Source: Candidatus Altimarinota bacterium | GTDB lineage: Bacteria > Patescibacteriota > Gracilibacteria > Absconditabacterales > Absconditicoccaceae | DNA length: 64,000 nt | Direction of reading: 5' to 3' | Assembly: GCA_027046965.1 (NCBI GenBank) | Contig: JALTWR010000002.1 | Coordinates: 9,537 to 73,536 of the forward strand | Shown: piece by piece, positions 1 to 64,000 of the stretch | How the letters are laid out: each line of letters opens with the position of its first letter | Position numbering within the stretch: the first letter of the stretch is position 1 | Made by a program: the position numbers and the translations under genes | Notes under the pieces: generated by a model | Databases searched by the model: none | Seen by the model: only the letters and a program-made list of their open reading frames with translations | Told to the model about the DNA's origin: nothing

Positions 1-561
1 CATAGAGAACGCCTCCTTAAATTTCGTCTTTTTATCTATGATATTAAAGATCTTATCATTTGGAATTACTATCAAAGAATCTACAGCAGTCTTCATTTTT
101 TCTAATCCTTCAATAGCATTTTGAAGTCTTTGCCTACCCTCAAAACTAAACGGCTTTGTCACCACTCCTACAGTTAAAATCCCCATCTCTTTTGCCAATT
201 GAGAAATTACAGGAGCAGCTCAAGTACCAGTTCCTCATCCCATACCTGCCGTAATAAAGACCATATCAGTATCTTCCAAAACATTTTTAATATCCTCGAT
301 ACTTTCTTCCGCCGCTTTTCTTCCTATCTCCGGATTAGCTCATGCTCCTAATCAGTTAGTAAGATCTAATCCTATATTAATCTTAGTAGGAGCAAGAGAA
401 TTGGCCAAAGCCTGTGCATCCGTATTTATAGCAACAAATTCTACTCATTCCACTCCATCTTGAATCATCCTATTAATAGAATTAACTCATGCTCCTCCTA
501 CTCAAATAACCTTAATCCTAGCTCCAGGAACAAAATCCGGTGTAAACTCTTGTAAATTCAT
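1..561 (-). CDS. ftsZ: Cell division protein FtsZ (partial; C-terminal part lies beyond the window start)
   Basis: Code-25 translation from ATG 559-561 gives [32 protein letters not shown]... It contains the tubulin signature GMGGGTGTGAAP, with two Gly encoded by TGA (235-237 and 220-222). ftsA lies immediately upstream. Confidence 0.95.
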
Positions 562-578
562 TTTTATAAATTATTTAA

Positions 579-1769
579 TTAAAATAAATTCTTAAAAAGC
601 TTTTTGAAAAAGCCGCCTATACCGCTAAACAAACCAGACTTAAAAAAAGACACAAACCCTCCTGCCTCTCATCAATACTTTTGAGACCACATATAAACAC
701 CTATACTATTAACAAACATTATATCATTACTAATTTCCGACAATCACAATTGTTTATCTTTTCACTCAAATACTGCTAGCTTCAAAACAGATTTTGCAAA
801 ATCTATAATTCATTCAATTTTAGCACCTCAACCTATTAAAAATACTCCTCAAGGCAATCTACCTTCCTTATCTATTTCTCTTAGCTGTTCATTAATTTTT
901 TCAAATATTTCTTCATATCTTGCTTCTACTATCTCCCTAAGGAATTTCATATCCAAAGTATCTGAATCATCAATATTTTTTGATAAGTTACCTAATGTTG
1001 CCTTTTGCAACTTAATCTTTTCAGCTTCTTGTAAGTCAACTTGAAGACCTATTGATATATCTTTAGTGACTTCTTCAGCTCAAATCGGTATAACTCACCA
1101 TAGCAGTGGATATCACTCCTCCCATACTACAAAAGAAGTTTGATTATGTCCTATATCTACAAGTAGTGTTCCAAGATCCTTAGAATCAATATCCAGTGCT
1201 ACCTCAGAAGCAGCTAAAATATTGGGAACAATATCTATTACTTCTAGATCAACTTTTGCAAAAATATCAGCTATTATATCTTGCAAATTCTTTGGTAACA
1301 AAAATATATCAGCCACTAGCTCTAATCTTTTTGCTTCTAATCAAACTGGGTCCTTTACCTTCAACTCTTCATCAATTATCCAATATACTGGAACTATTTT
1401 AACAACATCATAATTTGGCCTATAAACAGTGTCCTCCACTATTCTGAGCAGATGTTGCACATTATCATTGTCTACCTGAGGCTTCAATATTCTTGTTAGT
1501 TCTTTGATTCTTTCAACTTTTAAATAAGGATGAGAAAGTCCAACAACAACTGAAGATATCACATCATCACCTATTTTTCTTTTTATCTTTTCAATTAACT
1601 GAGATAAAGAAGCTATCACCTCTCATCCATCCAAAATTTTTCCCTTACGTAATCATTTAGTTCTTTGAACTTCTCTAGCTATCACTCAAACCTTTCCCTC
1701 ATCTTCCAAGAAAACCGTTCACTTTAAAAAACCATTTCCCAGATCCACAACTAATTTTAGATCTCACAT
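579..1769 (-). CDS. ftsA: Cell division protein FtsA (397 codons)
   Basis: Track ORFs 1113..1316 and 1341..1619 are in one frame and joined through TGA. The N-terminus reads MGDLKLVVDLGNGFLKG. The C-terminal amphipathic helix reads ...GLFSGIGGFFKKLFKNLF, with stop TAA at 579-581. Classic ftsA-ftsZ order. Confidence 0.9.
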
Positions 1770-1869
1770 CTGAAAGGGATATAAAATAAAACTAATGTAG
1801 TTATAGAAATTCAAAAAAACTTTTCAAGAGACAACCTCAAAAAACTGATATATATTTTATATCAAAGAA

Positions 1870-2670
1870 TTACTTCCATATCACACTGATCACTTGTTGC
1901 CTAATATCCTTGTGTATTTTAACAACTCCTTTTTTGATAATTGTGCCAACGCCTAGACTCTCTCCATTCCAGTAGGCTTTGATTAACATCAATGGGCGCC
2001 ATAAAATATATATCATACTGTTTGTAACATTTCCAAATATATTGTCTATCAATCTATTTGTTTTATTAACTTTTTTTACCAACAACGGAATATTCAAATC
2101 TATAATTTGTTTTGGTTGCCATCAGGGTAAAAATTCCTTTATCCATTTATTGGCTATATAAAAATTAACAACATTCCATCCCCTGCTAAATATAGGAACA
2201 GCATGAGCTATCCAATAAATCAAATAAATATCTATAGGTGCAAGGGACATATTTTTAAGCTCAAGTTGATCCTCTTCCACCCAAAAACTCAAGCAGAACC
2301 TTTTGTACTTATGGCTTTTAGTTGTCCTGATTTTTCTGAATATCCACCAAGCATATAACCTAGCAATCCATAATCTATTTTTTTGGACTACTAAAAATAA
2401 ATCTATATCAGAGTTATTATGCACTCCTCTAAAACTAATAGAATTCACCACAAAAGCTCACTTGAGAAATGGAATATCAGCTAATAAATGTTGATACTTT
2501 TTGATTTGTGCAATCAAGTCTTCTAAAATATCTCGTCTAGGATTTATATTTTCAAAACTATCATCCGCAAAATCAGGAAGTGACTTTAGATCAAACTTAA
2601 AAAATTTTTTTTCATCCTCTAGAGGAAGAGGATATTTCATAACATAATAAAACACATACGGATTAGTCAT
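1870..2670 (-). CDS. Nucleotidyltransferase-fold (Pol-beta superfamily) domain protein, 266 aa
   Basis: Three same-frame track ORFs (1870..2097, 2122..2451, 2458..2670) are joined by TGA. The motif SISFRGVHNNSDIDLFLVV resembles the GS...D.D NTase motif. The ATG overlaps the rpoD stop by 8 nt. Confidence 0.6.
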
Positions 2671-3880
2671 CTTTTTGCGAGAAATTAGTATCTCATAAGC
2701 TACTTTTTTGTTTTTTTAGATGTTCTTGCCTTTCAACATCAACATTTATACCCAACATTTTGCGTAAACCTTCATGTTCCTTTAGTTTTTGAAGAACCTT
2801 TTGCTCAATCTGCCTTACTCTCTCCCTAGTTACATTAAATTCTGCCCCTACTTGCTCTAATGTATATCTTGGTCCATCTATACCATATCTCATCTTTATG
2901 ATTTTAGCTTCTCTATCATCCAGCATTTGTAAAATTTTATTTAAGTTCTCCTTGATGACCTCCCTTTCTAAAAGCTGATCCGGCCTAAAAGTCTTAGTGT
3001 CAGGGATCAAATCACCAATACTATTTTTTCAATCATCGCCTACCTCACTATCCAAAGATATGTTTCCAAAGATTACTTCTTGTAGTCTCTTAATTTTTTT
3101 CTCAGATACTCCCAATTTCTCAGCAATTTCCTTCACAGTAGGTTCTCTACCTAATTTTTGAAACAATTCTTGAGAAGCCTTATTATAAGCACTTATCTCA
3201 TCCATTAAATGAACAGGGATTCTAACATTTTTTGTCATATCAGCGATAGCCTTAGTTATAGACTGCTTAATCCACCATGTTGCATATGTGGAAAATTTAA
3301 AGTCTTTATCAGGATCAAATTTGTCAATAGCTTTTAGAAGGCCTACATTACCTTCTTGTACCAAATCCATAAATGACAGCCTTGAACCAATGAATCTTTT
3401 GGCTATAGAAATAACCAACCTAAGGTTTGCCTCTATCATTTTCTTTTTTGCTTCCTCATCTCAGTCCTGAATTCTCCTTGCCAATTCTTTTTCTTCTTGA
3501 GCAGTCAACAAAGGAATTTTTGAAATATCATTAAAATATAGCTTTACAAAATCCTTATATTGAGAGTCTAGAGAATGATATTTTTTTTCAAACAAAGATA
3601 TACTCCCCAATGACCTTCATTGTTGCTCTCTAGCTTCTTTTTCTAAAGTACTCTCTATAGTTTCTATCTTAATACCTAATTTATCTGCAAGATCATAAAA
3701 TTTTTCCAAAATCTCTATCTGTTCATCAATGTTTTCGATTTCAGAAATAAGATCCTCTTCTACTATTTTACCAGTTTCAAAACCTTTACGTAAAAATTTT
3801 TGCAAATTAACAGGTAAATCTTGAATATCGTCCTTTAGCTTCTCCCACAAAAGTTGTTTTGTCTTTGAAATCTCAGCCAT
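2663..3880 (-). CDS. rpoD: RNA polymerase sigma-70 factor RpoD
   Basis: Same-frame ORFs 2693..3010, 3029..3439 and 3617..3880. Region 2 reads [18 protein letters not shown]...[14 protein letters not shown]. Region 4 reads [21 protein letters not shown]. The track 'stop' at 2693-2695 is TGA, so the true stop is TAA at 2663-2665. Confidence 0.9.
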
Positions 3881-3902
3881 TATATCAGTTTTAAAAATAA
3901 AT

Positions 3903-6359
3903 TTAGTTTTCTCATCTTAGCTTAAATCCTTCTGCCCTTAGCCTATCTATCACCTGCCCAAAAAAATCTTCAAAAAATCCCTTTTTCATATCTTTAGGAG
4001 CTACTATTTTTAGGGTTAGCGTTATACTCTTTTTACCCTCAGGAACTCCTCTACCTACATAAATATCTTTAAGATAAATTTGCTGAATAGGTTCCATAGA
4101 TTGCAACAAATCTATTAACTTCTTCTCATCCTCTGTAAGATCAATTACAATACTCAAATCCTTGTAAAATATATTATCAGATAATGTAAGGATTTGCGGA
4201 TGTGCAGGAGTATTTAATATATCTACTATTTTTTGTATGTCAAGTTCAACAATACCTACTTGAGCTCAGTCCTCAAATCCTAGTTTAGAAAGGGTTATTG
4301 GAGACAATGTACCTAAAAATCCTATTTCAATGCCATTAACTGTGATCATACCAAATTGCTTAATATGAAAAAAGTTACTAAAGATATCACTTTTTTTGTA
4401 TCACACATCAGCATTATTAACCTCTAGCCTAGTTAGAATTCAGTCAATAAGCGATTTAAGATGCAAAATAGGGCTATCCTTAAAAGTTTCGCTATCTTTT
4501 TGATACCACAAATAAGCTATTTTACGATATTCTTTTTGATCTTGCCAAGCTCTACCAATATCCAAAATTCTAATTTGCTCAAAATATCTAAAGTTTTTTT
4601 GTAGTACCTCAATTAGTGATAAAAACAAAAATGGCCTTAAATATGTAGAAGTTGGATCCAAAGAATTTATTATCTTAATTACTTCTTCCAAATCTATATT
4701 AGCTATTTCCAACAGTTTTTTGGAAACCCAGGGATAAGTTTCAACCTGATCAAAATGAAAATCTCTAACGCCGATATCTACCAGCTCTCTTTCAAGCTCA
4801 AATACTTTATCAATAGGATGATATTTTATTTGCTGGGTAGGAAGATGGTTTGAAATCTTATCATATCACCATATTCTCCCTATCTCTTCTGCTAAATCAG
4901 GCAAGATATTAATATCCTTAAGAGATCTAAACACTGGTACTTTAACTGTACTCCCTTGTATTTCAAATCCTAGTGCTTCCAAAATTAAATCCATTTTGGG
5001 ATAAGGTATTCCTTCAGATACTCCAAAAAGGAGTTTGTTTATCTCTTCCCTAGAATAATCTACTACTTTTTCAGGATTAAAACCTTCTAGATGCCAGCTA
5101 ATACCATTTAATTCATAATTACCTAAATCTTTTTTATAAGTTTTTAATAAGTCCAAAAATAAAATTAAAGCATAAGCTGAAAAGTTTGGATTAGGGGATT
5201 TTTCAAACCTAACCTGTGCATCTGTCCTAAGCCCCAGTCTCACTCAAGTTCTTCTAATTTTAACAGGATCAAAATGGGCAATCTCCACTGCTATGTTTTT
5301 TGTCTGAGAAGTAATTTGGGAGGATTCTCCTCATATAATTCCGGCTAATGCTAAAATCTTTTTTTCATCTGCAATAACAATATCCTCCGAAGATAAAGTA
5401 TGTTTTTCTCCAGTAAGATCTACAAATTCTTCTCCATCTTTAGCATTTCTTACTATAACCTTTCCTTCAATTTTATCAGCATCAAAAAAATGCACCGGCT
5501 GAGAAGTCAAAAACATAAATAAATTTGAAAAGTCTACCCAATTATTTTTGGGAATAGCTTTAAGATCGTACAAAGATAATCTAGTCAAAAAGGACGACTT
5601 TTTTATGGTAACATCCTTGATATGAACCAAAATATAAGTTTTGGCATCTGGAGTTTTTACATCCACTCCAATAGGTCAACCAATAGAACTATGTAATAAT
5701 TCTATCAGATTAGTATCTCTAAATTGCGCAAAAATACCTGGTAATCCATTGAATTTAATTTTAGTAGAATCTAGCAAACGATATATTGCGTTTAACTCTA
5801 CTCCTATTCCTAGGTGTCCAAAAAGGTCTGGCCTATGTGTTAAGGTTTTGTTATCCACCTCAAATACAGTAGATTCTAACCAAGGATATTTTTTAACCAA
5901 AGGAACTCATATATCAGACTCATCAATATCGTCAAAATCCTCATCTAAAATCCAAATCCATTTTTGTTCTTCGTCTTCTGGGATACCTAACTCTGATTTT
6001 GAACAAATCATTCAATTAGAGCTGATCCCTCTCATAGGCTTTGATTGAATGGTGATATCTATCGCAGGCAAAAAAGTACCATCTACAGCCACGGGAACAA
6101 ATGCTCATTCTCTAAGGTTAGTAGCACCTGTAATTATTTGTAAACTTTCTCTCCCTATATTTATTTCACACACCCAAAGTTTATCTGCATTTGGATGCTT
6201 GGTTATTTTAATTACTTTGCCTATTATTACACCAGTAGGAATCTGACGAGTCTCATATCACTCTATCTCACAGCTTTTCAAAGTAAGAAGATCTTTAATA
6301 TTTTGAGGAGAATCATCCACACTTATAAATTTTTTTAAAAGTCAACTAGAAAAATACAT
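3903..6359 (-). CDS. pheT: Phenylalanine--tRNA ligase beta subunit
   Basis: Five same-frame track ORFs (3912..5900) plus an N-terminal tRNA-binding domain: MYFSSGLLKKF...KVIKITKHPNADKLWVCEINIG. B3_4/B5-like segments are present (MRLGLRTDAQVRFEKS) and the C-terminus is FDX-ACB-like. The track stop at 3912-3914 is TGA; the real TAA is at 3903-3905. Confidence 0.9.
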
Positions 6360-6401
6360 CAGCCATATTCAATTTATTCAAGTAAAAAACTAGATGTATC
6401 A

Positions 6402-6429
6402 GTTATAACAAAAGATTATTTTTTTTCAA
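6402..6429 (-). promoter_or_regulatory. Putative sigma-70 promoter for pheT
   Basis: On the minus strand: TTGAAA (6424-6429), a 16-nt spacer, then TATAAC (6402-6407). This sits about 43 nt upstream of the pheT ATG and downstream of the hairpin plus U-tract that ends the GC-rich RNA. Confidence 0.3.
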
Positions 6430-6431
6430 CT

Positions 6432-6680
6432 AAAAGGAAACCCCACCCGGGGTACCGAGCGGGGGTGATCCGTCGGCACCCAGGGCGGGGTGTTCCCCTT
6501 AATTATGAAAGTGACGTTCGTATTTTATCCACCTTCATAGTTAAGAAGATTACCCTGGGTGCCGACGGCTTGTCCAAGCGGCTCCTGAGGTCAGGATCAC
6601 CTACTTGGCAAGGAGGAATACCTCCATTTACGCCATCGGGAGGCTACCGCGTCCTGGTGGACCATCCCTTTAGCGTTGAT
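6432..6680 (-). ncRNA. Structured GC-rich non-coding RNA, class unresolved (strand tentative)
   Basis: A GC-rich island in an AT-rich genome.
- Perfect 16-bp helix: 6470-6485 CCGTCGGCACCCAGGG pairs with 6553-6568 CCCTGGGTGCCGACGG.
- A nested 16-bp helix, 6498-6513 with 6530-6545, has one wobble and one mismatch and a 16-nt loop.
- Side hairpins: GGGGTGTTCCCC (6487-6498) and GGAGGAATACCTCC (6612-6625).
- On the minus strand the element ends in a GC stem followed by TTTCCTTTT. Confidence 0.55.
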
Positions 6681-6802
6681 TATATATTAATCACCTTTTA
6701 AAAATAAACAAAAGCTCAACTTAACTTTTTAGATATTAAATTTATGATATTTGACTATTGCCACAGCTTTATATAAAATATGCCCTAAATGCTACCTATA
6801 AG

Positions 6803-7723
6803 CTATCAACTTAATTTGTTTTTCAAAAATTCTACTATCGTAGGATCATTTTTATCTACTGTTAAACTGAGATGTGGATAAGATATAGAAATATTATGTT
6901 CATCCAGTGCCTTTTTAATAGCTTTGTTAACCCTAGATTGTATAATACCTACCGCAGCCTCAAAATTAGCAGGAGCAAAGTAAACCACTTTAAACACAAC
7001 TCAAAATTCGTTAAATGCTGATACTAACACAGCAATATTTTCTAGCTTTATTAGACCTGGAACTTTCCTAATAGCTTCCGATACTATTTTTTCAATTTTA
7101 TCAATATCTTCTAGGTGAGAGACACTAAAAGAAGAAGTAAGTCTAATAAATTCCTCCGAAGAAAAGGTTTTTAGAGGATTTGTGATCAAATCAATATTTG
7201 GAACAACCACTTTTCTCAAATCCAACAACTTCAAAACCGAATATCTCACGTTTATTTCCTCTATCCTTCCCATATATGAATAGTTGGGTGTTACAATCTC
7301 TATAATATCTCCTATTTTGAACTCTTTAGTGGTAAGTACCAAAAGTCATGCTACAAAATTTTCTAACAATTGCTTAAGGGCAAATCAAATACCTATAGAA
7401 AGACCTCATAAAAATATGGATAAATCTATTCCAACCAACGAAAAGGCTATCACAAAACCTATAGTAAATATAACATAATAAGCAATATTTCACACTAAAT
7501 CTGCCACCTTATAAGCGTGTTCATCCTTTCCCACAATATTAGATTTGATAGCTCTAGAAATCCTTTTAGATATTACAACTCATATCACATAAAAAACAAC
7601 AAGCACTACAATAGCTCCTCCAAACCCCAAGACATACTTAATCACCAAAGTTATATAGTCCTGAACAGCACTAGCTTGCTGTCCACCTCACACCTGTGCT
7701 TGGGCTAAAACCTTATTAAACAT
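6803..7723 (-). CDS. mscS: Mechanosensitive ion channel, MscS family (306 aa)
   Basis: Same-frame ORFs 6806..6997 and 7001..7342 plus a TGA-joined N-terminal TM region: MFNKVLAQAQVGGGQQ...GIDLSIFLGGLSIGIGFALKQLLENFVAGLLVLTTKEFKIGDIIE, which is the typical MscS core. The real stop is TAG at 6803-6805. Confidence 0.8.
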
Positions 7724-7730
7724 TTTTAAT

Positions 7731-8555
7731 TTATTGTAGAGTAAAAGTAAGCCAATTAAATGATTTAACAGGCGCTATTAGATTTAACTGCTTATATAAT
7801 ATTTTATTCATCTCAGAGAGAAATATCAATATTGGGACTTGCCTTTTAACCAATAAGTATCTATATACAGGGACTTTTAACTCTATGTGGATACTAGATG
7901 CTTCAAAGCTCTTAACGTTTACTAACACATTCTCACAGTCTATAAACTCCTTAGTAGTATTTTGTTGACAAATTATCTTTTTAAATTGAAGCTCAATTTC
8001 ATCAATTCTAGAAGAATACTCTACCGGCATGACTATCTCATATCTATGAATTTGCTGATATACTGCCACTGCATTTTTCAAAAAAGAAAAATTATCGATC
8101 AAAATCCTATGGTTATCAAAATCCCTTAACACCACAAAAAATACAGTAAAATCTTCGATAGTAGCAGGTATTTGCAAAGTAGGTATGTCCACTATATTTC
8201 ATATTTCAAAATTAGTGTTTTCAACAATTCGCAAAAAACTAAAAAAATTTCTCAAAGGTAAATCCAAAAAAATTCCCAAAAAAAGTCCTATAGTACCTCA
8301 CAATATAGCAACACTTCCTCCCCATAACCCCAAAATTACAACAAAGGTAACAACAACCGTTAAAACAAAAGGTAAATAGTACATCAACCACCAAAAATCT
8401 CAACTATAATCATCAACTTTAGAATATTGGTTTCGAAGCCATTCCTGAAAATATTTTCCAAATCTCAAAGATAAAACTTTACCCATCCCTCGCCCAATTA
8501 AAAATAGTACGACAGAAAGTATAACTTTTAAAATGTAAACTATTACAACTTCCAT
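7731..8555 (-). CDS. MscS-like mechanosensitive channel paralog (274 aa)
   Basis: ORFs 7731..8192 and 8400..8588 are in the same frame and joined by TGA. TM helices are followed by ...FLRIVENTNFEIGNIVDIPT (MscS beta-domain-like). The start is taken as ATG 8553-8555, 8 nt after the upstream stop. Confidence 0.65.
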
Positions 8556-8563
8556 CTTATTAC

Positions 8564-11500
8564 TTAAGTAGCTAAAGACTGTTCTCACTGAGATGGATAA
8601 TTAGCTCTATTTCTATTGTTACCTTGTTTCAATTTCTCTAATCTCTGGCTTATCCATTCATCATCGGTTCTTATTTCAATTCACAAAGCATCTTTTAAGA
8701 AATCAGCAATATTTCCCAACTTATCTCTCTTTAATCTATCCCTTAACAATCTTTTAAAAGCCTCTATAGCATCTTTAACCTCTCAAGGCAGTTTGTTATT
8801 ATATCTCCTGAGGAATACCCCCAAAGTAACTTTATCAAGAAGAGCGTCGCATTCTCAATTAAAAGTGCCGTTTTTTTCTAAACAATAATAAATTACAGCT
8901 CCTAGATCTTCTAGCCCATCAGATGTATATACCCTTTCTCCAAACCACAGAGCATACTTTTGTAATATAAACTTCATTGTCTCTTTTTCTTCTGTAGCTG
9001 GATCATTAACACCTTCAAATCATTTTTGCACACTCTTCCAAATATAGTGAGCTTGTCTTTCTTTATTAGGTGCAAAAGCACCTGTATGAGGATTTATAGC
9101 TAATCACCGCTGAACCATAACATAAGGTCCCTGAGCCCAAACATTCTCCAAAAATGGCGATTCTGGATCCATCAGATTTTCAAATATACTCTTTCATATT
9201 TCTGCCTGATTAGCACGCTGCAAGTAAGCCTCTATAGCACTCAATTCTTCTTCCTCCAGTGGCGAAAGCTCCCCTCTTTGTTTTCTTTCCTGATACCTAT
9301 ACCTTATTTTCAACAATGAACTTTCTTCATCCAAATTTGACAAAAGCAACACCCTTTTTAGCTGTTTCCCATATTCAAACCACCGATCTCGGTATTTACC
9401 TAGGATTTTATTGAAGTGTTTCGAAAAATTTTGAGGACTAATATTCTCCGGACTCCAATCAGGAGAAGCAAAACTACTAAAAGGCGGGATTCATATATTC
9501 TTAGCTATAGCATCCAAAAGCCTGACAAACCTAACACTACCCTCATAATCTATAATAAATCAATGAGCAGGAATACCAAAAGTCCTTCATAACTTCACAT
9601 AGTCGTCCAAAATATCACGAGAAAAATGACCAGACACCGGTAGACCAACTACCAAAGGAGCCAAATATGCACCTAAAGAGATATCTCCCTCTTCTTCTAT
9701 AGTTGCCTTGCTTAATAATGCCTTAAGTCCTCACAAAGCCTCCGCAACCTTCAAATCTCCAATATTTCATCTTACATCTTCAAATATTCCGGCAAAGGAT
9801 ACTGAAGAAATATTTTTGGAATATTCATCTACACTAGAGGAACTACGAGAAGCACCAAATGTCTTGATAAAGGCTTTAGGGAATTTACTACCAAATACAT
9901 TTTTAGATTTTTTATCCTTTTTAAGATTTTCAAAAATATAAACTGATTCCAAATCCCCTAAATCCTCAATTAATTTACGATTATCAGGATTGTTAGCTAA
10001 TTGTGACAGTTGCGAGTTATATTTTGCCTTAAAAGCCTCCCAATGTTTTTCTCATAATATTAATCTTACCCACACACCTTCTGAAGCATATTTGGCAAGT
10101 GCTTTTGGATACAAACTACCACCTCATCAACTTTCTGCTACAAACATTAAATATCCGGCTGCTTTCAGTTTTTCTCTGAGCGATTTTATTTCCCCTTTGG
10201 GATACTTCAAAAATAAATCTCTCTCTACTTTTCTTAGCGCTTCTCAACTGTCAACTCCTCAATCACGAGATAATAAATCTTTGTATTTGTTTATAACCCC
10301 CCAAATCTTGGAATCATACTCAGTAAAAGCATCAGCAAGTACATCTTGGAATGCTGAGCCCAAGGCTTTACCCATAAACTTAGAAAAAGCATTCTCTAAA
10401 GCCAAATAATGAAATTTTGTAGCATCAAATTCTTCCCTTTCTTTGATTTGAGCCATCCAGGCATCCCAAATGCTTTTCAATCATCCACCTATAGCTCATA
10501 TTGAAAACCACATTATTCCTCTCCCAGGCTTATGTATGCCTTGAGGAGTTTCTATTTTTTGAAATAACTCAAACTGTTCATATTGAGATTGAGTGTATCC
10601 TTCAAAACCGTTGTATCCTACCCACAATAAAAAGGAATCATAACTCATACTAATAGTAGTTGCCTTTTGTCCCCCAGCTGGAGTTATATGAACAAAATTA
10701 TTATCAAAGGAAACCTCAAATAATTGATAAAAGTCTTTGCCTCATTTTTTAGTAGGTCTTCCTACATATTTTACCTCTTCTCCTTGAAACTCTCCGCTCT
10801 TAAATGTTACCCTTCCTCTTTCCCATTTTGTCATTTTTTTCCACCAATCAGAAATCTTTTCACCTATTTTTTTATAATCATTTTTAACCTCCCACTCACT
10901 TAAATATCTACCACTTTCAACAAAATTGGGTAACTTTCTCATCTTAAATATACTAGAACCCATACTATCTTTGATATTATTAAGTCACAGAAATAATCAT
11001 CTAGAATCCACCACTACTTCTCTAGAAGCTCCATTCACAGTATCAGTAAAAGGAGTAATAATAACCCTATAAGAATTATCATCTATTTTGACAATATTAA
11101 TTTTAATCCAATCGAAAAAGCCTGCCTTTTCAAACAGAGAATTTCAACTTCATTTTGGTCTTCAAGCATAGTGAAACAATACAATCCCCTCTCAGTTTTC
11201 TAAATCTTCAAGTCTAGCATGAATCTCTCCAGAAAATTCAGATAAAATCCTTTCTGCTCTTTCTAAATAATTAGTGTCACTTTCCATATCCTGACTCTCA
11301 GTTTCATTATCTCATTGAGAAGGTTGTTGAGAATCCTCAGAAAATGGTTGCTCTTCCTCTTTACCATCTCCTCACTGAGATATATGCCCGTCTTGGGTGT
11401 TCAAAAGGAACTCCCCTAGCAAGTCTGTGCCCCTTACCCTACTTAAAAGATCTTGTATATCATTTATTGATATATTAGACTTAAAGCTAAGAAAAATAGC

Positions 11501-13306
11501 CATTAAAAACAGATCTATATCGTCTCAATAAAAAGAATCAAATCATTCTAAAGATATTTTTTTCTCCAATATATTAAGATTTTGTATCTTAGACCATTCA
11601 ATTTGTATTTCTTTATCATCAGTACTACTAGGATCCTTAAGTATCAAAACATAATCTATTGTTCAATTATCAGAAGGAAGCTCAACAACACCTCTCAAAA
11701 TATATTCCTTTCAATCTATTTCTAATTTATACCCATCCCGAAGTGTTACATCCTGTATTGCTCAATTTGATGGAAGAGAATAAACCTTTGTAGGGTAGAT
11801 TAATTTTAGTATATTTTCAAGTATATTGTCCAATCACAACTGTAATTCTACTCCTACCTTAGCATCTTTTATCGCCCATACTCAATTTTCCCTAAATTTT
11901 TCTTTGGATATACTTGTCGTATAAAGATGCCTTTTTTTTATTTCAACTTTTATATTCACGCCTGGTATTGTTATCTCTGTCACATTAGGATCATATATAT
12001 CCCTAACAAACTTATGCAATAGATCATATTGATTATCATCTATCCCAAATATCTCTTTAATTCTCTTTTCAAAATTAATATCATTAAACTTCCTATCTAT
12101 TACTTCCTTTAGCCGTAATTCCCATAATACCTCATCCTCCACGTTTCATCCTTCATAGTACCTTTGCAAAAAGTCAGCAAAGTCAGCATCTATGGAATGT
12201 ATATATTTAAGTTGTCGCTCAAAGTACTTTTTTTTGATACATACATAATTATTAGTTGGACAAGCTTTTATAACTTCCTCTCTTATATCTTCTACTATTT
12301 TTTTATTCCCAAGTCACACTAGGTCCCCAAAATAAGCTTCCCAGCTACCATTAAAGGGAACTAATATATCTTTACCATATCTTTTTTTCAAATGTTCAGA
12401 GATACTAGCCAATTTTGAACTGATCTGTGGAAGATCCAAACTACGTTGTAAATTTATCAAAAGCCCTTCTTCTGCCTCATTGATCTCCTCTATTATATCA
12501 GCAGCTGAAACAATACCCAATCTAACTACAAATTTAGATAACTCTTTTTTTATGATATTTTCTTGCTGCTTCAAAGCTTGACCAATAGAGTAATCTAGAC
12601 GATGGGATAAAATATCTGTTTTATTTAGAATATCCCCTATTGTAGGAAATCAGTCGAATATGGTATCTAAAACCTTTTTGCGTTGCTGAGGGGAAAGAGA
12701 GTTTAGAACATTCTTAAGATCATCTCAGATACCGTCAGGAATAGAGTCACTAAACCACCCTCTAATACCAGCTAAAGAGATAAAAAAATCTTCTATATAA
12801 CCATCCTTGAAATCTTTAGCTTTTAAACCTTCATAAAAAGAAAACACGCCTTTAATATTTTGGCATATCGCCTCTTTTTGATTAGGGTCCAAATCTGCCA
12901 AATTATTACAATTAGCTTCAATCTTTTCCCTAATAGAGTCCACAGTAGCCCAAAATAGTTTTTTACGAAGTTCTTGCTCTCCTACATCTTTAAATATTTC
13001 CTTCAACTTATTCAATGCTTCATAGGAAGTTCATATTTTAAAAAGCTTGAAGTTTTCAATAGAAAGTTTATCTACTCACAAAATTTTTTCCAATTCGGAT
13101 ACTATTTTTTTCAACTTATCTTCCTCCCTAGCATATTCCAAAAACCTTTTAAAACATCATTGAAAATCCCAATAACAATCATTTTTATAAAGCCACTCTT
13201 TGAATCATCAATATAGGCTTTCCAGTAGCTGTTTACTCACATCTAATCATCAATGCTGGGGATTGTCGCTTTTCTGTGATTCGAGATTTTTGGGTTGCTC
13301 GCTCAT
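8564..13306 (-). CDS. Giant hypothetical protein (1580 aa), no recognisable domain
   Basis: Six track ORFs (9767..9952, 10259..10480, 10742..10963, 11882..12142, 12314..12574, 12725..13015) all share one frame. I hand-translated 8564-9770, 12143-12316 and 13015-13306 and found only TGA interruptions. ATG at 13304-13306 (MSEQPKNLESQKSD...), TAA at 8564-8566. I saw no signal peptide or TM segment. Confidence 0.75.
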
Positions 13307-13380
13307 CCAAAAAATAATAAAATATCTAAAAACTAATAATATTTCCTTAAAAAATTATACTTTTTTCTCATTTTATTGTC

Positions 13381-13418
13381 AAACAAAAAGACCCAACGCT
13401 TTTGCAAGCACTGGGTCT
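13381..13418 (-). terminator. Rho-independent terminator after the pilin-like gene
   Basis: Minus strand: AGACCCA-16 nt-TGGGTCT followed by TTTTTGTTT. It lies between the pilin-like gene end (13455) and the giant gene start (13306). Confidence 0.5.
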
Positions 13419-13454
13419 TTAAATTCAAAAAATTATACATAATAGTATCTGCCC

Positions 13455-13844
13455 TTACTGAGTAGCCAATCCAATAATATAGAAAATAATACTTATCACA
13501 AACCAGCTAACACCTATCAATATCAAACCTATACCAGCTTGTTTTAAAATTTTAAATCCATTTTGATACTTACCATCTTCACCAGCTGCAGTAACCATTT
13601 GGAATCCACCCCAAAGCAAAACAAGTAATGCTATAAATCCTAACAACGCCAAAATCCAATTAACAGCATTTTGGATAACTCTCAAAAGCCCTTCTCATTG
13701 TAAAGTTTCTGACCCTGGCAAATTAGGATTTGCTGTAGTGTTTTGCCCAAAAAAACCTCCAGCATTTTGTGCATAAGTAACTATAGGCAATGCTCCCATC
13801 AAACCTATTCCCATAACCCTTAAAGCAGTCTTTTTAATAGACAT
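13455..13844 (-). CDS. TrbC/VirB2-like pilin-type small membrane protein (129 aa)
   Basis: Signal peptide MSIKKTALRVMGIGLMGALPIVTYAQN. Two hydrophobic helices follow (ILALLGFIALLVLLWGGFQMVTAAGEDGK...AGIGLILIGVSWFVISIIFYIIG). This architecture is typical of T4SS VirB2/TrbC pilins. Confidence 0.6.
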
Positions 13845-13889
13845 CAGATTAAATTATATTATATAAATTAAAAAGCACTTAAAGTTTAA

Positions 13890-14990
13890 TTATTTGGCTT
13901 GATTTTGCAAATTTATTTTACGCAATTGTTGCCAAAGTTTCTCTTCTTGAGGAGTTAACCTCTTTGGAATCTTTATTTGTGGCAATATAAGAAGGTCTCA
14001 CCTGTGATTTCCTAAAATACCTTTTGCTCCAAATCATTTTCCAGGCACCTTAATGATTTCCCCTTCATTTAATCCTTTAGGAATTTTTATCCTTAATTTG
14101 CCTTCTGGATGCTCAACTAAGATCTCTCACCCCAATACTGCATCATATACACTAATTGGAATTTCTAGTAGTAAATCATCTCACCTTCTCTTGTAAGGCC
14201 CCCAGTCCACAACTTCAATTTTAACAAATAAATCTCCAGGGTCAACATCTTTTGCTGGCCAATGTCACATTCCTGGATATTTTATTACCTCTCCGCTTTT
14301 AATCCCTGCAGGAATTTTTACTAATAAAGTTTCATCCCTCATAACCCATCATTTCCCTCAGCATTTAGGACACGGTGTCCAATTGATATAACCCTTCCCT
14401 CAGCATTTAGGACAAGTTGTTTTAACTTGAATTCTGCCAAAAGGAGTTGCCTGAACCTGGATAACTTCTCATTTCCCTTCACATACAGGACAAATTTTAG
14501 ATTTGCTATCTGGAGCGACACCTGTTCATCCACACATATCACATGGAACCTTTCTCTGAAAAGATATTTCTCTAGAAGTCCCTTTATAAGCTTCTACAAA
14601 AGGAACTTGCAGTTGGATAACAATATCTTCACCTCTTTGTTTCTTGGTTTTGCTGGAGCCTATTCCTCCGAAAAAATCTCCAAATACATCAAAAATATTA
14701 TCAACATCAAATCAACCAAATCATCAAGGTCCACTGAATCAGCCAAAATCAAATCCTCCAAAACCTCATTTTTTAAAAGCATCATATTGGGCTCTTTTGG
14801 TATCATCACTTAAAACCCCATAAGCTTCATTTATCAATTTAAATTTCTCCTCTGCCTTTTTATCTCCCTTGTTTCTATCTGGATGGTATTTCATAGCTAA
14901 TTTTTTGTAGGCTTTTTTGATTTCCTCTTTAGATGCCTGAGGTGCTACCCCCAAAATTTCATAATAATCTTTATTAGGATCAAAATCCAT
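13890..14990 (-). CDS. dnaJ: Molecular chaperone DnaJ (366 aa)
   Basis: J-domain: DYYEILGV...[16 protein letters not shown]. It is followed by a G/F-rich region and four CxxCxGxG zinc-finger repeats (CDMCGGTG, CPVCEGKG, CPKCGGKG, CPKCGGND). Several of the conserved Gly are TGA, for example 14525-14527. Confidence 0.95.
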
Positions 14991-15017
14991 GATCTTACTT
15001 CTTAAAATTATAAAAAT

Positions 15018-17357
15018 TTATTCTACTACTAGATTTATTTTACCTTTTAATGGAGTCTCTCAAGCAAAATACACCTTTGCCTCAATCACATAATTACCTG
15101 GTTTATCGAATACTTGAGAAACTCTGATATACTCCCTACCCTCCCCTTCAGCTACTTTCTCTCAATTTATAAACCATTCAATTTTTTGAATATCTCACTG
15201 AGTATCAATAGCAAATTCTACTATTTCTCCAACTTTAGCAGTTTGTAAAGGATGAGAAGGTGAAGTTATTTTAACTTGAGTCAAAGGTTTTTGAACAAAT
15301 ATCAATGCCTTAGCCTCTGCTTTTTGTCATTTTTGTGTCTCTACAACCACTTTAGGTTGATATCTTCATTTTGTCTCAGGAGTCCATACATAGGTGTGAT
15401 ATACAACTCATCTAGCGGTACCCTCCAAGTCTGGGGTGTTATCTCCCCAATACCAATAATAACGAATAATCTTATCCTCAGGATCTAGAACCTTAGAGGA
15501 AGTGGCATCCAATTTTACTTCCAATGGCGAATCTCCAGATTGAGGATTTACTTTTAATACAGCTTTTAATGAAGGAGCCAATGCATTTAATACAAATTCT
15601 TGAGTTCCTCTAATATCTTCTCCTTCAAAACTAAATTTGTATATATATTCTCCAGGATTAATAATATTATCTTTAAATTCCTTTTCATCTGGATAAAGCA
15701 AAGTAGCCAGTTTAATAGTTGTTCAATCTGGATTTATACGCTCTATACTTAATACTCATTCCTGATTTGGAATAATATTTTCTATCTGAAACACCAATGA
15801 AGCAGGTATTGACTTAAGATTCACTTGATTATCATTTACACGCAATGGCACCAACTTGTTTTTTTGCTGATAGTACACACTTAAATTTACATTGATTCAT
15901 TCAAAAGTAGCAATAGGATCAGATTCACAATTCACTTTTTTTTGTGATATTTCATCAACTCCTTCATATTGTAACACATATTTTTTACCTTCTGCTAAAA
16001 ACACAAAGGTAGTAGTTTTGTTACCTAACTTTTTAGTAGTATATTTCCCATTAGATTCATCTACAATTTTGAGTTCCCCATTTAAAAAACCTGCACCATC
16101 AATATCTACCTTATACCTTTTATCGCCTAGCTTAGAAATTCTGATTTGACACTCCCCATTAGCTGCATTTTGTCCTTGAAGCAAAAATGAATAAATGGTT
16201 CAATTTATTTTAAATCTTACAGGATATACCTTCAATCCCTCTTTATATTCCCAAGTTAGAGGAGATTTAACATTCATCTTATCCCATCTACCATCCCCAT
16301 CAAAATCCCAATCTAGCTTTACATCTGCCAAACGTAAAAACTTTAAATTTTCTGGAGAAAACAATATTTTAGCTGGAACTTTGCCTATATCTATCACTGG
16401 CTTTCAGGATATTACATGATCATAATTATTCAAAAGGATACGTTTCTTGTTATCTAACCTAAATAATGAAATATCTGCTGGAATTGACAAAATATCTTGA
16501 GTTACAATATAGGGGTCTACAGTTATTTCTCAATTTTTAGATCTCAACATATTCATTCTAACAGTATAGTCTCATTTTGATACATAAAAACATTGATAGG
16601 TGGGAATATACATCATATCCTGAGGCAACTGATTTAGATTAACCTCAAATCTGTTACCATTACCACAATCTATCTGGAAACCAACTATTTCATTTGGAGA
16701 TTCTATATTTTTCAGTACTTTGGGAAGGTAATTTTGATTGTAAGCAAAGCCGATACTTAATGGAGCAACCAACCCAACCTTACTAAAATCTCACAGCTCC
16801 TTTGCTTTAGGGTTATTGGCTCAGTCCTCATAAGATATATAATAAGCACCTATAATACCTTTAACACTGGACATAGCAGAATCTATTTTTGCAATTCTAC
16901 TTAACACTATATATCCAACTGTGATATCTATTATCAAAAGTAAAAAGCCCAAAAGCAACATCATCATAAAAACTCACTTTCTTTTGGATCTACTAAAAAC
17001 CTTCACTAAGTTGACTACGATCATTAAAAAAGCAACAAAAAACAACAACCCGAAAAAGGTCCATCAGAAACCTTGTAAGAGTCACTTGGCAGCTGCTGGA
17101 GAAAGTCATAAAGCATTTAAGCTTTCAGGATTATTAACTACAGAAAAAAGTATAACAAACAATATCATCACTGTAAACAAACCTAAGCCCAAACATCCAC
17201 CAACCACCATACCAACTGATAAACCTTTACCCTTTTTGACCTTTGATGAAGGGACATTCTTTTTGGTAGCTTTTTGCAAATTTTGGTTTTTTGAAGCTGA
17301 GATTTGCGGCCTTTCTCCTTCTGGTTGAGATGAGGTCTCCAAAAAAGGATCTTTCAT
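15018..17357 (-). CDS. Membrane-anchored surface protein with PKD-like repeats (779 aa)
   Basis: Five same-frame ORFs (15408..17357). N-terminal basic tail plus TM (GLSVGMVVGGCLGLGLFTVMILFVILF). PKD-type motifs LDWDFDGDGRWD and YYWYWGDNTPD are present. Stop TAA at 15018-15020. Confidence 0.8.
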
Positions 17358-17436
17358 TTAAATTTTTGTTTTAAATTTATAAAATAGCCTGTAACTTTAA
17401 ACAATATATTTAAATCTACTGTCTTTTCAACTACTG

Positions 17437-18447
17437 ATGTATATTAATGTGGCTCCGATGGATTGAATCACAGATACAGCTTATAGGTATATCATATACA
17501 AAATTTTTTCAAAATACAGAAGCCCTACAGATAAGACCATCTTAACAACAGAATTTATGAGTTCTGACGGATGGATTAAAAATCCTCACGGAGTTAAAAA
17601 ACATTTATTAACCATAAAAACTAAATCTAACATCCAAACTATAGCTCAAATTTTCTGAGGGAATCTAGAAAACTTGATTAAGACTGCTCAAGATATACAA
17701 AAAATGCAGATATTTAACTGAATTGAGTTAAACATTGGCTGTCCTTCTCCCAAAGTTATGAAATTGGGATGATGATCCGCACTAATGAAGGATCCCTCCA
17801 AGGCTGCTAGAATCATTATGCAATTAGCAAAAAGCATAAATTTACCATTTTCTATAAAAACTAGGACAGGATTTAACAGTACCACTAAAGGCCAACGATT
17901 CGACACTCTAGTTAATATAGCACCTTTTGTGAGTATGATCACGATACATTGAAGAACATACTCTCAGTGACATTCAGGAGACGTAGATCGAAATTTCATA
18001 TATTCTCTTAAAGAAAAAGTGAAAAATAAAGTTCTCATAATATGAAATTGAGGGATAACCTCTTATGATCAGGCGCTATCAAAAAAAGAAAATCTGGATT
18101 GAATTGCTATAGGAAGAGGGGCTATAGGAAATCCCTGGATAATCACCCCATATACGCCCTCTCCTGAAGAAAAAAAGGACACTATGATTAAACACTTTTA
18201 CCTAATGTTAAAAACCCAAGATTACTTTAAAACAACAATAAAGTCTCCTGCCAACAAGCCTTTTTTAAATCCTAGCTTAAAAAGTATTTTACACTCTCCA
18301 ATCTCACATGATAACAAAGCCACAATAGAATTTAGGAAACATTTTATGAGCTATATAAAAGGCCATCCTAAAGCTTCCCAATTAAGGGCAGAAATTTCAA
18401 AGATCTATGATTACAAAAAATTAATAAGTTTTTTAAGCAGCTTTTAA
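17437..18447 (+). CDS. dus: tRNA-dihydrouridine synthase
   Basis: Code-25 translation reads MYINVAPMDGITDTAYR...GIELNIGCPSPKVMKLGGGSALM...ITIHGRT...GNGGI...GIAIGRGAIGNPW. It is in frame with track ORF 18184..18447. Confidence 0.85.
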
Positions 18448-18738
18448 AAGATTTTCTAAATCATCTAACTCTGCCGCACTTTTAGGACTCCAAAAATACG
18501 GATTTCCCTCTTCATCCAAAGCTAGTTGAAAGTCAATTCACTTTTCTCACAATACAGAGTTTATTTGCAAGATAGTTAAATTTTTTTCAACAACAGGAAG
18601 CTTAGTAAGTTGATTTAATATTTCAGTCAATAGAGGGCCCATCTCTACTTCGGATTTTAGCTCCAAAATCCCTTCCTTTAAATAATCCACCAATGAGTTA
18701 TTAAAGTTGTTAAGTTCTTCTGGACTTTTATTAGGCAT
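18433..18738 (-). CDS. Hypothetical small acidic protein (101 aa)
   Basis: Track ORF 18547..18756 extended through two TGA codons to TAA at 18433-18435. ATG 18736-18738 overlaps the upstream gene end by 8 nt. Confidence 0.45.
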
Positions 18739-19000
18739 TTTGTGATAATTGTTCAAGATTTAAATCTATGTTTTGAGAGATCTGTTCTCACTCAGAAGTT
18801 CCTATCAGGATTTCATATATATCTATCCAAACACTAGGAGGTAGTTTTTCCCAATTATAAGTATTTAAGAATTTTTCAACTTTTTTAGCTATTGCCTCAT
18901 TTCGTTCAACTTGCAATAAATGTTTTTTAAGTGTAGAAGGTATAAATACCGAATATTTGACGCGTTGTTTAAGATATTCATAATTTTTAGGACAATCCAT
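18731..19000 (-). CDS. Hypothetical small protein (about 89 aa)
   Basis: Track ORF 18788..19003 extended through TGA to TAA at 18731-18733. The ATG lies 11 nt after the stop of the 1031-aa gene. Confidence 0.45.
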
Positions 19001-19011
19001 CACTATAAGTT

Positions 19012-22000
19012 TTATGAATTAGATAAAGATCTAAAAAATGTTTCTATCTTATTTGTTCATACTACCGCTTGAGTTTGTGCCAACCTGTCACGTTTACGCT
19101 CAAAAAACTTATTTGTCTGGTAATTAGAATAATCACCGAATTCAATTCTACCTAAATCAATCACATTTTTTGTGGGCTCTGTTTGCAAAGCTACTCTCAC
19201 CCTCCAAAAAAAGTTAGTTTTATTGTTGTATTTTGATATCATAGTATTAATATACTCTATTAAATCTATTGCTTTAAAGGGATTGCTTATAGTTTCTTCA
19301 TAAAGGTTTACAAATTGAGATTTTTGATCAAAAGGCAGCTTATCAAAGGCCTCTTTTCCTTCAGGAGAACTTAAAACTTGATCAATTCCTTCCACGACAT
19401 ATCTTGATAACTTAGCAGTAAATCATTTTAATGATTCTGAAGACAGTTTATTATTAGATAAATCTATTTTAAATTTTTGAGCGAAATCATCTGGACGTCA
19501 AACCATTTCTCAAAGATTTACTATTTTATGTGCCCATTGAGCTAATAGATTTTTATTAGCTTCGCTCATATCACTTCCTTTGGCTATCATTAATGTTTCC
19601 TTCCTAGTAGGATCTTTTACTACTACTTTTACTCATCAATCACCAGAGATATAATCTAAATCTATATTTGTCAAAGGAACATCATCAAAATCTTGAGGCC
19701 ACTCATTATTTATTTTCATACTTGCCTGAATACTATCTTCATAATAATTAAGTGTTTCTGAAGCTCTTCCCTGTTCTTTAAGTTGTTGGACATGCTCTAG
19801 CTGAGTTGCATTAATACGCTCTACATAAAAGTTCCAATTAGCTTGAACTTTATCTGCTGCCTGTTGTATTTCATCAAGTTCATTTATCTTTTTAAACCAT
19901 TCATTATTGACAAAAGCATTTATTTTAGATGCCAATGAGGAATTAGATAGTTTCAGATATTCTGGATTTACAGCACTTATATCTGCTTTCAAAAGCTCAA
20001 ATTCTTCGCCATGGTTCTCAAAAATATATTTTTCAATATCCTCCTCTCCCATCTCCTTTCACCAATGTCTAAGATCAGCATCTGCTCTCCTCCGGTAATC
20101 TACAAAAAGCTGCTTTAAGTTTGACCTATCAGGATTTAAGTTTGAAATAACATATACCAGTAATGATTCGTCAGAATTCAATCCTTTTCAAACTAAAGCC
20201 TCTATATATGCTTTTAAAATATCTTTGGATGTAAGCTTGTTTTTATCCTCGGCAAATTTTATAAAATTGGCTCTAACAGTAGGGGAATCTTCTAAAGTCA
20301 AAGCTTTAGCAGCCATAAGTATCTTTATTTCCTTGAGATTCTTTGGATCTTTTAAATAATCCAAAAAGTTACTTCTAACATAATCCTCATCTAATATAAT
20401 ATTTAACATACCTTGAGAAGAATCCTTAAAAAGCATCTCTCAAAGTTTTTTTAAATTACCTTCAGAATTGGCCAAACTTCCTACAAAATACTCAAAGAAT
20501 CTTTCATGGATATCTACAATGTTGTCTGCAAGCCAATCAGCCATATCACCTCAACTCTCTAAACTATCGAACAGTGCTTCCCCCAGAGACATTTTAATTA
20601 AATAGTCCAGCTGCTTTATTTCTTCATAATTCATATCATCGAGCAACTGTACAATTTTAGCCTTATCTTTTTCAGCCAGAAAATCTACCCCTAAAAATCT
20701 ATAAATATTTTTGAATCTCTGTTTTTTCTCTGCTTCTAACTTACGCTCCACCCTATTAGCTTCAGATTCTGGAGAAAAACCTCAACTTATCTCAACCATG
20801 TCGGTTACAAACTTATAGCTATCACCGCCTGATAGCAAAGGATACAAATAGCTTTCAAGCTGTTGCGGTTCTAATACTATACCTGTTTTTTTATTGGATA
20901 TATCATTTAATGTAGCAAAAAACCTATTTTTAAAATTATCATCTTCCCTTTTAAGTTTGCCAACAAATAACTTTATAAAACTGCTATCCATTTGCATAGG
21001 AAAAGTTGCATACACAGCTCCTAAAATGCGTTGCTGCATAAGTCCATCTTTGTCTTCACTATTATCCCAATAGCCCTCCATACTACTTAGATATAACTCG
21101 AAATCACCTAACCATTTTAAAGTCACTGGGTCAAAAAAGTCAAGAATCTCAAATTCTTGTGCCTTTCAAATATTTTCAATAATTTCCATCATGCTTGTCC
21201 CATCATACACATTACCAAACTGACCAACAATAGAATGCTTGTACCAATATATTCTTAGATCCTCTCCAAGTTTATCATAACTTCCCTCCTCTTCACCAGC
21301 TGTTGCAACAATTGTTTCTCTAGTATTGCCAGTAGGCTTTTCAGTAGAGTGTTTGGCATTGGCAAGCCATAATCGAGTCTGAGATCCCAAAGAGGACTGC
21401 CGATAAAATGATGAGATCTCATCGACTTGATCTGCTGTATTTGCAAAATTTGCTATACCTTCCTTAGATATTTCCAAAAATGCTTTTCTTTGCTCTGGAG
21501 AATATGTTTTTAACTCCTCCAAAACAACTTTCAAAAATTGATCGTAATACTTTCCATAAGGAGGTAAATTTATTTTAATAGCTAGATTATCAAATATCTC
21601 CCTTATTTCTTTTTCAAAATCTTCAAAATTTTCAATATCATAAAGATCCTCTTTGGACGAACCTATAGATTCATAGTCGGTACCCATTTTGTAGATTCCT
21701 TCTAGTTCTTTCCAGCCTATATTTTCTAGTTTACTAATTTTATCCACAATTGAAGAAATCTCATTATCATTTAATCTTAAAATATAAGACACAATACCAT
21801 CTAACCCCTCATACATACTACCCATATTTTTATAGTCTATCCTTTTTAAGATCACCTCAAGCAAATCTCTTTTTTTTCACTCCAGTTTTTTTAGAGAAGT
21901 ATTTATTTTAGTTTTAAAATCTTCCCAATTAATACCACCATCTCCAAATCAATATACTAAGTTGTTGTATTTATTTACTTTATCCAAAAGTTGTCTTTCA

Positions 22001-22107
22001 ATATCAGTCTTAAGACTGTCGTCTTCTACAGTCCTATCTTTTGATTTACCTAAAAAATCCTTGGGACTAAGTATTCACTCTTCAAAATTGGACTCAGCTA
22101 GTCTCAT
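19012..22107 (-). CDS. Large hypothetical protein (1031 aa), acidic and helical, no recognisable domain
   Basis: Six same-frame track ORFs (19057..21864). I translated the N-terminal extension by hand (MRLAESNFEEGILSPKDF...) from ATG 22105-22107. The stop is TAA at 19012-14, after read-through of TGA at 19057. Confidence 0.75.
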
Positions 22108-22247
22108 AACTCCGAAAACTATACGATAAAATTTACCCTATCTTAATTATAACTGTTCACCATTATCTCGTCAAAATATGAGGCTTCAAATTGAAATATG
22201 GGTTTAAATATCTACAATAAGTAAGTGTTTAACAAATTCACAACAAT

Positions 22248-24377
22248 ATGGCTTCTAAAAAAAGAAGAAGAAAAACTAAAAAGACTAATCAAATATCTTC
22301 TGCAAGCCTCTTAGCAATATTAGCTAGCTTCTTTTTTTTCTTTTTACTTTTTTTTGCACCCCAATCCCCTATACTAGCATACGTTATAGAAGCTGGCAAA
22401 TACATATTTGGAGAAAAAGGGACATTGGTATTTTTTGTATTGTTAGGTATTTACTGATACATACTTTTGCAACCAAAACAATCTATAAATAGGCCCTTTT
22501 TGAAACTTTTGATATTGACATTGCTTATCAGTATTTTGCTAAACTTCCCTTTGTTAACCAAAAAAATAAATGATATTTTCTTGGCTACTCCATATGGATG
22601 ACCTCTGGCATATTGAATACTCAAGGGAACTGCTCAAAATATATTCCAAAGTATATTCGCCACACAACTTTTTTTTATCATATTAACTTCAGCCTATATC
22701 ATATGGCTTGCCTGGGTATTTAAGATTTCATTTCATCTGCCAACAATCAATATACCTTCGAAAAAATCACCAAAACCTAGCTCCTCTAGCAAACATAACA
22801 AATCATCAAATTCCTCTCCTCAGGTCTTTTCTCCTCAACCAGAAAGACAAATAAACGAGATCATAAAAGCTTCTATAAAAGACAAAATAAAACATAAAAT
22901 CAAACAAAAACAACACCAAAAGATTACTATTAACTTCCCAGAAGAGGTACCTACTTTCCCCTTAACTTTACTAGAAGAATGAATATGAGATTACACCTCT
23001 CTGATCAATGAAGATTATTTAGTTAAAAAAGCAAGAGCAGTCCAAAAAAAATTAGAAGAATTTTGAATCAATGTTACAATTCAAGGGTTTAATATAGGGC
23101 CTACTGTAATTCAGCTAAAGATTCAACCACAAGCAGGTATTAAAGTCTCACAAATAGAAGGTTTGAAAAAAGATTTAACATTGGCTCTAAGAGCAAAATC
23201 TCTAAGGATAATAGCCCCTATTCCAGGTACCAATTTCATTGGAATAGAAATCCCCAATCCTCATCCAGTAATAGTAAGACTCAAAGACTTATTAGAAAGT
23301 CCTGAATTTAGTTTAAATATAGAGAAATCTACTTTGAATCTTCCTATTGGAAAGACCATCGCTGGAGAAAACTTCATCAAACCTTTAGAAGATATGCCTC
23401 ATTTGCTTGTATGATGAGCTACTGGATCGTGAAAGTCGGTAGGATTAAATAATTTTATACTTTCTCTTATGTATCAAAACTCCCCCGCCAATCTAAGATT
23501 TATAATGATAGATCCAAAACAAGTTGAATTAAGCTTATATGAAGGATTGCCTTTTTTGCTATCTCCAATTATAACAAATCCCCAGAAAGCAATAAAGGTA
23601 TTAAAATGGGCTGTAGCTCATATGGAAGAAAGATACAATATACTAAAAGAACACAAATCTAGAAATATAAGTGAATACAATCAAAAAACAAATGACAAAT
23701 CAAAGAAATTGCCAAGAATAGTAATAGTTATAGATGAACTAGCAGATTTAATGATGAGTTCATCTACCGGCAAAAAAGATACAGAAACAGCCATCACTAG
23801 AATAGCTCAAAAGGCTAGAGCTGTTGGTATCCATCTAATAGTAGCAACTCAAAGACCAGAAGTTAAGGTTATAACTTGATTAATCAAAGCTAATATGCCT
23901 ACGAGAATTGCCTTTGGAGTCACTAGTGCCATAGACTCTAGAACTATATTAAATAGTCAAGGAGCAGAGGATTTGTTGTGAAAAGGTGATCTTTTGTACA
24001 AAGATCCAGAGATCAAATATCCTATAAGAATGCAAGCCCCTTTAATTACCACTCCTGAAATAGAAAGAGTTATAGCTCACCTCAAACAAAATTACCTAAA
24101 AGATTTACCATCTGAACAAGTCTATCATCCAGAGATTATTCATATTTTGGAGGACAGATGAGAAACAGCTACAGGTACAAGTTGAAATGAAGAAGATGAA
24201 CAGCTAGTAGAACAAGCTATACAAATAATAATGGAAACTCGCAAAGCCAGTGCCACTCTTTTGCAAAGGAAACTATGAATATGATTTGCCCGTGCAGCAA
24301 GAATAATGGATATTTTAGAAGAGAGGGGAATTGTCTGACCACAACAAGGAGCTAAACCAAGGGAAATCCTGATCTAA
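22248..24377 (+). CDS. ftsK: DNA translocase FtsK/SpoIIIE (709 aa)
   Basis: Same-frame ORFs 22248..22457 (TM N-terminus), 23163..23414 and 23469..23879. Motifs: PHLLVGGATGSGKSVG (Gly partly TGA), [11 protein letters not shown] and [10 protein letters not shown] gamma-like C-terminus follows. Confidence 0.9.
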
Positions 24378-25510
24378 TATTTCACTATAATCTGTTCAAA
24401 ATTATTATTCTCCAATATAGCATTTTCTACTTTTTCAATCCCAATTTTGGCTTCAATCTTTTGTACAATATCTAGCCTAGCCTTAGTAGCTGGATGCTTA
24501 TCAGCTATCAAAGAACAACAGTCTGGCACCTTCCTTATGGAAATATCATATGTTCATATTTTTTGGGCTAAGCTTATTACTTCCCTTTTGTCCATTCAAA
24601 TCAAAGGAGCCAATACCGGAACTCAAGAAGCACTCCAAATTGTATAAATATTTTGCAATGTTTGAGAAGCCACTTGAGCCAAACTATCTCAAGGTACGAT
24701 AGCCTCAAGTTTATGTTTTTGAGCAAATTTAGCTCCAAGACGAAAAATAGATCTTTTGAACACAATCATTCTAAATCTAGGAGCCACATTTTGAACTATA
24801 AGAGAATTGATATCTTTATAAGAAAAAAAATATATTTTTGCTTCACCTTGATAGTTAGCAAGCTGTTTACTCAGATCAATAATTTTCTGTTTTATATCAT
24901 TAAAATCTCTTAAAGCTGGATTAATAGCATGAAAAAAATCAACCTTTAGCCCTCTTTTCATCATTAGCCAACTGGCAACAGGAGAATCGATACCTCCAGA
25001 AAGTAAAGCTAATCCTTTACCACTACTACCAATTGGCAACCCTCATAATCAAGTCAAAAGTTTAGTATAAATCAAAAAATTGCTATTGCCTACCTCAACC
25101 CAGATTTTTTGATCTGGATTTTTCAAGTCTGGCTTCAATCCAAATTTTTTGATGATTACTTCACCTAGCATTTTAGAAAGTTGTGGACTAGTGATAGGAA
25201 AACTTTTATTGGATCTTTTAACTTCCACCTTAAAAGTTTTATTTTTATCTAACTTTTCAGCCAATTTCAAAATAATAGAACTCAATAAATCCATATCCAA
25301 ATCTACAATTTTGACAGGAGCAAAATTAGCAATACCAAACGTGGTCTGCAAAACTTTTTCATTCACTCCTTCAACTATCAACTTACCATATTCCTTTTTG
25401 ATAATTTTCAACTCAGGAGCTTTTTGCATCAGATTGCGTAATAATAACCCTTCAAAATCTCTCCTATTTTTACCCTTTAAAGCTATTTCTCAAAAGTGAA
25501 TCAACCGCAT
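24374..25510 (-). CDS. thiI: tRNA 4-thiouridine synthase ThiI (378 aa)
   Basis: N-terminus MRLIHFGEIALKGKNRRDFE, a THUMP region (ORF 25049..25429) and the PP-loop motif LLSGGIDSPVASWL (ORF 24689..25039). Stop TAG at 24374-76 overlaps the convergent ftsK end. Confidence 0.85.
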
Positions 25511-25541
25511 TTTAATATTGTGCTTTGATAAAATTATTGTA

Positions 25542-26768
25542 TTATAAAATCACAAAACTTTTTTCCAAAATAATTTCTTGTATCTCCCCTCTAGATAAAG
25601 CTCCATCTAAGGCCACTTTTATATAATTTTGAGTTCGGCCTAAAGACTTATTATTTTTTACTTCTTCAATTAAAACATAATGTTTTTTACCTATATTGTC
25701 ACCGATAAACTTTTCTCTGATGGAACCAGCAAGTTTCAGCAATTTTTTTTCTCTACTTTTTTTCACAAGTTGGGATATTTGTTGTGAAAATTTAGAAGCT
25801 GGCACAGTTTCTCCAAAGAGATGAGGAGAAAATGGAAATACATGCAATTTTGAGATATTGAATTCCTTTACTTTGCGATAAGTAATTTCAAAATCTTTTT
25901 CACTTTCTCCAGGGAATCAAACAATAATATCAGCTCAAAAGCTTATAATATCTTTATCTGCTCTCCTTAGGCTGGCAAATCTTTCAAAGATATTCTCCAG
26001 AAGTCAAAGGTCATACTGTCTTCTCATATTAGATAAGACATTATCCGAAAAGCTCTGGATAGATATATGAAAATATGGTAAAATTCTTTCATCTTCGATG
26101 ACCTCAAAAAAATGATCATCCAGGAACTCTGGCCCCAATGAAGATATCCTGATTCTTGGAATATTGGTCCTTTTAATGATTAATTCAAGGAGAGAGCCTA
26201 ACTTGGCTTCTTGAGGTTTTTGTGTACTGCTAGCTCACCAACTAGCTAAATTAACTCCTGTAAGAACAATCTCTCTACCTCATTGGTCTTGAAAAGTTAA
26301 GATTTCGTCAATAATCTGCTCAGCGGGCCTAGAATAATGCTTTCATCTTTTGGATACAGTAAGACAAAAACTACACCAAGTATCACAACCTGACTGAATA
26401 ACCACAAATTTTTTAGTAAAAATATTTTTTTGCTTTTTAGTAATAAGAAGGTCTTCTGGCGGTGACTCAGGCAACAATACAATTTGTCATTTCCATTTCT
26501 CCAGCATTGGATAGATTTTGAAAAAAGCATCTTGAGCCATAGCGTCACCTCTATCAAAAGCTCCGCATCCAGTCAGATACACCTTTTTACCGGATTGCAA
26601 ATATCATAAAATTTCTTTGATTCGTTTTTTCTTAGCTCTATCGGTAACTACACAGCTAGCAACCAATACACTATTTTGTAAATCACAATCTTGGCTAGAA
26701 TCAAAATAATTTAGCCATTTATTTAAAAAATACTTGTTAACTTTACATCAAAAAAGCTTGTGCTCCAT
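25542..26768 (-). CDS. mtaB: Radical-SAM methylthiotransferase, MiaB/RimO/MtaB family (MtaB-like, 408 aa)
   Basis: N-terminal UPF0004 motif MEHKLFGCKVNKY. Radical-SAM cluster IQSGCDTWCSFCLT. The C-terminal TRAM-like part equals ORF 25542..25847. Confidence 0.8.
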
Positions 26769-26774
26769 AAGAAA

Positions 26775-27467
26775 CTATGAGTTGTCTAAATATGACCTTA
26801 CTACATCAAATACCTTTTGAGCCATCTCCTCTTGTGTCAAAAGATTACCATTCTCATCCTCTCACTTCACTATAACGTAATTGGCAAAATAGGACGGTAA
26901 AATTTCTTCTCAAACCTTAATAGCCATCTTTTGATGCAAAACATCAGATTCAGCTATATCAAGTTGAGCACCTATATAATTACGCTCTTGCTGCATTTTG
27001 TAATATAGCAATTTTGTAATATTGTCCATGCTCAAAGACAAAAATATTATAAGATCAGGAATAGGCAATCACGCCCTTTCAAATTCCCATTCCCAAAGCC
27101 AATCAAAAAATTCTTGCAGTTTTTTTGATTCTCCTTCCATTAAAAATTTCACCCCCCTATGTACAAAATTTGCAGTAGAATACCTATCTGATACTACCAC
27201 ATCTTTAGAATTTATCAATCCCAATATATTAGACTTATGTGCAAATCTATCCAAGGTATAAAACGTTGAAGCAATATAAGGGTCAATATCATCCAAAGCC
27301 CCAAACTCACCTCTTAAAAACCTCCTAACAAATTCGCTACTCCAACTATCATACATTGGAAAGGATAAGGTTCCTACACTTTTACCCTCTTTGATTAAGT
27401 TTTTAACCAATAGCCTAGTTTGAGTAGCCTTTCAAGTACCGTCAACACCTTCTATTACTACGAACAT
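26775..27467 (-). CDS. tmk: Thymidylate kinase (230 aa)
   Basis: MFVVIEGVDGTGKATQ P-loop, with the P-loop Gly encoded by TGA. ORF 27069..27410 carries ...VVSDRYSTANFVH. Stop TAG at 26775-77. Confidence 0.85.
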
Positions 27468-27530
27468 ATTACTATGCTTGGATTTGTAAACAACTTAAGC
27501 AATATTACTTTTTTTATGCCTTATAGCAAC

Positions 27531-27557
27531 AAAAAACTCCGCCACTTAGGACGGAGT
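27531..27557 (-). terminator. Rho-independent terminator after the RRM gene
   Basis: Minus strand: ACTCCG-10 nt-CGGAGT followed by TTTTTTG. Confidence 0.55.
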
Positions 27558-27593
27558 ATTTCATTTTGATTTTTGTATTATAAGGACATCTTA

Positions 27594-27884
27594 TTATTCT
27601 TCACTAACTTGTTCTTCTTGAGGTTGTCTTTCAACTGCATAATCTACTCTAATTTTCCTTCCATCTACTTCTGCTTCATTAAGAGCTTCTTTGGCTTTAG
27701 CTGCATCTTCTTCATTAGCAAATTCAACAAATCCGAAACCTTTACTCCTACCTGTGTCCCTGTCTCTAATTACTCTAGCGAAAACAACTTCTCCATATTC
27801 ACCAAAAATGTCCTTTAGAGCTTGCCAGTTAATACTCCATGGCAAGTTCCCAACAAATAATTTTTTACCCATTTGTATAACCAT
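27594..27884 (-). CDS. RRM-type RNA-binding protein (92-96 aa)
   Basis: RNP2 KLFVGNL and RNP1 KGFGFVEF motifs. The ORF is intact, with no TGA. The start is either ATG 27884 or ATG 27872. Confidence 0.85.
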   Translation of the reverse strand: MVIQMGKKLFVGNLPWSINWQALKDIFGEYGEVVFARVIRDRDTGRSKGFGFVEFANEEDAAKAKEALNEAEVDGRKIRVDYAVERQPQEEQVSEE

Positions 27885-27961
27885 AATATAACCAAATAAA
27901 ATATGCCTAATAGGCTAATAGCTAGCCTACTTAAATAAAACCATATTGCAAGAGATTTTTT

Positions 27962-27991
27962 AAAAAACCCCTCGCCGATTAAGACAAGGGG
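27962..27991 (-). terminator. Rho-independent terminator after the Cys-rich secreted protein gene
   Basis: Minus strand: CCCCT-loop-AGGGG followed by TTTTTT. Confidence 0.45.
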
Positions 27992-28006
27992 CTATAAGCT
28001 AAACCT

Positions 28007-30946
28007 TTACCAGCTTTGCTTTTGAACCTCTTCCAAAAGATCTAGCACTCCAGGAGGCGGTAACAGCCAGAGTCTTGGATTAGTTATGACTTTCAAAGAT
28101 GCACCTTTTACTATTAACTCATAAACATTAAATGTGGAATTCCATATATTTCCCAAGATAGACCTACCGTTTTCTGTAAGAGTAACAATGCCATTTCATA
28201 TTAGGATACCTTTCACTTCTAGATCTCATCTTTTGGACCAACTCTTGTTTAAGTCATCATTGCGAATTCTAGTTTTTTGGAAGCCATTCTTTGCAATATA
28301 TATACCTTCCACTTGTTGCAATACATCTGTATTTAATGGGTCAAAAACAATGGTTCAATTTACCAACCACATACTGGAACCCTCAATGTCTCATTGAATC
28401 TTTAAATTTCCATCAATGATAAAGGTTGTAGGTTGGCCTAAACTAACATCTCCAAAGACCACATCCTCTGCAGTATAATATATTTCTGCTCATCTAGCTT
28501 TTTGCCACCTTACTCCTCATAGTGAAATATCCGATCAAATAAATATATACTTAGTTTTCAGTTTTCATATAGATTCTTCGATCTTATTTGCATCATAATT
28601 TGCAACGGTTATCAACTCTATATTGTCTTTTTCTTCTGTAGATAGCATAGAAGTTCAATCTATTTTTTTGAAATCATCGAATTTTTCATTTTCCGTAGTA
28701 GAAACAAAGCTACCAAGTTGCATCATATAAGGCCTTGTTACTACAAAATTCATTAAACATTCCCTTCCATAATCATTAGAAGGAGCCCAGTTAGCTGAAG
28801 CAGTTGCCCACTCATAATATTCATTACCATCTTCATCGGTATACTTTTGACATACCTTGGTTCATTTAATATCTTCAAATTTAATCTTATATTCACCATA
28901 TGTACTTAAACCATTTAATTTAACTCCAGCCAGTCCATCTTTATATATCCAAAACAAAGAGTTCTCCAATCAGTAATCATTTAAAAAGTCTTTAAGTAAG
29001 TTAGCACTAGACAGTCTAGTCATATCAGCATTAAAGCAGGACTCTTCCAGTCTCTTAACAATCCCTCCATTACCATCAACTATATCAAAATAACATTTTA
29101 GACTCCTTCTTTCCCACTTACCTAAATTATCCTCATTACATCCTCCATCTGCTATATTATTTCAGAGAGTATTTTTGTCTACCTTCCACCAAAAGAACAG
29201 ATATTCATTTGACATAATTGATGGAGGATCCACCCATGCACATAATGGAGCTCTTTCACTTACAAGTTTACAATCTGAAGTACACCATATAGCATTCTTA
29301 GTAGGTTCACCGTTCTCATCAACTTCTGACGGATCACATTCCTCACCATTTCCGGCTTGTACTATACCATCTCCACAATAGCCTCATCAGCCTCAACCTC
29401 ATCAACCTCAGCCTCTCCTAACTAATTCCACCCTACATTGAGTAGGAGCGTCTGTATACTTCAAATCAGCACTAGCATTAATACTACACCATATATAATC
29501 AGGAAGATCTGTATTATAACTACCTGATACAACATCCTCGCTTGTTCAATTTACAATATTTTCAGCCAATATCCTTTTGTCTGTACCAGCACTACTATCA
29601 GCTTCATAAACTCTAACAACACTAAGAGTCCCCTGTCATTTACATTCAAAATATACTGTCTGATCTCATTCGAGTTCTAATCTAGACACTTGCTGTAAGT
29701 TATCTTTTGATACCCCTACCTTAAGATATTCACAACTAGCAGGCTCCCCGCCTCATCAGCCTCAACCACCACCTTCACTCCTAGAAGCACTACATGATGT
29801 AGCACTACCACCTATCTCACATTGCCAACTTACAGATTGACCAGGCTGAGGAAATGGCACAGGATAAGGATTAGGATCACCTACTTCACAAAAATAACCT
29901 GTTCCTGTTTGAGGCCAGTCACTAACATCTGAACCAAAGTTTTGTCAGTTAGCAGGTCCACATCTTGGCTGATCTCCAGGATTAGCTTGATCATATACTG
30001 TTACAGAAGCCGTACAAGTTGAAGTAGGTCTTACAACTCAGTCGGCTATTGGAGAGATATTGTTTTGAACTGTTGCTTTTAATATGAAATTTCCTGTTTG
30101 AGAATAAGTATGAGTCAGAGGGAAAGATGGGTTATCAACTATATTGGAATCTCACAGATCCACCATCACATATTTTGCCCAATCTTGAGTAGTAGCGTTT
30201 ATTGTAGTCGTCAAAGGAACGGTTCCTGAAGGTGGATTGGGAGATAATGTACAAGTCGGTGTTTCAAGCTGACATGTAGAGCTACAACCATCTCAATTTA
30301 CATTATTTCAATCATCACATTGCTCTCAGTTATCGGCATCAACATTTCAGTCTCCACAAAAATGAATGTATATATTAAAACATTCGTTTTGAGAATATTG
30401 TATATCACCCCATATTCTTTTAGTTTGATCCTCTAATTGATACTCTTTATAGCTACCATTTTGAAATCTGTAATAATAATAATTACTTGTTTGTCACTGC
30501 TGTTTACCTTTTTCTCTCTTGTAAGCAATCTTATATACTATTTGTGCATCAGGTAATGAAGCATTCACTCCTTTTTGCTTATAAAGTGTACATCCCTCAC
30601 TTCATACTACTACCACATCATTTATGCTACCTACTTCCGTTTTAGAGGGGACCACATTAGAAACCCTATACCAGTAGCCACACCCCATAATAGAATCTGT
30701 ACCATTTTCCCAAATTGTAACACTTGTTTCCTGGTTTCTTATAAAAAGCGTGTCAGAAACATTGGAAATCAAATCTATAGGATAAATAGTCTTAGTAGTA
30801 CTATCAATATAATAATGAGCATCTACATTTGCTTCTGTACAATTTTGCTCAAAATCTCATACGTTTTGGGTATATGTAGTTTGAATAGCAAAGGTGAAAG
30901 AAATCCAAAAAGGAGTTAAAAGAAGTAATTTATAAAGCTTACTCAT
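28007..30946 (-). CDS. Secreted protein (979 aa) with two Myxococcus-type cysteine-rich repeats, a PKD-like module and poly-Gly linkers
   Basis: The track shows no standard-code minus ORF of 60 aa or more here, yet the code-25 frame is open over 980 codons.
- Signal peptide: MSKLYKLLLLTPFWISFTFAIQ.
- Cys-rich repeats: [33 protein letters not shown] and YCGDGIVQAGNGEECDP...CTSDCKL.
- C-terminus: ...PPPGVLDLLEEVQKQSW, stop TAA at 28007-09. Confidence 0.8.
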
Positions 30947-31181
30947 CAGTTTGAGGTAAAGATTTAAAATTTAAATTAGGTTTTATCTCAGATGCTTGAA
31001 TCTCTTTGTATGTTTTTCCTGAATTTATGGTATCAGCGCTCTGCTTTATTTGTACCTGCTGTAAAATATATCCATTAGAAGTTTTTTTGGACAGTCCAAT
31101 AAGCAATATCAATATTATAATAGCTAGTAAAATTACTACAAAAAATATATTATACCCTTTCTTTTTGTTTGAGGAATTCAT
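30939..31181 (-). CDS. Small single-TM membrane protein (80 aa)
   Basis: Intact track ORF. KKKGYNIFFVVILLAIIILILLIGL is a TM segment. It overlaps the GT2 gene end by 32 nt and the downstream gene start by 8 nt. Confidence 0.5.
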   Translation of the reverse strand: MNSSNKKKGYNIFFVVILLAIIILILLIGLSKKTSNGYILQQVQIKQSADTINSGKTYKEIQASEIKPNLNFKSLPQTDE

Positions 31182-32040
31182 GATACGAAATATTATTATC
31201 TAAAAACTTACTTGGAGAGCTCCTAAATTTTGAAATAATGTCTTTTTTTAAGTTTTTAGAGATTTTAAGAACTCTTTTAAAAATGTCAAGCCCTTTTGAG
31301 TTTTTAATAAGTTTATCCAGAAGTACATTGCTAAAACGCGTAGTTCTCAAGTAGAGATACCAAAATACTAACTTATTAAATAAAACATCTTCAGATATTA
31401 CTTCAAACCGCTCAAATGATTTTTCAAAACGGTGGGAAATTTTGACTGAACTTATAGCAATTTTATATCCCATCATATTGGCCCTCCATCAAAATTCTAT
31501 ATCTTCCAATCACCATCATATAAAATATTTGTTAAATCATCCTATTTGTTCAAATACCCTTTTAGGGGTAAAAATAAATGCTCATCATATAGAAGGTACT
31601 CAGAAATAAGGAGGAGATACATATTTCCATCATCATTGTAAATCATAATCTTTTATGGTTAATATGTTACCTACATAATCAGGATTTCTTAAATCTGATA
31701 TACTTGCCCCCACTATATGTTTTCCCTTACTCAAATCTACTAACTCAGAAAGCTTTCAAAAGTCCCAATAAATATGTGAATCTAAAAACAGTATATAATC
31801 CCCTTTAGCCGACCTAGCTCCCTGATTTCTGGCATATGCAGGACCTCTAGATTTATCTATGACAAGTTTTTTTATTCTTCAGTCAAAAGATGAAGTTATT
31901 GGTAAATGCTGATTATCTCAATCATAAACCAGTATAATCTCATCAATCAAATATTTATCTGGTATTCTTAAAAATAAGGAGTCTAAGGTGATGTCTACCC
32001 ATCTACCTTCATTTCTAATAGGTAAAACAATACTAATCAT
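31150..32040 (-). CDS. Family 2 glycosyltransferase (296 aa)
   Basis: Code-25 translation: MISIVLPIRNEGRW...SRGPAYARNQGARSAKGDYILFLDSH...GLEDIEFGWRA. These are GT-A fold DxD-type motifs. In frame with ORF 31150..31476. Confidence 0.85.
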
Positions 32041-32066
32041 ATCACATAATTATCTATAATAAATCG

Positions 32067-35000
32067 TTATTCATCTATTGGAGAACCCGTAGGCCTAGGT
32101 GGAGGAGAAGGAGCGGCTGTAGGTTTAGTAGTAGGTACGTCTGGAGAAGGAGGAGTAGGTGTTGGAGAAGGGGTCGGAGGAAGTGTTGGTCACTCAGTAG
32201 GCTTTGTAGTAGGCTGTTCTTTCCTTCTTTCATGTGGTTTACGCTCGTAATCCACACCTCATATAGCATAAAGCCAATCCATTCATTGATCGGGAACTAC
32301 ATCTATCGTATTAAGTTCACCTCCCTGAATTTGGTCTATAGCAACTTCCACTTTCCCTATACTTTTAACTGTAGATGGAGTTTTGGATAGTTCTCCTTTA
32401 AAATATACCCATCATCTGGCGCTTTGTCCATCTGAAGCAGCTGTCAAAGTAGATTCTTGCAATAGTCTATATCATCTGGTGGCAATATTTATCTCAGCAT
32501 CTCTTTTTCCTATCGTATTTTCCTTCTTGGCAATCACTACCTTCTCCACACGGTAACCAACCGTAGGATTAATACACTCACCATAAAGATAATATACTGG
32601 TTTGCCATATATTCTTAATTTTACCTCTCATCTAACTAACTCTTTCCCCATAAATAACTCAAGAATTTCCTCCTTAGATGAAGTGTTCACGTCCATATAT
32701 TGGTCAATTCAATAGTTTTTTAATACAGATTTTAGCAAGTCTTGAGGCATTTTTTCTAGTATTTTTCTAGACAATACCAAATCATTCAACTCAACAACCC
32801 TTCATTCCAAAACATCACCAAATCCATGAGGCAAAAGAGAAAAACTCTCTTCCTTTGATCTTTTCGTATATACCAAAGAAGCTACTATACTTTCATCGTA
32901 TGCTCTATTAGATGAAGATACATCTATCTTATCAGGATTAATAGAGCTGACAATATTGCTAAGTCTATTTGCTATATCTTCTCCCCAATTTACCTTTATA
33001 TGGTTAACAAATCCTTCCTTTTTAATTTCTAGCATCTCCCTACCTATACTTTCCTTAGTTTTTTGATCTATATGTTTTCATTCTAAATCTTCTCCAAGCA
33101 AATATTCATCGGTCAATGTCCCTTTAACAAATAATGCTAATGCATAAACTAGAGCTTCTCTATCTAAAGATCTTATCCTTTGCATGATATTATCTGTAGA
33201 GCTGATTCATAATTCTTTAGCTTTGGGACTATCTAACATTTTTTGAAGATTATCAACTGCAGCTGACCAATTCTGCTCTTTGTAAGCATTAATAAAATTA
33301 TAGTATTCATCAAACATATTTAATTTCGCCAAAGCTAACTTGTGCTGATCCACAAATTTTGAAATGTCCTTAACTTTGTCTAAAGACTCAATTTTGGATG
33401 GAGCTAGTATTTCGTATTTCCTCTCAAAGTCAGACATAACTTCCCCTGAAGCAGTTTGCTCCAGATTAACATAAACTAGCTGCAATGGATAGCTTCACAC
33501 CTCATAAGTTATCTTAATTCAATCTGGTCAATTAAAAACATTGATATCTCATCTATGAGATGGAATGACCAACTTACCATCAACTATTTTCAAATTTTCA
33601 TCTAAATCTGCAGACTTAACATCTATTCATAAGACTTTTGAAAGACTAGTTAAATCGATAACAACTCCATCAGATGTTATCTCTATCCCATTTTTTAGTT
33701 CTTCTGGGAGCTGCAAACTGTCAGCCTCATCTTGTGATTTATATATTTCAAATCAACTATTTTGAGTCTTTGAGGTGTCGCTCTGATAATCAAATTCAAT
33801 AATATCTTTGGTGCTTCCTTCCTCTACTGTATATGATATTGTGCCATCTTTTTTAAAGATAACAACCCTACTTCATAACGGAACTTCCTCACCTTTGATC
33901 TCAATAGTTTTATTTTTCTCATCAACTACCATATGCTCATTCAAAAATTCAACAGCTTCAGAAGGAAGATTTTCAAAGTTCCTAAATAATTTTTCTCCTC
34001 CATAAGACACCTTCTCAGGAGTATAAGAAAATATTTCAATATGAGTTTTACCATCAGCGGAATCATCAATCACAAGTTCTTTTATATTTTTCAATATTGG
34101 ATCTACCACTAATTGAATGTTTTTATTTTTTAATCCTCTTCTATACAATTTAACTTTTTCTGTATTTCCAAGTTCTTTTCCATTTTCTATAACTTTAACA
34201 AAAGGTGCTGTGATAAACAGTGATCAATCTTTACCAACCATAAACAAACCATACTTACCATTTTCTGGGCTATAAGATCTTTCACCCTTAAACAAACTCT
34301 CCAAAAACAATTTAGCCTCATCAGAAATATTTATTTGCGACAAAATTGTATCTTTAATCTCAATCGTTTCTCCTTGCTTAACTTCCACGCTCAACTTCTC
34401 TTCTCAAATCTTACCATACTTACCGTCAAAATTCAACAATTCCTTAAGCTTTTGAGGAGAAACTCACAATTCAGTTGCTGCATCTTTTAAATTTTTATCT
34501 ACACCAGCTTTAAGCAATCATGGCATCCATTTTATGTCTGTGGTTCAATAGTTTCATCTAATAGTTATTATTTTATCACCTACTTTGACAAACAAGGCAT
34601 TTTTACCAACCTCGGCGTTTCACACCTGCTTATACTCAAAAACTCCTCCAATTGTTTTCATCTCATCAAAAACTTTTTTTAAATCTTCAGGTTTTGATAC
34701 TATCCCCAAGTCTATCATATATCCAACCACCTCTTTTACTAGTTTGTCTGCATCTATGTTGTATCTTTCATTTTTATCAAAATCTAAATCATGCTCTTCC
34801 TCCCCCAAAAAATTCTTAACTCACCTAAGAGACAAAAATCTTTTTTTAAATTGTTGATACTCTCTAGTGCTCATAAGACTTTCCAAAGTCACTTTACTTG
34901 ATTCTGACAATACATCATTTAAGCTTTCTCATTTAACCCTCAAAGGTTTTACTATTTCTGCCTTCAAATTTGCCAACTCTTGTTGGATTTCTTCTGTGGA

Positions 35001-35345
35001 AATTTCAAAGTCCCTCAAAATTTCAAAAGCTTTAACTAGGACACCAAGAGCATTCAAAAAATCCTCCAATTGTTGTCTTTTTTTCTCATCTAGAGGTAGA
35101 TCTTTAACATGAGATTCTATCTCTGCTAACAGCGTTGGGGCTTTACTGCTAGATGCATTGAACCTATCTATCAAACCATATAAATAATCATTGTCTGCCC
35201 CTAAATTACTATCAAGCCAGTCCTTTAAAGCATCCTTTAATTCAATTTGATATTCAAACAACTCTTTTTCTTCCTCGTATATATCTCTCACAACTTCTTT
35301 TCTAGCATTCCCCATGGATAGGGCCTCTTGCATTTGTGTAGACAT
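32067..35345 (-). CDS. Large hypothetical protein (1092 aa) with a Pro/Thr-rich C-terminal tail
   Basis: Five same-frame ORFs (32802..35345). I hand-translated 32067-32802 and the frame is open except for TGA. The tail reads ...KEQPTTKPTEGPTLPPTPSPTPTPPSPDVPTTKPTAAPSPPPRPTGSPIDE. ATG at 35343-45. No signal peptide seen. Confidence 0.75.
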
Positions 35346-35459
35346 GATAATACAAAATAAACAAATAAAATTTTCTCTACTTCAATTTTATTTTGCAAAA
35401 ATAAAAAAAGCAAAACTTCCGCTTGCCTTGTGTTTAAAAAATTGTGTAATATGAGTATA

Positions 35460-37430
35460 TTAACTTCTACTCACCATCTTAATAAAAATATCATTAGGGA
35501 CACTTACTTTCCCCATTTGTTTCAGCCTTTTCTTACCCTCCTTTTGTTTTTGAAGAAGCTTTCTTTTTCTAGTGACATCTCATCCATAACACTTGGCTAG
35601 GACATCTTTTTTAAGTGCTGGAATCGTCTCCCTTGCAATAACCCTGGTTCCTATACTAGCTTGCAGAGGGATAGGAAACAAATGTTTCGGGATTAATTCC
35701 TTGAGTTTTTCAACTATCTCTCTGCCTTTATGGTATGCCTTGTTTCTATGCACAATCAAAGAAAAAACATCAATTTTTTCTCCATTAATTAGAACATCCA
35801 ACTTAACCAAATCTGACACACGTCGAGAATTAAGTTCATAGCTCATAGATGCATATCCCTTTGTAACACCTTTTAACCTATCATAAAAATCAATTATAAT
35901 CTCTCACATAGGCATATTATACTTCCACACAACCCTATCAGCATCAATATACTCCATCCCCATTAGTTCTCATCTATATTCTTCTACTAATTCCATTATA
36001 TTTCATACAAATTCATTAGGACCGACGATCTCAACATTTGCATAAGGCTCTAATATTTTGTCTACCATACCTACAGGTGGCATATCAGCACCTCATCTTA
36101 CCACCAACCAATGTTTTAAAACTTCTCCATATTTCTTTTTAATTTGGTCCTCTGACAAATCTTCTATCTGTGAGTTAATTTCAAATTTTACCACTTCTTT
36201 CCGATAATCTCAATTAATCAGAGCTTGTACATTTTTTCAAGATTTTATAACATCCAATGAAGTTGTCTTTGATTTTACAAGATAAACTACTGTAGGCACA
36301 GTAAAGATTGTTTGTATATCAAATTCCCTTTTTAACCTTTCTTTTACTATATCCATATGGAGCATTCATAGAAATCATACACGAAATCAATACCCAAAAC
36401 TAGAGATATTCTCTGGTTCCCACACCAAAGCAGCATCATTTAAAGCAAGTTTTTCTAGAGACTCTTTAAGTTTGGGATATTCCTCACTATCCAGTGGGTA
36501 CACTCAAGAATATACAAATGGAGTTACGTCCTTGAATCCAGGTATTGCCACCTCATTTAATTGCTCATTAGATAAAGATTTAACATTACCAAACACGATA
36601 GTATCTCACACCTTAGCCTCTCTTGTAGATTTTAGACCGGTTACAATATATCAAATCTCTCATTCTCTAAGAATATCACTTTTGACATATCATGGTGAAA
36701 AATATCCTACTTCTAATACTTGCATTTTGCCTCATGTATGTACAAACCTAGCAAAATCTCATGCTTTAATATTTCCATCAATCATCTTAACATAAGCCAC
36801 CACTCCTCTATAAGGGTCATAAACACTATCAAAAATCAAGGCTCTGGGAGCCCCGAGAGGCTTTCAAATCCTTTGGGGATAAAATTCATTAAACTCTTCT
36901 GGTGATAAGATCTGGTATATAACTTCATCTAATACTGACTCTACATTTTCTCAAGTCTTGGCACTTACTTTTAAAATCTTATGAGATGGGATACCTAACA
37001 TTTTTTCAATCTCTTGAGCCACACGTTCAGGTTGGGCTGCTGGCAAATCAATCTTGTTTAAAACTGGTATAATTGTTAAATTGTTTTCTAGCGCCATATA
37101 CAATGTAGAAAGCGTTTGAGCTTGTATTCATTGCGTTGCATCCACCAACAAAACAGCCCCTTCTACTGCTGCCAAACTACGGCTTACTTCATATTGGAAG
37201 TCTACATGACCAGGTGTGTCTATTAAATTTAGTTGATACCCCTTCCAATACATCCTCACAGGAGTAAGCTTGATTGTTATTCATCTTTCTTGTTCCAAAT
37301 CCATCTGATCCAATACTTGTCCTCACTTGACTCTGTCAACTGTTCAGGTAATTTCCAAAAATCTGTCTGCCAAAGTTGATTTTCAATGGTCAATATGAGC
37401 AATTATAGAAAAATTACGAATTTTTGACAT
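35460..37430 (-). CDS. lepA: Elongation factor 4 (LepA)
   Basis: [23 protein letters not shown] (the G1-motif Gly is TGA at 37383-85), DTPGHVDF and NKIDLP. The C-terminal ORF 35580..35846 is LepA-specific. Stop TAA at 35460-62. Confidence 0.95.
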
Positions 37431-37546
37431 CGAATCTTGAAACTTTTGATAAAAGCTTTCAAAGTATAGTTTTTTACGCTATCAAATCAATTTGACTTAT
37501 CAAATAATTTTTTTAAAGTTGTAGTAGTTTATTCAAAAACAAAAAA

Positions 37547-38083
37547 ATGAGCAAAATATTGTATTTACTCCGCCATGCCAAATCCTCCCGAGAAGACAAT
37601 CAATTAGATGATTTTGACAGGCCTCTCAACCCCAGAGGGCTACATGACGCTCATCTTATTAAAGAAGCTGTACAAAAGAGACAAATAATGCCTGATAAAA
37701 TTTATTCATCTCCTGCTAAAAGGGCTCAGCAAACAGCTCTTATAGTACGAGAAAAAAGCCTATATTTTGAAGCAAGCCAATTGGAACTTGTCAGAGAACT
37801 ATATGATAATCATATGGACTGAGTAAAATGGTTATCAAAGTTTGTAAAAAAACTTCCTGATTTTCACAAGGAGGTACTGATAGTAGGACACAATCCTATG
37901 CTAGAAGAGACCTTTCATTATCTAACAGGGAAATTTGTCTATTTTAGTACTTGAACACTAGCAGCCATAAAATTTCCTCTAGACAGCCGAAAAGAAGTAG
38001 GCCCACAAAGCGGTAAAAAATTGTTCGTTGACAAACCTTCTATCTTCAAGAACTACAAAGAGCGAGCTCTAAACAATCTGTAA
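37547..38083 (+). CDS. sixA: Histidine phosphatase family protein (SixA-like, 178 aa)
   Basis: LYLLRHAKS catalytic RH motif, then ...LIVGHNP after two TGA read-throughs. Stop TAA at 38081-83. Confidence 0.7.
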
Positions 38084-39039
38084 GTACCCACTGCTAAAAT
38101 CACAATTCGAAATGCAGCTAATATCAAAATCACAGGTGCCAAGTACTGGTTAAGATAGCTTTTTTTGATATAAACCTTATCCTTGTAAAAAGCATTTTTA
38201 TTTAAAAAATCTACGATTTCATCAAAAAATTCATCCAGCTGAGCTTCAGATTTTGCCAGCACAAAATCTCAGCTGGTAATTTGAGCTATCTGAGTAAGTA
38301 ATTGTTTATTGAGCCCTCCCAATTCCACATCTCCCGCTGCTGTCCTTCATATAGGTAATGACTCTGCTCATATACCTATGGTAAATATAGGAATGCCTGC
38401 CTTAGCAGCAAGTTGAGCAGCCTGTATGGGGTCAAGACCAGTATTGGAATCCCCGTCTGTTATCAGTATTAGACTGCCTGGAGGAAAGTGGTCTTTATCA
38501 GCAAATTTCAATATATTATCTATTCCCAACAAAATTGCATTTCATATGGCTGTACCCAAAAAATTTGGAGTTGGTGGAAAGTCACTTAAGCGCATAAGCT
38601 GAAGCTTTACAATTAAAGCTTTTAGATTATCCGTAATGGGAGACCAAACGAAAGCCCTTCAAGAATAAACCACAACAAACACATTTGTCTTTTTTAACTT
38701 TTTCAAAAGCTTAATTAATGTATTCCTAGCCACTTCCCACCTAGAAGGAGAAATATCCTTAGCAGCCATGGACAAAGACACATCAAATAATATTCAAACA
38801 TTATAAACTGGTTCTTTAATTATTTTCTTTTCACTTACCCAAGAAATATTCAAAGTAAATAAAACCAAAGATATTGCTAACAATCATCTGATGAACAATT
38901 CTATAGTCACCCATCACTTTTTTATTCTAGTTGATGGGACACTAAAATTGGGCTTACCTATCCAAAAAAGTAAATAACCAATTAATATAGCTACCACAAC
39001 ATAAATCACTCCCTTGTCTACAAGATATTCAAATTCCAT
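38053..39039 (-). CDS. vWA-domain membrane protein (BatA-like, 328 aa)
   Basis: N-terminal TM helices. The MIDAS-like motif is ILFDVSLSMAAKD, followed by ...LILITDGDSNTG...IPIFTIGIG and a C-terminal TM (ORF 38053..38262). Confidence 0.75.
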
Positions 39040-39071
39040 AAACTTTTACTACTTTAAGTTTGTAATAAATT

Positions 39072-39524
39072 TTATCGCTTGGATTCTAACTCATCAATCT
39101 TTTCAAAAATTTGATTTTCATCAATGCTCTTTTTTATAGGCTTTGATTTATCAACATCTTTCTTTAAAACCTTGGCCTCAGATATAGCAAGATCTATCTC
39201 ATCAATTTTAGGATAATTAACTTGATATTTTTTAACCGTATCCAAAAAATTGTCTTTCACTTTTTTAACCACAAAAGGCACCAATGAGAGCTCTGAGACA
39301 TTGAACAACGCAATAAACAAAAATATCAAAAAGATGATTCAGCCAAATAGCGTTCAAACAGTTTTACCAGCAGGATCCTGAGCAAACTTTGAGTATACAA
39401 CACCACCTAGAGTTGCTCCACCCAATATAACTAAAAACTGCCGAAGCCTTAATTCAAACGGTCACACCCTAATATAGGATGTTAAAAAATTTCATTCTAT
39501 ATGCTGGGGAACAAAGACTTTCAT
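39072..39524 (-). CDS. Small two-TM protein, PrgI/VirB3-like (tentative, 150 aa)
   Basis: The pattern GPFELRLRQFLVILGGATLGGVVY...GTLFGGIIFLIFLFIALF resembles the PrgI-family consensus (FGLSxRQF plus two TM helices). The ATG lies 1 nt after the SPFH stop. Confidence 0.4.
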
Positions 39525-39525
39525 T

Positions 39526-40365
39526 TTATTTCTTTAAAAAGAAAGATTTAATAGTACCTAAGATATCAGAATCAAGTACATATTTTGTATTATTCTTCAA
39601 AGACTCCTGCAAGACTCTAAATTGTTCTTTTAGTACAGCGTTATCTTTAAAATATTTAATTGCTGCAGTAGCTTCTAGTTCTAAAGCTTTTGCTTTGGCT
39701 TCAGCAATCCTCTCAATAGCCTGTCATTCACCCTCTGCTTTCAAAATTTGTGCTTGCTTTTGCCCCTCTGCCTCTCTAATTGCAGCTTCTTTTTGACCTT
39801 CCGCCTTGAGTATCGCTGCTCTTTTTTCTTGTTGTGCAATCTTTTGTTTATTCATAGCCTCCATAAGTTCTGTTGGTGGATCAATTCTTTGAATTTCAAT
39901 TTTGGTAATACTTATTCACCATTTTGCTGTCTCGTGAGATATTTCAGTTTGTACCTTAGCATTAATCTTTGATCTCTCTCCCAAAACCTCATCCAGAGTC
40001 ATAGTACCAATTATAGCCCTTAATGTAGTGATAGCCAAGTTTTGTACCGCTATCCAAGGATTTGATATTTCATATACAGCCTTAACAGGATCAAAAATCT
40101 GAGCAAAAATTACTGCATCAACCGTCACCACCGCATTATCCCTAGTAATCATCTCATGGGGTTGGGTATTGATTACCCTTTCCCTCATATCAACCTTTCT
40201 TACAGAATCTATAAACGGAACTATAAAATGCCATCCTGAATCCAAGGTTCATACATATCTAGAGAATCTTTCTTTGATACCTTTTTCATAAGGAGAAATC
40301 TTTATCAAAGATTTTACAACAAATATAATTCCCAACACTCCAATAATTATTGCTACTGACTCCAT
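39526..40365 (-). CDS. SPFH/band-7 (stomatin/prohibitin-like) protein (279 aa)
   Basis: N-terminal [19 protein letters not shown]. The SPFH core is ORF 39916..40245. A coiled Ala/Glu/Lys-rich C-terminus follows ([33 protein letters not shown]). Confidence 0.85.
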
Positions 40366-40435
40366 TTAATAATATTAGATTAAAAGATAAAATATACAAT
40401 TAGTATACTAAGCTCTATATGTTTTTCAATTAATT

Positions 40436-40708
40436 TTAAAAATTGTCTTCTAGTATTTTTTTGATCTTCATCTCTTCACAATGCCCTGTCACAAATACTT
40501 CTTGAGCAGTGGCTCATTTTTTAAGCTTCAACTTAAACCCTGATATAGTCTTGTAAGAGATACTTATCATCTTTTGTGATGTTCATTTTTGTTGGCGAGA
40601 AATCCTTCAAGGGATAACTCTTTTGACACAATCAAGTTTGGCAAGTTCTTTTAAAAAGTCTTCGAAATCGGGTAAAATATGATGTTCTCTTTTGATTTTA
40701 TCTTTCAT
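40436..40708 (-). CDS. Hypothetical small protein (90 aa)
   Basis: Code-25 ORF MKDKIKREHHILPDFEDFLKEL...RVIPGRISRQQKG...VFVTGHCEEM. The start overlaps the upstream small gene. Confidence 0.4.
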
Positions 40709-40883
40709 CGCTTTTTGTTTTTTCAAAGCGGATTAAAGTGTACTTGACTACTCACAAAACCAAAACAATAATTCCTACTCCTCCTACAACCATCAAAGCA
40801 AGCTTTTCATTTATCACAAAAACAAATAAAGCAAATAAAACCACAATCAAATACCCTCCAAATCTAAAACTACGACTTTGCAT
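40698..40883 (-). CDS. Hypothetical small two-TM membrane protein (61 aa)
   Basis: MQSRSFRFGGYLIVVLFALFVFVINEKLALMVVGGVGIIVLVLGVV... The ATG lies 1 nt after the LCP stop. Confidence 0.35.
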
Positions 40884-40884
40884 A

Positions 40885-42321
40885 TTAACGTAAAAAATCA
40901 TTTCCTAAAATCAAAACAATATCTGCATCTGTTAGCAGATCTCAGCTTAACCACCCAAAAGCATAGGGATCCTGAGTCAAATATACTACATTAGTAATAG
41001 GTAAGAATAAACGCAAATTGTCCAATGTAGCTTTAAAATCTCAACTTCAAATAACAACTGCAGTTGTACCAGTTATTACTTGAGGAGAATTAGCGATACC
41101 GACCACATTAAATCAATTATTTTTTAGTAAAAATGCTGTTGGTCTAGCCATAGGTTTGAGATAACCATATTCCTTTCTTACCAGTTTTTTATCTATTCCA
41201 TTCAAAATCTTTATCCTTGCACTCTCTTTTAAAAATCCAACATTGTTTGTGATATTGAATACAAAATCCTTAATATTTTTGTAAAATTCAGGATTATTAG
41301 CTGTGGCTCATATGGGCAAAATTACAGCTGCCCCTCCAAAATCTGCTCTTGGTGGGAAATACATCATACATCCCGGAGTTAGATTTTCAAAAAAGTCTCT
41401 TTCACACTCAGCATTCAATACAAATGAAAAAAAGTACTTAATCTTATCCTTGTATCTCAAAAAACCAAGCATTTCATTTAGTGATAAATTAGTTGTAACC
41501 ATTTTGTTAAATTCTCCTCGAAGCTCCTTGATTTTGGAAGGACTCAGATAAGCTTTATCTTTTTTTATCTTTTCAAAAATCTTTTGAATCAACAATTGCT
41601 GTCTCAAAGCACGGGAAAAATCAGAAGTAGAATGTCTGGAACGAGCAAATTTTAAAGCTGTCTCTCCATCCAAATGTACTTCTCAAGCCGGTAGATAAAA
41701 AGTAGTATAACCTCCATCCTCAGTGGGATATTTAGGGTCCACAAATGGTTCCTTTAAGTATATATCCAACCCTCCAATATAATCTACAAAATCCACAAAT
41801 CATTTAAAGCTAATCAAAGCATAATAATCAGGCTTAATGCCTGTTATTTTAGCCACCTTATCCATTAAAACCTGTGCTGCATAATTGACATCTCTACCTC
41901 ATTTATAATAAGCACTTGCAAATAAAGCATTAATTCTTCCCCCTCATCCCCAAGGATATTTTACGTATAAATCTCTAGGAATAGATACAAATGTCACACT
42001 TTCTTGCTCAGGATTGTAACTAGCAAGCATAATAGAATCTGCCAACATACCTCATTGATGGTGTCTTCCCCCATAACCAACAATCAAAAAATTTATATTT
42101 CCAAATTGATCCTTTTGAGGAGGAGTCCCAACAGATGAAAGAACACGATTAATGCCCCAATTAGATAAAACAGCAACAATATTATAAAGCTTCGGAGCTC
42201 ACCATAAATAAGCTGCAATCCCTACTCATATTATCAAAAAAAGTATAAGTGACCTCATACCTTTGTAAAACCAGGAGCTTTGTTTCCTTTCCTTTACAGT
42301 TTTCCTTTTAAGCTTTCTCAT
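40885..42321 (-). CDS. LytR/CpsA/Psr (LCP) family cell-envelope transferase (478 aa)
   Basis: N-terminal TM. Motifs: NFLIVGYGGRHHQGGMLADSIMLASY...SIPRDLYV and ...LDGETALKFARSRHSTSDFSRALRQQ (ORF 41308..41673). Confidence 0.85.
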
Positions 42322-43154
42322 TAAAAAGTCAGCCAAGATATAATTTTATCTCACCATATCATCATTATCCAAAAAGCTACTATCATACCTGGCAAAAAAG
42401 GGATACTTTTGCCCATATTAAAACTTTTTAAAATAGCAGCTACCAATGCATATATTAAGCTAACTCCAGCTGCAAAAATTAAATATATCAAAGGTACAAA
42501 AATTATCAAGTCTTCCTTAAAAGGAAAAATTCATCACATCAAAAGTCCTATTGTAAAAGCAACAAATATATCTCCACTTCCGATTCATTCCATATCTTTG
42601 ATTTTATATCTTAGCTGAACATACAGCTTAGCTCCAAACCACAAAACACTAAACAAAACAAAAAACAATATTCACCATTTAATACTATAACTCCACCCCA
42701 AAGCTTCCATAAACCATCATCAAATTATCCAAAATACCAACCCTATCCACAACCGGATATTAAGATGATAAGAAATAATATCCCCTACAAGTATCAAAAA
42801 CAGTAGTCGATTTGCAACAATCCAAAAAACCAGACTAATCTTATCACCACCAAAATAAGTATTTACCCACCATCAGCTAATTACAAAAATTAAACCACTG
42901 ACCAGCTCTAAAATAGGATAAAGCCATCAAATATTCTTACCACAATACCTGCATTTACCTCTTGTGAGCAAAAATGAAACCACAGGGATGAGATCTTTGG
43001 GTGCTAAAGTATGCTTACAATAGGGGCATTTAGAACGTCCTTTAAAAATTCCCGACCATGTCTGCCAATTAATTTCTCCTTGTAATCTACTAACTAATAC
43101 CGATCCAAAAGATCAAAAAATTAACCCTAAAACAAACAATAAAATATAAAGCAT
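42321..43154 (-). CDS. pilD: Prepilin peptidase (A24 family, 277 aa)
   Basis: Zinc motif SKCPYCKHTL...GKCRYCGK. A polytopic membrane body follows, with ...IGSGDIFVAFTIGL (the second Asp motif). The track shows only antisense ORFs here because of dense TGA. Confidence 0.8.
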
Positions 43155-43155
43155 A

Positions 43156-44538
43156 CTAGCAATTATCTAAATTTTTAAAATAATCCTGCTTAATCCTTAA
43201 CCAATGCTTATCTCTTCTAACAAGCTTATTTTTCTCTTTTGGTTCTACAAAATATTTCAAAGCTTCTTCCAAAAATATAGTATTTTGGCTACCTTTTACC
43301 AACATAAGCCATCTGTCTTTAGAACTCATCAAAAACCGCCTAATCCACTCTCCTGCCTTAGGAGCAGAACAAAACCATTTCACTATAGGAATTTCAGCCT
43401 GAGAATCATCAGAGATAAAATCAACTTTTTTTAATTCATCCACCAAATATTTTTTCATTTTAGGGCCAACCAATACTACGACATCAGCTATCTGTGAGAT
43501 CATTCAAGCTAGTTGTCTATGTTCAGCCTCCTCAAAATCTCCTAACTCTCTCATATCTCCCAACAAAAGCAATACTTTTTTATCCTGCAAAAAATTTACC
43601 TTTAAAAAATTAACCATTTGAAGCATTTTTTTCATACTAGCAGGAGCTGCATTATAACTGGAATCTATCACTATAGATTGATTAATACCCTTCAAAATTG
43701 TGCTTCTTCCTCCTAACAAAGGGATAGACAAATCCAATTCTTTTAGAGTTGAATTTATCAACTGCTGTTTTGTATACTTGTAATGCAAGATATCTCCTAT
43801 AGTTAAACCTATTCCTATATATGCGAATATTTCAGGTGCAACAACATCAGTTAATAGTCTAATTTTTGATTTTTTAATGCACACCCTAGCAGTTGCCTTA
43901 AAATCCGACTGTAGTTTATAATCTTCAAAACAAATATCTACTTCCTTTGAACCGACCAATTCTTGAGACCTAGCCAGAAACCAAAATTTATTTACTTTTA
44001 CATTAGCACTATGAGCATAGGGGTCCTCCCGATTTAAAAATACAGCCTGCTTTGTAGCAAATATCATCTTGTACTTTTCATCAGCTATTGTATCAGGATC
44101 TGAAAGATATTGAGCATGAACTTTATCTATTAATGTCAAAACACCAAAATCTGGTTTTACTACCTTTAACATAAAATCCATCTCTCCAATATGATCAATC
44201 CCATATTCCAAAACAACAATATCATAAGAAGGTTTGCCAAATACTGCCTTAACAAAAGCTTTAAACAACATCTTAGATACTCCTGCCATAGTGGGTGTAT
44301 AATCTTCTAGTTGTAGTACTGCCAAAGGAAGTCCTAGTTCTCAATTATAATTTTTAAAAGGAGTATAAATTTTTTTGTCCTTGAGTACCTCTTTAAGCGA
44401 AGCGTATATTGCCATCCTAGCAGAAGTTTTACCCACAGATCAAGTAACCCCTATTACTGTTACTTTTTTTTTGGAAATATACCTACTGGCGAACTTGCCA
44501 ACTAGACTAAAAATCATTTTTAATAAGCTATTTTTCAT
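43156..44538 (-). CDS. murF: Mur ligase family protein (MurF-like, 460 aa)
   Basis: P-loop VIGVTGSVGKTS with Gly = TGA. ORFs 43156..43503 and 43504..44325 are in frame. Motifs DSSYNAAPASM and ...LLLGDMRELG. Stop TAG at 43156-58. Confidence 0.7.
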
Positions 44539-44673
44539 CCATCAAAACAAATCTAAGCTAAACACCTATCAGTTTAACAATTTCCCTTTCAAAAAAAAGC
44601 AAAAAACATATACTTGATTTGGATGATTAAATTTATATAGTTTGCCTTGCAGTTTATTTTTTTAGTCAAAAAA

Positions 44674-45126
44674 ATGATAGAACAAACGCTGGTGATTTTA
44701 AAACCAGATGCTCTTGTAAGAGGCATAACAGGTAAAGTAATCGATAGATTAGAATCCAAAGGACTTAAACTTGTAGCATCCAAAATGATGATGCTCAATG
44801 AAGAAGTACTAAAACAACACTACTCTCATCTTGTAGACAAACCATTTTTTGGTGGATTAGTAGAATATATGACTAGTGCTCCAGTAATAGTTCAAGTATG
44901 GGAGGGCAAAGAGGCTACAAGTGTAGTAAGGCTTATGGCTGGAGTAACTAACCCAAGGCAAGCTCAACCAGGGACAATTAGAGGAGATTTTGCAATTGAC
45001 ATCCCTAAAAATGTCATACATGCATCAGAAAATTATGAAATAGCCAAACAAGAGATAGCTAGATTCTTCAATGATTCTGAGATATACTCATACAAAAGAA
45101 TCGACGAAGATATGCTTTATGAATAA
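44674..45126 (+). CDS. ndk: Nucleoside diphosphate kinase
   Basis: MIEQTLVILKPDALVRG...NVIHASEN (active-site His). The ORF is intact with no TGA. The track start at 44647 is a TTG upstream of the likely ATG at 44674. Confidence 0.95.
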   Translation: MIEQTLVILKPDALVRGITGKVIDRLESKGLKLVASKMMMLNEEVLKQHYSHLVDKPFFGGLVEYMTSAPVIVQVWEGKEATSVVRLMAGVTNPRQAQPGTIRGDFAIDIPKNVIHASENYEIAKQEIARFFNDSEIYSYKRIDEDMLYE

Positions 45127-45152
45127 GTTTAAATATATTTACTATACTTAAG

Positions 45153-45389
45153 ATGAAAAAAGGAATTCACCCAACTTATTACGAAGATGTTGAAGTAATT
45201 TGTATATGCGGTAACAAATTCACCGTAAATGCAGCTGTACCTGGACCTATCAAAGTTGAATCTTGTCCAGCATGCCATCCAGCATATACCTGAGAAAGGA
45301 CAACTACTGTAGTAAAAGGTAGGATGGAGAAGTTCTTAGAAAAACAAAAGAAAATCGAAGAACTTCAAAAGCAGCAAGGTAAAAAATAG
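45153..45389 (+). CDS. rpmE: 50S ribosomal protein L31
   Basis: MKKGIHPTYYEDVEVICICGNKF...ESCPACHPAYTGE. One TGA = Gly. Stop TAG at 45387-89. Confidence 0.9.
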
Positions 45390-45427
45390 GACAAAATTAA
45401 ACATTGTACTAACTTAAAACAAAGAGA

Positions 45428-46051
45428 ATGGGGCTCAAAAAAAAGCTTTTTAAAAAACATTTTGGGGACATTGAAGCTTTGATATCCCATTCTCCTTTTG
45501 TTTATATCAAAATTATCTTCTTCACTACACTTGTAGGTATAGGACTTATAATGACGTGGCTGTATGTCCAACAGACCTGAAACCTTTTTTATATAAAACC
45601 AGATATTGTAAAATTTGTAATACTAGCAATAGCAATCTTGGCGTATCTTAATTTTTTGATTAGGTTTTTTGACCTCTACCTGGATACAATCATACTTACT
45701 CCTGAGGGTATATATATCCATAGACGGTGAGGATTGCTTCAAAATTCCCAATCTATGATAAGTCGGGATTGATTAGAAAGCGTATCATATACCCAAAACT
45801 GATTGATAGAAAATCTCTTTAAATTTGGTGATATTTCCTTAATACATATAAACGGAGAAGAAAAGTTCAATAATGTCCCTAATCCTAGAGAAAATAGTCA
45901 GACCATATTGCTTACCAAAAAAAAATATACTTCTCCTCTCTCCTGAGAACAGAGCCAACAAAAAATGGAAATATTGATAGAAGCTCTGGGAGAAGTAGTC
46001 AAGGAATATCTGGATTCTAATCAAAGATCTGATCCAGAATCAGAAATTTAG
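45428..46051 (+). CDS. Membrane protein with a bacterial PH (YdbS/YdbT-like) domain (207 aa)
   Basis: Two TM helices (IKIIFFTTLVGIGLIMTWLY, VKFVILAIAILAYLNFLI). These are followed by ...LDTIILTPEGIYIHRRGGLL...FGDISL, which is typical of bPH_2. Confidence 0.5.
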
Positions 46052-46070
46052 TTCTTAAAATAAAAATATT

Positions 46071-47471
<1,401 letters not shown>

Positions 47472-47499
47472 AAAATTTTAATTAATCACCGGGATTTTA

Positions 47500-48345
47500 A
47501 TGAGCGGAGAAACTATTAAAGCTGCAGTAGTAGCCACCCAAAAAACAGCGAGTCCAAGTTTAATTTCCATAGTGTTGAATGAAATTATTTATCGCCCGAT
47601 ATTAAATCTATTAGTTGTATTGTTAATAATAACGGGAGGCAACTTAGGTTTTAGTATTATATTGCTAACTCTAATACTTAGATTTTTGATGCTTAAGCCC
47701 ACATTGGGAGCCAACAAGTATCAAAAACAAATGGTTGACATTCAGCCTAGACTAAAAGAAATTCAAGAAAAATACAAAGATGATCCTGAGAAACTTTCCC
47801 AAGAGACTATGAAACTTATGAAGGAAACTGGAGGTTGACCACTTAAAGGATGTTTGGTAATGTTATTGCAAATACCAGTATTTTTTGGTCTTTTTTATGT
47901 AGTCAGAGATATATCAGGATACCAAAATCACGCTGTAATGGCGGATCAAATTTATAGCTTTTTGAGACATTTTATAGGGGATCCTACCATATGGATAAGC
48001 AACATCCAGCCCACCTTTTTTGGCATCAATTTGTTTGAAAAATGAGATATAGTCCTAACCGTAGTTGCTGCTTTGTTGATGTTTGCCCAACTGCAACTAA
48101 CAACTATGGTTAGCGGACAACCTCAAAAGACTAAACAAAAATTGCCAAATGGACAAGAAATGCCGGATATGAGCTGATTTATGAAAATTATGAATATGTT
48201 TTTGGTGCTTATGATAGCAATGTTTGTTTATTCTACCCCATCTGCAATAGGGCTTTATATCCTAACTTCCACGCTTTTTGGAGTGGTACAATATATTATC
48301 CAATACAAACCATTGATACTAGCAAAACTCAAAGCAGGAAAATAG
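47500..48345 (+). CDS. yidC: Membrane protein insertase YidC (short form, 281 aa)
   Basis: ORFs 47500..47838 and 47854..48045 are in frame. Motifs: ...KYQKQMVDIQPRLKEIQEKYKDDPEKLSQETMKLMKETGGGPLKGCLVMLLQIPVFFGLF. Stop TAG at 48343-45. Confidence 0.85.
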
Positions 48346-48349
48346 GTCC

Positions 48350-49738
48350 CTACCATTTAATAAATTGGCCTGGCATCACTCACATACAAACAAGAGGAAG
48401 ATTTTGACCACAAGTAGACCAACTTCAATCATAATAATATTGTAAATAAGAACCATCAGTTGCTTTAGTCCAATTTCAACAATTATAACTATAATTTTGA
48501 AATCAAACAACTCACTCTCCCCTTCTATTTTCTCAAGCTTTTCCAATCAATGAAGAATAATTCAAATTAGAGATACCCACATCACTTATAGCGGCCTTCC
48601 AATTAACATATATATGCTCAAACTTACTCCAACCTGGGTCAAAATAATAAATAGGAGCTTCAACTGGAAATTCAGCTCTGGCTATTCCGTCACCGTCAGG
48701 ATCAGCATCTAGATAATCTATGATTTCATCATCTTCGGTTACATTTACAACAGCATGAACATTGGTAACCTTTCATTGCAAATAGGCAGGAATTTGTGAT
48801 TGACATTTTGCATCTGCTCATGTTCTACCTCCCAAATTACCATTGTATCTATTTTTTGTTTTCCAAAATACTGTAATTTGAGAAGGAGCATTTGTTTTTT
48901 TGCATAGTTTACAGCCTAGAGTCCCTCCGTTGCTATAATAACTAGGAGTTATACCTTTTACACAGCCACCATTGGGTGAAAAGCTCGCACCATTTAAATT
49001 ATTATAATATTTATACCCACCTCTATAAACAAGTGTATATCCTATAGGACAATTTACTACTCATGGATCTGAATATTCGGGAGAATCTAGTGGATACCGA
49101 TACAAAGTTATAAACTCCCCTCAACCAGCTGTTGATCACATAGCCAATATATCTGTAGCATGGAAGCCATCTACCATATCAGAATTTAGATTTTGAGAAA
49201 GTCAGCTTGCAGATATCTGAGTATTACCCACAAAAACATCTCATCAGGTATAAGTTATCCCTCCTGTAGTTTCCTTCCAATATTTACTTCCAAGGTCCAA
49301 TCAACTTGCCAGCTTCTGGGCAGTAACACTTCCATCTGCCAATATATCTGTAGTTACAGCTCAAGTTACCAAATCATTGGTTGTGACAGTTTTATCCCTG
49401 AGAGCATCAACTGGAATATCTATCCTTCCACCTGGATTAATCCTTACAATAGTAGCTGTCAAAAAAGTGGTATTCATATCACGGGCTTCAATGCTACCAG
49501 GAGTTTCAATCTTGTTGCGAACCCATATACTTCCCTGCCTTCCATCCAATTGAACCCCAACTGTCCCTGATGGTAACCCATTGGTAGTCAAAACCATTTT
49601 TTGTATATAGGCCACTACATCCAAAATGTTTTTATCCACAGTCAAAGAAAATACCAACCCCATATTACCCAAAATCCCCATCAATATTACCACTGACAAT
49701 CCCAAAGTGGAGATTACATTTTTGAATCTGATTTTCAT
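48350..49738 (-). CDS. Secreted or anchored protein with a Cys-containing DUF1554-like C-terminal region (about 462 aa)
   Basis: Signal anchor MKIRFKNVISTLGLSVVILMGILG (ORF 49361..49741). The frame continues through many TGA to TAG at 48350-52. The motif ...GGRTGADAKCQSQIPAYLQG resembles DUF1554. Confidence 0.65.
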
Positions 49739-49784
49739 CACTAAAACAATTAAAAATTAAACTTTTCACAATTATTATAATCTC

Positions 49785-49813
49785 AAAAGGGCGGGGTGTC
49801 CACCCCGCCCTTT
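49785..49813 (-). terminator. Rho-independent terminator after lepB
   Basis: GGGCGGGGT-GTCC-ACCCCGCCC forms a 9-bp GC stem. It is flanked by an A-run and a T-run, so a U-tract follows on the minus strand. Confidence 0.65.
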
Positions 49814-49855
49814 AAGCTCAGCTATTTTCAGGTTGACAACATTAAAAAAAACATC

Positions 49856-50479
49856 CTAATATGCAACAATTTTGCCTATTATTTGTTTTTGATCAACTAA
49901 TCAGAATTTTCTTGAATCTTTACTATCAGCTTTATTATCTCATAACAAAAGATACATACCATCAGGAATTTTACCCCCAAAATTTCTTAACTGTATTTGC
50001 AAAAGTTTAATATCACTAGGCATATAAAGATATCCTCAAGGATAGATATATTTTGAGTTTTCTGGCTTACCATTGATAAAAAGCTTTCAACCACTAAAAG
50101 TTATAGTATCCCCTGGAATTCAAACAACCCTCTTGATTAAGGGAGTATCTATGGTTTTGAATTTAACCACCACTATATCATATCTTTTTATCGGTTTTTC
50201 ATCTTCAAATATTACACCTGTAACTATATCTCAAGGTTTCATCAAAGGATACATAGACATACCATTGATAACAAAACGCTTGAGCTCCCCTTTAACAACC
50301 TCATCCTCTGAAGGCTGCATTTTTTCCTCTTGCTGTCAGCTCAAAACCTTCTCAACTGATAAATCAGAGCTTTGAGAAGGTTTAGCCATATAACCTTGCC
50401 TATAAAAAACAAAACCTACCAAGACACCAACAAATACCACAAAAAACACTGTCCAAGTTCATAAAGTTAACTTTTTCAT
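49856..50479 (-). CDS. lepB: Signal peptidase I (207 aa)
   Basis: Code-25 translation shows a TM segment, then INGMSMYPLMKPGD (catalytic Ser box), LIKRVVGIPGD and LLLGDNKADSKDSR. Confidence 0.85.
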
Positions 50480-50525
50480 TGCACAAAGTTGAAAATCTAA
50501 CAAACCAAATATAAATTATTTTGCT

Positions 50526-53500
50526 TTACTTTCAAGTCTGGGATGGAGAAGAAGTCGAAGCTTGAGAAATTATCTCTTTAATTTCAGGTGTAGTCGTTTC
50601 ATCATCCAAGATTCAAATTCTAGCAGCTATCTCGGCTTCTACAAACTCTCTTTTTCTACCATATTTTTTGGCACTATATTCCTTTAGGATTGGTGGCACT
50701 TTGGGGTTTTTGTAATCTGTAGACCAAATAGTATCCAGAGAAAATACCCTTGAAGTGGTATTGTCCACATTTAGCTTGATATAAGCCTTGTAATTTGAAA
50801 TCCCTATAATATCAGCAGGTGAAAGCACCGGAGCATATTCTTTTTCTAATACTTCCGCATCCGGAGCACCTACTTTAAAAGACATCATTGTTCCCACATT
50901 ACCAAATACTGCATCTTTTACTGAAGATCTTTTGTTTTCTCATATGTTATACCCTGCACTCGATTCAAGCTGAGCAATATATTGATGGGCCATTATCAGA
51001 GCAAGTTTGTATTTTCTAGCTTCAGATAAGATATCAGCAAAAGTATCAGTAACAAAGTTTTGGAACTCATCAACATAAAGATAAAAATCACGTCTTTGAT
51101 CTTCAGGAATATTTGCTCTAGACATAGCAGCATTGTAAATTTGAGTCACAAGTATCATACCAAGCAATTGAGCATTTAACTCTCCAATCTTTCATTTTGA
51201 CAGATTAACAAGCAAAATTTTGCCTTCATCCATAACCTCTCTAAACCTAAATGCGGATTTAGTTTGGCCAATAATATTTCTAATTAACCTATTGGTGATA
51301 AATGATACAAATTTAGAAGTAAAATAAGGTATTATCTCTTCCTTTTCCCTATCTCCCATAGCTGCATAGGTTCTCTCCCAAAAGTTCCTGACTACAGGAT
51401 TTTTTACTTTCCTCACCTTGTATTCCCTAAAAATCTCATCAGTGAAAAGTCTAGGGACATCAATCAAGGTAGCTCATTCCTCTAGATCTTCCAACAAAGT
51501 CAAAGAACCATACTTAAAATATTCCTGAATCCTAGGACCAAATATCTCAGGGCCAAACATTTTAAGGAATATGGCTGTAGCATCATTTACTACTCTATCT
51601 GCCTGAGATATATCATCAATTTCATAAAGGTTTAACCCCATTGGACGTTCATCATTGCCTGCATCAAAATAGATTATATCTCTGGCTCTATTTTTAGGAA
51701 CATAATTTAAGATATCCTCCACTAGATCCCCATGAGGATCTATCACAGCTAGTCCATTACCAGACCAAATATCCTGCCTGGCCAAAAAGGAAATAAAAGC
51801 CGACTTACCAGTACCAGATTTTCAGATAATGTAATGATGCCTGGTCCTGTCTTTCTTTTTAAAATATATAGGAGTAAATCTGTTTCTATAGACATTTATA
51901 CCTAGCAGGAGACCATCATTAAATGTTTTCAATGCCTTGACCCTACGTTTACCTCAATCTTGTGTTTTTAGGTCTTTTTCTCCAACCGCCCGATGCTTGC
52001 TTTTTTCAAAAATCTTATGAATAATACCATCTTTGTAAGCCTCTGCTATCTTACCATCTATTAGATATTTTGGATTCTCATCCTTAAGAACTGGCACCTT
52101 ATCAGGTGGAGGTAATTGCTTGTAATCCATCCATCTGATTATAGGAGAACGGTTATATACCGCATCAGGAAAATGAAATAAAGAAGTTAATTCGTTAACT
52201 GTAAAAATATTCCTTTTGAAAAAGAACCATACCAAGTGAAATCTAGCTGCCATTTTCCACAAAGGTTTAAAAAAGAATCCAAACATATCAGCTGCCCATT
52301 CTGGTTGATCCAATTCATTGTTGTATTCGTCTTTAAACACGGTGAATGCAGAAAGCACATTACGAATATTTTCCTGAGGTCTTTCTTTAGCTGGAGATGA
52401 GGAAATCAAAAGTAACCCAGTATTAAAAGCTGGCTTTCAAGCCTCTTCAGCTATTACATTAAGAGCATCTTCTTCTGCTTTGGGCATACGGATAAATGGA
52501 TCACCTTGATGAGCTCCAGGATGAAATCTTTTGATAAGTTCTTCAGATGGCCCCATCACTAAATAATCCAATATATACTTGGGAAAAAATAATATCTTTT
52601 TTCGCAATGGCCGTCTTTTGAGAGCTCTTTTATCTTTTTTGTACAAAGCTTCTGCAAATTTTTTGGCACGAGCATTAAACCTATCTCCTTGAGGTTTTGT
52701 AATTAACATCATAGAAAATGTATCTTCTCTTCTCACCTTCCCAATACTATCTAAAATATTGTTCAAAGGGTCGTCCTCCAATTGTTTAAAAACCCTTATT
52801 GGGAATACAGGATCTTTTACGGGTTGTAAAGGGATCACATCAGTATATTTGTGCTTGAATATTTTTGGTTTAGAAATAGTTTCAATGGAAGCATCTGGAT
52901 ATTGAGCTGCTATAGCTGCCTCTACAACTTTTTTATATTCTGGATAAGTAGCGACCACAAAATCTACTTTACCTTGATCATAATGAAGTAAAAAAGATAC
53001 CTTAGCTTTTTTAAAAAGTAAGTCCATCAATCAATCTATAACAGACCTTTCACCTAATTTGTGTAAAGCTCTATACACCTGTGACATACGAGCGATTTTT
53101 TCTTTCATATCTTTGGCTATATCTTTTTCTCTTTCACGGTCTTGTTTAGTATCACTTCTAGGTTGGATAATTCTTAAGTAAATTAATCTATGTTCATTGA
53201 ACACATCATATAAAAACCTAAACAAAAAACGAACAATCAAAAATATAAAAATAGCAAGCAGTGAAAGACCACCTATAGTCAAAAAGTTATGAAATCCTGC
53301 AGCAAGTTGTGCTCATATTGTCTCATAAAAAGACGGTTGAGATGTAGCTGCCTGATGAGTATATCCAGGTCTAACCATTTGTCCATATTGGGCAATAAGT
53401 TGGGTGGCTTTTGTCTCTCCTCCTATTAAATCAAGACATTGGGAATAGTTGTGCTGCCAGGCAGTAGTTAATATCTCTTTTGTATCCAAACTTTTAACCT

Positions 53501-53558
53501 GATCTCCCAGCCCTTGGATAGTTTGTTTCAATACCAACTTACAATCAGCCTTGTTCAT
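50526..53558 (-). CDS. VirD4/TraG-like type IV secretion coupling-type ATPase (FtsK/HerA superfamily, 1010 aa)
   Basis: Eight same-frame track ORFs (50613..53558) are joined only by TGA. One TM (LSLLAIFIFLIVRFLF). Walker A is HHYIIGKSGTGKSAF, followed by AVIDPHGDL. Walker B-like YLYVDEFQNF, then IMAHQYIAQL. Stop TAA at 50526-28. Confidence 0.8.
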
Positions 53559-53618
53559 CCAAAATAGATAATTTTAAATCTCTTAAATTATACTGCTGAT
53601 TGTAAGCTTTGTCAAAAA

Positions 53619-54059
53619 TTATTTATATTTCAAAGCCTGCTGCCTTGCATATTTATCAGCCAGCTCATTTAGTTTATCCCCTGAGTGTCATTTTATCCAA
53701 GAAATTTCAATATTTTTACTCTTCAAAGCCTTCTCTATTTTTTGCCACAATGGCCAGTAAGCCACTGGAGATCAATTAGCTTTTTTACCAAGTTTCTTTT
53801 TCCAGTTTGGAAGTCGCTTAGTTGCTCAATTTACAATATAGCTTGAATCACTATATATGTATGTTTTGGTGTCTTTAGGTGCTCTGTTAACTCATTGCCA
53901 TAGTGCAACAAGTTCCATTTCTGAGTTTGTAGCCTTGGACTTCCCACCACTAATAACTTCCAAAACTTGATCTCAATCTGAAACAACTACCGCCCATCAT
54001 CAAGGTCAAGGATTCCCCAAACTGGATCCATCAATATATATTTTAAGAGGCTTTTTCAT
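53619..54059 (-). CDS. rnhA: Ribonuclease HI (146 aa)
   Basis: IYIDGSSLGNPGPGGWAVV...TNSEMELVAL...IYSDSSYIVNG...WIKGHSGDKLNELADKYA contains the DEDD catalytic residues. Several Gly are TGA. Confidence 0.85.
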
Positions 54060-54849
54060 ATTTATAAGATAATCTATAAAGTACAACTCACAGTATTACA
54101 AATCATATCATAAATACCTGTGCCAAAGATAAATCTCCAAAAAATTTAGACTCATAATATTTCCAAAATTCCAAAAAAAATCTAACAATACCATAAAATA
54201 TCAAAAATAAAGCTGCTAGCATTCAAGGATAAGGGGCCGATTTGTATTTTTTAAAAAATGTCAAATACAATATTATCCCGACTATAACCCCTTCTCACAA
54301 TGCCTCTAAAAAATTAATGTTTACTCTTGGAGCAGCTCCCCATCCTGAATAAGTATAAGTTAAACCAAGATTCTCCAATATCTCTTTGGCTATACCAGAA
54401 ATATTTTTGAGAGGGATACCAACAATTTCTTGATTGAAAAAATTGCCTAATCTACCCAGAAAAATCCCAACAGGCACAATCAACACTATCAAATCCATTA
54501 ATACCAAAAATTCTATCAAAGAAAGTTTATTAAGCTTTACAAATAGCAAAACACCAAGTGGGGCTCCAATTGCTCCCCCAACAAAAGCCATTCCTCCTTG
54601 CCATATCTTGAACAAATCCATCCAATGTGCGATTAAATAATCTCGTCCTAAAGGAATAAAATATCAAACTCTACCTCCCACAAGCACTCAAATTAACACT
54701 AACAACCCTAAATCTTCCAATTTAGTTTTCAACGCTAACTGAAGACGAGGAAATTTATCCAAAAAAGAAGATTGGGAAATCCAATAAATAAACAGATATC
54801 CTAGCAAAAAAGTTATAAGATAAGACAATCAATAAAAAGTAATATGCAT
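54043..54849 (-). CDS. lgt: Prolipoprotein diacylglyceryl transferase (268 aa)
   Basis: ...GGRVGYF... and WQGGMAFVGGAIGA...GRLGNFFNQE (ORF 54295..54621). It overlaps the rnhA start by 17 nt. Confidence 0.85.
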
Positions 54850-54851
54850 TT

Positions 54852-55403
54852 TTATTGTCAGACAATTACTTTAGCAGGTTGTAATACCTTTTCTTCGCTA
54901 GTTCATTTTTTATAAATATATCACCTTTCATACTGCTTGATGACTTTACCCTTTTGTGATTTATCATCAACTTGTTCTACTCATATAGGCTCATGATAGA
55001 TATGATCCACTTGTTTACCTAATGCATCTTCAATATAGATATCCATTTTTTTTATCATATCCTCGAATTGCTTAATTAAAGTTTCTAATCCCTTACCCCA
55101 GTTACTGTTTTTGATATCCTGAGGCATCTGAACCATAGCTTTATGAAGATCTTCAATCATCTTAATCATCACTTTGGCTAGTTTGTCAAATCAATCCATA
55201 AAAGCTTCTTTTTCACGATTTTGCGCCCTTTGTCTAAAAAGAGCATATTCATCATAAAGCTGTCTATATTGAGCCTGAAGTTTCAAGAATTTATCTTCTT
55301 GCTCCCTAAGCTTTTTGTTACAATCTTCATTTTTACTCGTTCTTTTTGACTCACCGCTGGATAACCCACCTCCCTTTTTTGCTTCTTCCCCTTTAGCTGA
55401 CAT
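54852..55403 (-). CDS. grpE: Nucleotide exchange factor GrpE (183 aa)
   Basis: ORFs 54981..55172 and 55191..55403 are in frame. The coiled N-terminus reads KLREQEDKFLKLQAQYRQLYDEYALFRQR. The C-terminal beta domain reads ...HEPIGVEQ...KVIKQYERGYIYK...VLQPAKVIV. Confidence 0.8.
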
Positions 55404-55428
55404 AACAAAACTTTAAAATTGTAAAACA

Positions 55429-58299
<2,871 letters not shown>

Positions 58300-58369
58300 T
58301 TTTGAAACTTCAAAAAAGTTAAATACCTTTATAATTTAGCCAATTCTCTTTGGGATTCAATAAAAAAGT

Positions 58370-58396
58370 AAAAAGCCTCCTTCCGGAGGCCTTTTG
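58370..58396 (-). terminator. Rho-independent (bidirectional-looking) terminator
   Basis: GCCTCC-TTCC-GGAGGC hairpin flanked by an A-run and a T-run. It lies just downstream of the gene ending at 58419. Confidence 0.6.
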
Positions 58397-58418
58397 ATTG
58401 ATGTCGTATATCCAAATA

Positions 58419-59615
58419 TTAATTACTAAACAAGGAGTCTATCAAATCAGTCTGTAATCCGTCCAATTCCATCAATCTTTCTTGTATAACAAGCTTTAAT
58501 GCTTCCAATACACTAATATAAGTTTCTTTTTTAGTATCAGAATAGTTATCAGACTCCATTATCTTAGTCTCTAAAGCATCTATTTTTGCTACAAGATTTA
58601 CTAATCCATCTCTTGAATATTGGTTTATTCTATTTTGGTACTTATTTTTTATTAATCCTCTATATCTATTTACTTTGGTATTATTTACATATTTACCTCT
58701 TGCTGCCGTAGATCTTCCTTGAACCCCCCTTTGTGTGGCCATCTGAGACCATCTTTGCGCTTTCGCACCTGTTTGAGCTCCTTGATTGGCACAATTATTT
58801 TTGATATATGCTGATGTAGCTACCTCTGGCAACTCGATACCTTCACTTTCTAGTCTCTCTGCCAATTTATAAACCAAAGATCATTTTTGAGTTAGCTCAT
58901 CTTCACTAAGATAGTTATATACAACATCTGGAACATCATATCAGTTTTGCTCCAAAGCATTAGCAAATCCCCTCAAATGATTGTAAGATGCACCTCCAAT
59001 TCTAGTTAAGATAGCCCTAACATCCTCATTATCTGTTTTCAAAATATCATTATAGATAGCTTCAATATCATCTATTTCTGCTTGCACCCCTACATTAAGA
59101 GCACTTTCTAAACTCTCATCTATTTGGGATTTTAAATCATCTGCCACATCAGTATACCTTGCATAATCTGAAGGTGGGGTTAGTCCATATCTATCAAACA
59201 AAACCTGTAAGGCCTCTTGATGTTGAGTTTCAGAATCAGCAATGTTTTTGAATACATCCAACCCATATTTTTCATAAGCATACACATATAGATCGTGAGC
59301 CAACTTTTCTTCTCAATACTGATCTATCAATAATTGCTTCTCTTCATCAGTTAAATCAGATACTGGAATGTTCGCTATAATATCCTCTGGTGAATGAGAG
59401 TGACTAGCTCTTTGCTGCCCTCCTTGAGTAATACCATATTTTTCTCTTAATTGCTGAGCATACTCCATCCTCTCTTCAGGAGATAAAGATTGTAATTTTG
59501 CCCTTTCTTCAGCAGTTATGACTTGTCATAGTCCATTACCTTGACCATAAGCTAAAGTTGTTCCTCAAGCTAATACTGCCAAGATAGCACCAAGTATTAA
59601 TTTTTTGTTGTTCAT
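58419..59615 (-). CDS. Secreted ferritin-like DUF2202-type protein (398 aa)
   Basis: Signal peptide MNNKKLILGAILAVLAGGTTLAYG. Motifs EEKLAHDLYVYAYEKYGLDVFKNIADSETQHQEAL and ...SYNHLRGF (ORFs 58941..59303 and 58419..58877 are in frame). Confidence 0.65.
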
Positions 59616-59680
59616 TGCCTTTTTAGTTAGGATATAAATTTTAAGGCACTCAAAATATACTCATCAACCTTAAAAAAACC

Positions 59681-60826
59681 TTAAAATTTCAAGTAAATTT
59701 TAAATATGCCATCATCAAAAGAAATATCCATGGTCCAGCCTAATAATTCAACCGCTTTTTTAACAAGATAAAGCCCTATTCCCATTCAAGATTTGTTTCC
59801 TTCTTTGTAAAATTTTTGCGTAAGTTTGGAAATATTTTTTATTTTTTGTGACTTATTTTGGATAAGTATCCCATCTTTATCTACATAAATACTCGCTCCT
59901 CCTTTTGAATATTTTTTAATATTAGAAAAAAGATTAAACAATACTGTCTTTAATAAGTCTTCATTGGCAGGTATTTTAGGCTTGCCTTCACAATTTATGT
60001 TTACTTTTATTTGTTGCTTGGTTATCATAGATTTTATAAAATTGCAAATATCTATAGATTCTTTTCCAATTTTTAGATTTCACCTCTCCAATATCATAAG
60101 TCTACCAAACATATCAATAACACTTTTTATATGAAAAATCTCTTTTTTAAATTCTTCAAAATCCTCCTTATTTATTTTTCACTGAGCATACAATATTTCC
60201 AATGAGGACAGAAGGTTCATTAACGGAGTTTTGATCTCATGGGAAAGATATCTATTAAAAGAAGAAATAGCATCAAACTGATTATTTATAGATTGAAACA
60301 AAAAATAGAGCTCATCATCCTTTGATATCCCCAATTTGTTCATATCAATTAGTTGCCCATTTTTTAAAAATCTAATAGCCTCAAAAAGTTTACTATATAT
60401 GCTAGCCAAGAACCAACGCCCTAAAGGATATGATACTATTAAATAAAACAATACTATATAAAAGGATAGTTTAACCAATAAAAGATGAAGCTCAAAAAAA
60501 TCTGTAATATCAAACGCTATATTGTTGTCTATAAGGAAATATTTATCCGATGATTTATAAACCCCTTTTTTAATTTGTTGCATAGAATCTAGACAATACT
60601 TTTGTTCATACATTTCAAAACATTCTCCGTCGAGGAATTGCCAACTCCTATAAGGTCATCATTTACCCTTAAGATTTTGATAGGTGGTTTTTAATTTTTG
60701 CACCTTGCCATAATATTGAGACAGTCATAGCTGCCAAAAGCCATAATTGACAATAGTTAATCAAAGTGCCAAAATTAATAGTGAAAACAGTTGAAACTTA
60801 ATAATTACTTTGCTAGCTGTACTCAT
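59681..60826 (-). CDS. Sensor histidine kinase (381 aa)
   Basis: N-terminal TM segments. H-box is RYLSHEIKTPL. The HATPase_c region reads NLFSNIKKYS...GMGIGLYLVK (ORFs 60179..60613 and 59786..60028 in frame, then a TGA read-through). Confidence 0.8.
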
Positions 60827-60839
60827 TTTGTTGAAAGAT

Positions 60840-61508
60840 TTACTTTAGTAATATTTTATATCATACCCCCTTAATTGTTTCTATGGCTCATTCACCCAGT
60901 ATTTTTCTCAGGTTGGCCATATATACATCTAATTTTTGATCAGACTTCTGATCCCATATGGCATCTTCTCCCCATACATATTCAATTAAATCTGTCCTAT
61001 TGGCTATTTTCCCAGCTTGAGAAAGCATATATTTTAATATAGCTGATTGAGTCTTATTTAGAGAGAATGCTCAATGGTCACTAATAACCTTATTTTGTGT
61101 CAAATCCAAAGTTCTACCGTTGGCTAATACAATATTGTCCCTGACCCCATATCTGCTTAAAATAGCCTTAACTCTAGCTACCAACTCGGCCATTTCAAAC
61201 GGTTTCGTAATATAATCATCACCTCCACTATCAAATCATGAAAGTTTGTCTTCTAGCTCCCCTTTGGCAGTTAAAAAAATTATAGGTAAAAGTAAATCTC
61301 TTTTTTTTATCTGTCTTGCTAAATGATAACTTTCTCAATCAGGTAACATCACATCTAATATCACAAAATCATATTTATTTTTTTCCAATTTTTTTTCAGC
61401 TTCTTGTAATGTAGCAGCTGTATCTACTGTCCAATTTTCTGAAAATTGCAAAAATCTTTTAATATTAGTAGCTATTTTTTTATCATCTTCCACCAGCAGA
61501 ATTTTCAT
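60840..61508 (-). CDS. OmpR-family response regulator (222 aa)
   Basis: MKILLVEDDKKI...FVILDVMLPDG (receiver Asp) ...LTAKG...GGDDYITKPF. Winged-helix region: LSQAGKIANRTDLIEYVW...LDVYMANLRKIL. It is invisible in the track because TGA splits it into pieces shorter than 60 aa. Confidence 0.9.
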
Positions 61509-61551
61509 GGTTACACTTAGAATGATAGATTTGCAACTATTACCAGCTTAA

Positions 61552-64000
61552 TTAATAAGAAAATTTCACTCCAAATCAAATATTACCAACATATTCTCAA
61601 GCAGGAATGCTACCGTCAACTTTTGCTCATATCCTTATAAGATAAGTATAGACATTTAAAAGTCCATCACCGTTTATAGTTCCTCAACCTGTATATATAG
61701 TAGTTCATCCTGTGAGAAGTGGTTCCAATATTCCATCATAAGGAGTAATATCATAACCCCATCACGTTAGAGAGTTTCGTTCGTTAATCTGATATACATC
61801 AAACACTAAATTGGATTGCTTAAAAATATCTAATTCAAAAGGAGATCCCACGCTCTTAATAGTAATAATCACATCTGTAGAATAAGTTATATTACCGCTT
61901 ATTAGATCCCCAATAAATATCTCTCCAGTACTGATCTCAAAACTAGGAGAATCTATATAATAAATTGCTCCTGTGGATGAACTGTTGCCTAACAAATCTG
62001 AAATTGAAAAGTTAAACCTATATTTTCCATAAGATAGATTATTCATAGTATAAGAAGCTCAAGTGGTGGTTATATTTGATCAAGATATACCAGTTAAACT
62101 AATATCAGTCCATACTCAACCGGTAGCATCCCATTTTTCCAAAGTCAATGTTGCTGATCATATATCAATTCAAGCTCAGGTATCAATGTAAGATATTTTT
62201 ATATCCAAATTTCATATTGGCAAAAGTTGTCCTGAAAGTGGAAATATGGAAGTTATTGTAGGTGGAGTAACATCTACCGGAGACCAACGATTTATAAAAT
62301 AATTAAATATATTTGAAACATCAATATCTGTTAATTTTTGATTGAAACTAATGATTTCTCATATCCATCCATTGAAATTGTAATTATTCCCTCCTACAGC
62401 TGTTCAATCTTGAAGTATCATTCAATCTTTCATCCAACCAAAACCAACATCTCAACCGTGTGGATACTGAGGATACAAAGGAGATAGTGTTCATATTAAA
62501 TTCCCGTTTAGCCAAGCCTTCCAAGTGTTTTGATTAACATCTACATTTGTGGCATCTTGAGATAAGACTACATAATATGTTTCAAAAGGTTGGATTGGGC
62601 CTAAATCTATATATTTAATCTGTTCTCAAGCTGGCCATTCAATTGTATTCCATATTCAAGCCCATAAATGACCTCCTTGTATAGTAAGTCAATATCATCT
62701 AGCTCATCATCATTGTTCATATATTACTTGTTGTGAGTTGATATCTCATGAGGTTTTGAAAACAAATGCAAAAGATTTTTGGTCATATACATTGGTAGTA
62801 GTATTTATTTTCCGGTGATCTGATACTGCTAGCCAATCATCTACTCAATCAAAATAAATTGCAGGATGGGTATTTATTCAATTTTGATAATATGTAGGTT
62901 GACTAGCTGTAGTAGATTGGGTGGCTGTATGAACAAAGTATATATCAGCAACTTGGCTCAAAAGTGAACCATCTGCTGGTTCATTGGCAGCACTATAATC
63001 TCAATCTATGTTTTGTCAATCTCGATGAAAAATAGGAAAAGATATTGCCCAAGGATTTGCAAAAAATACAACTTCTTTGGTTGACCTATGTCAAGATAAA
63101 TTTGCTATAGAAAAGGTTATTTTGTACAATCACTCTTCATCAAAATTTATTTGATAATCAGCTCAAGTGCTAGTAATATTGGTTCAAACAATGTTTGTAG
63201 TTTTGTCTATATTCCAATATACTCATCATCGTTTTTGAATTTTGATATCAGCGGATGTAGTATCTATTCAAATATTATCTGAATAAGAAAAACTAATATT
63301 TTGAGTTCATGTAAATACTCAAGTCCGATTTGCAAAAGGAGCAGTAATCTCTGGATAATTTATATAATCTAGTCACCATTTAATTTTCCAATAATCATTT
63401 AAATCTTGGATATATCAACTAGACAATACACTATTCCACATTACAAATTCACCTATCCATCATTTGAAATTATCTCAATTTGCTAGTCAAATATCTGCAT
63501 TTGTTTCTAGATCAATAGTGGCATTATTTATTCCTCATAGTCAAATTTTTCCTGGATGATAATTTAATTCTTCAATAAAGTTTTTAGTAGAAACTAATTT
63601 TCCATTAAAATATACAGCTTGCCAGTTTTGTTGTAAATCAGTATTTGTACCGTTATGAACTATCAAAATAGAATAAGTAGTATTTGGATTTATAGGTCAT
63701 AGATCTATTCATTGTCGTTTTTCTTCTTTCATCCAATTGGATTCAGACCAGCCTCAAGCATAAAGTCTTCAGTTTTTTATCATTATTCCCCATCAATTAA
63801 CTGATCATCATTCTTCATATATAAATTGTCTTGTAGTAATATCATCAGATGTTTTGAAAACTATTCAGATAGCTCTGGTTGGATATCAAGCTGTATTTGT
63901 ATTTATATCTGTAGAGTTTGCTATTTCATATCGTTTTGTTCAGTCAAAATACAAAGCTGGCTTTCAATTGATAGCTCAGGTTTGATAAATAGCTCCATTT
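61552..64000 (-). CDS. Very large surface protein with repeated LamG (Laminin_G_3-like) and Ig-like modules (partial; N-terminus beyond the window end)
   Basis: The code-25 frame is open from the window end to TAA at 61552-54. LamG-type motifs: IYFDGVDDWLAVSD...SFAFVFKTSGD...YEQGGGARGYGLTIQGGHLWAGIW...FNGWIGEIISFNQKL. A second copy carries ...FKGWIGEFVMWNSVL. Only one standard-code ORF of 60 aa or more survives (61762..62046). Confidence 0.8.

Follow-up and report, generated by a model that had tools for sequence, protein, structure and literature searches.

Gene content and reading frames of the window

The window analysed here, the whole 64,000-nt stretch of DNA, has a GC content of 0.334 and holds the following features.

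1..64000, no strand: chromosomal segment with TGA as a sense codon; 49 genes, 512 in-frame TGA
1..561, minus strand: 5′ part of ftsZ, the gene running off the window; TGA within both GVGG-G and the tubulin signature GMG-G-GTGT-G
13890..14990, minus strand: dnaJ; 15 TGA, five of them within the four CxxCxGxG repeats
17437..18447, plus strand: dus (tRNA dihydrouridine synthase)
26775..27467, minus strand: tmk; TGA in the P-loop GVDGT-G-KAT
28007..30946, minus strand: 979-aa Cys-rich protein with a signal-peptide-like N-terminus; 34 TGA
35460..37430, minus strand: lepA (EF4); 24 TGA
37547..38083, plus strand: SixA-like histidine phosphatase; 4 CGA in total
39422..45734, no strand: region with a near-identical match in a public metagenome
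42321..43154, minus strand: pilD (prepilin peptidase, A24 N-terminal domain)
43156..44538, minus strand: Mur ligase (MurF-like); TGA in GVT-G-SVGKT
46071..47471, plus strand: atpD (F1 beta); 11 TGA
49856..50479, minus strand: lepB (signal peptidase I, Peptidase_S26); 8 TGA
50526..53558, minus strand: VirD4/TraG-like type IV coupling ATPase, 1010 aa; 8 standard-code fragments
53619..54059, minus strand: rnhA (RNase HI); 8 TGA
55429..58299, minus strand: leuS; 23 TGA
59681..60826: histidine kinase, downstream of the response regulator
60840..61508, minus strand: OmpR-type response regulator; 5 TGA

Under the standard code, the window contains no open reading frame of at least 300 aa, and the frames of at least 100 aa, summed over all six frames, amount to only 41% of its length. 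When TGA is read as a sense codon, 26 frames reach at least 300 aa, the longest running 1596 codons from stop to stop, and the 49 genes of a curated set together occupy 96.2% of the window. These counts bear out the view, put forward in a preliminary description of this DNA, that the standard-code frames are an artefact. Its fragment counts are exact, with eight minus-strand fragments in 50526..53558 and six in 8564..13306, and the genes that it considered hidden (the response regulator, pilD, lepB and the 979-aa protein) indeed have no frame of at least 60 aa on the correct strand under the standard code.

As that description had also stated, genes end in TAA or TAG; in particular, the 47 complete genes terminate in 36 TAA and 11 TAG codons, and in no other. 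The absence of in-frame TAA and TAG inside the 49 genes holds by construction, though both are plentiful in the two other frames (TAA 692 and 903; TAG 742 and 427), while TGA is as frequent in frame (512) as off frame (410 and 914). Moreover, alignments of AtpD and LepA to their homologs extend past the last TGA to the C-termini. TGG is used 272 times in the 49 genes and falls in LeuRS columns that are 74.9% tryptophan across 36 standard-code sequences, in agreement with the earlier claim that it still encodes this residue. Taken from codon usage and alignments, UAA and UAG are evidently the sole stop codons and UGG evidently remains a tryptophan codon.

Fragmented frames are likewise a feature of pseudogenes, and in-frame TGA could in principle come from gene decay, from sequencing or assembly error, or from selenocysteine recoding. 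This explanation has a negligible probability. TGA is the one triplet that breaks the frames, with no TAA or TAG among the interruptions and both abundant off frame; there are 512 such sites, or 2.5% of codons, in a sequence of 96% coding density; and homologs align at full length across 11 to 24 TGA, which match glycine rather than cysteine or selenocysteine. Further, the region 39422..45734 is 98.1% identical, without gaps, to scaffold_8701 of the public metagenome ENA ERZ23491667, and part of it is also present in the NCBI metagenome-assembled genome (MAG) GCA_027022765.1. The metagenome match served for a codon-by-codon comparison, in which the identical in-frame TGA are conserved in this independent assembly, as expected from reassignment rather than decay. 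Selenocysteine recoding was rejected in its own right: 512 TGA are too many for a pattern of rare UGA, and they align with glycine. An Rfam scan of the window returned no match of any kind.

Evidence for UGA as a glycine codon

The in-frame TGA triplets recur at glycines of well-known motifs. For example, a TGATGA at 46527-46532 supplies both central glycines of the AtpD Walker A motif GLF-GG-AGVGKT, and single triplets fall in FtsZ (235-237 and 220-222) and in the AHIDH-G-KST motif of LepA (37383-37385), all at the positions reported previously; the corresponding triplets of Tmk and MurF were located at 27432-27434 and 44440-44442. A TGA is also present in the DnaJ CxxCxGxG repeats as described, though at 14526-14528, one base off the 14525-14527 given before. 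In the 979-aa protein, poly-glycine linkers mix TGA with GGN codons.

The proposed tabulation of residues at TGA columns gives the same picture. In AtpD, 9 of 11 TGA lie on glycines of the Caldalkalibacillus/Bacillus beta subunit (2qe7_D). In LepA, the residue of T. thermophilus EF4 is glycine under 16 of the 21 aligned TGA and tryptophan under none, and in RNase HI 6-7 of 8 TGA fall on glycine. Across 36 standard-code LeuRS sequences, 16 of 23 TGA columns have a glycine majority; TGA columns are 70.8% glycine over 723 cells, close to the 73.6% of GGN columns and far above a background of 6.8%. The remaining codons with data in this alignment agree with their standard meaning, apart from TGA, CGA and CGG.

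Code 4, in which UGA encodes tryptophan, is found in Mycoplasmatales, Entomoplasmatales and several insect endosymbionts. It resembles the window in using UGA as sense in a low-GC, reduced genome, and in one public database entry, that of the near-identical pilD, TGA has been rendered as tryptophan. The residue counts in TGA columns refute it: the window's UGA columns are glycine, and none in the AtpD, LepA and LeuRS alignments has a tryptophan majority. Tryptophan would reach 3.8% of residues if TGA joined TGG; in contrast, adding TGA to GGN raises the glycine share of codons from 5.1% to 7.5%, with TGA as the most used single glycine codon (32.7%). Over 17 domains in the same 10 proteins, Pfam scores favor glycine over tryptophan by about 209 bits, and in comparison with L093, a relative of about 80% identity, there are 21 exchanges between TGA and GGN, two between TGA and other codons, and none between TGA and TGG. 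Code 4 can therefore be given virtually no weight; the residues in conserved columns, the profile scores and the codons exchanged among close relatives all show UGA to be a glycine codon.

Evidence for CGA and CGG as tryptophan codons

The 49 genes contain 31 CGA, 23 CGG, 65 CGT, 17 CGC, 404 AGA and 233 AGG codons; AGA and AGG make up 637 of these 773 standard arginine-box codons (82%), and CGA and CGG occur at 15 and 11 per 10,000 codons. In low-GC relatives, CGA or CGG ranges from 0 to 13 per 10,000. All 22 AGA and AGG codons at conserved LeuRS columns fall on arginine or lysine. The CGA and CGG codons (CGR) of LeuRS behave differently: CGA at aa 135 (57895-57897) occupies a column that is tryptophan in 36 of 36 sequences; CGG at aa 93 (58021-58023), common to the two closest relatives, occupies one that is tryptophan in 32 of 36; and CGG at aa 632 (56404-56406) occupies one that is tyrosine in 31 of 35. 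In other proteins, CGA at RNase HI aa 82 (53814-53816) corresponds to a tryptophan of GITQWIHNWKK in E. coli RNase HI; CGA at Dus aa 185 (17989-17991) is tryptophan in T. maritima 1vhn and E. coli DusC and tyrosine in DusB; CGA at aa 15 of the histidine phosphatase (37589-37591), within RHAKSS-x, meets W, W, Y and A, the tryptophans being those of 2rfl and yeast PGM; and CGA at LepA aa 536 (35823-35825) lies on a tyrosine. Informative sites are few, and for CGG they consist of one tryptophan and one tyrosine column of LeuRS and four exchanges with TGG.

Codon exchanges between close relatives point the same way. A pilD TGG TGG pair (42867-42872) is replaced by CGG CGA in the 98%-identical strain, at hydrophobic columns of this membrane protein, and a pilD CGA (42807-42809) lies in a column that is tryptophan in several relatives. 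Overall, there are seven TGG-CGR exchanges, two with the 98%-identical strain and five with L093, of which four are TGG-CGG; TGG-CGA exchanges were found with both L088 and L093. No CGR-AGR exchange was seen against either the 98%-identical strain or L093. Two Absconditabacterales MAGs, when compared, have the same pattern of TGG-CGR exchanges and no CGR-AGR exchange. In profile searches, reading CGR as tryptophan scores better than arginine by about 29 Pfam bits, and better than tyrosine by about 8, with a net gain of 13 bits across NCBIfam models.

The preliminary description assigned the window to genetic code 25. That assignment stands for TGA as glycine and for TAA and TAG as stops; it fails for CGA and CGG, which table 25 keeps as arginine, since these 54 codons behave as tryptophan. 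Under an unmodified table 25, which is the accepted code of the clade, the coincidences between tryptophan and CGR would be real substitutions of arginine for tryptophan, one nucleotide away from TGG. Several sites fit such a reading. With CGR as tryptophan, SixA, MtaB and MurF each lose about 2 bits against their full-length NCBIfam models; CGG at MurF aa 401 is replaced by CAG or CAA (glutamine) in relatives, an exchange more typical of arginine; some CGR contexts look basic, such as aa 316-319 of the VirD4-like protein (KRALKR-CGG-PL-CGA-KK); and three pilD positions that read TGG or CGA in the window carry true arginine codons in the standard-code homolog L090. However, arginine would then have to replace the tryptophans of LeuRS that are present in 36/36 and 32/36 sequences and that of RNase HI, against the net Pfam preference. 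Exchanges would have to run seven to none in favor of TGG over AGR, even though AGR dominates the arginine box, and a double change from tryptophan to arginine would have arisen in the hydrophobic pilD columns at 98% nucleotide identity. We regard an unmodified table 25 as unlikely.

A mixed signal, with strong tryptophan sites alongside others where arginine fits equally well or better, might instead indicate that CGA and CGG are not cleanly reassigned, through ambiguous decoding as arginine and tryptophan or a code caught in mid-transition. Ancestral arginine sites would then have turned wholesale to tryptophan in some proteins, while in others the codons would still work as arginine. If true, a natural double meaning of one sense codon would be a rare case in bacteria. 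Shulgina & Eddy 2021 (PMC8629427) likewise cautioned that it would take experiments to exclude ambiguous translation, and described a complicated history of CGG in Gracilibacteria. Such incomplete reassignment seems quite improbable, as does a transition in which decoding is ambiguous, or in which CGA and CGG are decoded differently from each other: both codons are exchanged with TGG in close relatives and neither with AGR, and slightly negative scores are expected at non-conserved sites for a residue as rare as tryptophan.

The reading that we prefer is a genetic code in which three codons depart from their standard meaning, with UGA as glycine and both CGA and CGG as tryptophan, to which we assign a probability of roughly 0.85 from comparative sequence evidence. 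The 54 CGA and CGG codons would then make up about 17% of tryptophan codons, and arginine appears to be written with AGA, AGG, CGU and CGC.

Lineage and comparison with known codes

The best LeuRS matches come from Ca. Gracilibacteria/Altimarinus MAGs, whose genes carry 10 to 45 in-frame TGA, and the PilD homologs bearing names belong to Ca. Absconditabacteria, Absconditabacterales and Absconditicoccaceae. Placed by these best matches, the window appears to be a low-GC (33%) chromosomal segment from the Absconditabacteria/Gracilibacteria clade (Patescibacteria/CPR), consistent with the SR1/Gracilibacteria origin suggested earlier.

NCBI table 25 is the code of candidate division SR1/Absconditabacteria and of Gracilibacteria (Campbell et al. 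2013 and Rinke et al. 2013, as cited in PMC8629427). It shares with the window UGA as glycine, UAA and UAG as the only stops, UGG as tryptophan, low GC and lineage, and it is incomplete here because CGA and CGG behave as tryptophan. For Absconditabacteria, Shulgina & Eddy (eLife 10:e71402), using Codetta, predicted UGA as glycine together with CGA and CGG as tryptophan, in genomes with a GC content of 0.26-0.38, rare CGN and dominant AGA. The window has the same three codon meanings, lies within that GC range and is alike in its depressed CGN and dominant AGA. Its CGG frequency of 11 per 10,000 exceeds the value of under 7 reported there for all but one species, which counts aligned Pfam domains only. 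Beyond the evidence of that prediction, the window adds direct TGG-CGR exchanges between near-identical strains. The recoding first noticed in this DNA is real and already known in kind.

Based on published work on the clade, release factor 2 would have been lost and a tRNA-Gly with anticodon UCA would decode UGA, while CGA and CGG would be decoded by tRNA(UCG) and tRNA(CCG) carrying tryptophan identity elements. The GC-rich CGA and CGG codons may have come close to extinction under AT mutation pressure before their reassignment, as in codon capture. The published prediction drew on tRNA evidence; in the variant code, tRNA(UCG) and tRNA(CCG) would have tryptophan identity elements (G73, no A20). 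A scan of the 64-kb window and of some 35 related loci turned up no tRNA gene, and so none for tRNA(UCA), tRNA(UCG) or tRNA(CCG); likewise, no release factor gene was found among the window genes scanned against Pfam, a result whose scope is these 64 kb rather than the genome.

These codon meanings are important for annotation. Retranslation with table 25 would leave arginine at about 17% of tryptophan positions, among them invariant tryptophans of LeuRS and RNase HI.

Open reading frames when TGA is read as sense

The window has a GC content of 33.4% and, under the standard code, contains no ORF of at least 300 aa; its ORFs of at least 100 aa, summed over six frames, amount to only 41% of its length. 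Reading TGA as sense yields 26 ORFs of at least 300 aa in the window, with a maximum of 1596 codons from stop to stop, and reading TAG or TAA as sense instead gives no comparable gain there. A non-overlapping gene set, in which only TAA and TAG were allowed to end a gene, was built and corrected by hand, removing four antisense artefacts and adding ftsZ and three genes skipped when the longest ORFs were picked:

25542..26768, minus strand: MtaB-like radical-SAM methylthiotransferase, 408 aa
27594..27884, minus strand: RRM-domain RNA-binding protein, 96 aa, no TGA
45153..45389, plus strand: ribosomal protein L31, 78 aa

The corrected set comprises 49 genes that together take up 96.2% of the window, with 20,522 codons, 512 in-frame TGA and 272 TGG; the terminal stops are 36 TAA and 11 TAG. 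Within these genes, TAA (692 and 903) and TAG (742 and 427) occur off-frame and never in-frame, and the 512 in-frame TGA are comparable to the out-of-frame counts of 410 and 914. The MtaB-like gene overlaps the annotated thiI start; thiI itself probably begins with the Met of aa 33, which a CGG codon directly follows.

These ORF counts and the fragment structure confirm the preliminary description's overall observation that ORFs are broken by TGA only. In particular, the ORF list contains exactly the eight same-strand fragments in 50526..53558 and six in 8564..13306 that had been counted, and the genes said to be invisible (the response regulator, pilD, lepB and the gene of a 979-aa protein) have no correct-strand ORF of at least 60 aa. 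The TGA codons placed in AtpD, FtsZ and LepA were found at their coordinates; the one placed in DnaJ is also present, one base away, at 14526-14528.

Pfam searches with TGA masked as X confirmed proteins of cell division, transcription and chaperone function (FtsA, RpoD, DnaJ, FtsK, GrpE), translation and RNA metabolism (PheT, Dus, ThiI, Tmk, LepA, LeuRS, RNase H), envelope and secretion (Mur ligase, prepilin peptidase, YidC, signal peptidase I, Lgt) and signalling (a histidine kinase and an OmpR-type regulator), together with a VirD4-like ATPase; AtpD was identified from PDB matches.

The meaning of TGA

AtpD and LepA were aligned with solved structures from standard-code organisms. Nine of the 11 TGA codons of atpD fall on Gly of 2qe7_D, both Walker A glycines among them, and the remaining two on Asn and Ala; in LepA, 16 of 21 aligned TGA codons fall on Gly of T. 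thermophilus EF4, the others on His, Arg, Gln, Asn and Ala, and none on Trp. Further, LeuRS genes from 80 genomes were aligned, and the 36 without in-frame TGA served as the reference for column counts. In these 36 sequences, the columns of window TGA codons are 70.8% Gly, as compared to 73.6% for GGN columns and a background of 6.8%, and the columns of window TGG codons are 74.9% Trp; 16 of the 23 TGA columns have a Gly majority and none has a Trp majority.

Composition, profile scores and codon exchanges agree. Across the window genes, the Gly share is 5.1% from GGN alone and 7.5% with TGA included; pooling TGA with TGG would raise Trp to an implausibly high 3.8%. When ten proteins were scored with Pfam, Gly was ahead of Trp at TGA in every domain, by a total of about 209 bits. 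Between the window and L093, a relative with about 80% protein identity, TGA exchanges 21 times with GGN, twice with other codons and never with TGG. Judged by these sequence comparisons, TGA is a glycine codon in the window. Code 4, pseudogenes and selenocysteine are excluded as explanations of in-frame TGA.

Two side observations concern TGA-bearing genes. An 815-aa fragment that runs off the window (61552..63999, minus strand) has no Pfam match and contains 58 TGA, or 7% of its codons. The 979-aa Cys-rich protein (28007..30946, minus strand) has a signal-peptide-like N-terminus, a weak DUF4215 match and Gly linkers formed by mixed TGA/GGN runs (e.g. RRG-g-G-gg-G-g-G-gg-G).

CGA and CGG at conserved positions

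A codon-by-codon LeuRS table places all codons on their standard residue, with the exception of CGA and CGG (together CGR), which number 31 and 23 in the window genes. At LeuRS aa 93, a CGG lies in the HPMG-W-DAFGLP motif, where the column holds Trp in 32 of 36 sequences and Phe in four; the two closest relatives share the CGG and all others have TGG. The CGA at aa 135 occupies a column with Trp in 36 of 36, and the CGG at aa 632 one with Tyr in 31 of 35. AGA and AGG at conserved LeuRS columns lie on Arg or Lys in 22 of 22 cases. Two LeuRS CGT sites are odd, one on an Asn column and one where relatives have His; the remaining CGT codons lie on Arg/Lys columns, and no change of meaning is therefore claimed for CGT or CGC.

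Other proteins show similar placements. The CGA at RNase HI aa 82 is opposite the Trp of GITQWIHNWKK in E. coli RNase HI; the CGA at Dus aa 185 is opposite Trp in T. maritima and E. coli DusC and Tyr in DusB; and the CGA at aa 15 of the SixA-like histidine phosphatase is opposite Trp in 2rfl and yeast phosphoglycerate mutase, Tyr in a third chain and Ala in a fourth. Position 68 of the phosphatase is opposite Trp, Leu, Leu and Ser, and the CGA at LepA aa 536 is opposite Tyr.

Profile scores on balance favour Trp. Replacing Arg by Trp at CGR raised the Pfam scores of RNase_H (+4.8 bits), Dus (+6.1), His_Phos_1 (+3.1), tRNA-synt_1 (+9.9) and EFG_C (+6.3), with small gains for ThiI_fer (+0.9) and UPF0004 (+0.6) and losses for LGT (-0.6), Anticodon_1 (-0.4) and Mur_ligase_M (-1.6); the net was about +29 bits for Trp and only about +21 for Tyr. 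A GT2 protein gained 1.9 bits, and the putative PrgI-like, 45428..46051, VirD4-like and VWA proteins gave no Pfam signal, their CGR sites being outside the matched domains. Full-length NCBIfam models gave a net of +13 (RnhA +7.1, DusB +4.6, LeuS +5.7, LepA +1.9), with SixA, MtaB and MurF about 2 bits lower each with Trp.

Informative CGR sites are scarce, those of CGG above all, and at a few of them Arg is as compatible as Trp: the MtaB, MurF and SixA models lose slightly with Trp, a CGG in MurF exchanges with CAG or CAA in relatives, and the VirD4-like protein has a basic-looking stretch at CGR. A putative LTKRQ motif would favour Arg at aa 28 of 39072..39524 and was kept out of the evidence. 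The fragment at 61552..63999 is internally duplicated, and an alignment of the two repeats by eye puts a CGA from the first (FDg-TK-CGA-YEIA) opposite a TGG from the second (FDg-VDD-W-LAVS).

Codon exchanges with close relatives

A PilD search returned a public protein, P0003, stored as 94% identical to the window PilD and in truth nearly identical; the difference arises because the database translated TGA as Trp. The stored entry follows code 4, with CGA/CGG as Arg, and so contains some 10 spurious Trp residues and 4 Arg residues that are probably wrong. Its contigs (ENA ERZ23491667 scaffold_8701; NCBI GCA_027022765.1) align gap-free with window positions 39422..45734, with 98% of the nucleotides identical, and 107 codons differ. 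Among these, the relative has CGG CGA for the adjacent TGG TGG at pilD 42867-42872, GGT for one TGA, and CAG for the CGG at MurF aa 401. A literature search by the accession numbers of this MAG gave no match.

Between the window and L093 there are five TGG-CGR exchanges, one CGG-CAA exchange and no CGR-AGR exchange. AGA and AGG account for 82% of Arg-box codons in the window, and the absence of CGR-AGR exchanges is therefore hard to reconcile with CGR as Arg. Moreover, two Absconditabacterales MAGs (L091 and L092) swap TGG and CGR at three further pilD columns. In the pilD of L091 (10001..10870, GCA_041663325.1), the Trp-like positions are encoded by seven CGA, one CGG and two TGG; CGR may thus be its main Trp codon, resembling the 'advanced stage' genome in the account of Shulgina & Eddy (PMC8629427).

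The pilD of L090 (10001..10864), a standard-code homolog with 56% GC that lacks TGA, encodes Arg (by CGT, CGG and CGA) in the columns of window aa 30, 77 and 116. At these columns the window uses TGG or CGA, and other members of the family show Lys or Arg. The same three columns, Arg in L090 and TGG or CGA in the window lineage, leave room for ambiguous decoding of CGR. To judge from the alignment, their ancestral state was apparently Arg, and the shift to Trp came with the change in codon meaning.

Overall, conservation, profile likelihood and codon exchange together assign the amino acids of UGA, CGA and CGG, and the code of the window is most probably (at roughly 85%) table 25 with CGA and CGG as Trp. 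The preliminary description's table 25 was thus right on its main point, TGA as Gly, and incomplete as a label, as CGA and CGG act as Trp in columns, scores and exchanges.

Lineage and the published code

The best LeuRS loci (55-59% identity; 10-45 in-frame TGA) belong to MAGs labelled Ca. Gracilibacteria or Ca. Altimarinus, which NCBI places in phylum Ca. Altimarinota; in this search of genome contigs, relatives were at most 59% identical and had slight synteny with the window, and the source species is accordingly not among the GTDB representatives. Three leuS loci at about 51-53% identity, labelled Peribacteria (L005) and Patescibacteria (L006 and L018), have no in-frame TGA. Two 'Peribacteria' loci of about 40% GC have eight (L008) and four (L011), and 'Gracilibacteria STA_21' (L010) has one; this reflects loose labelling or else a UGA recoding more uneven across these groups than their names suggest. 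Named PilD homologs are from Ca. Absconditabacteria, Absconditabacterales and Absconditicoccaceae. A metagenome search with a LytR-like protein returned just six short contigs, about 40% identical, and the sole exact match to the TGA-free Ndk was a 1.1-kb Logan contig.

For Absconditabacteria and Gracilibacteria, NCBI table 25 gives UGA as Gly (Campbell 2013 and Rinke 2013, both as cited in PMC8629427). Using Codetta, Shulgina & Eddy 2021 (PMC8629427) predicted a Trp meaning for CGA and CGG as well in Absconditabacteria, one that for CGG may reach some Gracilibacteria. They describe a GC content of 0.26-0.38, depressed CGN, Arg encoded mostly by AGA, and tRNA(UCG)/tRNA(CCG) of Trp-like identity; they add that ambiguity is excludable by experiment only. 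The window fits this code as there described, with 15 CGA, 11 CGG and 133 TGG per 10,000 codons; among the low-GC relatives, CGA or CGG usage is 0-13 on the same scale. AGG is unusually frequent in the window (113 per 10,000 codons, versus 6-38 in the low-GC relatives), and LeuRS AGG codons, despite this usage, still lie on Arg/Lys columns (eight Arg, one Lys).

Both reassignments are thus already described for the clade, and a fragment of a 98%-identical MAG is public. Current understanding is not overturned; the importance lies in correct annotation, and the scientific interest is moderate. Table 11 would break up nearly all genes of the window or its genome; table 4 would place Trp at 512 Gly positions, as in the stored pilD entry; and table 25 would place Arg at about 54 probable Trp positions, catalytic or structural in some cases. 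None of these tables combines UGA as Gly with CGA/CGG as Trp, and a custom translation is therefore needed. The CGA/CGG to Trp reassignment, so far known from computation only, gains an independent example, and the synonymous-looking TGG-CGR exchanges between 98%-identical strains are a type of evidence beyond that in the relevant sections of Shulgina & Eddy 2021 (PMC8629427). Arg in standard-code homologs and Trp in the window lineage is the expected trace of codon capture followed by reassignment.

Decoding and RNA scans

From the literature, UGA would be decoded by a tRNA-Gly(UCA) with RF2 lost, CGA/CGG would be decoded by a tRNA(UCG/CCG) of Trp identity, and the code would have originated by codon capture under AT pressure. 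Scanning the 64-kb window for tRNA genes and against Rfam gave no match, and the window has no release-factor gene; about 35 related loci yielded no tRNA(UCA), tRNA(UCG) or tRNA(CCG).

A GC-rich island (6440..6670, minus strand) lies between an MscS-like gene (6803..7723) and pheT (3903..6359), reaching 74% GC per 50 nt in a 33% GC genome. Its predicted fold, which includes a 17-bp stem, is very stable (MFE -125.8 kcal/mol, z = -8.3), and the island closes with a terminator-like hairpin and a run of U some 80 nt upstream of pheT. It matches no Rfam family (best E = 0.89), receives no tRNA or tmRNA call and has no copy among the fetched loci; the island may represent a small RNA of no known class, or a leader.

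A possible cell-surface or transfer apparatus

The window also encodes a pilin, a coupling ATPase and three giant proteins:

8564..13306, minus strand: giant protein, 1580 aa, no Pfam match
13455..13844, minus strand: type IV secretion pilin (PF18895), from Pfam
19012..22107, minus strand: giant protein, 1031 aa, no Pfam match
32067..35345, minus strand: giant protein, 1092 aa, no Pfam match
50526..53558, minus strand: VirD4/TraG-like coupling ATPase

Together, these five proteins may form a cell-surface or transfer apparatus.

Follow-up and report, generated by a model that had tools for sequence, protein, structure and literature searches.

A conserved structured RNA upstream of pheT in an Absconditabacteria genome represents a new RNA family built like a transcription attenuator

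What is specified by the GC-rich stretch that separates an MscS-type gene from pheT in Candidatus Altimarinota bacterium (GCA_027046965.1), and does it control the synthetase gene? The locus lies in a window of 64,000 nt (the whole stretch of DNA analyzed; contig JALTWR010000002.1, positions 9,537 to 73,536), and the two flanking genes named in the first-pass annotation were confirmed under genetic code 25, the MscS-type gene at 7723-6803 and pheT at 6359-3903, both on the minus strand. The latter is downstream of, and co-oriented with, the element described here, and codes for the beta subunit of phenylalanyl-tRNA synthetase (818 aa). Near-identical pheT products carry the Pfam domains tRNA_bind, B3_4, tRNA_synthFbeta and FDX-ACB, and pheS is not adjacent to pheT at this locus. 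A 98% relative is present in the Logan assembly of SRR13622958. Almost nothing is known about regulatory and non-coding RNAs in the Candidate Phyla Radiation, and text searches of the literature retrieved no publication dealing with riboswitches, T-boxes or structured RNAs from this group.

The island (6432-6680) is non-coding and has a GC content of about 0.5-0.55; in windows of 200 nt, GC is 0.47-0.50 across 6400-6699 and 0.25-0.38 in the surroundings. It had been described as the only strongly GC-rich island, and it is indeed the longest and the sole non-coding one, but two other stretches reach a GC of at least 0.5 (approximately 29727-29866 and 32058-32260), both inside long ORFs. The island is a structured RNA gene on the minus strand, running from about 6677 to 6432, and is strongly conserved. 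The MFE of the minus strand is -135.9 kcal/mol (z = -9.4) and that of the plus strand -125.1 kcal/mol (z = -7.6), with none of 200 shuffled sequences as stable in either case. The annotated helices of the RNA family (see below) include 18 G-U pairs, which on the opposite strand would be A-C mismatches.

Both ends of the RNA can be set from signals in the sequence. On the 5' side there is a putative promoter (6711-6684, minus strand), consisting of a -35 hexamer TTGTTT (6711-6706), a 16 nt spacer and a -10 hexamer TAATAT (6689-6684), and transcription probably starts near 6677, which would give an RNA of about 245 nt up to the end of the U-tract (6677-6432). The 3' side corresponds to the GC stem and U-tract noticed earlier on the minus strand. 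Here, a terminator scan detected a strong intrinsic terminator (6464-6432) directly upstream of the co-oriented pheT, in which the stem CCCCGCUCGG-UACC-CCGGGUGGGG (6464-6441; 10 pairs, 8 of them G-C; -18.5 kcal/mol) is followed by UUUCCUUUU (6440-6432), given as TTTCCTTTT in the scan. Two G-U pairs are possible in it on the minus strand only. The pheT start codon at 6359 follows after 70 nt, and within this interval is the promoter-like site TTGAAA-16-TATAAC (TTGAAA, 6429-6424; TATAAC, 6407-6402; minus strand) that had been reported previously; it is either the own promoter of pheT or else a constrained piece of a read-through leader.

In the MFE fold, the RNA opens with an extra 5' hairpin domain (6676-6630, minus strand, as are all the elements that follow) that is specific to the pheT copies. 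This domain includes a second hairpin of the form GUCC-ACCA-GGAC (ACCA loop at 6658-6655), the hairpin top is identical to P2 of a tyrS-linked family member (L129), and a single base distinguishes the domain from that of a relative (L223). Next is the P1 hairpin (6625-6612, GGAGG-UAUU-CCUCC), which had been read on the other strand as GGAGG-AATA-CCTCC; hairpins with UAUU or UAUC tetraloops recur throughout the family. The P2 domain (6611-6570) ends in an apical hairpin UCCUG-ACCU-CAGGA (loop at 6591-6588), and an ACCN tetraloop (ACCA, ACCC or ACCU) on P2 is the family signature. All four loop-proximal pairs of P2 covary in the family alignment, and in L223 a U-to-C change in the lower stem turns a U-G pair into C-G. 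The P3 three-way hairpin (6568-6470) is closed by an outer 16-bp helix (6568-6553 with 6485-6470), a perfect Watson-Crick helix as originally claimed, which in the family alignment is 100% paired, with both sides changed in 9 of 12 pairs. It encloses a long variable arm, P3a (6545-6498), and a small arm, P3b (6497-6486, GGGG-AACA-CCCC; the side hairpin GGGG-TGTT-CCCC of the earlier description). The inner helix, taken before to be a second 16-bp helix (6498-6513 with 6530-6545), is present but comprises 14 Watson-Crick pairs, one wobble and one mismatch. Finally, the 3' strand of P3 (CCGACGG, 6476-6470) could pair with the 5' strand of the terminator (CCG-C-UCGG, 6462-6455) to form a candidate antiterminator (6476-6455).

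Comparison with L223, a relative in which PheT is 81% identical, argues for purifying selection on the RNA. The two RNAs share 91.6% nucleotide identity overall and 97% in the part that precedes the variable P3a arm, whereas the near-neutral comparisons are far lower (65% for the adjacent spacer and 56-63% for codon third positions); the tip of P3a is the sole fast-evolving part. The terminator sequence is identical in L223 and L224. In the RNA promoter, both hexamers are kept in L223 while the spacer differs at 9 of 16 bases, but TTGAAA-16-TATAAC is 100% conserved, including its spacer (16/16), which suggests a constraint beyond promoter function, and the 72 nt 3' of the terminator are 90% identical. 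The same comparison bears on a 78-aa ORF of the plus strand (6465-6701). The frame is open under code 25, and the helices are long and nearly perfect, so that a protein-coding gene or a palindromic or mobile element acting at the DNA level might be considered. However, the frame is disrupted in L223 by a 1-nt indel and by stop codons, other family members share the structure and not the frame, and compensatory changes, the strand-specific G-U pairs, the promoter and the U-tract all point to RNA. As to mobility, the genome has two copies only, dissimilar by BLAST. We consider the chance of a coding or mobile element to be very remote.

The RNA belongs to a new, small family of the SR1/Absconditabacteria that is built like a transcription attenuator. 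Eleven distinct members, and three near-identical copies, share a plan of P1 (UAUY loop), P2 (ACCN tetraloop), the P3 three-way hairpin, a possible antiterminator and a terminator. Covariance model R2 matches the RNA at 6604-6430 on the minus strand (35.6 bits, E 2e-5), a paralogue in the same genome upstream of tyrS (C11:2953-3232, 24 bits), and members in other genomes (25-112 bits). In an alignment of nine sequences, 96.7% of cells pair and both sides have changed in 24 of 31 pairs; the covariation score is 0.795, against 0.219 for shuffled alignments (0/500 reach 0.795) and a maximum of 0.185 after sliding. Covariation, purifying selection and the definition of both ends give good support to a new RNA family, and of the two options offered by the first-pass annotation, a divergent housekeeping RNA or a lineage-specific one, it is the latter that has stood, along with the proposal of a structured RNA itself.

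The known spread of the family is a lower bound, because model R2 (seeded with trimmed and N-padded sequences), when used with strict filters in a search of 141 genomes, missed the window's own genome. A previous model, R1, was built from the tyrS copies only and was too narrow, missing the pheT copy. When the pheT-linked element was queried by BLAST against the order (141 genomes), the self-match was the sole result, and the two family copies of its own genome are too dissimilar to be linked by this method. No GC island was found upstream of pheT at 70 metagenome loci (PheT at most 46% identical), and no such element upstream of the pheT of the next relative, G278 (56% identity over the N-terminal 213 aa), which speaks against a conserved leader of pheT. 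The other non-coding GC islands of the genome (on C26, C28, C31, C19 and C21) were inspected and are not family members. Copies of rRNA hairpins were also considered and dismissed, the 9-11-mers in common with the rRNA operon being at chance expectation.

Could the RNA nevertheless be a known housekeeping RNA that has diverged, such as SRP RNA, RNase P RNA, tmRNA or 6S RNA? Its size and GC richness fit, SRP RNA is undetectable in the genome, and a large, Bacillus-type SRP RNA had been put forward as the best size match. Rfam 15 gave no meaningful match, either across the whole window at gathering thresholds or at the locus at E ≤ 10, nor did it give one for the tyrS-linked copies; ARAGORN found nothing in the window, and the RNA shows none of the motifs that are diagnostic of RNase P RNA, tmRNA or SRP RNA, as had been noted. 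Three of the classes are found elsewhere in the genome: RNase P RNA (C9:13892-14211, 126 bits), tmRNA (C11:20178-20478, 88 bits) and, slightly below the cut-off, a 6S-like RNA (C6:43560-43703, 44 bits). For SRP RNA (RF00169 and RF01854), neither a domain IV motif nor a covariance model match was detected in the window or the genome, and within the order it was found in only 3 of 141 genomes, each with an estimated contamination of about 5-6%. Its protein partner was likewise not found: the genome has no detectable Ffh M domain (PF02978) and no ORF with G.GKT plus DT.GR, and none of 31 genomes sampled from the class has an SRP54-type GTPase (PF00448) scoring above the cut-off. The published Vampirococcus genome is also without SRP subunits (PMC8080830). 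With no SRP RNA, Ffh M domain or SRP54-type GTPase found, SRP RNA was rejected. The family also has two paralogues per genome and is missing from most relatives, and the chance of any housekeeping RNA is practically negligible.

In four of six independent contexts of family members, a co-oriented gene (tyrS, pheT, ftsW or a 225-aa ORF) lies within about 110 nt, and two of the six contexts involve aminoacyl-tRNA synthetase genes, both for aromatic amino acids. A synthetase context is estimated to occur by chance at about 3% per site, and therefore with a probability of about 0.01 for two of six. The position of a synthetase leader with a terminator is occupied at pheT and tyrS but not in the ftsW, unknown-ORF and convergent contexts.

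A leader of about 250 nt, structured and ending in a terminator before synthetase genes, is reminiscent of the T-box (RF00230), and a highly derived T-box-type riboswitch, sensing uncharged tRNA-Phe (or tRNA-Tyr in the tyrS copies), would also account for the alternative hairpin. T-box-like leaders occur in other families of the same class, before thrS, ileS, glyS and trpS, and the RNA carries a T-box-like string, AGGGAUGGUCCACCAGGACGCGG, at 6666-6644; this string and the terminator, about 180 nt further downstream, cannot compete. In contrast to a T-box, the RNA lacks a Stem I with specifier loop, and there is no UGGN in the antiterminator hairpins of the family, which are simple stem-loops with, for example, UCCCC, UCCCCCAUA or AUCACCC in the loop. 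RF00230 matches neither 6300-6800 (E ≤ 10) nor the tyrS-linked L100, L128 and L129 (E ≤ 5), nor any part of the own genome (E ≤ 0.01). Across the class, 29 of 151 genomes have a hit, but none of 15 sampled from the window's own family does. There is no cognate codon at a conserved position, the tyrS leader on C11 is without any UAC, and the loop motifs are the same whatever the downstream gene: UAUY loops are alike in the Phe, Tyr, ftsW and orphan copies, and UAU and UUC triplets are common to the loops of the Phe, Tyr and ftsW copies. Members also precede ftsW and an ORF of unknown function. We regard a T-box as highly unlikely.

Our preferred interpretation, held tentatively and with a probability of roughly 45%, is that the RNA is an attenuator-type leader of pheT. 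P3 (as anti-antiterminator), the antiterminator and the terminator would form a three-hairpin transcription attenuator, in which the segment 3' of P3 has two alternative partners, the 3' strand of P3 and that of the terminator. By default, P3 and the terminator would form, and polymerases coming from the RNA promoter would stop. Read-through would require a trans-acting factor that holds the 5' strand of P3 during the approximately 80 nt of synthesis before its partner is made, upon which the freed 3' strand of P3 could pair with the 5' strand of the terminator and transcription would continue into pheT. No effector, specifier codon or leader peptide was identified for the RNA, nor was any upstream competitor for the P3 5' strand found; a protein would be our first guess as effector, because the invariant bases sit in hairpin loops, and a tRNA our second.

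Regulated termination is suggested by the alternative hairpin between the 3' strand of P3 and the 5' strand of the terminator, which in 7 of 11 members equals or exceeds the terminator in stability (shuffle p ≤ 0.04 in four members). A single C/G exchange that distinguishes L128 from L129 has its counterpart in each of the three strands (GAGCCAGGG / CCCUGGCUC / GCCAGGG vs GAGGCAGGG / CCCUGCCUC / GGCAGGG). In the copy studied here, the antiterminator reaches -7.9 kcal/mol against -18.5 kcal/mol for the terminator and is at chance level (shuffle p = 0.8), and L227 is similar. P3 is very stable across the family (-41 to -62 kcal/mol), and so would outcompete the antiterminator unless its 5' strand were blocked. 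Given the weak antiterminator and the conserved promoter-like site after the terminator, the studied copy may be mostly a fixed, terminating RNA.

These same features lend weight to a plausible, if on balance doubtful, alternative, namely a stand-alone sRNA, acting in trans or binding a protein, that always ends at its terminator, with pheT transcribed from TTGAAA-16-TATAAC and the location beside pheT or tyrS reflecting no more than conserved gene order. The RNA is preceded by a promoter of its own, in which the hexamers are conserved and the spacer has diverged, and its terminator is strong; its GC enrichment and near-perfect conservation are typical of stable RNAs, and P3 seems too stable for an ordinary switch. 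Promoter-like sites of the form TTGAA(A/T)-16/17-TAnnnT are found 3' of the terminator in the studied copy, L128 and L227. Two members (L218 and L219) lie in convergent intergenic regions, each followed by a convergent gene, and the L227 element sits after tyrS rather than at it. On the other hand, an sRNA would leave unexplained the synthetase contexts, the alternative pairing and its covariation, and the full conservation of the post-terminator spacer, and in L222 the start codon of the ORF follows the U-tract after only about 26 nt, leaving scant room for a promoter. Thus, the argument of the first-pass annotation for an independent gene rather than a leader holds as far as the conserved promoter-like site and the two convergent members are concerned, but is at odds with the two synthetase contexts and the antiterminator-like pairing seen in most members.

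Read as an attenuator, the RNA can be compared with several known systems. In the PyrR-type pyr attenuators of B. subtilis there are likewise three successive, mutually exclusive hairpins before the gene, the first of which decides whether the terminator forms, and control is exerted by an RNA-binding protein, for which invariant bases in hairpin loops, as in our RNA, would be expected. There is no sequence or Rfam similarity between them, and no PyrR-like partner is known for the RNA. Also, with P3 far more stable than the antiterminator, termination would be the default, and the effector would have to prevent P3 rather than stabilize it. The E. coli pheST leader, with its pheM leader-peptide attenuator, is also terminator-based and precedes a Phe-tRNA synthetase gene, but at the locus studied here pheS is not adjacent. 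A leader peptide was considered and set aside: the short frames of the pheT leader, read by eye, are without Phe codons, and no short frame is common to the family members read. Among the orphan structured sRNAs of reduced genomes, the compact 6S RNA of Absconditabacteria is similarly GC-rich in an AT-rich genome and runs from promoter to terminator, whereas the RNA described here differs in architecture, not being a rod in which the two ends close a central bubble.

The family adjoins two aminoacyl-tRNA synthetase genes, and its lineage is one for which the Rfam T-box model gave no hit. If the RNA is an attenuator, it would exemplify control of synthetase genes in an ultra-reduced, recoded (UGA = Gly) parasite and would point to an RNA-binding effector. 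As a free sRNA, it would be among very few candidate trans-acting RNAs of the group. Either way, the family merits an Rfam covariance model, which would improve the annotation of these genomes.

A more specific proposal, which we consider improbable, is that the family is an attenuator of its own kind for aromatic synthetase genes that senses tRNA or synthetase, with the invariant ACC(N) tetraloop on the G-C-rich P2 stem acting as a circularly permuted mimic of the tRNA acceptor end (N73-C74-C75). The reader would then be the synthetase itself, RNase P or another protein that binds tRNA ends, and occupancy of the mimic would decide whether the P3 anti-antiterminator forms. If true, gene control linked to aminoacylation would gain a new class that has no relation to T-boxes. 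Two other forms of mimicry were examined and discarded. Anticodon mimicry was rejected because G-UAUY-C loops are also present in copies linked to Phe or ftsW and in orphan ones. For the switching helix, mimicry of the tRNA acceptor was judged to be at chance level: GGCAGG of the tyrS leaders matches the tRNA-Tyr acceptor stem (GGGCAGG) in two genomes, and the L128 leader, for which no tRNA-Tyr was recovered, has GCCAGGG in place of GGCAGG.

At 6432-6680 of the window the GC content is 0.47-0.50, against 0.25-0.38 in the flanks (200-nt windows) and a genome-wide mean of 0.33. The first-pass annotation had described this as the only strongly GC-rich island, and two further stretches of the window also reach GC 0.5, both of them within long ORFs. 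Reading of the sequence recovered the perfect 16-bp helix (6470-6485 with 6553-6568), the small hairpins GGGG-TGTT-CCCC and GGAGG-AATA-CCTCC, and the TTGAAA-16-TATAAC site that had been reported there, and the minus-strand GC stem with its T-run was seen in the sequence and in a terminator scan. The inner 16-bp helix exists but is imperfect: 14 of its pairs are Watson-Crick, and the other two are a wobble and a mismatch. Either strand folds much more stably than its dinucleotide shuffles (z = -7.6, plus; z = -9.4, minus). The genome carries a tRNA-Gly with anticodon UCA, and ORFs are open only when TGA is read as Gly (genetic code 25); under this code an MscS-type gene (7723-6803) and pheT (6359-3903), both on the minus strand, flank the island. 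There is no pheS alongside pheT. Two pheT-linked relatives, L223 and L224, have the same gene order: giant protein, two MscS-type genes, RNA, pheT, rpoD.

Rfam 15 gave no match to the window at gathering thresholds and only noise at the locus at E <= 10, and ARAGORN found nothing in the window. A divergent housekeeping RNA, with the Bacillus-type SRP RNA as the best match in size, had been one suggestion for the island. The genome (855 kb, 95% complete) carries RNase P RNA on contig 9 (126 bits), tmRNA on contig 11 (88 bits) and a compact 6S-like RNA on the plus strand of contig 6 (G000:C6:43560-43703, locus L099 221-364), the last scoring 44.3 bits against RF00013 (E 9e-7), just below the cut-off of 46.4 bits. 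Neither a small nor a large SRP RNA was found in it, nor an Ffh M domain, and since RNA and protein partner are both missing, an SRP identity was discarded. No SRP54-type GTPase (Ffh or FtsY) scored above cut-off among 31 genomes of the class (this one and 30 relatives), no ORF with the GTPase motifs was found in the source genome, and SRP RNA matches occur in three of 141 genomes of the order, all three with contamination estimated at about 5-6%. The entire SRP pathway seems to have been lost in the lineage; SRP subunits are also reported to be missing from a Vampirococcus genome and from many CPR bacteria (PMC8080830). The 78-aa plus-strand ORF, raised earlier as a possible conserved protein, was rejected as coding, since stop codons and a 1-nt indel interrupt its frame in a relative.

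When the genome was scanned for GC-rich islands outside coding sequence, a second one of matching layout came to light on the minus strand of contig 11 (G000:C11:2953-3232, locus L100), immediately upstream of tyrS (C11:2881-1571) and on the gene strand. This paralogue shares the architecture of the pheT copy: GCUGG-UAUU-CCAGC, an ACCA-loop hairpin, a three-way hairpin and a terminator. The scan also showed islands at G000:C26:18263-18556 (L103, 294 nt), between convergent genes, and G000:C31:1397-1566 (L106, 170 nt), upstream of mutL; they match neither Rfam (E <= 0.1) nor the new family, and are possibly further RNAs of no known class.

The tyrS and pheT loci of relatives were gathered by several routes and covariance models then built. 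Model R1, built on the tyrS copies alone, proved too narrow. R2 was seeded, purely as a search device, with excised, trimmed and N-padded sequences; its E-values are rough, and the bit scores that follow are those of real sequences. Upstream of tyrS it scored L129 (112 bits), L128 (92), L228 (81), L225 and L229 (25-26) and the contig 11 copy (24); upstream of pheT, L223 (38) and the copy under study (36). Other contexts were a convergent methylase gene (L218, 63), ftsW (L227, 57), a 225-aa ORF (L222, 47) and a convergent gene (L219, 39). Members were found in three of the order's 141 genomes under strict filters that missed even the source genome, so this spread is a lower bound; a fourth, weak match, in G028, resembles a bare terminator. 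The element is absent from about 28 other Absconditabacteria tyrS loci, 70 metagenome pheT loci and the pheT locus of genome G278, and the family looks restricted in distribution. It is also absent from Rfam 15 and, as far as searchable, from the literature. A lineage-specific RNA had been the other suggestion of the first-pass annotation.

Family members begin at a promoter of the type TTGAAA or TTGTTT, 16 nt, TAnnnT, followed in some by an extra 5' hairpin. Hairpin P1 has a UAUU or UAUC tetraloop, and the bulged hairpin P2 is capped by an ACCN tetraloop (ACCA in 8 of 11 distinct members, ACCC in one, ACCU in both pheT copies). After a short linker (CAACAA in copies of the tyrS type) comes P3. 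Its G-C-rich outer helix of 12-16 bp closes a junction; one arm (P3a) is long and variable, and most members have a second, small one (P3b). The 3' end is a terminator with a UUUUCUUUU-like tract. Conservation and covariation of the helices, proposed earlier as a check, were evident. Across the nine sequences of the R2 alignment, pairing holds in 96.7% of cells and both sides change in 24 of 31 pairs; in the outer helix of P3 pairing is complete (100%) and 9 of 12 pairs are compensated. Its covariation score of 0.795 exceeds that of shuffled alignments (0.219; 0/500 reach it) and of slid partners (<= 0.185). These figures are somewhat inflated by the fitting of the alignment to the model. Raw sequences show a G-C to A-U compensation in P3 between the contig 11 copy and L225, and three double changes in P3 between L129 and L227. 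On the other strand the 18 G-U pairs of the annotated helices would become A-C mismatches; these pairs, taken with the promoters and U-tracts, place the RNA on the minus (gene) strand. In the tyrS copies L100 and L225, the three-way hairpin has an 8-nt palindrome as its small arm. From one relative to the other the palindrome goes from GGAAUUCC to GGUAUACC, and it is retained though its 2-nt loop is unable to form a hairpin; it may be an intermolecular or protein-binding site.

The mscS, 444-nt spacer, pheT order is retained in L224 and L223, whose PheT proteins are 98% and about 80% identical to that of the window. Against L223, the RNA is 91.6% identical overall, 97% from its start up to P3a and 93% from after P3a to the U-tract, compared with 65% for the spacer upstream of the promoter and 56-63% for third codon positions of mscS and pheT. 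In L223 a U-G pair of the lower P2 stem is replaced by C-G, and a C-A mismatch in P3a has two different repairs, U-A in L224 and C-G in L223. Both promoter hexamers are kept in L223 while 9 of the 16 spacer bases differ, a pattern that, at the sequence level, is the signature of a working promoter, and its position puts the probable start near 6677. The 72 nt 3' of the terminator are 90% identical, and the TTGAAA-16-TATAAC site there is conserved perfectly, spacer included. This site (window 6402-6429) and its equivalents in L128 and L227 are of the form TTGAA(A/T), 16-17 nt, TAnnnT, and immediately follow the U-tract; the same TTGAAA -35 type drives the RNAs themselves, so TTGAAA is apparently the usual -35 hexamer in these bacteria.

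We tentatively read the RNA as a cis-acting attenuator leader (probability about 0.45). The 5' strand of the terminator can pair with the 3' strand of P3 in all members, and the resulting antiterminator is at least as stable as the terminator in 7 of 11; in four members it is more stable than expected from shuffles (p <= 0.04), and a rough Fisher combination of seven lineages gives about 6e-4. A single C/G exchange that distinguishes L128 from L129 is matched across all three strands. Two of the six independent contexts are aminoacyl-tRNA synthetase genes, both for aromatic amino acids, and in L222 the next start codon lies only about 26 nt beyond the U-tract. Against this stand the stability of P3 (-41 to -62 kcal/mol), over which the antiterminator would prevail only with the help of a factor holding the P3 5' strand for the ~80 nt before its partner appears, and the values for the copy under study, where the antiterminator (-7.9 kcal/mol, against -18.5 for the terminator) is at chance level. 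A stand-alone sRNA, possible if somewhat doubtful, would accommodate the members facing convergent genes (L218, L219), the element preceding ftsW rather than tyrS (L227), and the promoter-like sites 3' of the terminator in the copy under study, L128 and L227. The attenuator and sRNA readings are not fully exclusive, as a mostly terminating leader yields a stable small RNA.

As to the effector of such a leader, a recognisable T-box was rejected: there is no covariance-model match, UGGN bulge or specifier codon, and the loop motifs are alike whatever gene lies downstream. No conserved leader peptide was found. The invariant bases sit in tetraloops (UAU, ACC), as is more usual for a site read by a protein than for a pocket that binds a small molecule. 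With its G-C stem, the ACC(N) loop looks like a tRNA acceptor end (N73-C74-C75) in permuted form, which is a lead rather than a result. Closest in logic are the PyrR-regulated pyr leaders, protein-controlled three-hairpin attenuators, and closest in position are T-box leaders and the E. coli pheST attenuator; the RNA belongs to none of these, and is a new family of a known general kind. Known regulatory RNAs of CPR bacteria are almost wholly lacking, and this family is linked to synthetase genes in a lineage where no T-box was detected. We found no paper on T-boxes in CPR bacteria, and no T-box-like leader among 15 sampled genomes of the window's own family. Such leaders are present in 29 of 151 genomes of the class, in other families (loci L108-L127), before thrS, ileS, glyS and trpS, with significant yet sub-threshold scores of 22-75 bits (E down to 1e-16).

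Follow-up and report, generated by a model that had tools for sequence, protein, structure and literature searches.

The window analysed here, a 64,000-nucleotide stretch of a Candidatus Altimarinota bacterium genome, contains a giant gene followed on the minus strand by two genes of the MscS channel family. The genes around this unit are housekeeping genes (DnaJ, PheT, sigma-70 and FtsA/Z). The features of the unit and its borders are listed below from the 5' side.

13455..13844: T4SS-pilin gene upstream of the giant gene (PF18895 at 1e-13)
13387..13420, minus strand: intrinsic terminator of the upstream T4SS-pilin gene (15-bp stem and 4-nt loop before a T-run); here the unit is bounded on its 5' side
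13354..13382, minus strand: sigma-70-type promoter TTGACA-17-TATAAT, 12/12 consensus match
8564..13306, minus strand: giant gene, a single unbroken ORF of 1580 codons (1580 aa, 180 kDa, pI 5.5)
11987..13306, minus strand: N-terminal region of the giant protein, residues ~1-440, mostly alpha-helical and fast-evolving (42-60% identity to the orthologue)
11237..11986, minus strand: first beta-rich domain, short helices and linker, residues ~441-690, the least conserved part (36-37% identity)
10532..11236, minus strand: conserved beta-rich domain, residues ~691-925, from alignments and strands 16-200 of the model
8807..10531, minus strand: large all-alpha core, residues ~926-1500, the most conserved part (dN/dS ~0.04)
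7731..8555, minus strand: divergent MscS paralog, 274 aa, three TM helices, dN/dS 0.13
6803..7723, minus strand: canonical MscS, 306 aa (PF00924 2.4e-12, PF21082 1.3e-8)
6436..6682, minus strand: GC-rich structured RNA candidate lying between the MscS and pheT genes (54% GC versus 33% for the genome)
6441..6464, minus strand: strong intrinsic terminator (10-bp stem, 8 GC pairs), the first terminator 3' of the MscS genes

The window was read with code 25, in which TGA encodes glycine and only TAA and TAG are stops. Under table 11, ORFs are fragmented across the region, and the six-frame sum of ORFs of at least 100 codons increases from 26 kb to 87 kb when only TAA and TAG terminate translation. 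Within DnaJ, TGA codons occur in the GGFGGF motifs, and within MscS TM3 at conserved glycines. The giant gene contains 46 in-frame TGA codons. Opposite its TGA codons, the orthologue has GGN at 25 sites, TGA at 9 and TGG at none, and together these observations assign TGA to glycine. The code-25 translation of 8564..13306(-) has no in-frame TAA or TAG, and all three ORFs run exactly as the first-pass annotation had drawn them.

The giant gene is separated from the 274-aa MscS gene by 8 nt (TAA-gtaataag-ATG), and the latter from the 306-aa MscS gene by 7 nt (TAA-attaaaa-ATG); both spacers had been described earlier and are read in the sequence. The hairpin previously noted toward the pilin-like gene is present as a terminator with a 15-bp stem and a T-run at 13420..13387(-). 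The -10 hexamer of the promoter ends 47 nt upstream of the giant-gene ATG; no other promoter-like site in 6000..15200 scores 12/12, as judged by consensus match alone. No terminator was found between the promoter and 6464..6441. The short spacers and the single strong 5' promoter after the upstream terminator thus fit the earlier one-operon reading, and the three genes are predicted to be co-transcribed and translationally coupled. Whether the structured RNA candidate belongs to this unit is uncertain. It could form the 3' terminus of the transcript or else be an independent ncRNA or leader. The candidate folds with an MFE of -125.8 kcal/mol (z = -8.07) and is ~97% identical in the related locus L001, where the flanking proteins are 63-88% identical. 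It gave no match in Rfam and tRNA searches, and there is no minus-strand consensus promoter between 6803 and 6682.

By its sequence, the 306-aa gene product is a member of the MscS family with a predicted heptameric, tension-gated channel activity. Its beta-domain matches PF00924 with 47.2 bits (cut-off 20.2), its C-terminal alpha/beta domain matches PF21082 with 35.6 bits (cut-off 21), and the MscS and MscK NCBIfam models match at 1e-18 to 1e-19. Hydropathy places TM1 at residues 33-51 and TM2 at residues 85-103; the TM-helix Pfam models match below their cut-offs only. The protein resembles E. coli MscS (YggB) in its two hydrophobic TM helices, beta-domain, C-terminal alpha/beta domain and Gly-rich TM3 (GGLSIGIGFA...AG). 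The Gly/Ala-rich TM3, FLGGLSIGIGFALKQLLENFVAG, directly precedes the beta-domain and contains two TGA-encoded glycines. The MscS proteins of L006 and L013-L019 are its orthologues, and those of each other (phmmer 1e-38 to 1e-66).

The 274-aa paralog keeps the three TM helices and the beta-domain of E. coli MscS, with PF00924 at 9.3e-5 (22.9 bits versus a cut-off of 20.2), and its residues 4-228 align to PRK10334 at 1.4e-8, far under the curated cut-off of 321 bits. The Pfam search detected no PF21082 C-terminal domain in this protein, and its TM3b/beta-domain junction is degenerate (RNFFSFLRIVEN) in comparison with the canonical Ala/Gly-rich ENFVAGLLVL of the 306-aa paralog. The two paralogs are similar only at ~1e-11, and the 274-aa protein has only two homologues in a 5.8-billion-protein database, both confined to the clade of the window. 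The presence of PF00924 in both proteins and PF21082 in the 306-aa protein agrees with the earlier description of a canonical MscS and a divergent MscS-like paralog. The arrangement differs from that of E. coli MscS in that it comprises two paralogs in tandem, of which one has diverged strongly and has an undetectable C-terminal domain, and in that the channels are encoded 3' of a giant soluble protein to which they are probably translationally coupled.

What is the giant protein? The giant gene is a real gene under purifying selection. Its L001 orthologue has 1592 codons and is likewise stop-free, and dN/dS between the two is 0.12 overall and ~0.04 over residues 900-1300, comparable to that of DnaJ (0.056). 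Evolution is rapid in the N-terminal half (36-60% identity to the orthologue, dN/dS up to 0.4). A hydropathy scan found no TM segment and no hydrophobic segment anywhere in the protein (maximum Kyte-Doolittle 19-residue mean 1.34), residues 1-19 are polar by inspection, and no internal repeats are detectable in the sequence; we infer a cytoplasmic location. Neither the protein nor its family has a significant match in Pfam, NCBIfam, PHROG, PADLOC or PDB sequences, and an AbiTii identity was rejected given that the match is weak (E 0.031, 14.9 bits versus a cut-off of 27.6). The first-pass annotation had likewise seen no TM segment and no recognised domain, and two of the three outcomes it had named as refuting, a gene split by TAA or TAG and homology to a known family, were not found. 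Its description of the protein as an orphan did not hold, because a lineage-restricted family exists.

An exhaustive HMMER search for relatives defines an unnamed protein family, which on sequence grounds is restricted to TGA=Gly Patescibacteria (Gracilibacteria and Absconditabacteria). All members come from TGA-recoded Gracilibacteria and Absconditabacteria, range from 990 to 2215 aa and have the C-terminal ~800 residues in common. The orthologue P0002 is 63% identical to the window protein under code 25 (61-62% as stored) and, as a query, finds 25 representatives with E up to 1e-3, of which 16 are at E up to 1e-10. The window protein scores 1204 bits against the family profile, and cross-clade identity is only 16-26%. 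The Vampirococcus lugosii member (P0009, 1321 aa, contig NZ_JAEDAM010000047) lies directly 5' of an MscS gene.

The domains of the giant protein are unequally conserved. The boundaries of the region of residues ~1-440 are approximate and were transferred by alignment, with a low-confidence AF2 model of the P0007 N-terminus; alignments show a family-wide motif L..L.R...F.DI near residues 60-90. The linker 641-690 is acidic and of low complexity (pI 4.05). Family-wide homology starts in the domain of residues ~691-925, in which W822, Y847 and F892 are near-invariant and which has a weak, non-significant likeness to tandem Tudor/SH3-like barrels. The all-alpha core is 87-91% identical to an orthologue that is 63% identical overall, contains the motifs DSKIW, KD.LSRDG, LKAAGYL, Y.[KR].L..Y, FGSKF and RTFGIP and is modelled with a pLDDT mostly above 80. 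AlphaFold models of the family consist of beta-rich domains and one long all-alpha domain; they are of moderate quality (pLDDT 73.6 and 64.2), from shallow alignments in which TGA is mistranslated as Trp in most rows. Foldseek searches with these models gave no significant match, and for the C-terminal model generic alpha-solenoids rank highest, below significance (best E 0.024, TM at most 0.15). The invariant residues in the family alignment are mostly aromatic or aliphatic, which fits a scaffold and provides no mechanistic handle.

The giant gene is recurrently paired with MscS. In a small, phylogenetically non-independent sample of lineages, a co-directional MscS gene lies directly 3' of the giant gene in 9 of the 16 that are evaluable, including V. 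lugosii; the nine share less than 50% identity with one another. MscS follows the giant gene at L001 and L002 (both collinear with the window), P0007/L013, P0020/L014, V. lugosii P0009/L006, P0017/L015, P0012/L016, P0025/L017, P0010/L019 (two MscS copies) and P0011/L021 (gap of 144 nt), and the gap among relatives is usually 11-44 nt. Most relatives have a single MscS, and the two-channel arrangement is not general. In the family tree, the MscS-linked members occur in four distinct clades, and the flanking genes differ wholly between clades (DnaJ/pilin, peptidase M16, TatD, TrpRS or GT4). Since the flanks have turned over and the pair has been kept, the association reflects selection on the two genes as a pair rather than residual collinearity of the genomes, and its retention at 16-26% identity means that the adjacency outlasted the loss of all other synteny. 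The synteny check suggested by the first-pass annotation thus turned out positive, in nine lineages with unrelated flanking genes. Gene pairs that stay adjacent in otherwise rearranged genomes usually encode interacting or co-functioning proteins, and the giant protein probably works with the MscS channel.

On the basis of this genomic association, we tentatively propose, with slightly less than even confidence, that the three genes form one operon and that the giant protein is a cytoplasmic MscS scaffold or regulator in membrane or envelope homeostasis. Its products would be two MscS-family channel subunits and the 180-kDa protein, located in the cytoplasm. Through its conserved C-terminal beta-plus-alpha module, the giant protein would bind to the cytoplasmic cage of the MscS heptamer or act beside it, and channel activity would thereby be tied to the membrane or envelope state. 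Physical contact with the channel and an effect on gating are predicted elements of this proposal, and the gating or tethering roles raised by the first-pass annotation are likewise hypothetical. A more specific version, in which the giant protein is a separately encoded channel subunit, acting as an alpha-solenoid tether or cage-docking regulator with GT4 as a third player, is rather doubtful.

The giant protein may instead be a scaffold for envelope or membrane biogenesis that acts with GT4 and envelope enzymes, the MscS gene being merely co-expressed in an envelope or turgor response without forming a complex; this alternative is possible, although we consider it unlikely. An orthologous GT4 glycosyltransferase gene is located divergently upstream of the giant gene in five lineages, two of which (P0018 and P0029) lack the MscS link, suggesting that the core function of the giant protein is not tied to the channel, and a GT2-like gene comes after P0018. 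In four loci (L006, L015, L016 and L017), MscS adjoins a VCA0040-like gene (undecaprenyl-phosphate translocase-like), and in L015-L017 sortase and peptidase M23 genes follow. In addition, one subfamily is without the MscS link, and seven evaluable members have no MscS gene 3' of the giant gene (L004, L005, L011 and L012, which are P0019/21/23-like loci, and P0016, P0018 and P0029), so the giant protein can exist without an adjacent channel gene. However, no GT4 orthologue was found within the 64-kb window, yet the giant-MscS pair is kept there at 7-8 nt spacing. MscS is also the commonest immediate neighbour (nine lineages versus five for GT4), and it always lies 3' and co-directional at a short distance, as genes for subunits of a single complex usually do. 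The ancestral order of the family appears to be a divergent GT4 gene, the giant gene and then MscS.

It is very improbable that the adjacency is a functionally meaningless remnant of ancestral synteny, passively kept in small, slowly rearranging genomes. The three closest genomes are collinear over more than 20 kb, making adjacency there uninformative alone, and several lineages have lost it. However, the pair persists in four clades in which all other neighbours have changed, the spacers remain short, and chance adjacency would be well under 1% per genome by a rough estimate that assumes 1-3 MscS genes among ~1000.

Non-classical export of the giant protein to act on the cell surface or in prey, with an incidental or regulatory channel link, is also very unlikely. 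Predatory Absconditabacteria, V. lugosii among them, encode many giant proteins with a putative role in attachment; those described are predicted to lie in the membrane or at the surface, carry interaction domains of the WD40, TPR or PKD type and are presented without mention of MscS (PMC8080830). These proteins occur in the same organisms and size class as the present family, which has its own V. lugosii member. The fast-evolving N-terminal half, the T4SS pilin gene just upstream and the TraG/VirD4-like genes within a few kb of the giant gene in L016, L020 and L021 also favour a role in host interaction. However, the giant protein lacks any TM segment and has a polar N-terminus, Pfam searches found no WD40, TPR or PKD domains in family members, the C-terminal core shows a degree of conservation typical of housekeeping proteins, and a terminator and a promoter stand between the pilin gene and the giant gene. 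Moreover, all ten giants of that study, at 1392 to 4163 aa, exceed the V. lugosii member in length (PMC8080830).

A type IV secretion component, considered on account of the upstream pilin gene, was rejected, given the lack of a Pfam or NCBIfam match and the terminator and promoter that split the gene from the pilin gene, as was anti-phage defence, given that PADLOC assigned none of P0007, P0002 and the MscS paralog to a family and that the surroundings are housekeeping. The MscS pore is roughly 1-1.5 nm wide. The cargo-conduit pairing raised by the first-pass annotation is implausible because such a pore is too narrow for a folded 180-kDa protein.

A scaffold or regulator of MscS can be compared with several known systems. 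MscK/KefA, MscM/YjeP, YbiO and bCNG combine an MscS core with several hundred extra residues that are thought to modulate gating. In MscK and MscM, the extra domains are N-terminal, periplasmic and part of the same polypeptide. A fusion of this type was rejected here, since stop codons and 7-8 nt spacers separate the genes and the giant protein has no TM segment; the 306-aa MscS matches the channel part alone of the MscK/MscM NCBIfam models, at 1e-18 to 1e-19, and Pfam and NCBIfam searches found no similarity between the giant protein and the extra domains. The nearest documented precedent is FtsZ, a soluble protein that binds the cytoplasmic domain of E. coli MscS and gives the channel a role beyond osmotic release (PMC4440785). 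However, FtsZ has no relationship to the giant family, for which contact is only proposed, and its gene does not accompany mscS. The ankyrin-repeat domain of NOMPC is a helical-repeat spring that tethers a mechanosensitive channel. A large alpha-helical, solenoid-like cytoplasmic element accompanying a mechanosensitive channel resembles this system by analogy only, given that the giant protein has no sequence repeats, its Foldseek matches are non-significant and the channel class differs. To our knowledge, no separately encoded giant MscS partner is known, and the literature searched describes neither such a partner nor, as the first-pass annotation had stated, the giant-MscS pairing. If the giant protein is indeed a separately encoded channel subunit, tethered or accessory-subunit regulation of MscS would be new to bacteria and specific to epibiotic TGA-recoded Patescibacteria.

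The giant gene and the two MscS genes appear, from their sequence signals, to form an operon-like unit that encodes a giant soluble protein together with two MscS subunits. Under code 25, in which TGA is read as glycine, the three ORFs have exactly the coordinates and lengths reported in the first-pass annotation, and they are flanked by a pilin gene, a promoter and a terminator on the same strand.

Features of the giant-MscS unit and its flanks in the window
13455..13844, minus strand, T4SS-pilin gene (PF18895), directly upstream of the operon
13382..13354, minus strand, predicted sigma-70 promoter (TTGACA-17-TATAAT), the sole 12/12 consensus match in the region
8564..13306, minus strand, giant gene, code-25 ORF of 1580 aa
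7731..8555, minus strand, divergent MscS paralog, code-25 ORF of 274 aa
6803..7723, minus strand, canonical MscS, code-25 ORF of 306 aa
6464..6441, minus strand, strong terminator, the first terminator-like site downstream of the operon

The spacers are as short as first described, with 8 nt between the giant gene and the paralog (TAA-gtaataag-ATG) and 7 nt between the paralog and the canonical MscS (TAA-attaaaa-ATG), and the hairpin terminator that separates the pilin-like gene from the unit is present as a 15-bp hairpin with a T-run (13420..13387). The predicted promoter lies immediately after this pilin terminator, with 47 nt between the end of its -10 hexamer and the giant-gene ATG. The proposal that the three genes are one operon is thus well supported by the short spacers, the upstream terminator and promoter, and the lack of an internal terminator-like site.

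The reading of TGA as glycine, which had been assumed, is borne out by the ORFs and by codon alignment. ORFs called with table 11 over window positions 5000..16000 are short and broken up. When only TAA and TAG are stops, ORFs of 100 codons or more in the six frames of the window total 87 kb instead of 26 kb, and the longest window ORF has 1597 codons instead of 279. In DnaJ (13890..14990), TGA codons fall within the GGFGGF repeats and the CxxCxGxG fingers, and in MscS they fall within the Gly-rich TM3. Moreover, 34 of the 45 aligned TGA codons of the giant gene face GGN (25) or TGA (9) in the orthologue P0002, and none faces TGG; TGG sites of the giant gene face TGG at 22 of 26 positions. The placement of TGA in DnaJ and MscS and the alignment with the orthologue therefore indicate that the organism reads TGA as glycine.

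The first-pass annotation had treated the giant protein as an orphan, a view overturned by HMMER, which uncovered a lineage-restricted family. A word-indexed search of 5.8 billion proteins turned up just two close relatives (96% and 61%). An exhaustive HMMER search, for which the query was the C-terminal 1195 residues of P0002, yielded 25 representatives, about 15 of them full-length (990-2215 aa), with ~500-870 residues aligned at 24-31% identity and E values down to 1e-37. Those sources that carry a name comprise Gracilibacteria MAGs, Candidatus Vampirococcus lugosii and a single Peribacteria-labelled MAG with TGA as a sense codon. Homology covers a conserved beta-rich domain (window-protein residues ~691-925) and then, over ~926-1500, a large helical core, and the members share motifs such as DSKIW, KD.LSRDG, LKAAGYL, Y.[KR].L..Y, FGSKF and RTFGIP, and a weaker N-terminal motif is also common to the family. 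Nearly all database proteins of this family are Trp-rich and Gly-poor, which is the mark of code-25 genes translated with code 4, and every giant-family ORF counted (eight loci) contains 31-85 in-frame TGA codons. Proteins of the lineage in public databases are mostly translated in this way, with Trp at TGA, and reach up to 7% Trp and less than 1% Gly. Such translation hides the giant family from routine searches and weakens homology searches, and most giant-family sequences used here are mistranslated at TGA.

The giant protein (180 kDa, pI 5.5) is encoded by a real gene, given that its orthologue at 63% identity contains no stops over 1592 codons and that dN/dS is low, at 0.12 overall and ~0.04 over residues 900-1300, as low as that of DnaJ. 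The C-terminal core is strongly constrained. As first noted, the protein has no TM segment, since hydropathy nowhere reaches TM level, and no recognised domain. Pfam, NCBIfam, PHROGs and PADLOC gave only sub-threshold noise (DUF4041, AbiTii, RevA), and neither the single sequence nor a 17-member profile retrieved any PDB sequence; P0002 and substrings of the family member P0007 served as proxies for the window protein in part of these searches. DUF7831 was set aside as a sub-cut-off match to an insertion specific to another member, P0010, and defence-island and T4SS-component readings of the gene were rejected. Neither internal repeats in the protein nor tandem repeats in the DNA were found. 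Three other large window genes, with no function apparent, lie at 19012..22107 (1031 aa), 32067..35345 (1092 aa) and 28007..30946 (979 aa), all on the minus strand. On reading, neither of the first two products shows an obvious signal peptide or a long hydrophobic stretch, the second has a Pro/Thr-rich tail, and the third is Cys-rich with a hydrophobic N-terminus and runs of 8-11 glycines; none matched the giant family by hmmsearch at E up to 1.

Structure predictions of the kind proposed at the outset were run on P0007 and gave no known fold. The AF2 model of its correctly translated C-terminus (966 residues, 14-sequence alignment; mean pLDDT 73.6, pTM 0.55) contains a beta-rich domain and then ~40 helices, most of them above pLDDT 80, and the N-terminal model (790 residues, pLDDT 64.2) combines helical regions with two beta-rich ones; both models are of moderate quality at best. 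Foldseek returned no match at E <=1e-3 for either model against the PDB or for the C-terminal model against BFVD, and the fold is thus uncharacterised. The best PDB match of the C-terminal model had an E value of 0.024, and the rest were generic alpha-solenoids (TM <=0.15). These, and the weak, non-significant matches of the N-terminal model to tandem Tudor/Agenet/SH3-like barrels, were not taken as evidence of a fold.

Is the pairing of the giant gene with MscS conserved? The loci of the two closest relatives are collinear with the window over >20 kb and thus say nothing specific about the pair. Further loci were gathered via contigs encoding representatives and by scanning genome and metagenome collections with a hand-built degenerate DNA pattern, which covered family members with one motif spacing; ORFs were called under code 25 and searched with the window MscS proteins. 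An MscS orthologue (phmmer 1e-38 to 1e-66 with the 306-aa query) lies directly downstream of the giant gene on the same strand in nine lineages with <50% identity to one another, namely the window clade (three genomes) and those of P0007, P0020, P0009 (V. lugosii), P0017, P0012, P0025, P0010 and P0011. The spacers are 8-44 nt in most linked loci and 144 nt for P0011. The synteny persists despite changed flanks, with DnaJ/pilin, peptidase M16, TatD, TrpRS or GT4 genes upstream and pheT, AMMECR1 or VCA0040-like genes downstream, depending on the clade. In a neighbour-joining tree, linked members fall in four separate clades. Seven evaluable members lack the link, and searches with the window MscS proteins found no MscS anywhere in their loci. 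Four of them (L004, L005/L010, L011 and L012) form one subfamily with a convergent gene next in each, and the remaining three are followed by a convergent gene (P0029), an unrelated partial ORF (P0016) or a GT2-like gene (P0018). The pair is thus retained across deep divergence in this small, phylogenetically structured sample, and the lack of conserved synteny that the first-pass annotation named as refuting its proposal was not observed.

The two channel proteins differ in kind. The 306-aa protein is by sequence a canonical MscS, with PF00924 and PF21082 domains, NCBIfam MscS/MscK/MscM matches of ~1e-19, and two hydrophobic TM helices plus a TM3 rich in Gly. The 274-aa protein is probably a true but divergent member, in which PF00924 only just clears its gathering threshold and the PRK10334 alignment (1.4e-8) covers residues 4-228. 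The protein combines three TM helices with a degenerate TM3b region and has no C-terminal domain detectable in family searches, and it evolves faster (dN/dS 0.13 versus 0.056). The word-indexed search found two homologues of it, only in the two closest genomes. No further MscS gene or giant-family paralog was found elsewhere in the 64-kb window. At the P0010 (2141 aa) locus, L019, two tandem MscS1-like ORFs lie downstream (12355..12975 and 13062..13964), the first without a called N-terminus and with a ~550-nt gap; this duplication is independent of, and parallel to, the window arrangement.

A GC-rich element (6436..6682, minus strand) lies within the 443 nt that separate the MscS stop (6803) from the pheT start (6359). 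It spans ~245 nt at 54% GC against 33% for the genome, folds very stably (z = -8.07, with an MFE of -125.8 kcal/mol) and has a strong terminator at its end. Orthologues occur in the two closest genomes (L001 15662..15916, L002 8280..8533), and the element is ~97% identical in a relative whose flanking proteins are only 63-88% identical. Rfam searches gave no family, whether at gathering thresholds or with E relaxed to 1, and neither a tRNA nor a tmRNA was matched; no T-box, SRP or RNase P motifs were seen by eye, and the element has no consensus promoter in front. Candidate identities are a novel ncRNA, a 3'UTR element belonging to the MscS operon and a pheT leader.

What might the giant protein do beside a channel? 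We propose, tentatively and as the most likely single reading, that it is a cytoplasmic accessory or scaffold at the MscS cage; it would reside in the cytoplasm and function with the channel. The documented contact of E. coli MscS with FtsZ is a precedent for a soluble protein binding the cytoplasmic cage (PMC4440785). The main rival, which we judge rather unlikely but weightier than any other, is that the giant protein serves as a scaffold for the envelope or for membrane biogenesis, with a GT4 enzyme at the centre, and is merely co-expressed with MscS. Five lineages (P0025, P0010, P0011, P0018 and P0029) carry an orthologous GT4 glycosyltransferase gene (PF00534) upstream of the giant gene and divergent from it; two of the five have no MscS link.

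GT4 genes upstream of giant genes
L008, 8644..9777
L017, 4792..5865
L019, 3840..5162
L020, 4778..5860
L021, 3647..4927

These orthologues share 34-48% pairwise identity (E 1e-65 to 1e-126), and GT4 counts as a second conserved partner of the family. Their best NCBIfam matches, led by GlcNAc-phosphatidylglycerol synthase and including TuaC and BshA, are weak and far under cut-offs, and the 64-kb window contains no GT4 orthologue. A VCA0040-like (undecaprenyl-phosphate translocase-like) gene adjoins MscS in all four V. lugosii-like subfamily loci (L006, L015, L016 and L017), followed in the last three by sortase and peptidase M23 genes. Membrane and cell envelope are the theme common to the recurrent neighbours. 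A TraG/VirD4-like ATPase gene was read at 50526..53558 (minus strand), and in L016, L020 and L021 the giant gene has TraG/DUF8128-like genes no more than a few kb away; the proximity of such T4SS-type genes may be coincidence in small genomes.

Adjacency of the giant and MscS genes without functional meaning is improbable. MscS genes number a handful per thousand-gene genome and all other adjacencies have decayed, and hence the retention of the pair is best explained by selection for co-expression. Gracilibacteria and Absconditabacteria, with Vampirococcus and Absconditicoccus as cultured relatives, attach themselves to other cells or feed on them, and turgor and envelope control are thus likely to be central to them. 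A secreted role of the giant protein in host interaction is unlikely, and we give it as little weight as neutral synteny. The cargo-conduit pair first suggested was rejected on pore size.

To our knowledge, the general view of MscS channels is that of self-contained osmotic safety valves that open in response to bilayer tension and nothing else. Neither the giant family nor its pairing with MscS turned up in literature searches, which for the pairing agrees with the first-pass annotation; the MscS part is of a known kind, whereas the separately encoded giant partner is not. If the accessory or scaffold reading is true, a conserved, strongly constrained soluble operon partner of 150-250 kDa would add to the MscS class an accessory component of a new kind and would give a first lead to the function of one of the numerous giant proteins without annotation in Gracilibacteria/Absconditabacteria.

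Follow-up and report, generated by a model that had tools for sequence, protein, structure and literature searches.

What does a glycosyltransferase do when its gene is placed between that of a large protein with no signal peptide and that of a large exported one? The question is raised by a window of 64,000 nt from a genome (G000) of the Absconditabacteria (SR1), which are uncultured episymbionts and predators. TGA is read as glycine (code 25) in this genome, and the four minus-strand open reading frames that concern us stay open under table 25 and fall apart under table 11. The chain that they form, and two candidate signals that accompany it, are as follows.

32067-35345, minus strand: gene A, encoding P0001 (1092 aa, 26 in-frame TGA codons, table 25)
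31150-32040, minus strand: the GT2-family glycosyltransferase gene, encoding P0002 (296 aa, 12 in-frame TGA codons, table 25)
30939-31181, minus strand: the transmembrane (TM) gene, encoding P0003 (80 aa, table 25), predicted to cross the membrane once, its single TM segment lying between a Lys-rich N-terminus and a polar tail of ~50 residues
28007-30946, minus strand: gene D, encoding P0004 (979 aa, 34 in-frame TGA codons, table 25)
31262-31289, minus strand: sigma-70-like match TTGACA-16-TAAAAT (11/12), the best in the region and a consensus match only
27962-27991, minus strand: terminator-like hairpin and T-run, 16 nt past the D stop codon

The first-pass annotation had described the four genes as tightly linked, and they do form one discrete, compact block, with lepA on one side and housekeeping genes on the other. 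Direct reading of the junctions gave the annotated overlaps of 32 nt between the glycosyltransferase and TM genes and of 8 nt (ATGAGTAA) between the TM gene and D, and it corrected the gap between the stop of A and the ATG of the glycosyltransferase gene from 27 nt to 26 nt, counted from the TAA. The terminator proposed 3' of D is likewise present, as a hairpin (CCCCTTG...CGAGGGG) followed by T6 at about 27968-27991 that overlaps the call made by a terminator scanner (27975-27948). The sigma-70-like match lies within the 3' end of the glycosyltransferase gene, ~80 nt ahead of the TM gene, and may represent a candidate internal promoter from which the TM gene and D would be transcribed.

The outer genes of the chain appear to represent two family-wide protein families, A and D, that are almost always adjacent in Absconditabacteria. 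Of the 141 family genomes, 117 (37 of 43 genera) contain the D C-terminal domain and 77 the A C-terminal domain. Manual pairing of the match tables put A on the same contig and strand as D, 3-9 kb upstream of it, in 57 genomes, and gene maps of about 25 loci confirmed this order. The locus is single-copy and family-wide, with housekeeping genes on both sides; at G000:C2 its matches fall at 41816-42460 for A and 37549-38883 for D, both on the minus strand. The conservation of this synteny in 57 genomes bears out the functional link between the first and last genes that had been suggested from the window itself.

Weak similarity together with synteny makes P0001 a divergent and short member of the A family. 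An HMM of the A C-terminal domain found P0001 as its sole match in the G000 proteome (E 3.9e-7), and BLASTP of P0001 against A proteins gave E values from 5e-11 to 1e-4. The family's C-terminal motifs, GYTAFYR...FYLLGECxNESxG and then a low-complexity tail, are found in P0001, with Y919, C924, N926 and G930 invariant in the alignments; outside this domain identity to A proteins is 14-17%, with no confident alignment. The annotation's view of P0001 as an orphan holds at the level of general searches. An exhaustive phmmer search of 1.84 billion representatives found only its own 95%-identity cluster, as did a word-indexed search; Pfam, NCBIfam and PHROGs gave no match for P0001, and a PDB profile search gave none for the A family. 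The AF2 model of P0001 is too poor for a fold search (overall pLDDT 45.7) and is confident only in a helical segment at 30-110 and at 850-940 (pLDDT 78-91). The stated absence of a signal peptide is also supported, there being no N-terminal hydrophobic segment and no TM segment in P0001. Two parts of the protein matter for what follows.

32496-32933, minus strand: A-family C-terminal domain of P0001 (residues ~805-950, motif VYYLYGECINPTVG)
32070-32249, minus strand: P/T/S-rich tail of P0001 (residues ~1033-1092), which we propose as the acceptor of O-glycosylation and which forms the left end of the cassette described below; candidate acceptor peptides are PTLPPTPSPTPTPPSP

The tail, which had been put at roughly 50 residues, is exceptional within the genome: by 40-aa window it tops all 842 open reading frames, with 75% P/T/S and 42% P, and it is predicted to be disordered. 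The idea that it might be a wall-spanning linker fared less well. The A family generally has low-complexity tails, rich for the most part in Gly/Ser/Asp/Glu, so the tail of P0001 is better regarded as a variable disordered appendage than as a linker specifically suited to spanning a wall. A second Pro/Thr-rich protein is encoded in this genome at G000:C2:1614-2528.

From its N-terminus, P0004, the last protein of the chain, opens with a signal peptide and a variable N-terminal domain, followed by a first Cys-rich repeat, a weakly PKD-like module and Gly linkers; a second Cys-rich unit then leads into the D C-terminal domain. Two of these parts are located below.

30260-30358, minus strand: Cys-rich acidic repeat 1 of P0004 (residues 197-229, TIGR02232 E 3e-10)
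28010-29269, minus strand: D C-terminal domain (residues ~560-979, ~450 aa), ending in ...NPRLWLLPPPGVLDLLEEV

The signal peptide reported earlier is plausible, given an N-terminal hydrophobic segment, and the Gly linkers are there as two poly-Gly runs. One of the two reported Cys-rich repeats stands above threshold (TIGR02232, 39.7 bits against a cut-off of 20.8; DUF4215, 27.1 against 27), while the second (CGDG...EECD, residues 523-559) can be seen by alignment only. The PKD-like module is weak, its PF00801 score of 18.0 bits lying below the Pfam gathering threshold of 23.5. P0004 matches the D-family HMM at E 1.7e-128, with 25-29% identity over residues 522-975, and the family consensus ends in SPSLWxxLPPGAxEFTKxLDVYK. 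We considered the LPPGA motif as a sortase-type signal and rejected it, as no TM segment or charged tail follows the motif. The AF2 model of the C-terminal domain (pLDDT 70, pTM 0.73) is partly beta-helix-like; a profile search of the PDB found no match for it, Foldseek against the PDB returned generic Ig-like noise only (TM < 0.2), a word-indexed search begun from the C-terminal half of P0004 recovered nothing beyond P0004 itself, and PHROGs had no match for the protein. For P0003, none of Pfam, NCBIfam and PHROGs gave a match.

A comparison with the sister strain L072 shows how the inner part of the chain varies. The two strains are 98% identical at the nucleotide level in the flanks, and in BLASTN alignments this identity ends at 32248, in the tail of A, and resumes at ~30325, in Cys-rich repeat 1 of D, so delimiting a single segment.

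30326-32247, minus strand: strain-variable cassette comprising the A tail, the glycosyltransferase gene, the TM gene and the D N-terminal domain

The L072 counterpart of this cassette is a non-homologous segment of 1056 nt without a glycosyltransferase. L072 lacks this enzyme and has a Gly/Asp/Glu tail on A, and its D N-terminal domain is swapped along with the enzyme. The A-D junction is thus a hot-spot of strain-level diversification. Small TM genes occupy the position of P0003 in L072 and in two further genomes, G236 and G282, and are non-homologous.

The assignment of P0002 to GT2 is solid, with PF00535 at E 5e-18, and the details of the match point to a particular kind of enzyme. The protein has a GT-A catalytic domain whose second half matches Glyco_transf_7C (PF02709, E 2e-9). 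In the PDB, the sequence closest to it is that of human GalNAc-T2 (E 1e-9, aligned over residues 3-208), with which the DSH/FLDSH (D87, H89), WGxExxE (WGLEDIE) and distal His (ISH, H203, opposite GH of GalNAc-T2) motifs align. When a profile of P0002 and its relatives was run against the PDB, the best 12 matches were all polypeptide GalNAc-transferases (ppGalNAc-Ts; E 4e-33 to 6e-29), with chondroitin synthase and other bacterial GT2s giving lower or partial matches; GalT1 (5HEA) was also among the PDB matches of P0002. The putative metal triad D87, H89 and H203 is invariant across 9 members of the subfamily, and in GALNT1 a DxH motif and a distal His form the Mn site (Asp209/His211/His344) (PMC4202792). 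These signatures place P0002 as a GT27-like enzyme, of the protein-O-glycosylating type. We found no match to a ricin-type lectin domain in P0002, which ends in a short helical tail up to residue 296, and no hydrophobic segment that could serve as a type-II anchor, signal peptide or TM segment, so that any glycosylation it performs would be cytoplasmic. TGA accounts for 12 of its 22 Gly codons (55%), which argues that the gene has long resided in a code-25 lineage and is not a contaminant. The genome also holds one epimerase-family gene, a candidate supplier of a 4-epimer sugar.

Glycosyltransferases like P0002 (E<=1e-10) are rare, being present in 4 of the 141 family genomes, and about 60 other A-D loci have no such enzyme; P0002 and the 80-aa membrane protein are rare accessories and not the core of the A-D module. 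Where it does occur, its context recurs. The order of A with a Pro/Thr-rich tail, glycosyltransferase and small TM gene is found in G000, G236 and G282, which represent three genera, and the fourth enzyme (G205) is of the DxD type and lies within a sugar-gene cluster. Linkage to the same neighbours in other genomes, the lack of which had been named as grounds for rejecting the first proposal, thus does recur, to A in G236 and G282 and to D in G236 only. When 64 A tails are ranked by P+T content, the glycosyltransferase-linked tails come 2nd, 3rd and 8th (permutation p ~0.003, kinship being ignored). The association is one-directional, for the strongest Pro/Thr-rich tail of all (G245, L087) and the Pro-rich A tails of G207, G205 and G222 occur in genomes without a P0002-like glycosyltransferase. 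The Pro/Thr stretch of G236 is only about 15 residues long, and the number of independent events behind the association may be perhaps as few as two. The G000 enzyme shares 29-32% identity with those of G236 and G282, and in a tree of 15 sequences it sits on a long branch whose placement is not settled. Contig searches with the G236/G282 pair recovered those two genomes only among genome contigs and four weak matches only among metagenome contigs.

We propose that the locus represents the form taken here by a family-wide conserved operon, in which the non-secreted A is followed by D, a Sec-exported, adhesin-like surface protein with a variable N-terminal "business end". The accessory cassette at the A-D junction carries a Pro/Thr-rich tail, a soluble GT27-like glycosyltransferase, a small TM protein and a strain-specific D N-terminal domain. 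According to this proposal, P0002 would use a UDP-sugar donor of the GalNAc or GlcNAc type, with the metal held by D87, H89 and H203, to O-glycosylate Thr and Ser in the TP/SP-rich tail of A within the cytoplasm, much as animal polypeptide GalNAc-transferases act on mucin domains, and the outcome would be a mucin-like appendage on A. That A and the glycosyltransferase both have neither signal peptide nor TM segment fits a cytoplasmic modification. We infer the substrate, the sugar, the cellular location and the joint role of A and D, and we consider cytoplasmic mucin-type O-glycosylation of the A tail, encoded by a strain-variable cassette, to have an even chance of being correct. A and D together would probably serve host attachment or the envelope architecture of an episymbiont. 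The surface-glycoprotein or adhesin module suggested by the first-pass annotation survives here in part. The discrete unit, the A-D link and a glycosyltransferase of the protein-modifying type whose presence tracks the Pro/Thr-rich tail all support it; against it, the enzyme is not part of the core, its likely substrate is the non-secreted A, and a surface location for A is not supported. P0001 has no known export route, and no accessory secretion genes are present.

The closest relatives of such a system would be the eukaryotic ppGalNAc-Ts (CAZy GT27; human GalNAc-T1/T2/T10/T12), which share with P0002 the GT-A domain, the pairing of Glycos_transf_2 with Glyco_transf_7C, the DxH, the distal His and WGxExxE, and whose P/T/S-rich disordered acceptors resemble the one presumed for P0002. 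Unlike them, P0002, a soluble bacterial protein of 296 aa that reaches 25-30% identity at best, has no ricin-type lectin domain, type-II anchor or Golgi lumen, and its putative substrate is encoded next door. In this last respect it recalls the bacterial adhesin systems SRR adhesins-GtfA/GtfB (with dGT1/GalT1, PDB 5HEA), HMW1-HMW1C, TibA-TibC and AIDA-I-Aah, in which a soluble cytoplasmic glycosyltransferase is encoded beside a substrate with a low-complexity target. Those enzymes are, however, GT-B/GT4, GT41 or heptosyltransferases, whereas P0002 is of the GT27-like GT-A type, and their substrates leave by accessory Sec, two-partner secretion or autotransporter routes, whereas P0001 has no signal peptide. 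The Pro/Thr linkers of actinobacteria and fungi (PMT/GT39) are similarly disordered, P/T-rich O-glycan acceptors, but PMTs are membrane GT-C enzymes that draw on lipid-linked mannose and act at the outer face while the substrate is exported through Sec, in contrast to a soluble nucleotide-sugar GT-A enzyme and a non-secreted P0001. For D, a parallel is offered by Vampirococcus lugosii, for which giant DUF11/PKD membrane or surface proteins for host attachment have been described (PMC8080830). The D proteins of relatives, with DUF11/CARDB repeats and signal peptides, match that description, and as far as our search of that paper went it has no mention of the D C-terminal domain, its upstream partner A or the glycosyltransferase cassette.

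Within the limited literature searched, no account of a bacterial GT27-like enzyme paired with a Pro/Thr-tailed protein came up either, and to our knowledge GT27 enzymes are regarded as initiators of mucin-type O-glycosylation that are essentially confined to eukaryotes. A bacterial relative that is minimal and lectin-less and lies beside a probable P/T acceptor would offer a directly testable two-gene model, bear on the origin of mucin-type chemistry and possibly provide a tool for glyco-engineering. One rather unlikely extension is that the Pro/Thr-rich tail, the lectin-less cytoplasmic GT27-type enzyme, the small membrane protein and a fresh tip for the adhesin make up a swappable "mucin cassette" that recombination moves whole, the body of A serving as one conserved flank and the Cys-rich repeat of D as the other. 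Such a cassette would let an episymbiont re-dress a conserved attachment apparatus. In that case A would work with D as a glycoprotein that is exported non-classically or associated with the envelope, and the system would be a prokaryotic, cytoplasmic counterpart of mucin-type O-glycosylation in animals, perhaps related to its ancestor.

The alternative that best withstands the evidence, unlikely as we judge it, is that P0002 is an enzyme of envelope glycan or glycolipid synthesis (a wall polysaccharide or teichoic-like polymer) that landed in a recombination-prone junction, the Pro/Thr-rich tail being an unrelated linker. The nearest glycosyltransferases outside the family (f9), which share 25-30% identity and also have the DxH, have genes for an S41 peptidase, VanW or MurC, rather than for Pro/Thr-rich proteins, as neighbours, which argues that the subfamily is not intrinsically tied to such tails. 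The presence of five GT2-family genes in G000, the occurrence of Pro/Thr- or Pro-rich A tails without such an enzyme and the demonstrable swapping at the A-D junction all lean the same way. An envelope enzyme does not readily account, however, for the recurrence of the order of A with a Pro/Thr-rich tail, glycosyltransferase and small TM gene in three genera, given that LepA identity to G000 is 57-61% in the carrying genera, no closer than in genera without the enzyme. Nor does it account for the joint gain or loss of enzyme and Pro/Thr-rich tail between near-identical strains, for best structural relatives that glycosylate proteins rather than polysaccharide GT2s, or for a gene chain that contains no flippase, polymerase or priming transferase.

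We think it quite improbable that P0002 instead acts on D, the small TM protein or several proteins, before export or by way of a lipid-linked intermediate, to yield a glycosylated adhesin of the kind that the first-pass annotation had suggested. The enzyme is sandwiched in the operon, with its 32-nt overlap with the TM gene, the D N-terminal domain swaps along with it between strains, P0004 has some Thr/Pro-rich stretches, and a second Pro/Thr-rich protein exists, as noted above. Yet P0002 has no signal peptide or TM segment whereas D is Sec-exported, neither an oligosaccharyltransferase nor a flippase is encoded close by, and the D proteins of genomes lacking the enzyme show no obvious difference. 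In G282 the glycosyltransferase stays beside A while D lies on another contig, not adjacent, and it is this arrangement that makes A, and not D, the likely substrate, as in the cytoplasmic O-glycosylation that we favour.

Finally, a phage or mobile-element module, with tail- or fibre-like genes and a moron glycosyltransferase in place of a cellular operon, is suggested by a size order that recalls tail modules (a large helical protein, smaller ones and a large variable protein, TMP-Dit-Tal-RBP-like) and by a weak PHROG glycosyltransferase match of P0002 (E 4.5e-6), but we rejected it as highly implausible, given signal peptides on the B, C and D proteins, no PHROG match for P0001, P0003 or P0004, and a single-copy, family-wide locus flanked by housekeeping genes at which integrase, terminase and capsid genes are all absent.

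TGA is read as glycine in this genome. Under translation table 25 the chain comprises four co-directional open reading frames on the minus strand, with 26, 12, 0 and 34 in-frame TGA codons in chain order, whereas under table 11 the same four frames fall into fragments. TGA accounts for 33% of glycine codons genome-wide versus 55% in the glycosyltransferase gene. The features are as follows:

32067-35345, minus strand: P0001, 1092-aa protein
31150-32040, minus strand: P0002, 296-aa glycosyltransferase
31262-31289, minus strand: sigma-70-like site TTGACA-16-TAAAAT, the region's best consensus match, in the 3' end of the glycosyltransferase gene about 80 nt before the membrane-protein gene
30939-31181, minus strand: P0003, 80-aa single-pass membrane protein
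28007-30946, minus strand: P0004, 979-aa protein
28010-29269, minus strand: conserved D C-terminal domain in P0004 (about 450 aa; family ending LPPGAxEFTKxLDVYK)
about 27968-27991: G+C-rich hairpin and T-run

Direct reading of the junctions reproduced the overlaps of the first-pass annotation (32 nt between P0002 and P0003; 8 nt, ATGAGTAA, between P0003 and P0004), but the gap from the TAA of P0001 to the ATG of P0002 is 26 nt rather than the reported 27. The hairpin and T-run bear out the terminator proposed after the last gene. Housekeeping genes flank the unit on both sides, with lepA upstream, separated by a 114-nt spacer with a T-run, and genes for an RRM protein, thymidylate kinase, a MiaB-like enzyme and ThiI downstream. 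The product of the first of these, directly after the chain (27594-27884, minus strand), is 96 aa long and contains a strong RRM_1 motif of the eukaryotic RNA-recognition type (E 1e-28). Judging from its sequence, the sigma-70-like site may be an internal promoter giving P0003 and P0004 a separate transcript.

The outer genes of the chain belong to a conserved arrangement. In a class-wide search with P0004, residues ~520-975 recurred across many genomes of its own family, and weak P0001 matches lay a few kb upstream of these regions on the same strand. Gene maps, drawn for ten loci and later for thirty, revealed a recurring cluster of A, B, C and D genes, of which B and C are optional.

Proteins of the recurring cluster, from the gene maps
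A: 1100-2200 aa; signal peptide and Pfam domain both absent, low-complexity tail
B: about 350 aa; secreted
C: 620-890 aa; secreted, DUF11 repeats
D: 1250-2100 aa; secreted, DUF11/CARDB repeats, conserved C-terminal domain ending SPSLWxxLPPGAxEF

Profile searches found the D C-terminal domain in 117 of the 141 Absconditabacteria (SR1) family genomes (37 of 43 genera), mostly in single copy, and the A C-terminal domain in 77. Pairing the two tables by hand gave 57 genomes in which A precedes D by 3-9 kb on one contig, both on the same strand, so the synteny check suggested at the outset identifies the first and last genes of the chain as a conserved pair.

P0004 is a compact D protein whose N-terminal part also resembles those of B and C. 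It has the signal peptide and the Gly linkers first described, the latter as two poly-Gly linkers; of the two reported Cys-rich repeats, one, acidic in character, scores above threshold and the second is visible by alignment only, while the PKD-like module gives a sub-threshold match. The D C-terminal domain matched nothing in Pfam or the PDB, and its AF2 model (pLDDT 70) is partly beta-helix-like, with no PDB counterpart found; it may serve to anchor the protein in the envelope. Candidatus Absconditabacteria are known to have giant DUF11/PKD surface proteins with a presumed role in host attachment (PMC8080830).

P0001 matched no Pfam, NCBIfam or PHROG family, and only its own 95% cluster was returned, both from a search of 5.8 billion clustered proteins and from an exhaustive one over 1.84 billion representatives. 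It is nevertheless the sole match of the A profile in its proteome (E 3.9e-7) and retains the invariant Y...GEC.N...G motif in alignment; we regard it as an A protein that is short and very divergent. As previously noted it lacks a signal peptide, and it has no TM segment either. Its AF2 model (pLDDT 45.7) is confident only at residues 30-110 and 850-940, with a disordered tail. The last ~50 residues, earlier singled out as P/T/S-rich, form the top Pro/Thr/Ser-rich 40-residue window among 842 ORFs called in the 0.85-Mb genome. At L093 (G282:C6, 1387-5190, plus strand), a gene for a 1267-aa paralogue sharing the N-terminal ~200 residues of A (31% identity) lies directly upstream of A and, by its sequence, looks like a tandem partial duplication.

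The GT2 assignment of P0002 holds, the protein being a soluble enzyme of the GT-A type (PF00535, E 5e-18; Glyco_transf_7C, E 2e-9). The solved structures nearest in sequence are human polypeptide GalNAc-transferases (E 1e-9, residues 3-208), with which its FLDSH, WG.E..E and distal His align. Combining P0002 with its two in-family relatives and six from another family in a profile strengthened this match (E 4e-33), the best twelve hits all being ppGalNAc-Ts. D87, H89 and H203 are invariant among the subfamily members aligned, and the GALNT1 metal site has the same Asp-x-His and distal His triad (PMC4202792). Unlike those enzymes, P0002 has no lectin domain or membrane anchor, and we therefore call it GT27-like rather than filing it as a GT27 member. 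Its closest relatives outside the family adjoin S41 peptidase, VanW or MurC genes, not PT proteins. The sister family f9, which uses the standard code, also has DxH GT27-like enzymes (L065-L071, ~300 aa), repeatedly encoded beside a VanW-domain protein and a C-terminal protease of the S41 type; one of these loci, L069, has a gene for a PT-rich protein of 334 aa on the other strand, two genes from the enzyme.

Just 4 of the 141 family genomes carry a P0002-like gene (E<=1e-10). The predicted link to the chain's neighbours recurs in two relatives, G236 and G282, where the enzyme follows a PT-tailed A; G205 is the fourth genome:

G236: A (tail ...DDDDDPTPTTRPTSSPTPPPRR...), GT, 62-aa TM protein, secreted 283-aa protein, D
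G282: A (tail PTEKPTTEPTISPTVPTIPTEPTVPTIPTVPTIPTVPTVP), GT, 88-aa TM protein; D not adjacent
G205: DxD-type enzyme within a cluster of ~300-aa genes, a different context

The GT-linked tails rank 2, 3 and 8 in P+T among the 64 A tails scored (permutation p about 0.003, uncorrected for phylogeny). LepA identity groups the three GT-bearing genera no more tightly with each other than with genera lacking the GT. P0002 shares only 29-32% identity with its G236 and G282 counterparts, and a tree of 15 sequences leaves it on a long branch without a firm placement; independent gain or loss events may number as few as two. Pro- or PT-rich A tails also occur in genomes without a P0002-like GT (G245, G207, G205, G222). 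The strongest Pro/Thr tail of the 64 (...TPSETPKESQVPNTPAVSETPVTPEIKETPAPVEPS...; L087, G245:C1:842000-856000, A gene at 6262-11091, minus strand) is among these and speaks against a strict coupling.

The clearest contrast comes from a sister strain known from a metagenome (L072), whose DNA is 98% identical through lepA and A up to position 32248, the exact start of the P0001 tail; identity returns at about 30325, inside the Cys-rich repeat of D. Between these points L072 has no GT; its A tail is rich in Gly/Asp/Glu, and neither its TM gene (77 aa) nor its D N-terminal domain is related to those here. From this swap between near-identical flanks we infer that the tail, the GT and TM genes and the adhesin tip are exchanged together as a single cassette, at least as far as the sequences indicate.

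Neither P0001 nor P0002 carries an export signal. The most economical reading of these gene contents is that P0002 would act in the cytoplasm to O-glycosylate A on its Thr/Ser-Pro tail, a proposal we consider about evenly poised between right and wrong; the A-D pairing and the GT27-like character of P0002 are both much firmer. In its logic the P0002-A pair would resemble the adhesin-glycosylation pairs of other bacteria, and in its type of enzyme the initiation of mucin glycosylation in animals. Outside the window, a 304-aa protein (G000:C2:1614-2528, minus strand) with the tail SAIPLPTDPTIPETSTSPSAGTIPSSPTLPPINTSPSTQP, the second most P/T/S-rich in the genome, could be a further acceptor.

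The lepA gene, intact here, is seemingly split in G245, G257, G304, G166, G231, G287, G313, G268 and G173, with one ORF matching residues ~1-190 (the GTPase domain) and another the remainder (~194-655); in several genomes the two are far apart or on separate contigs (e.g. G245:C1:735387-735950 and G245:C1:87585-89012). Finally, the public G236 record L135 (CAYMVT010000008.1) is titled 'Candidatus Peribacteria', yet the genome uses TGA as a sense codon (33 within lepA) and groups with Absconditabacteria, so the label is probably wrong.
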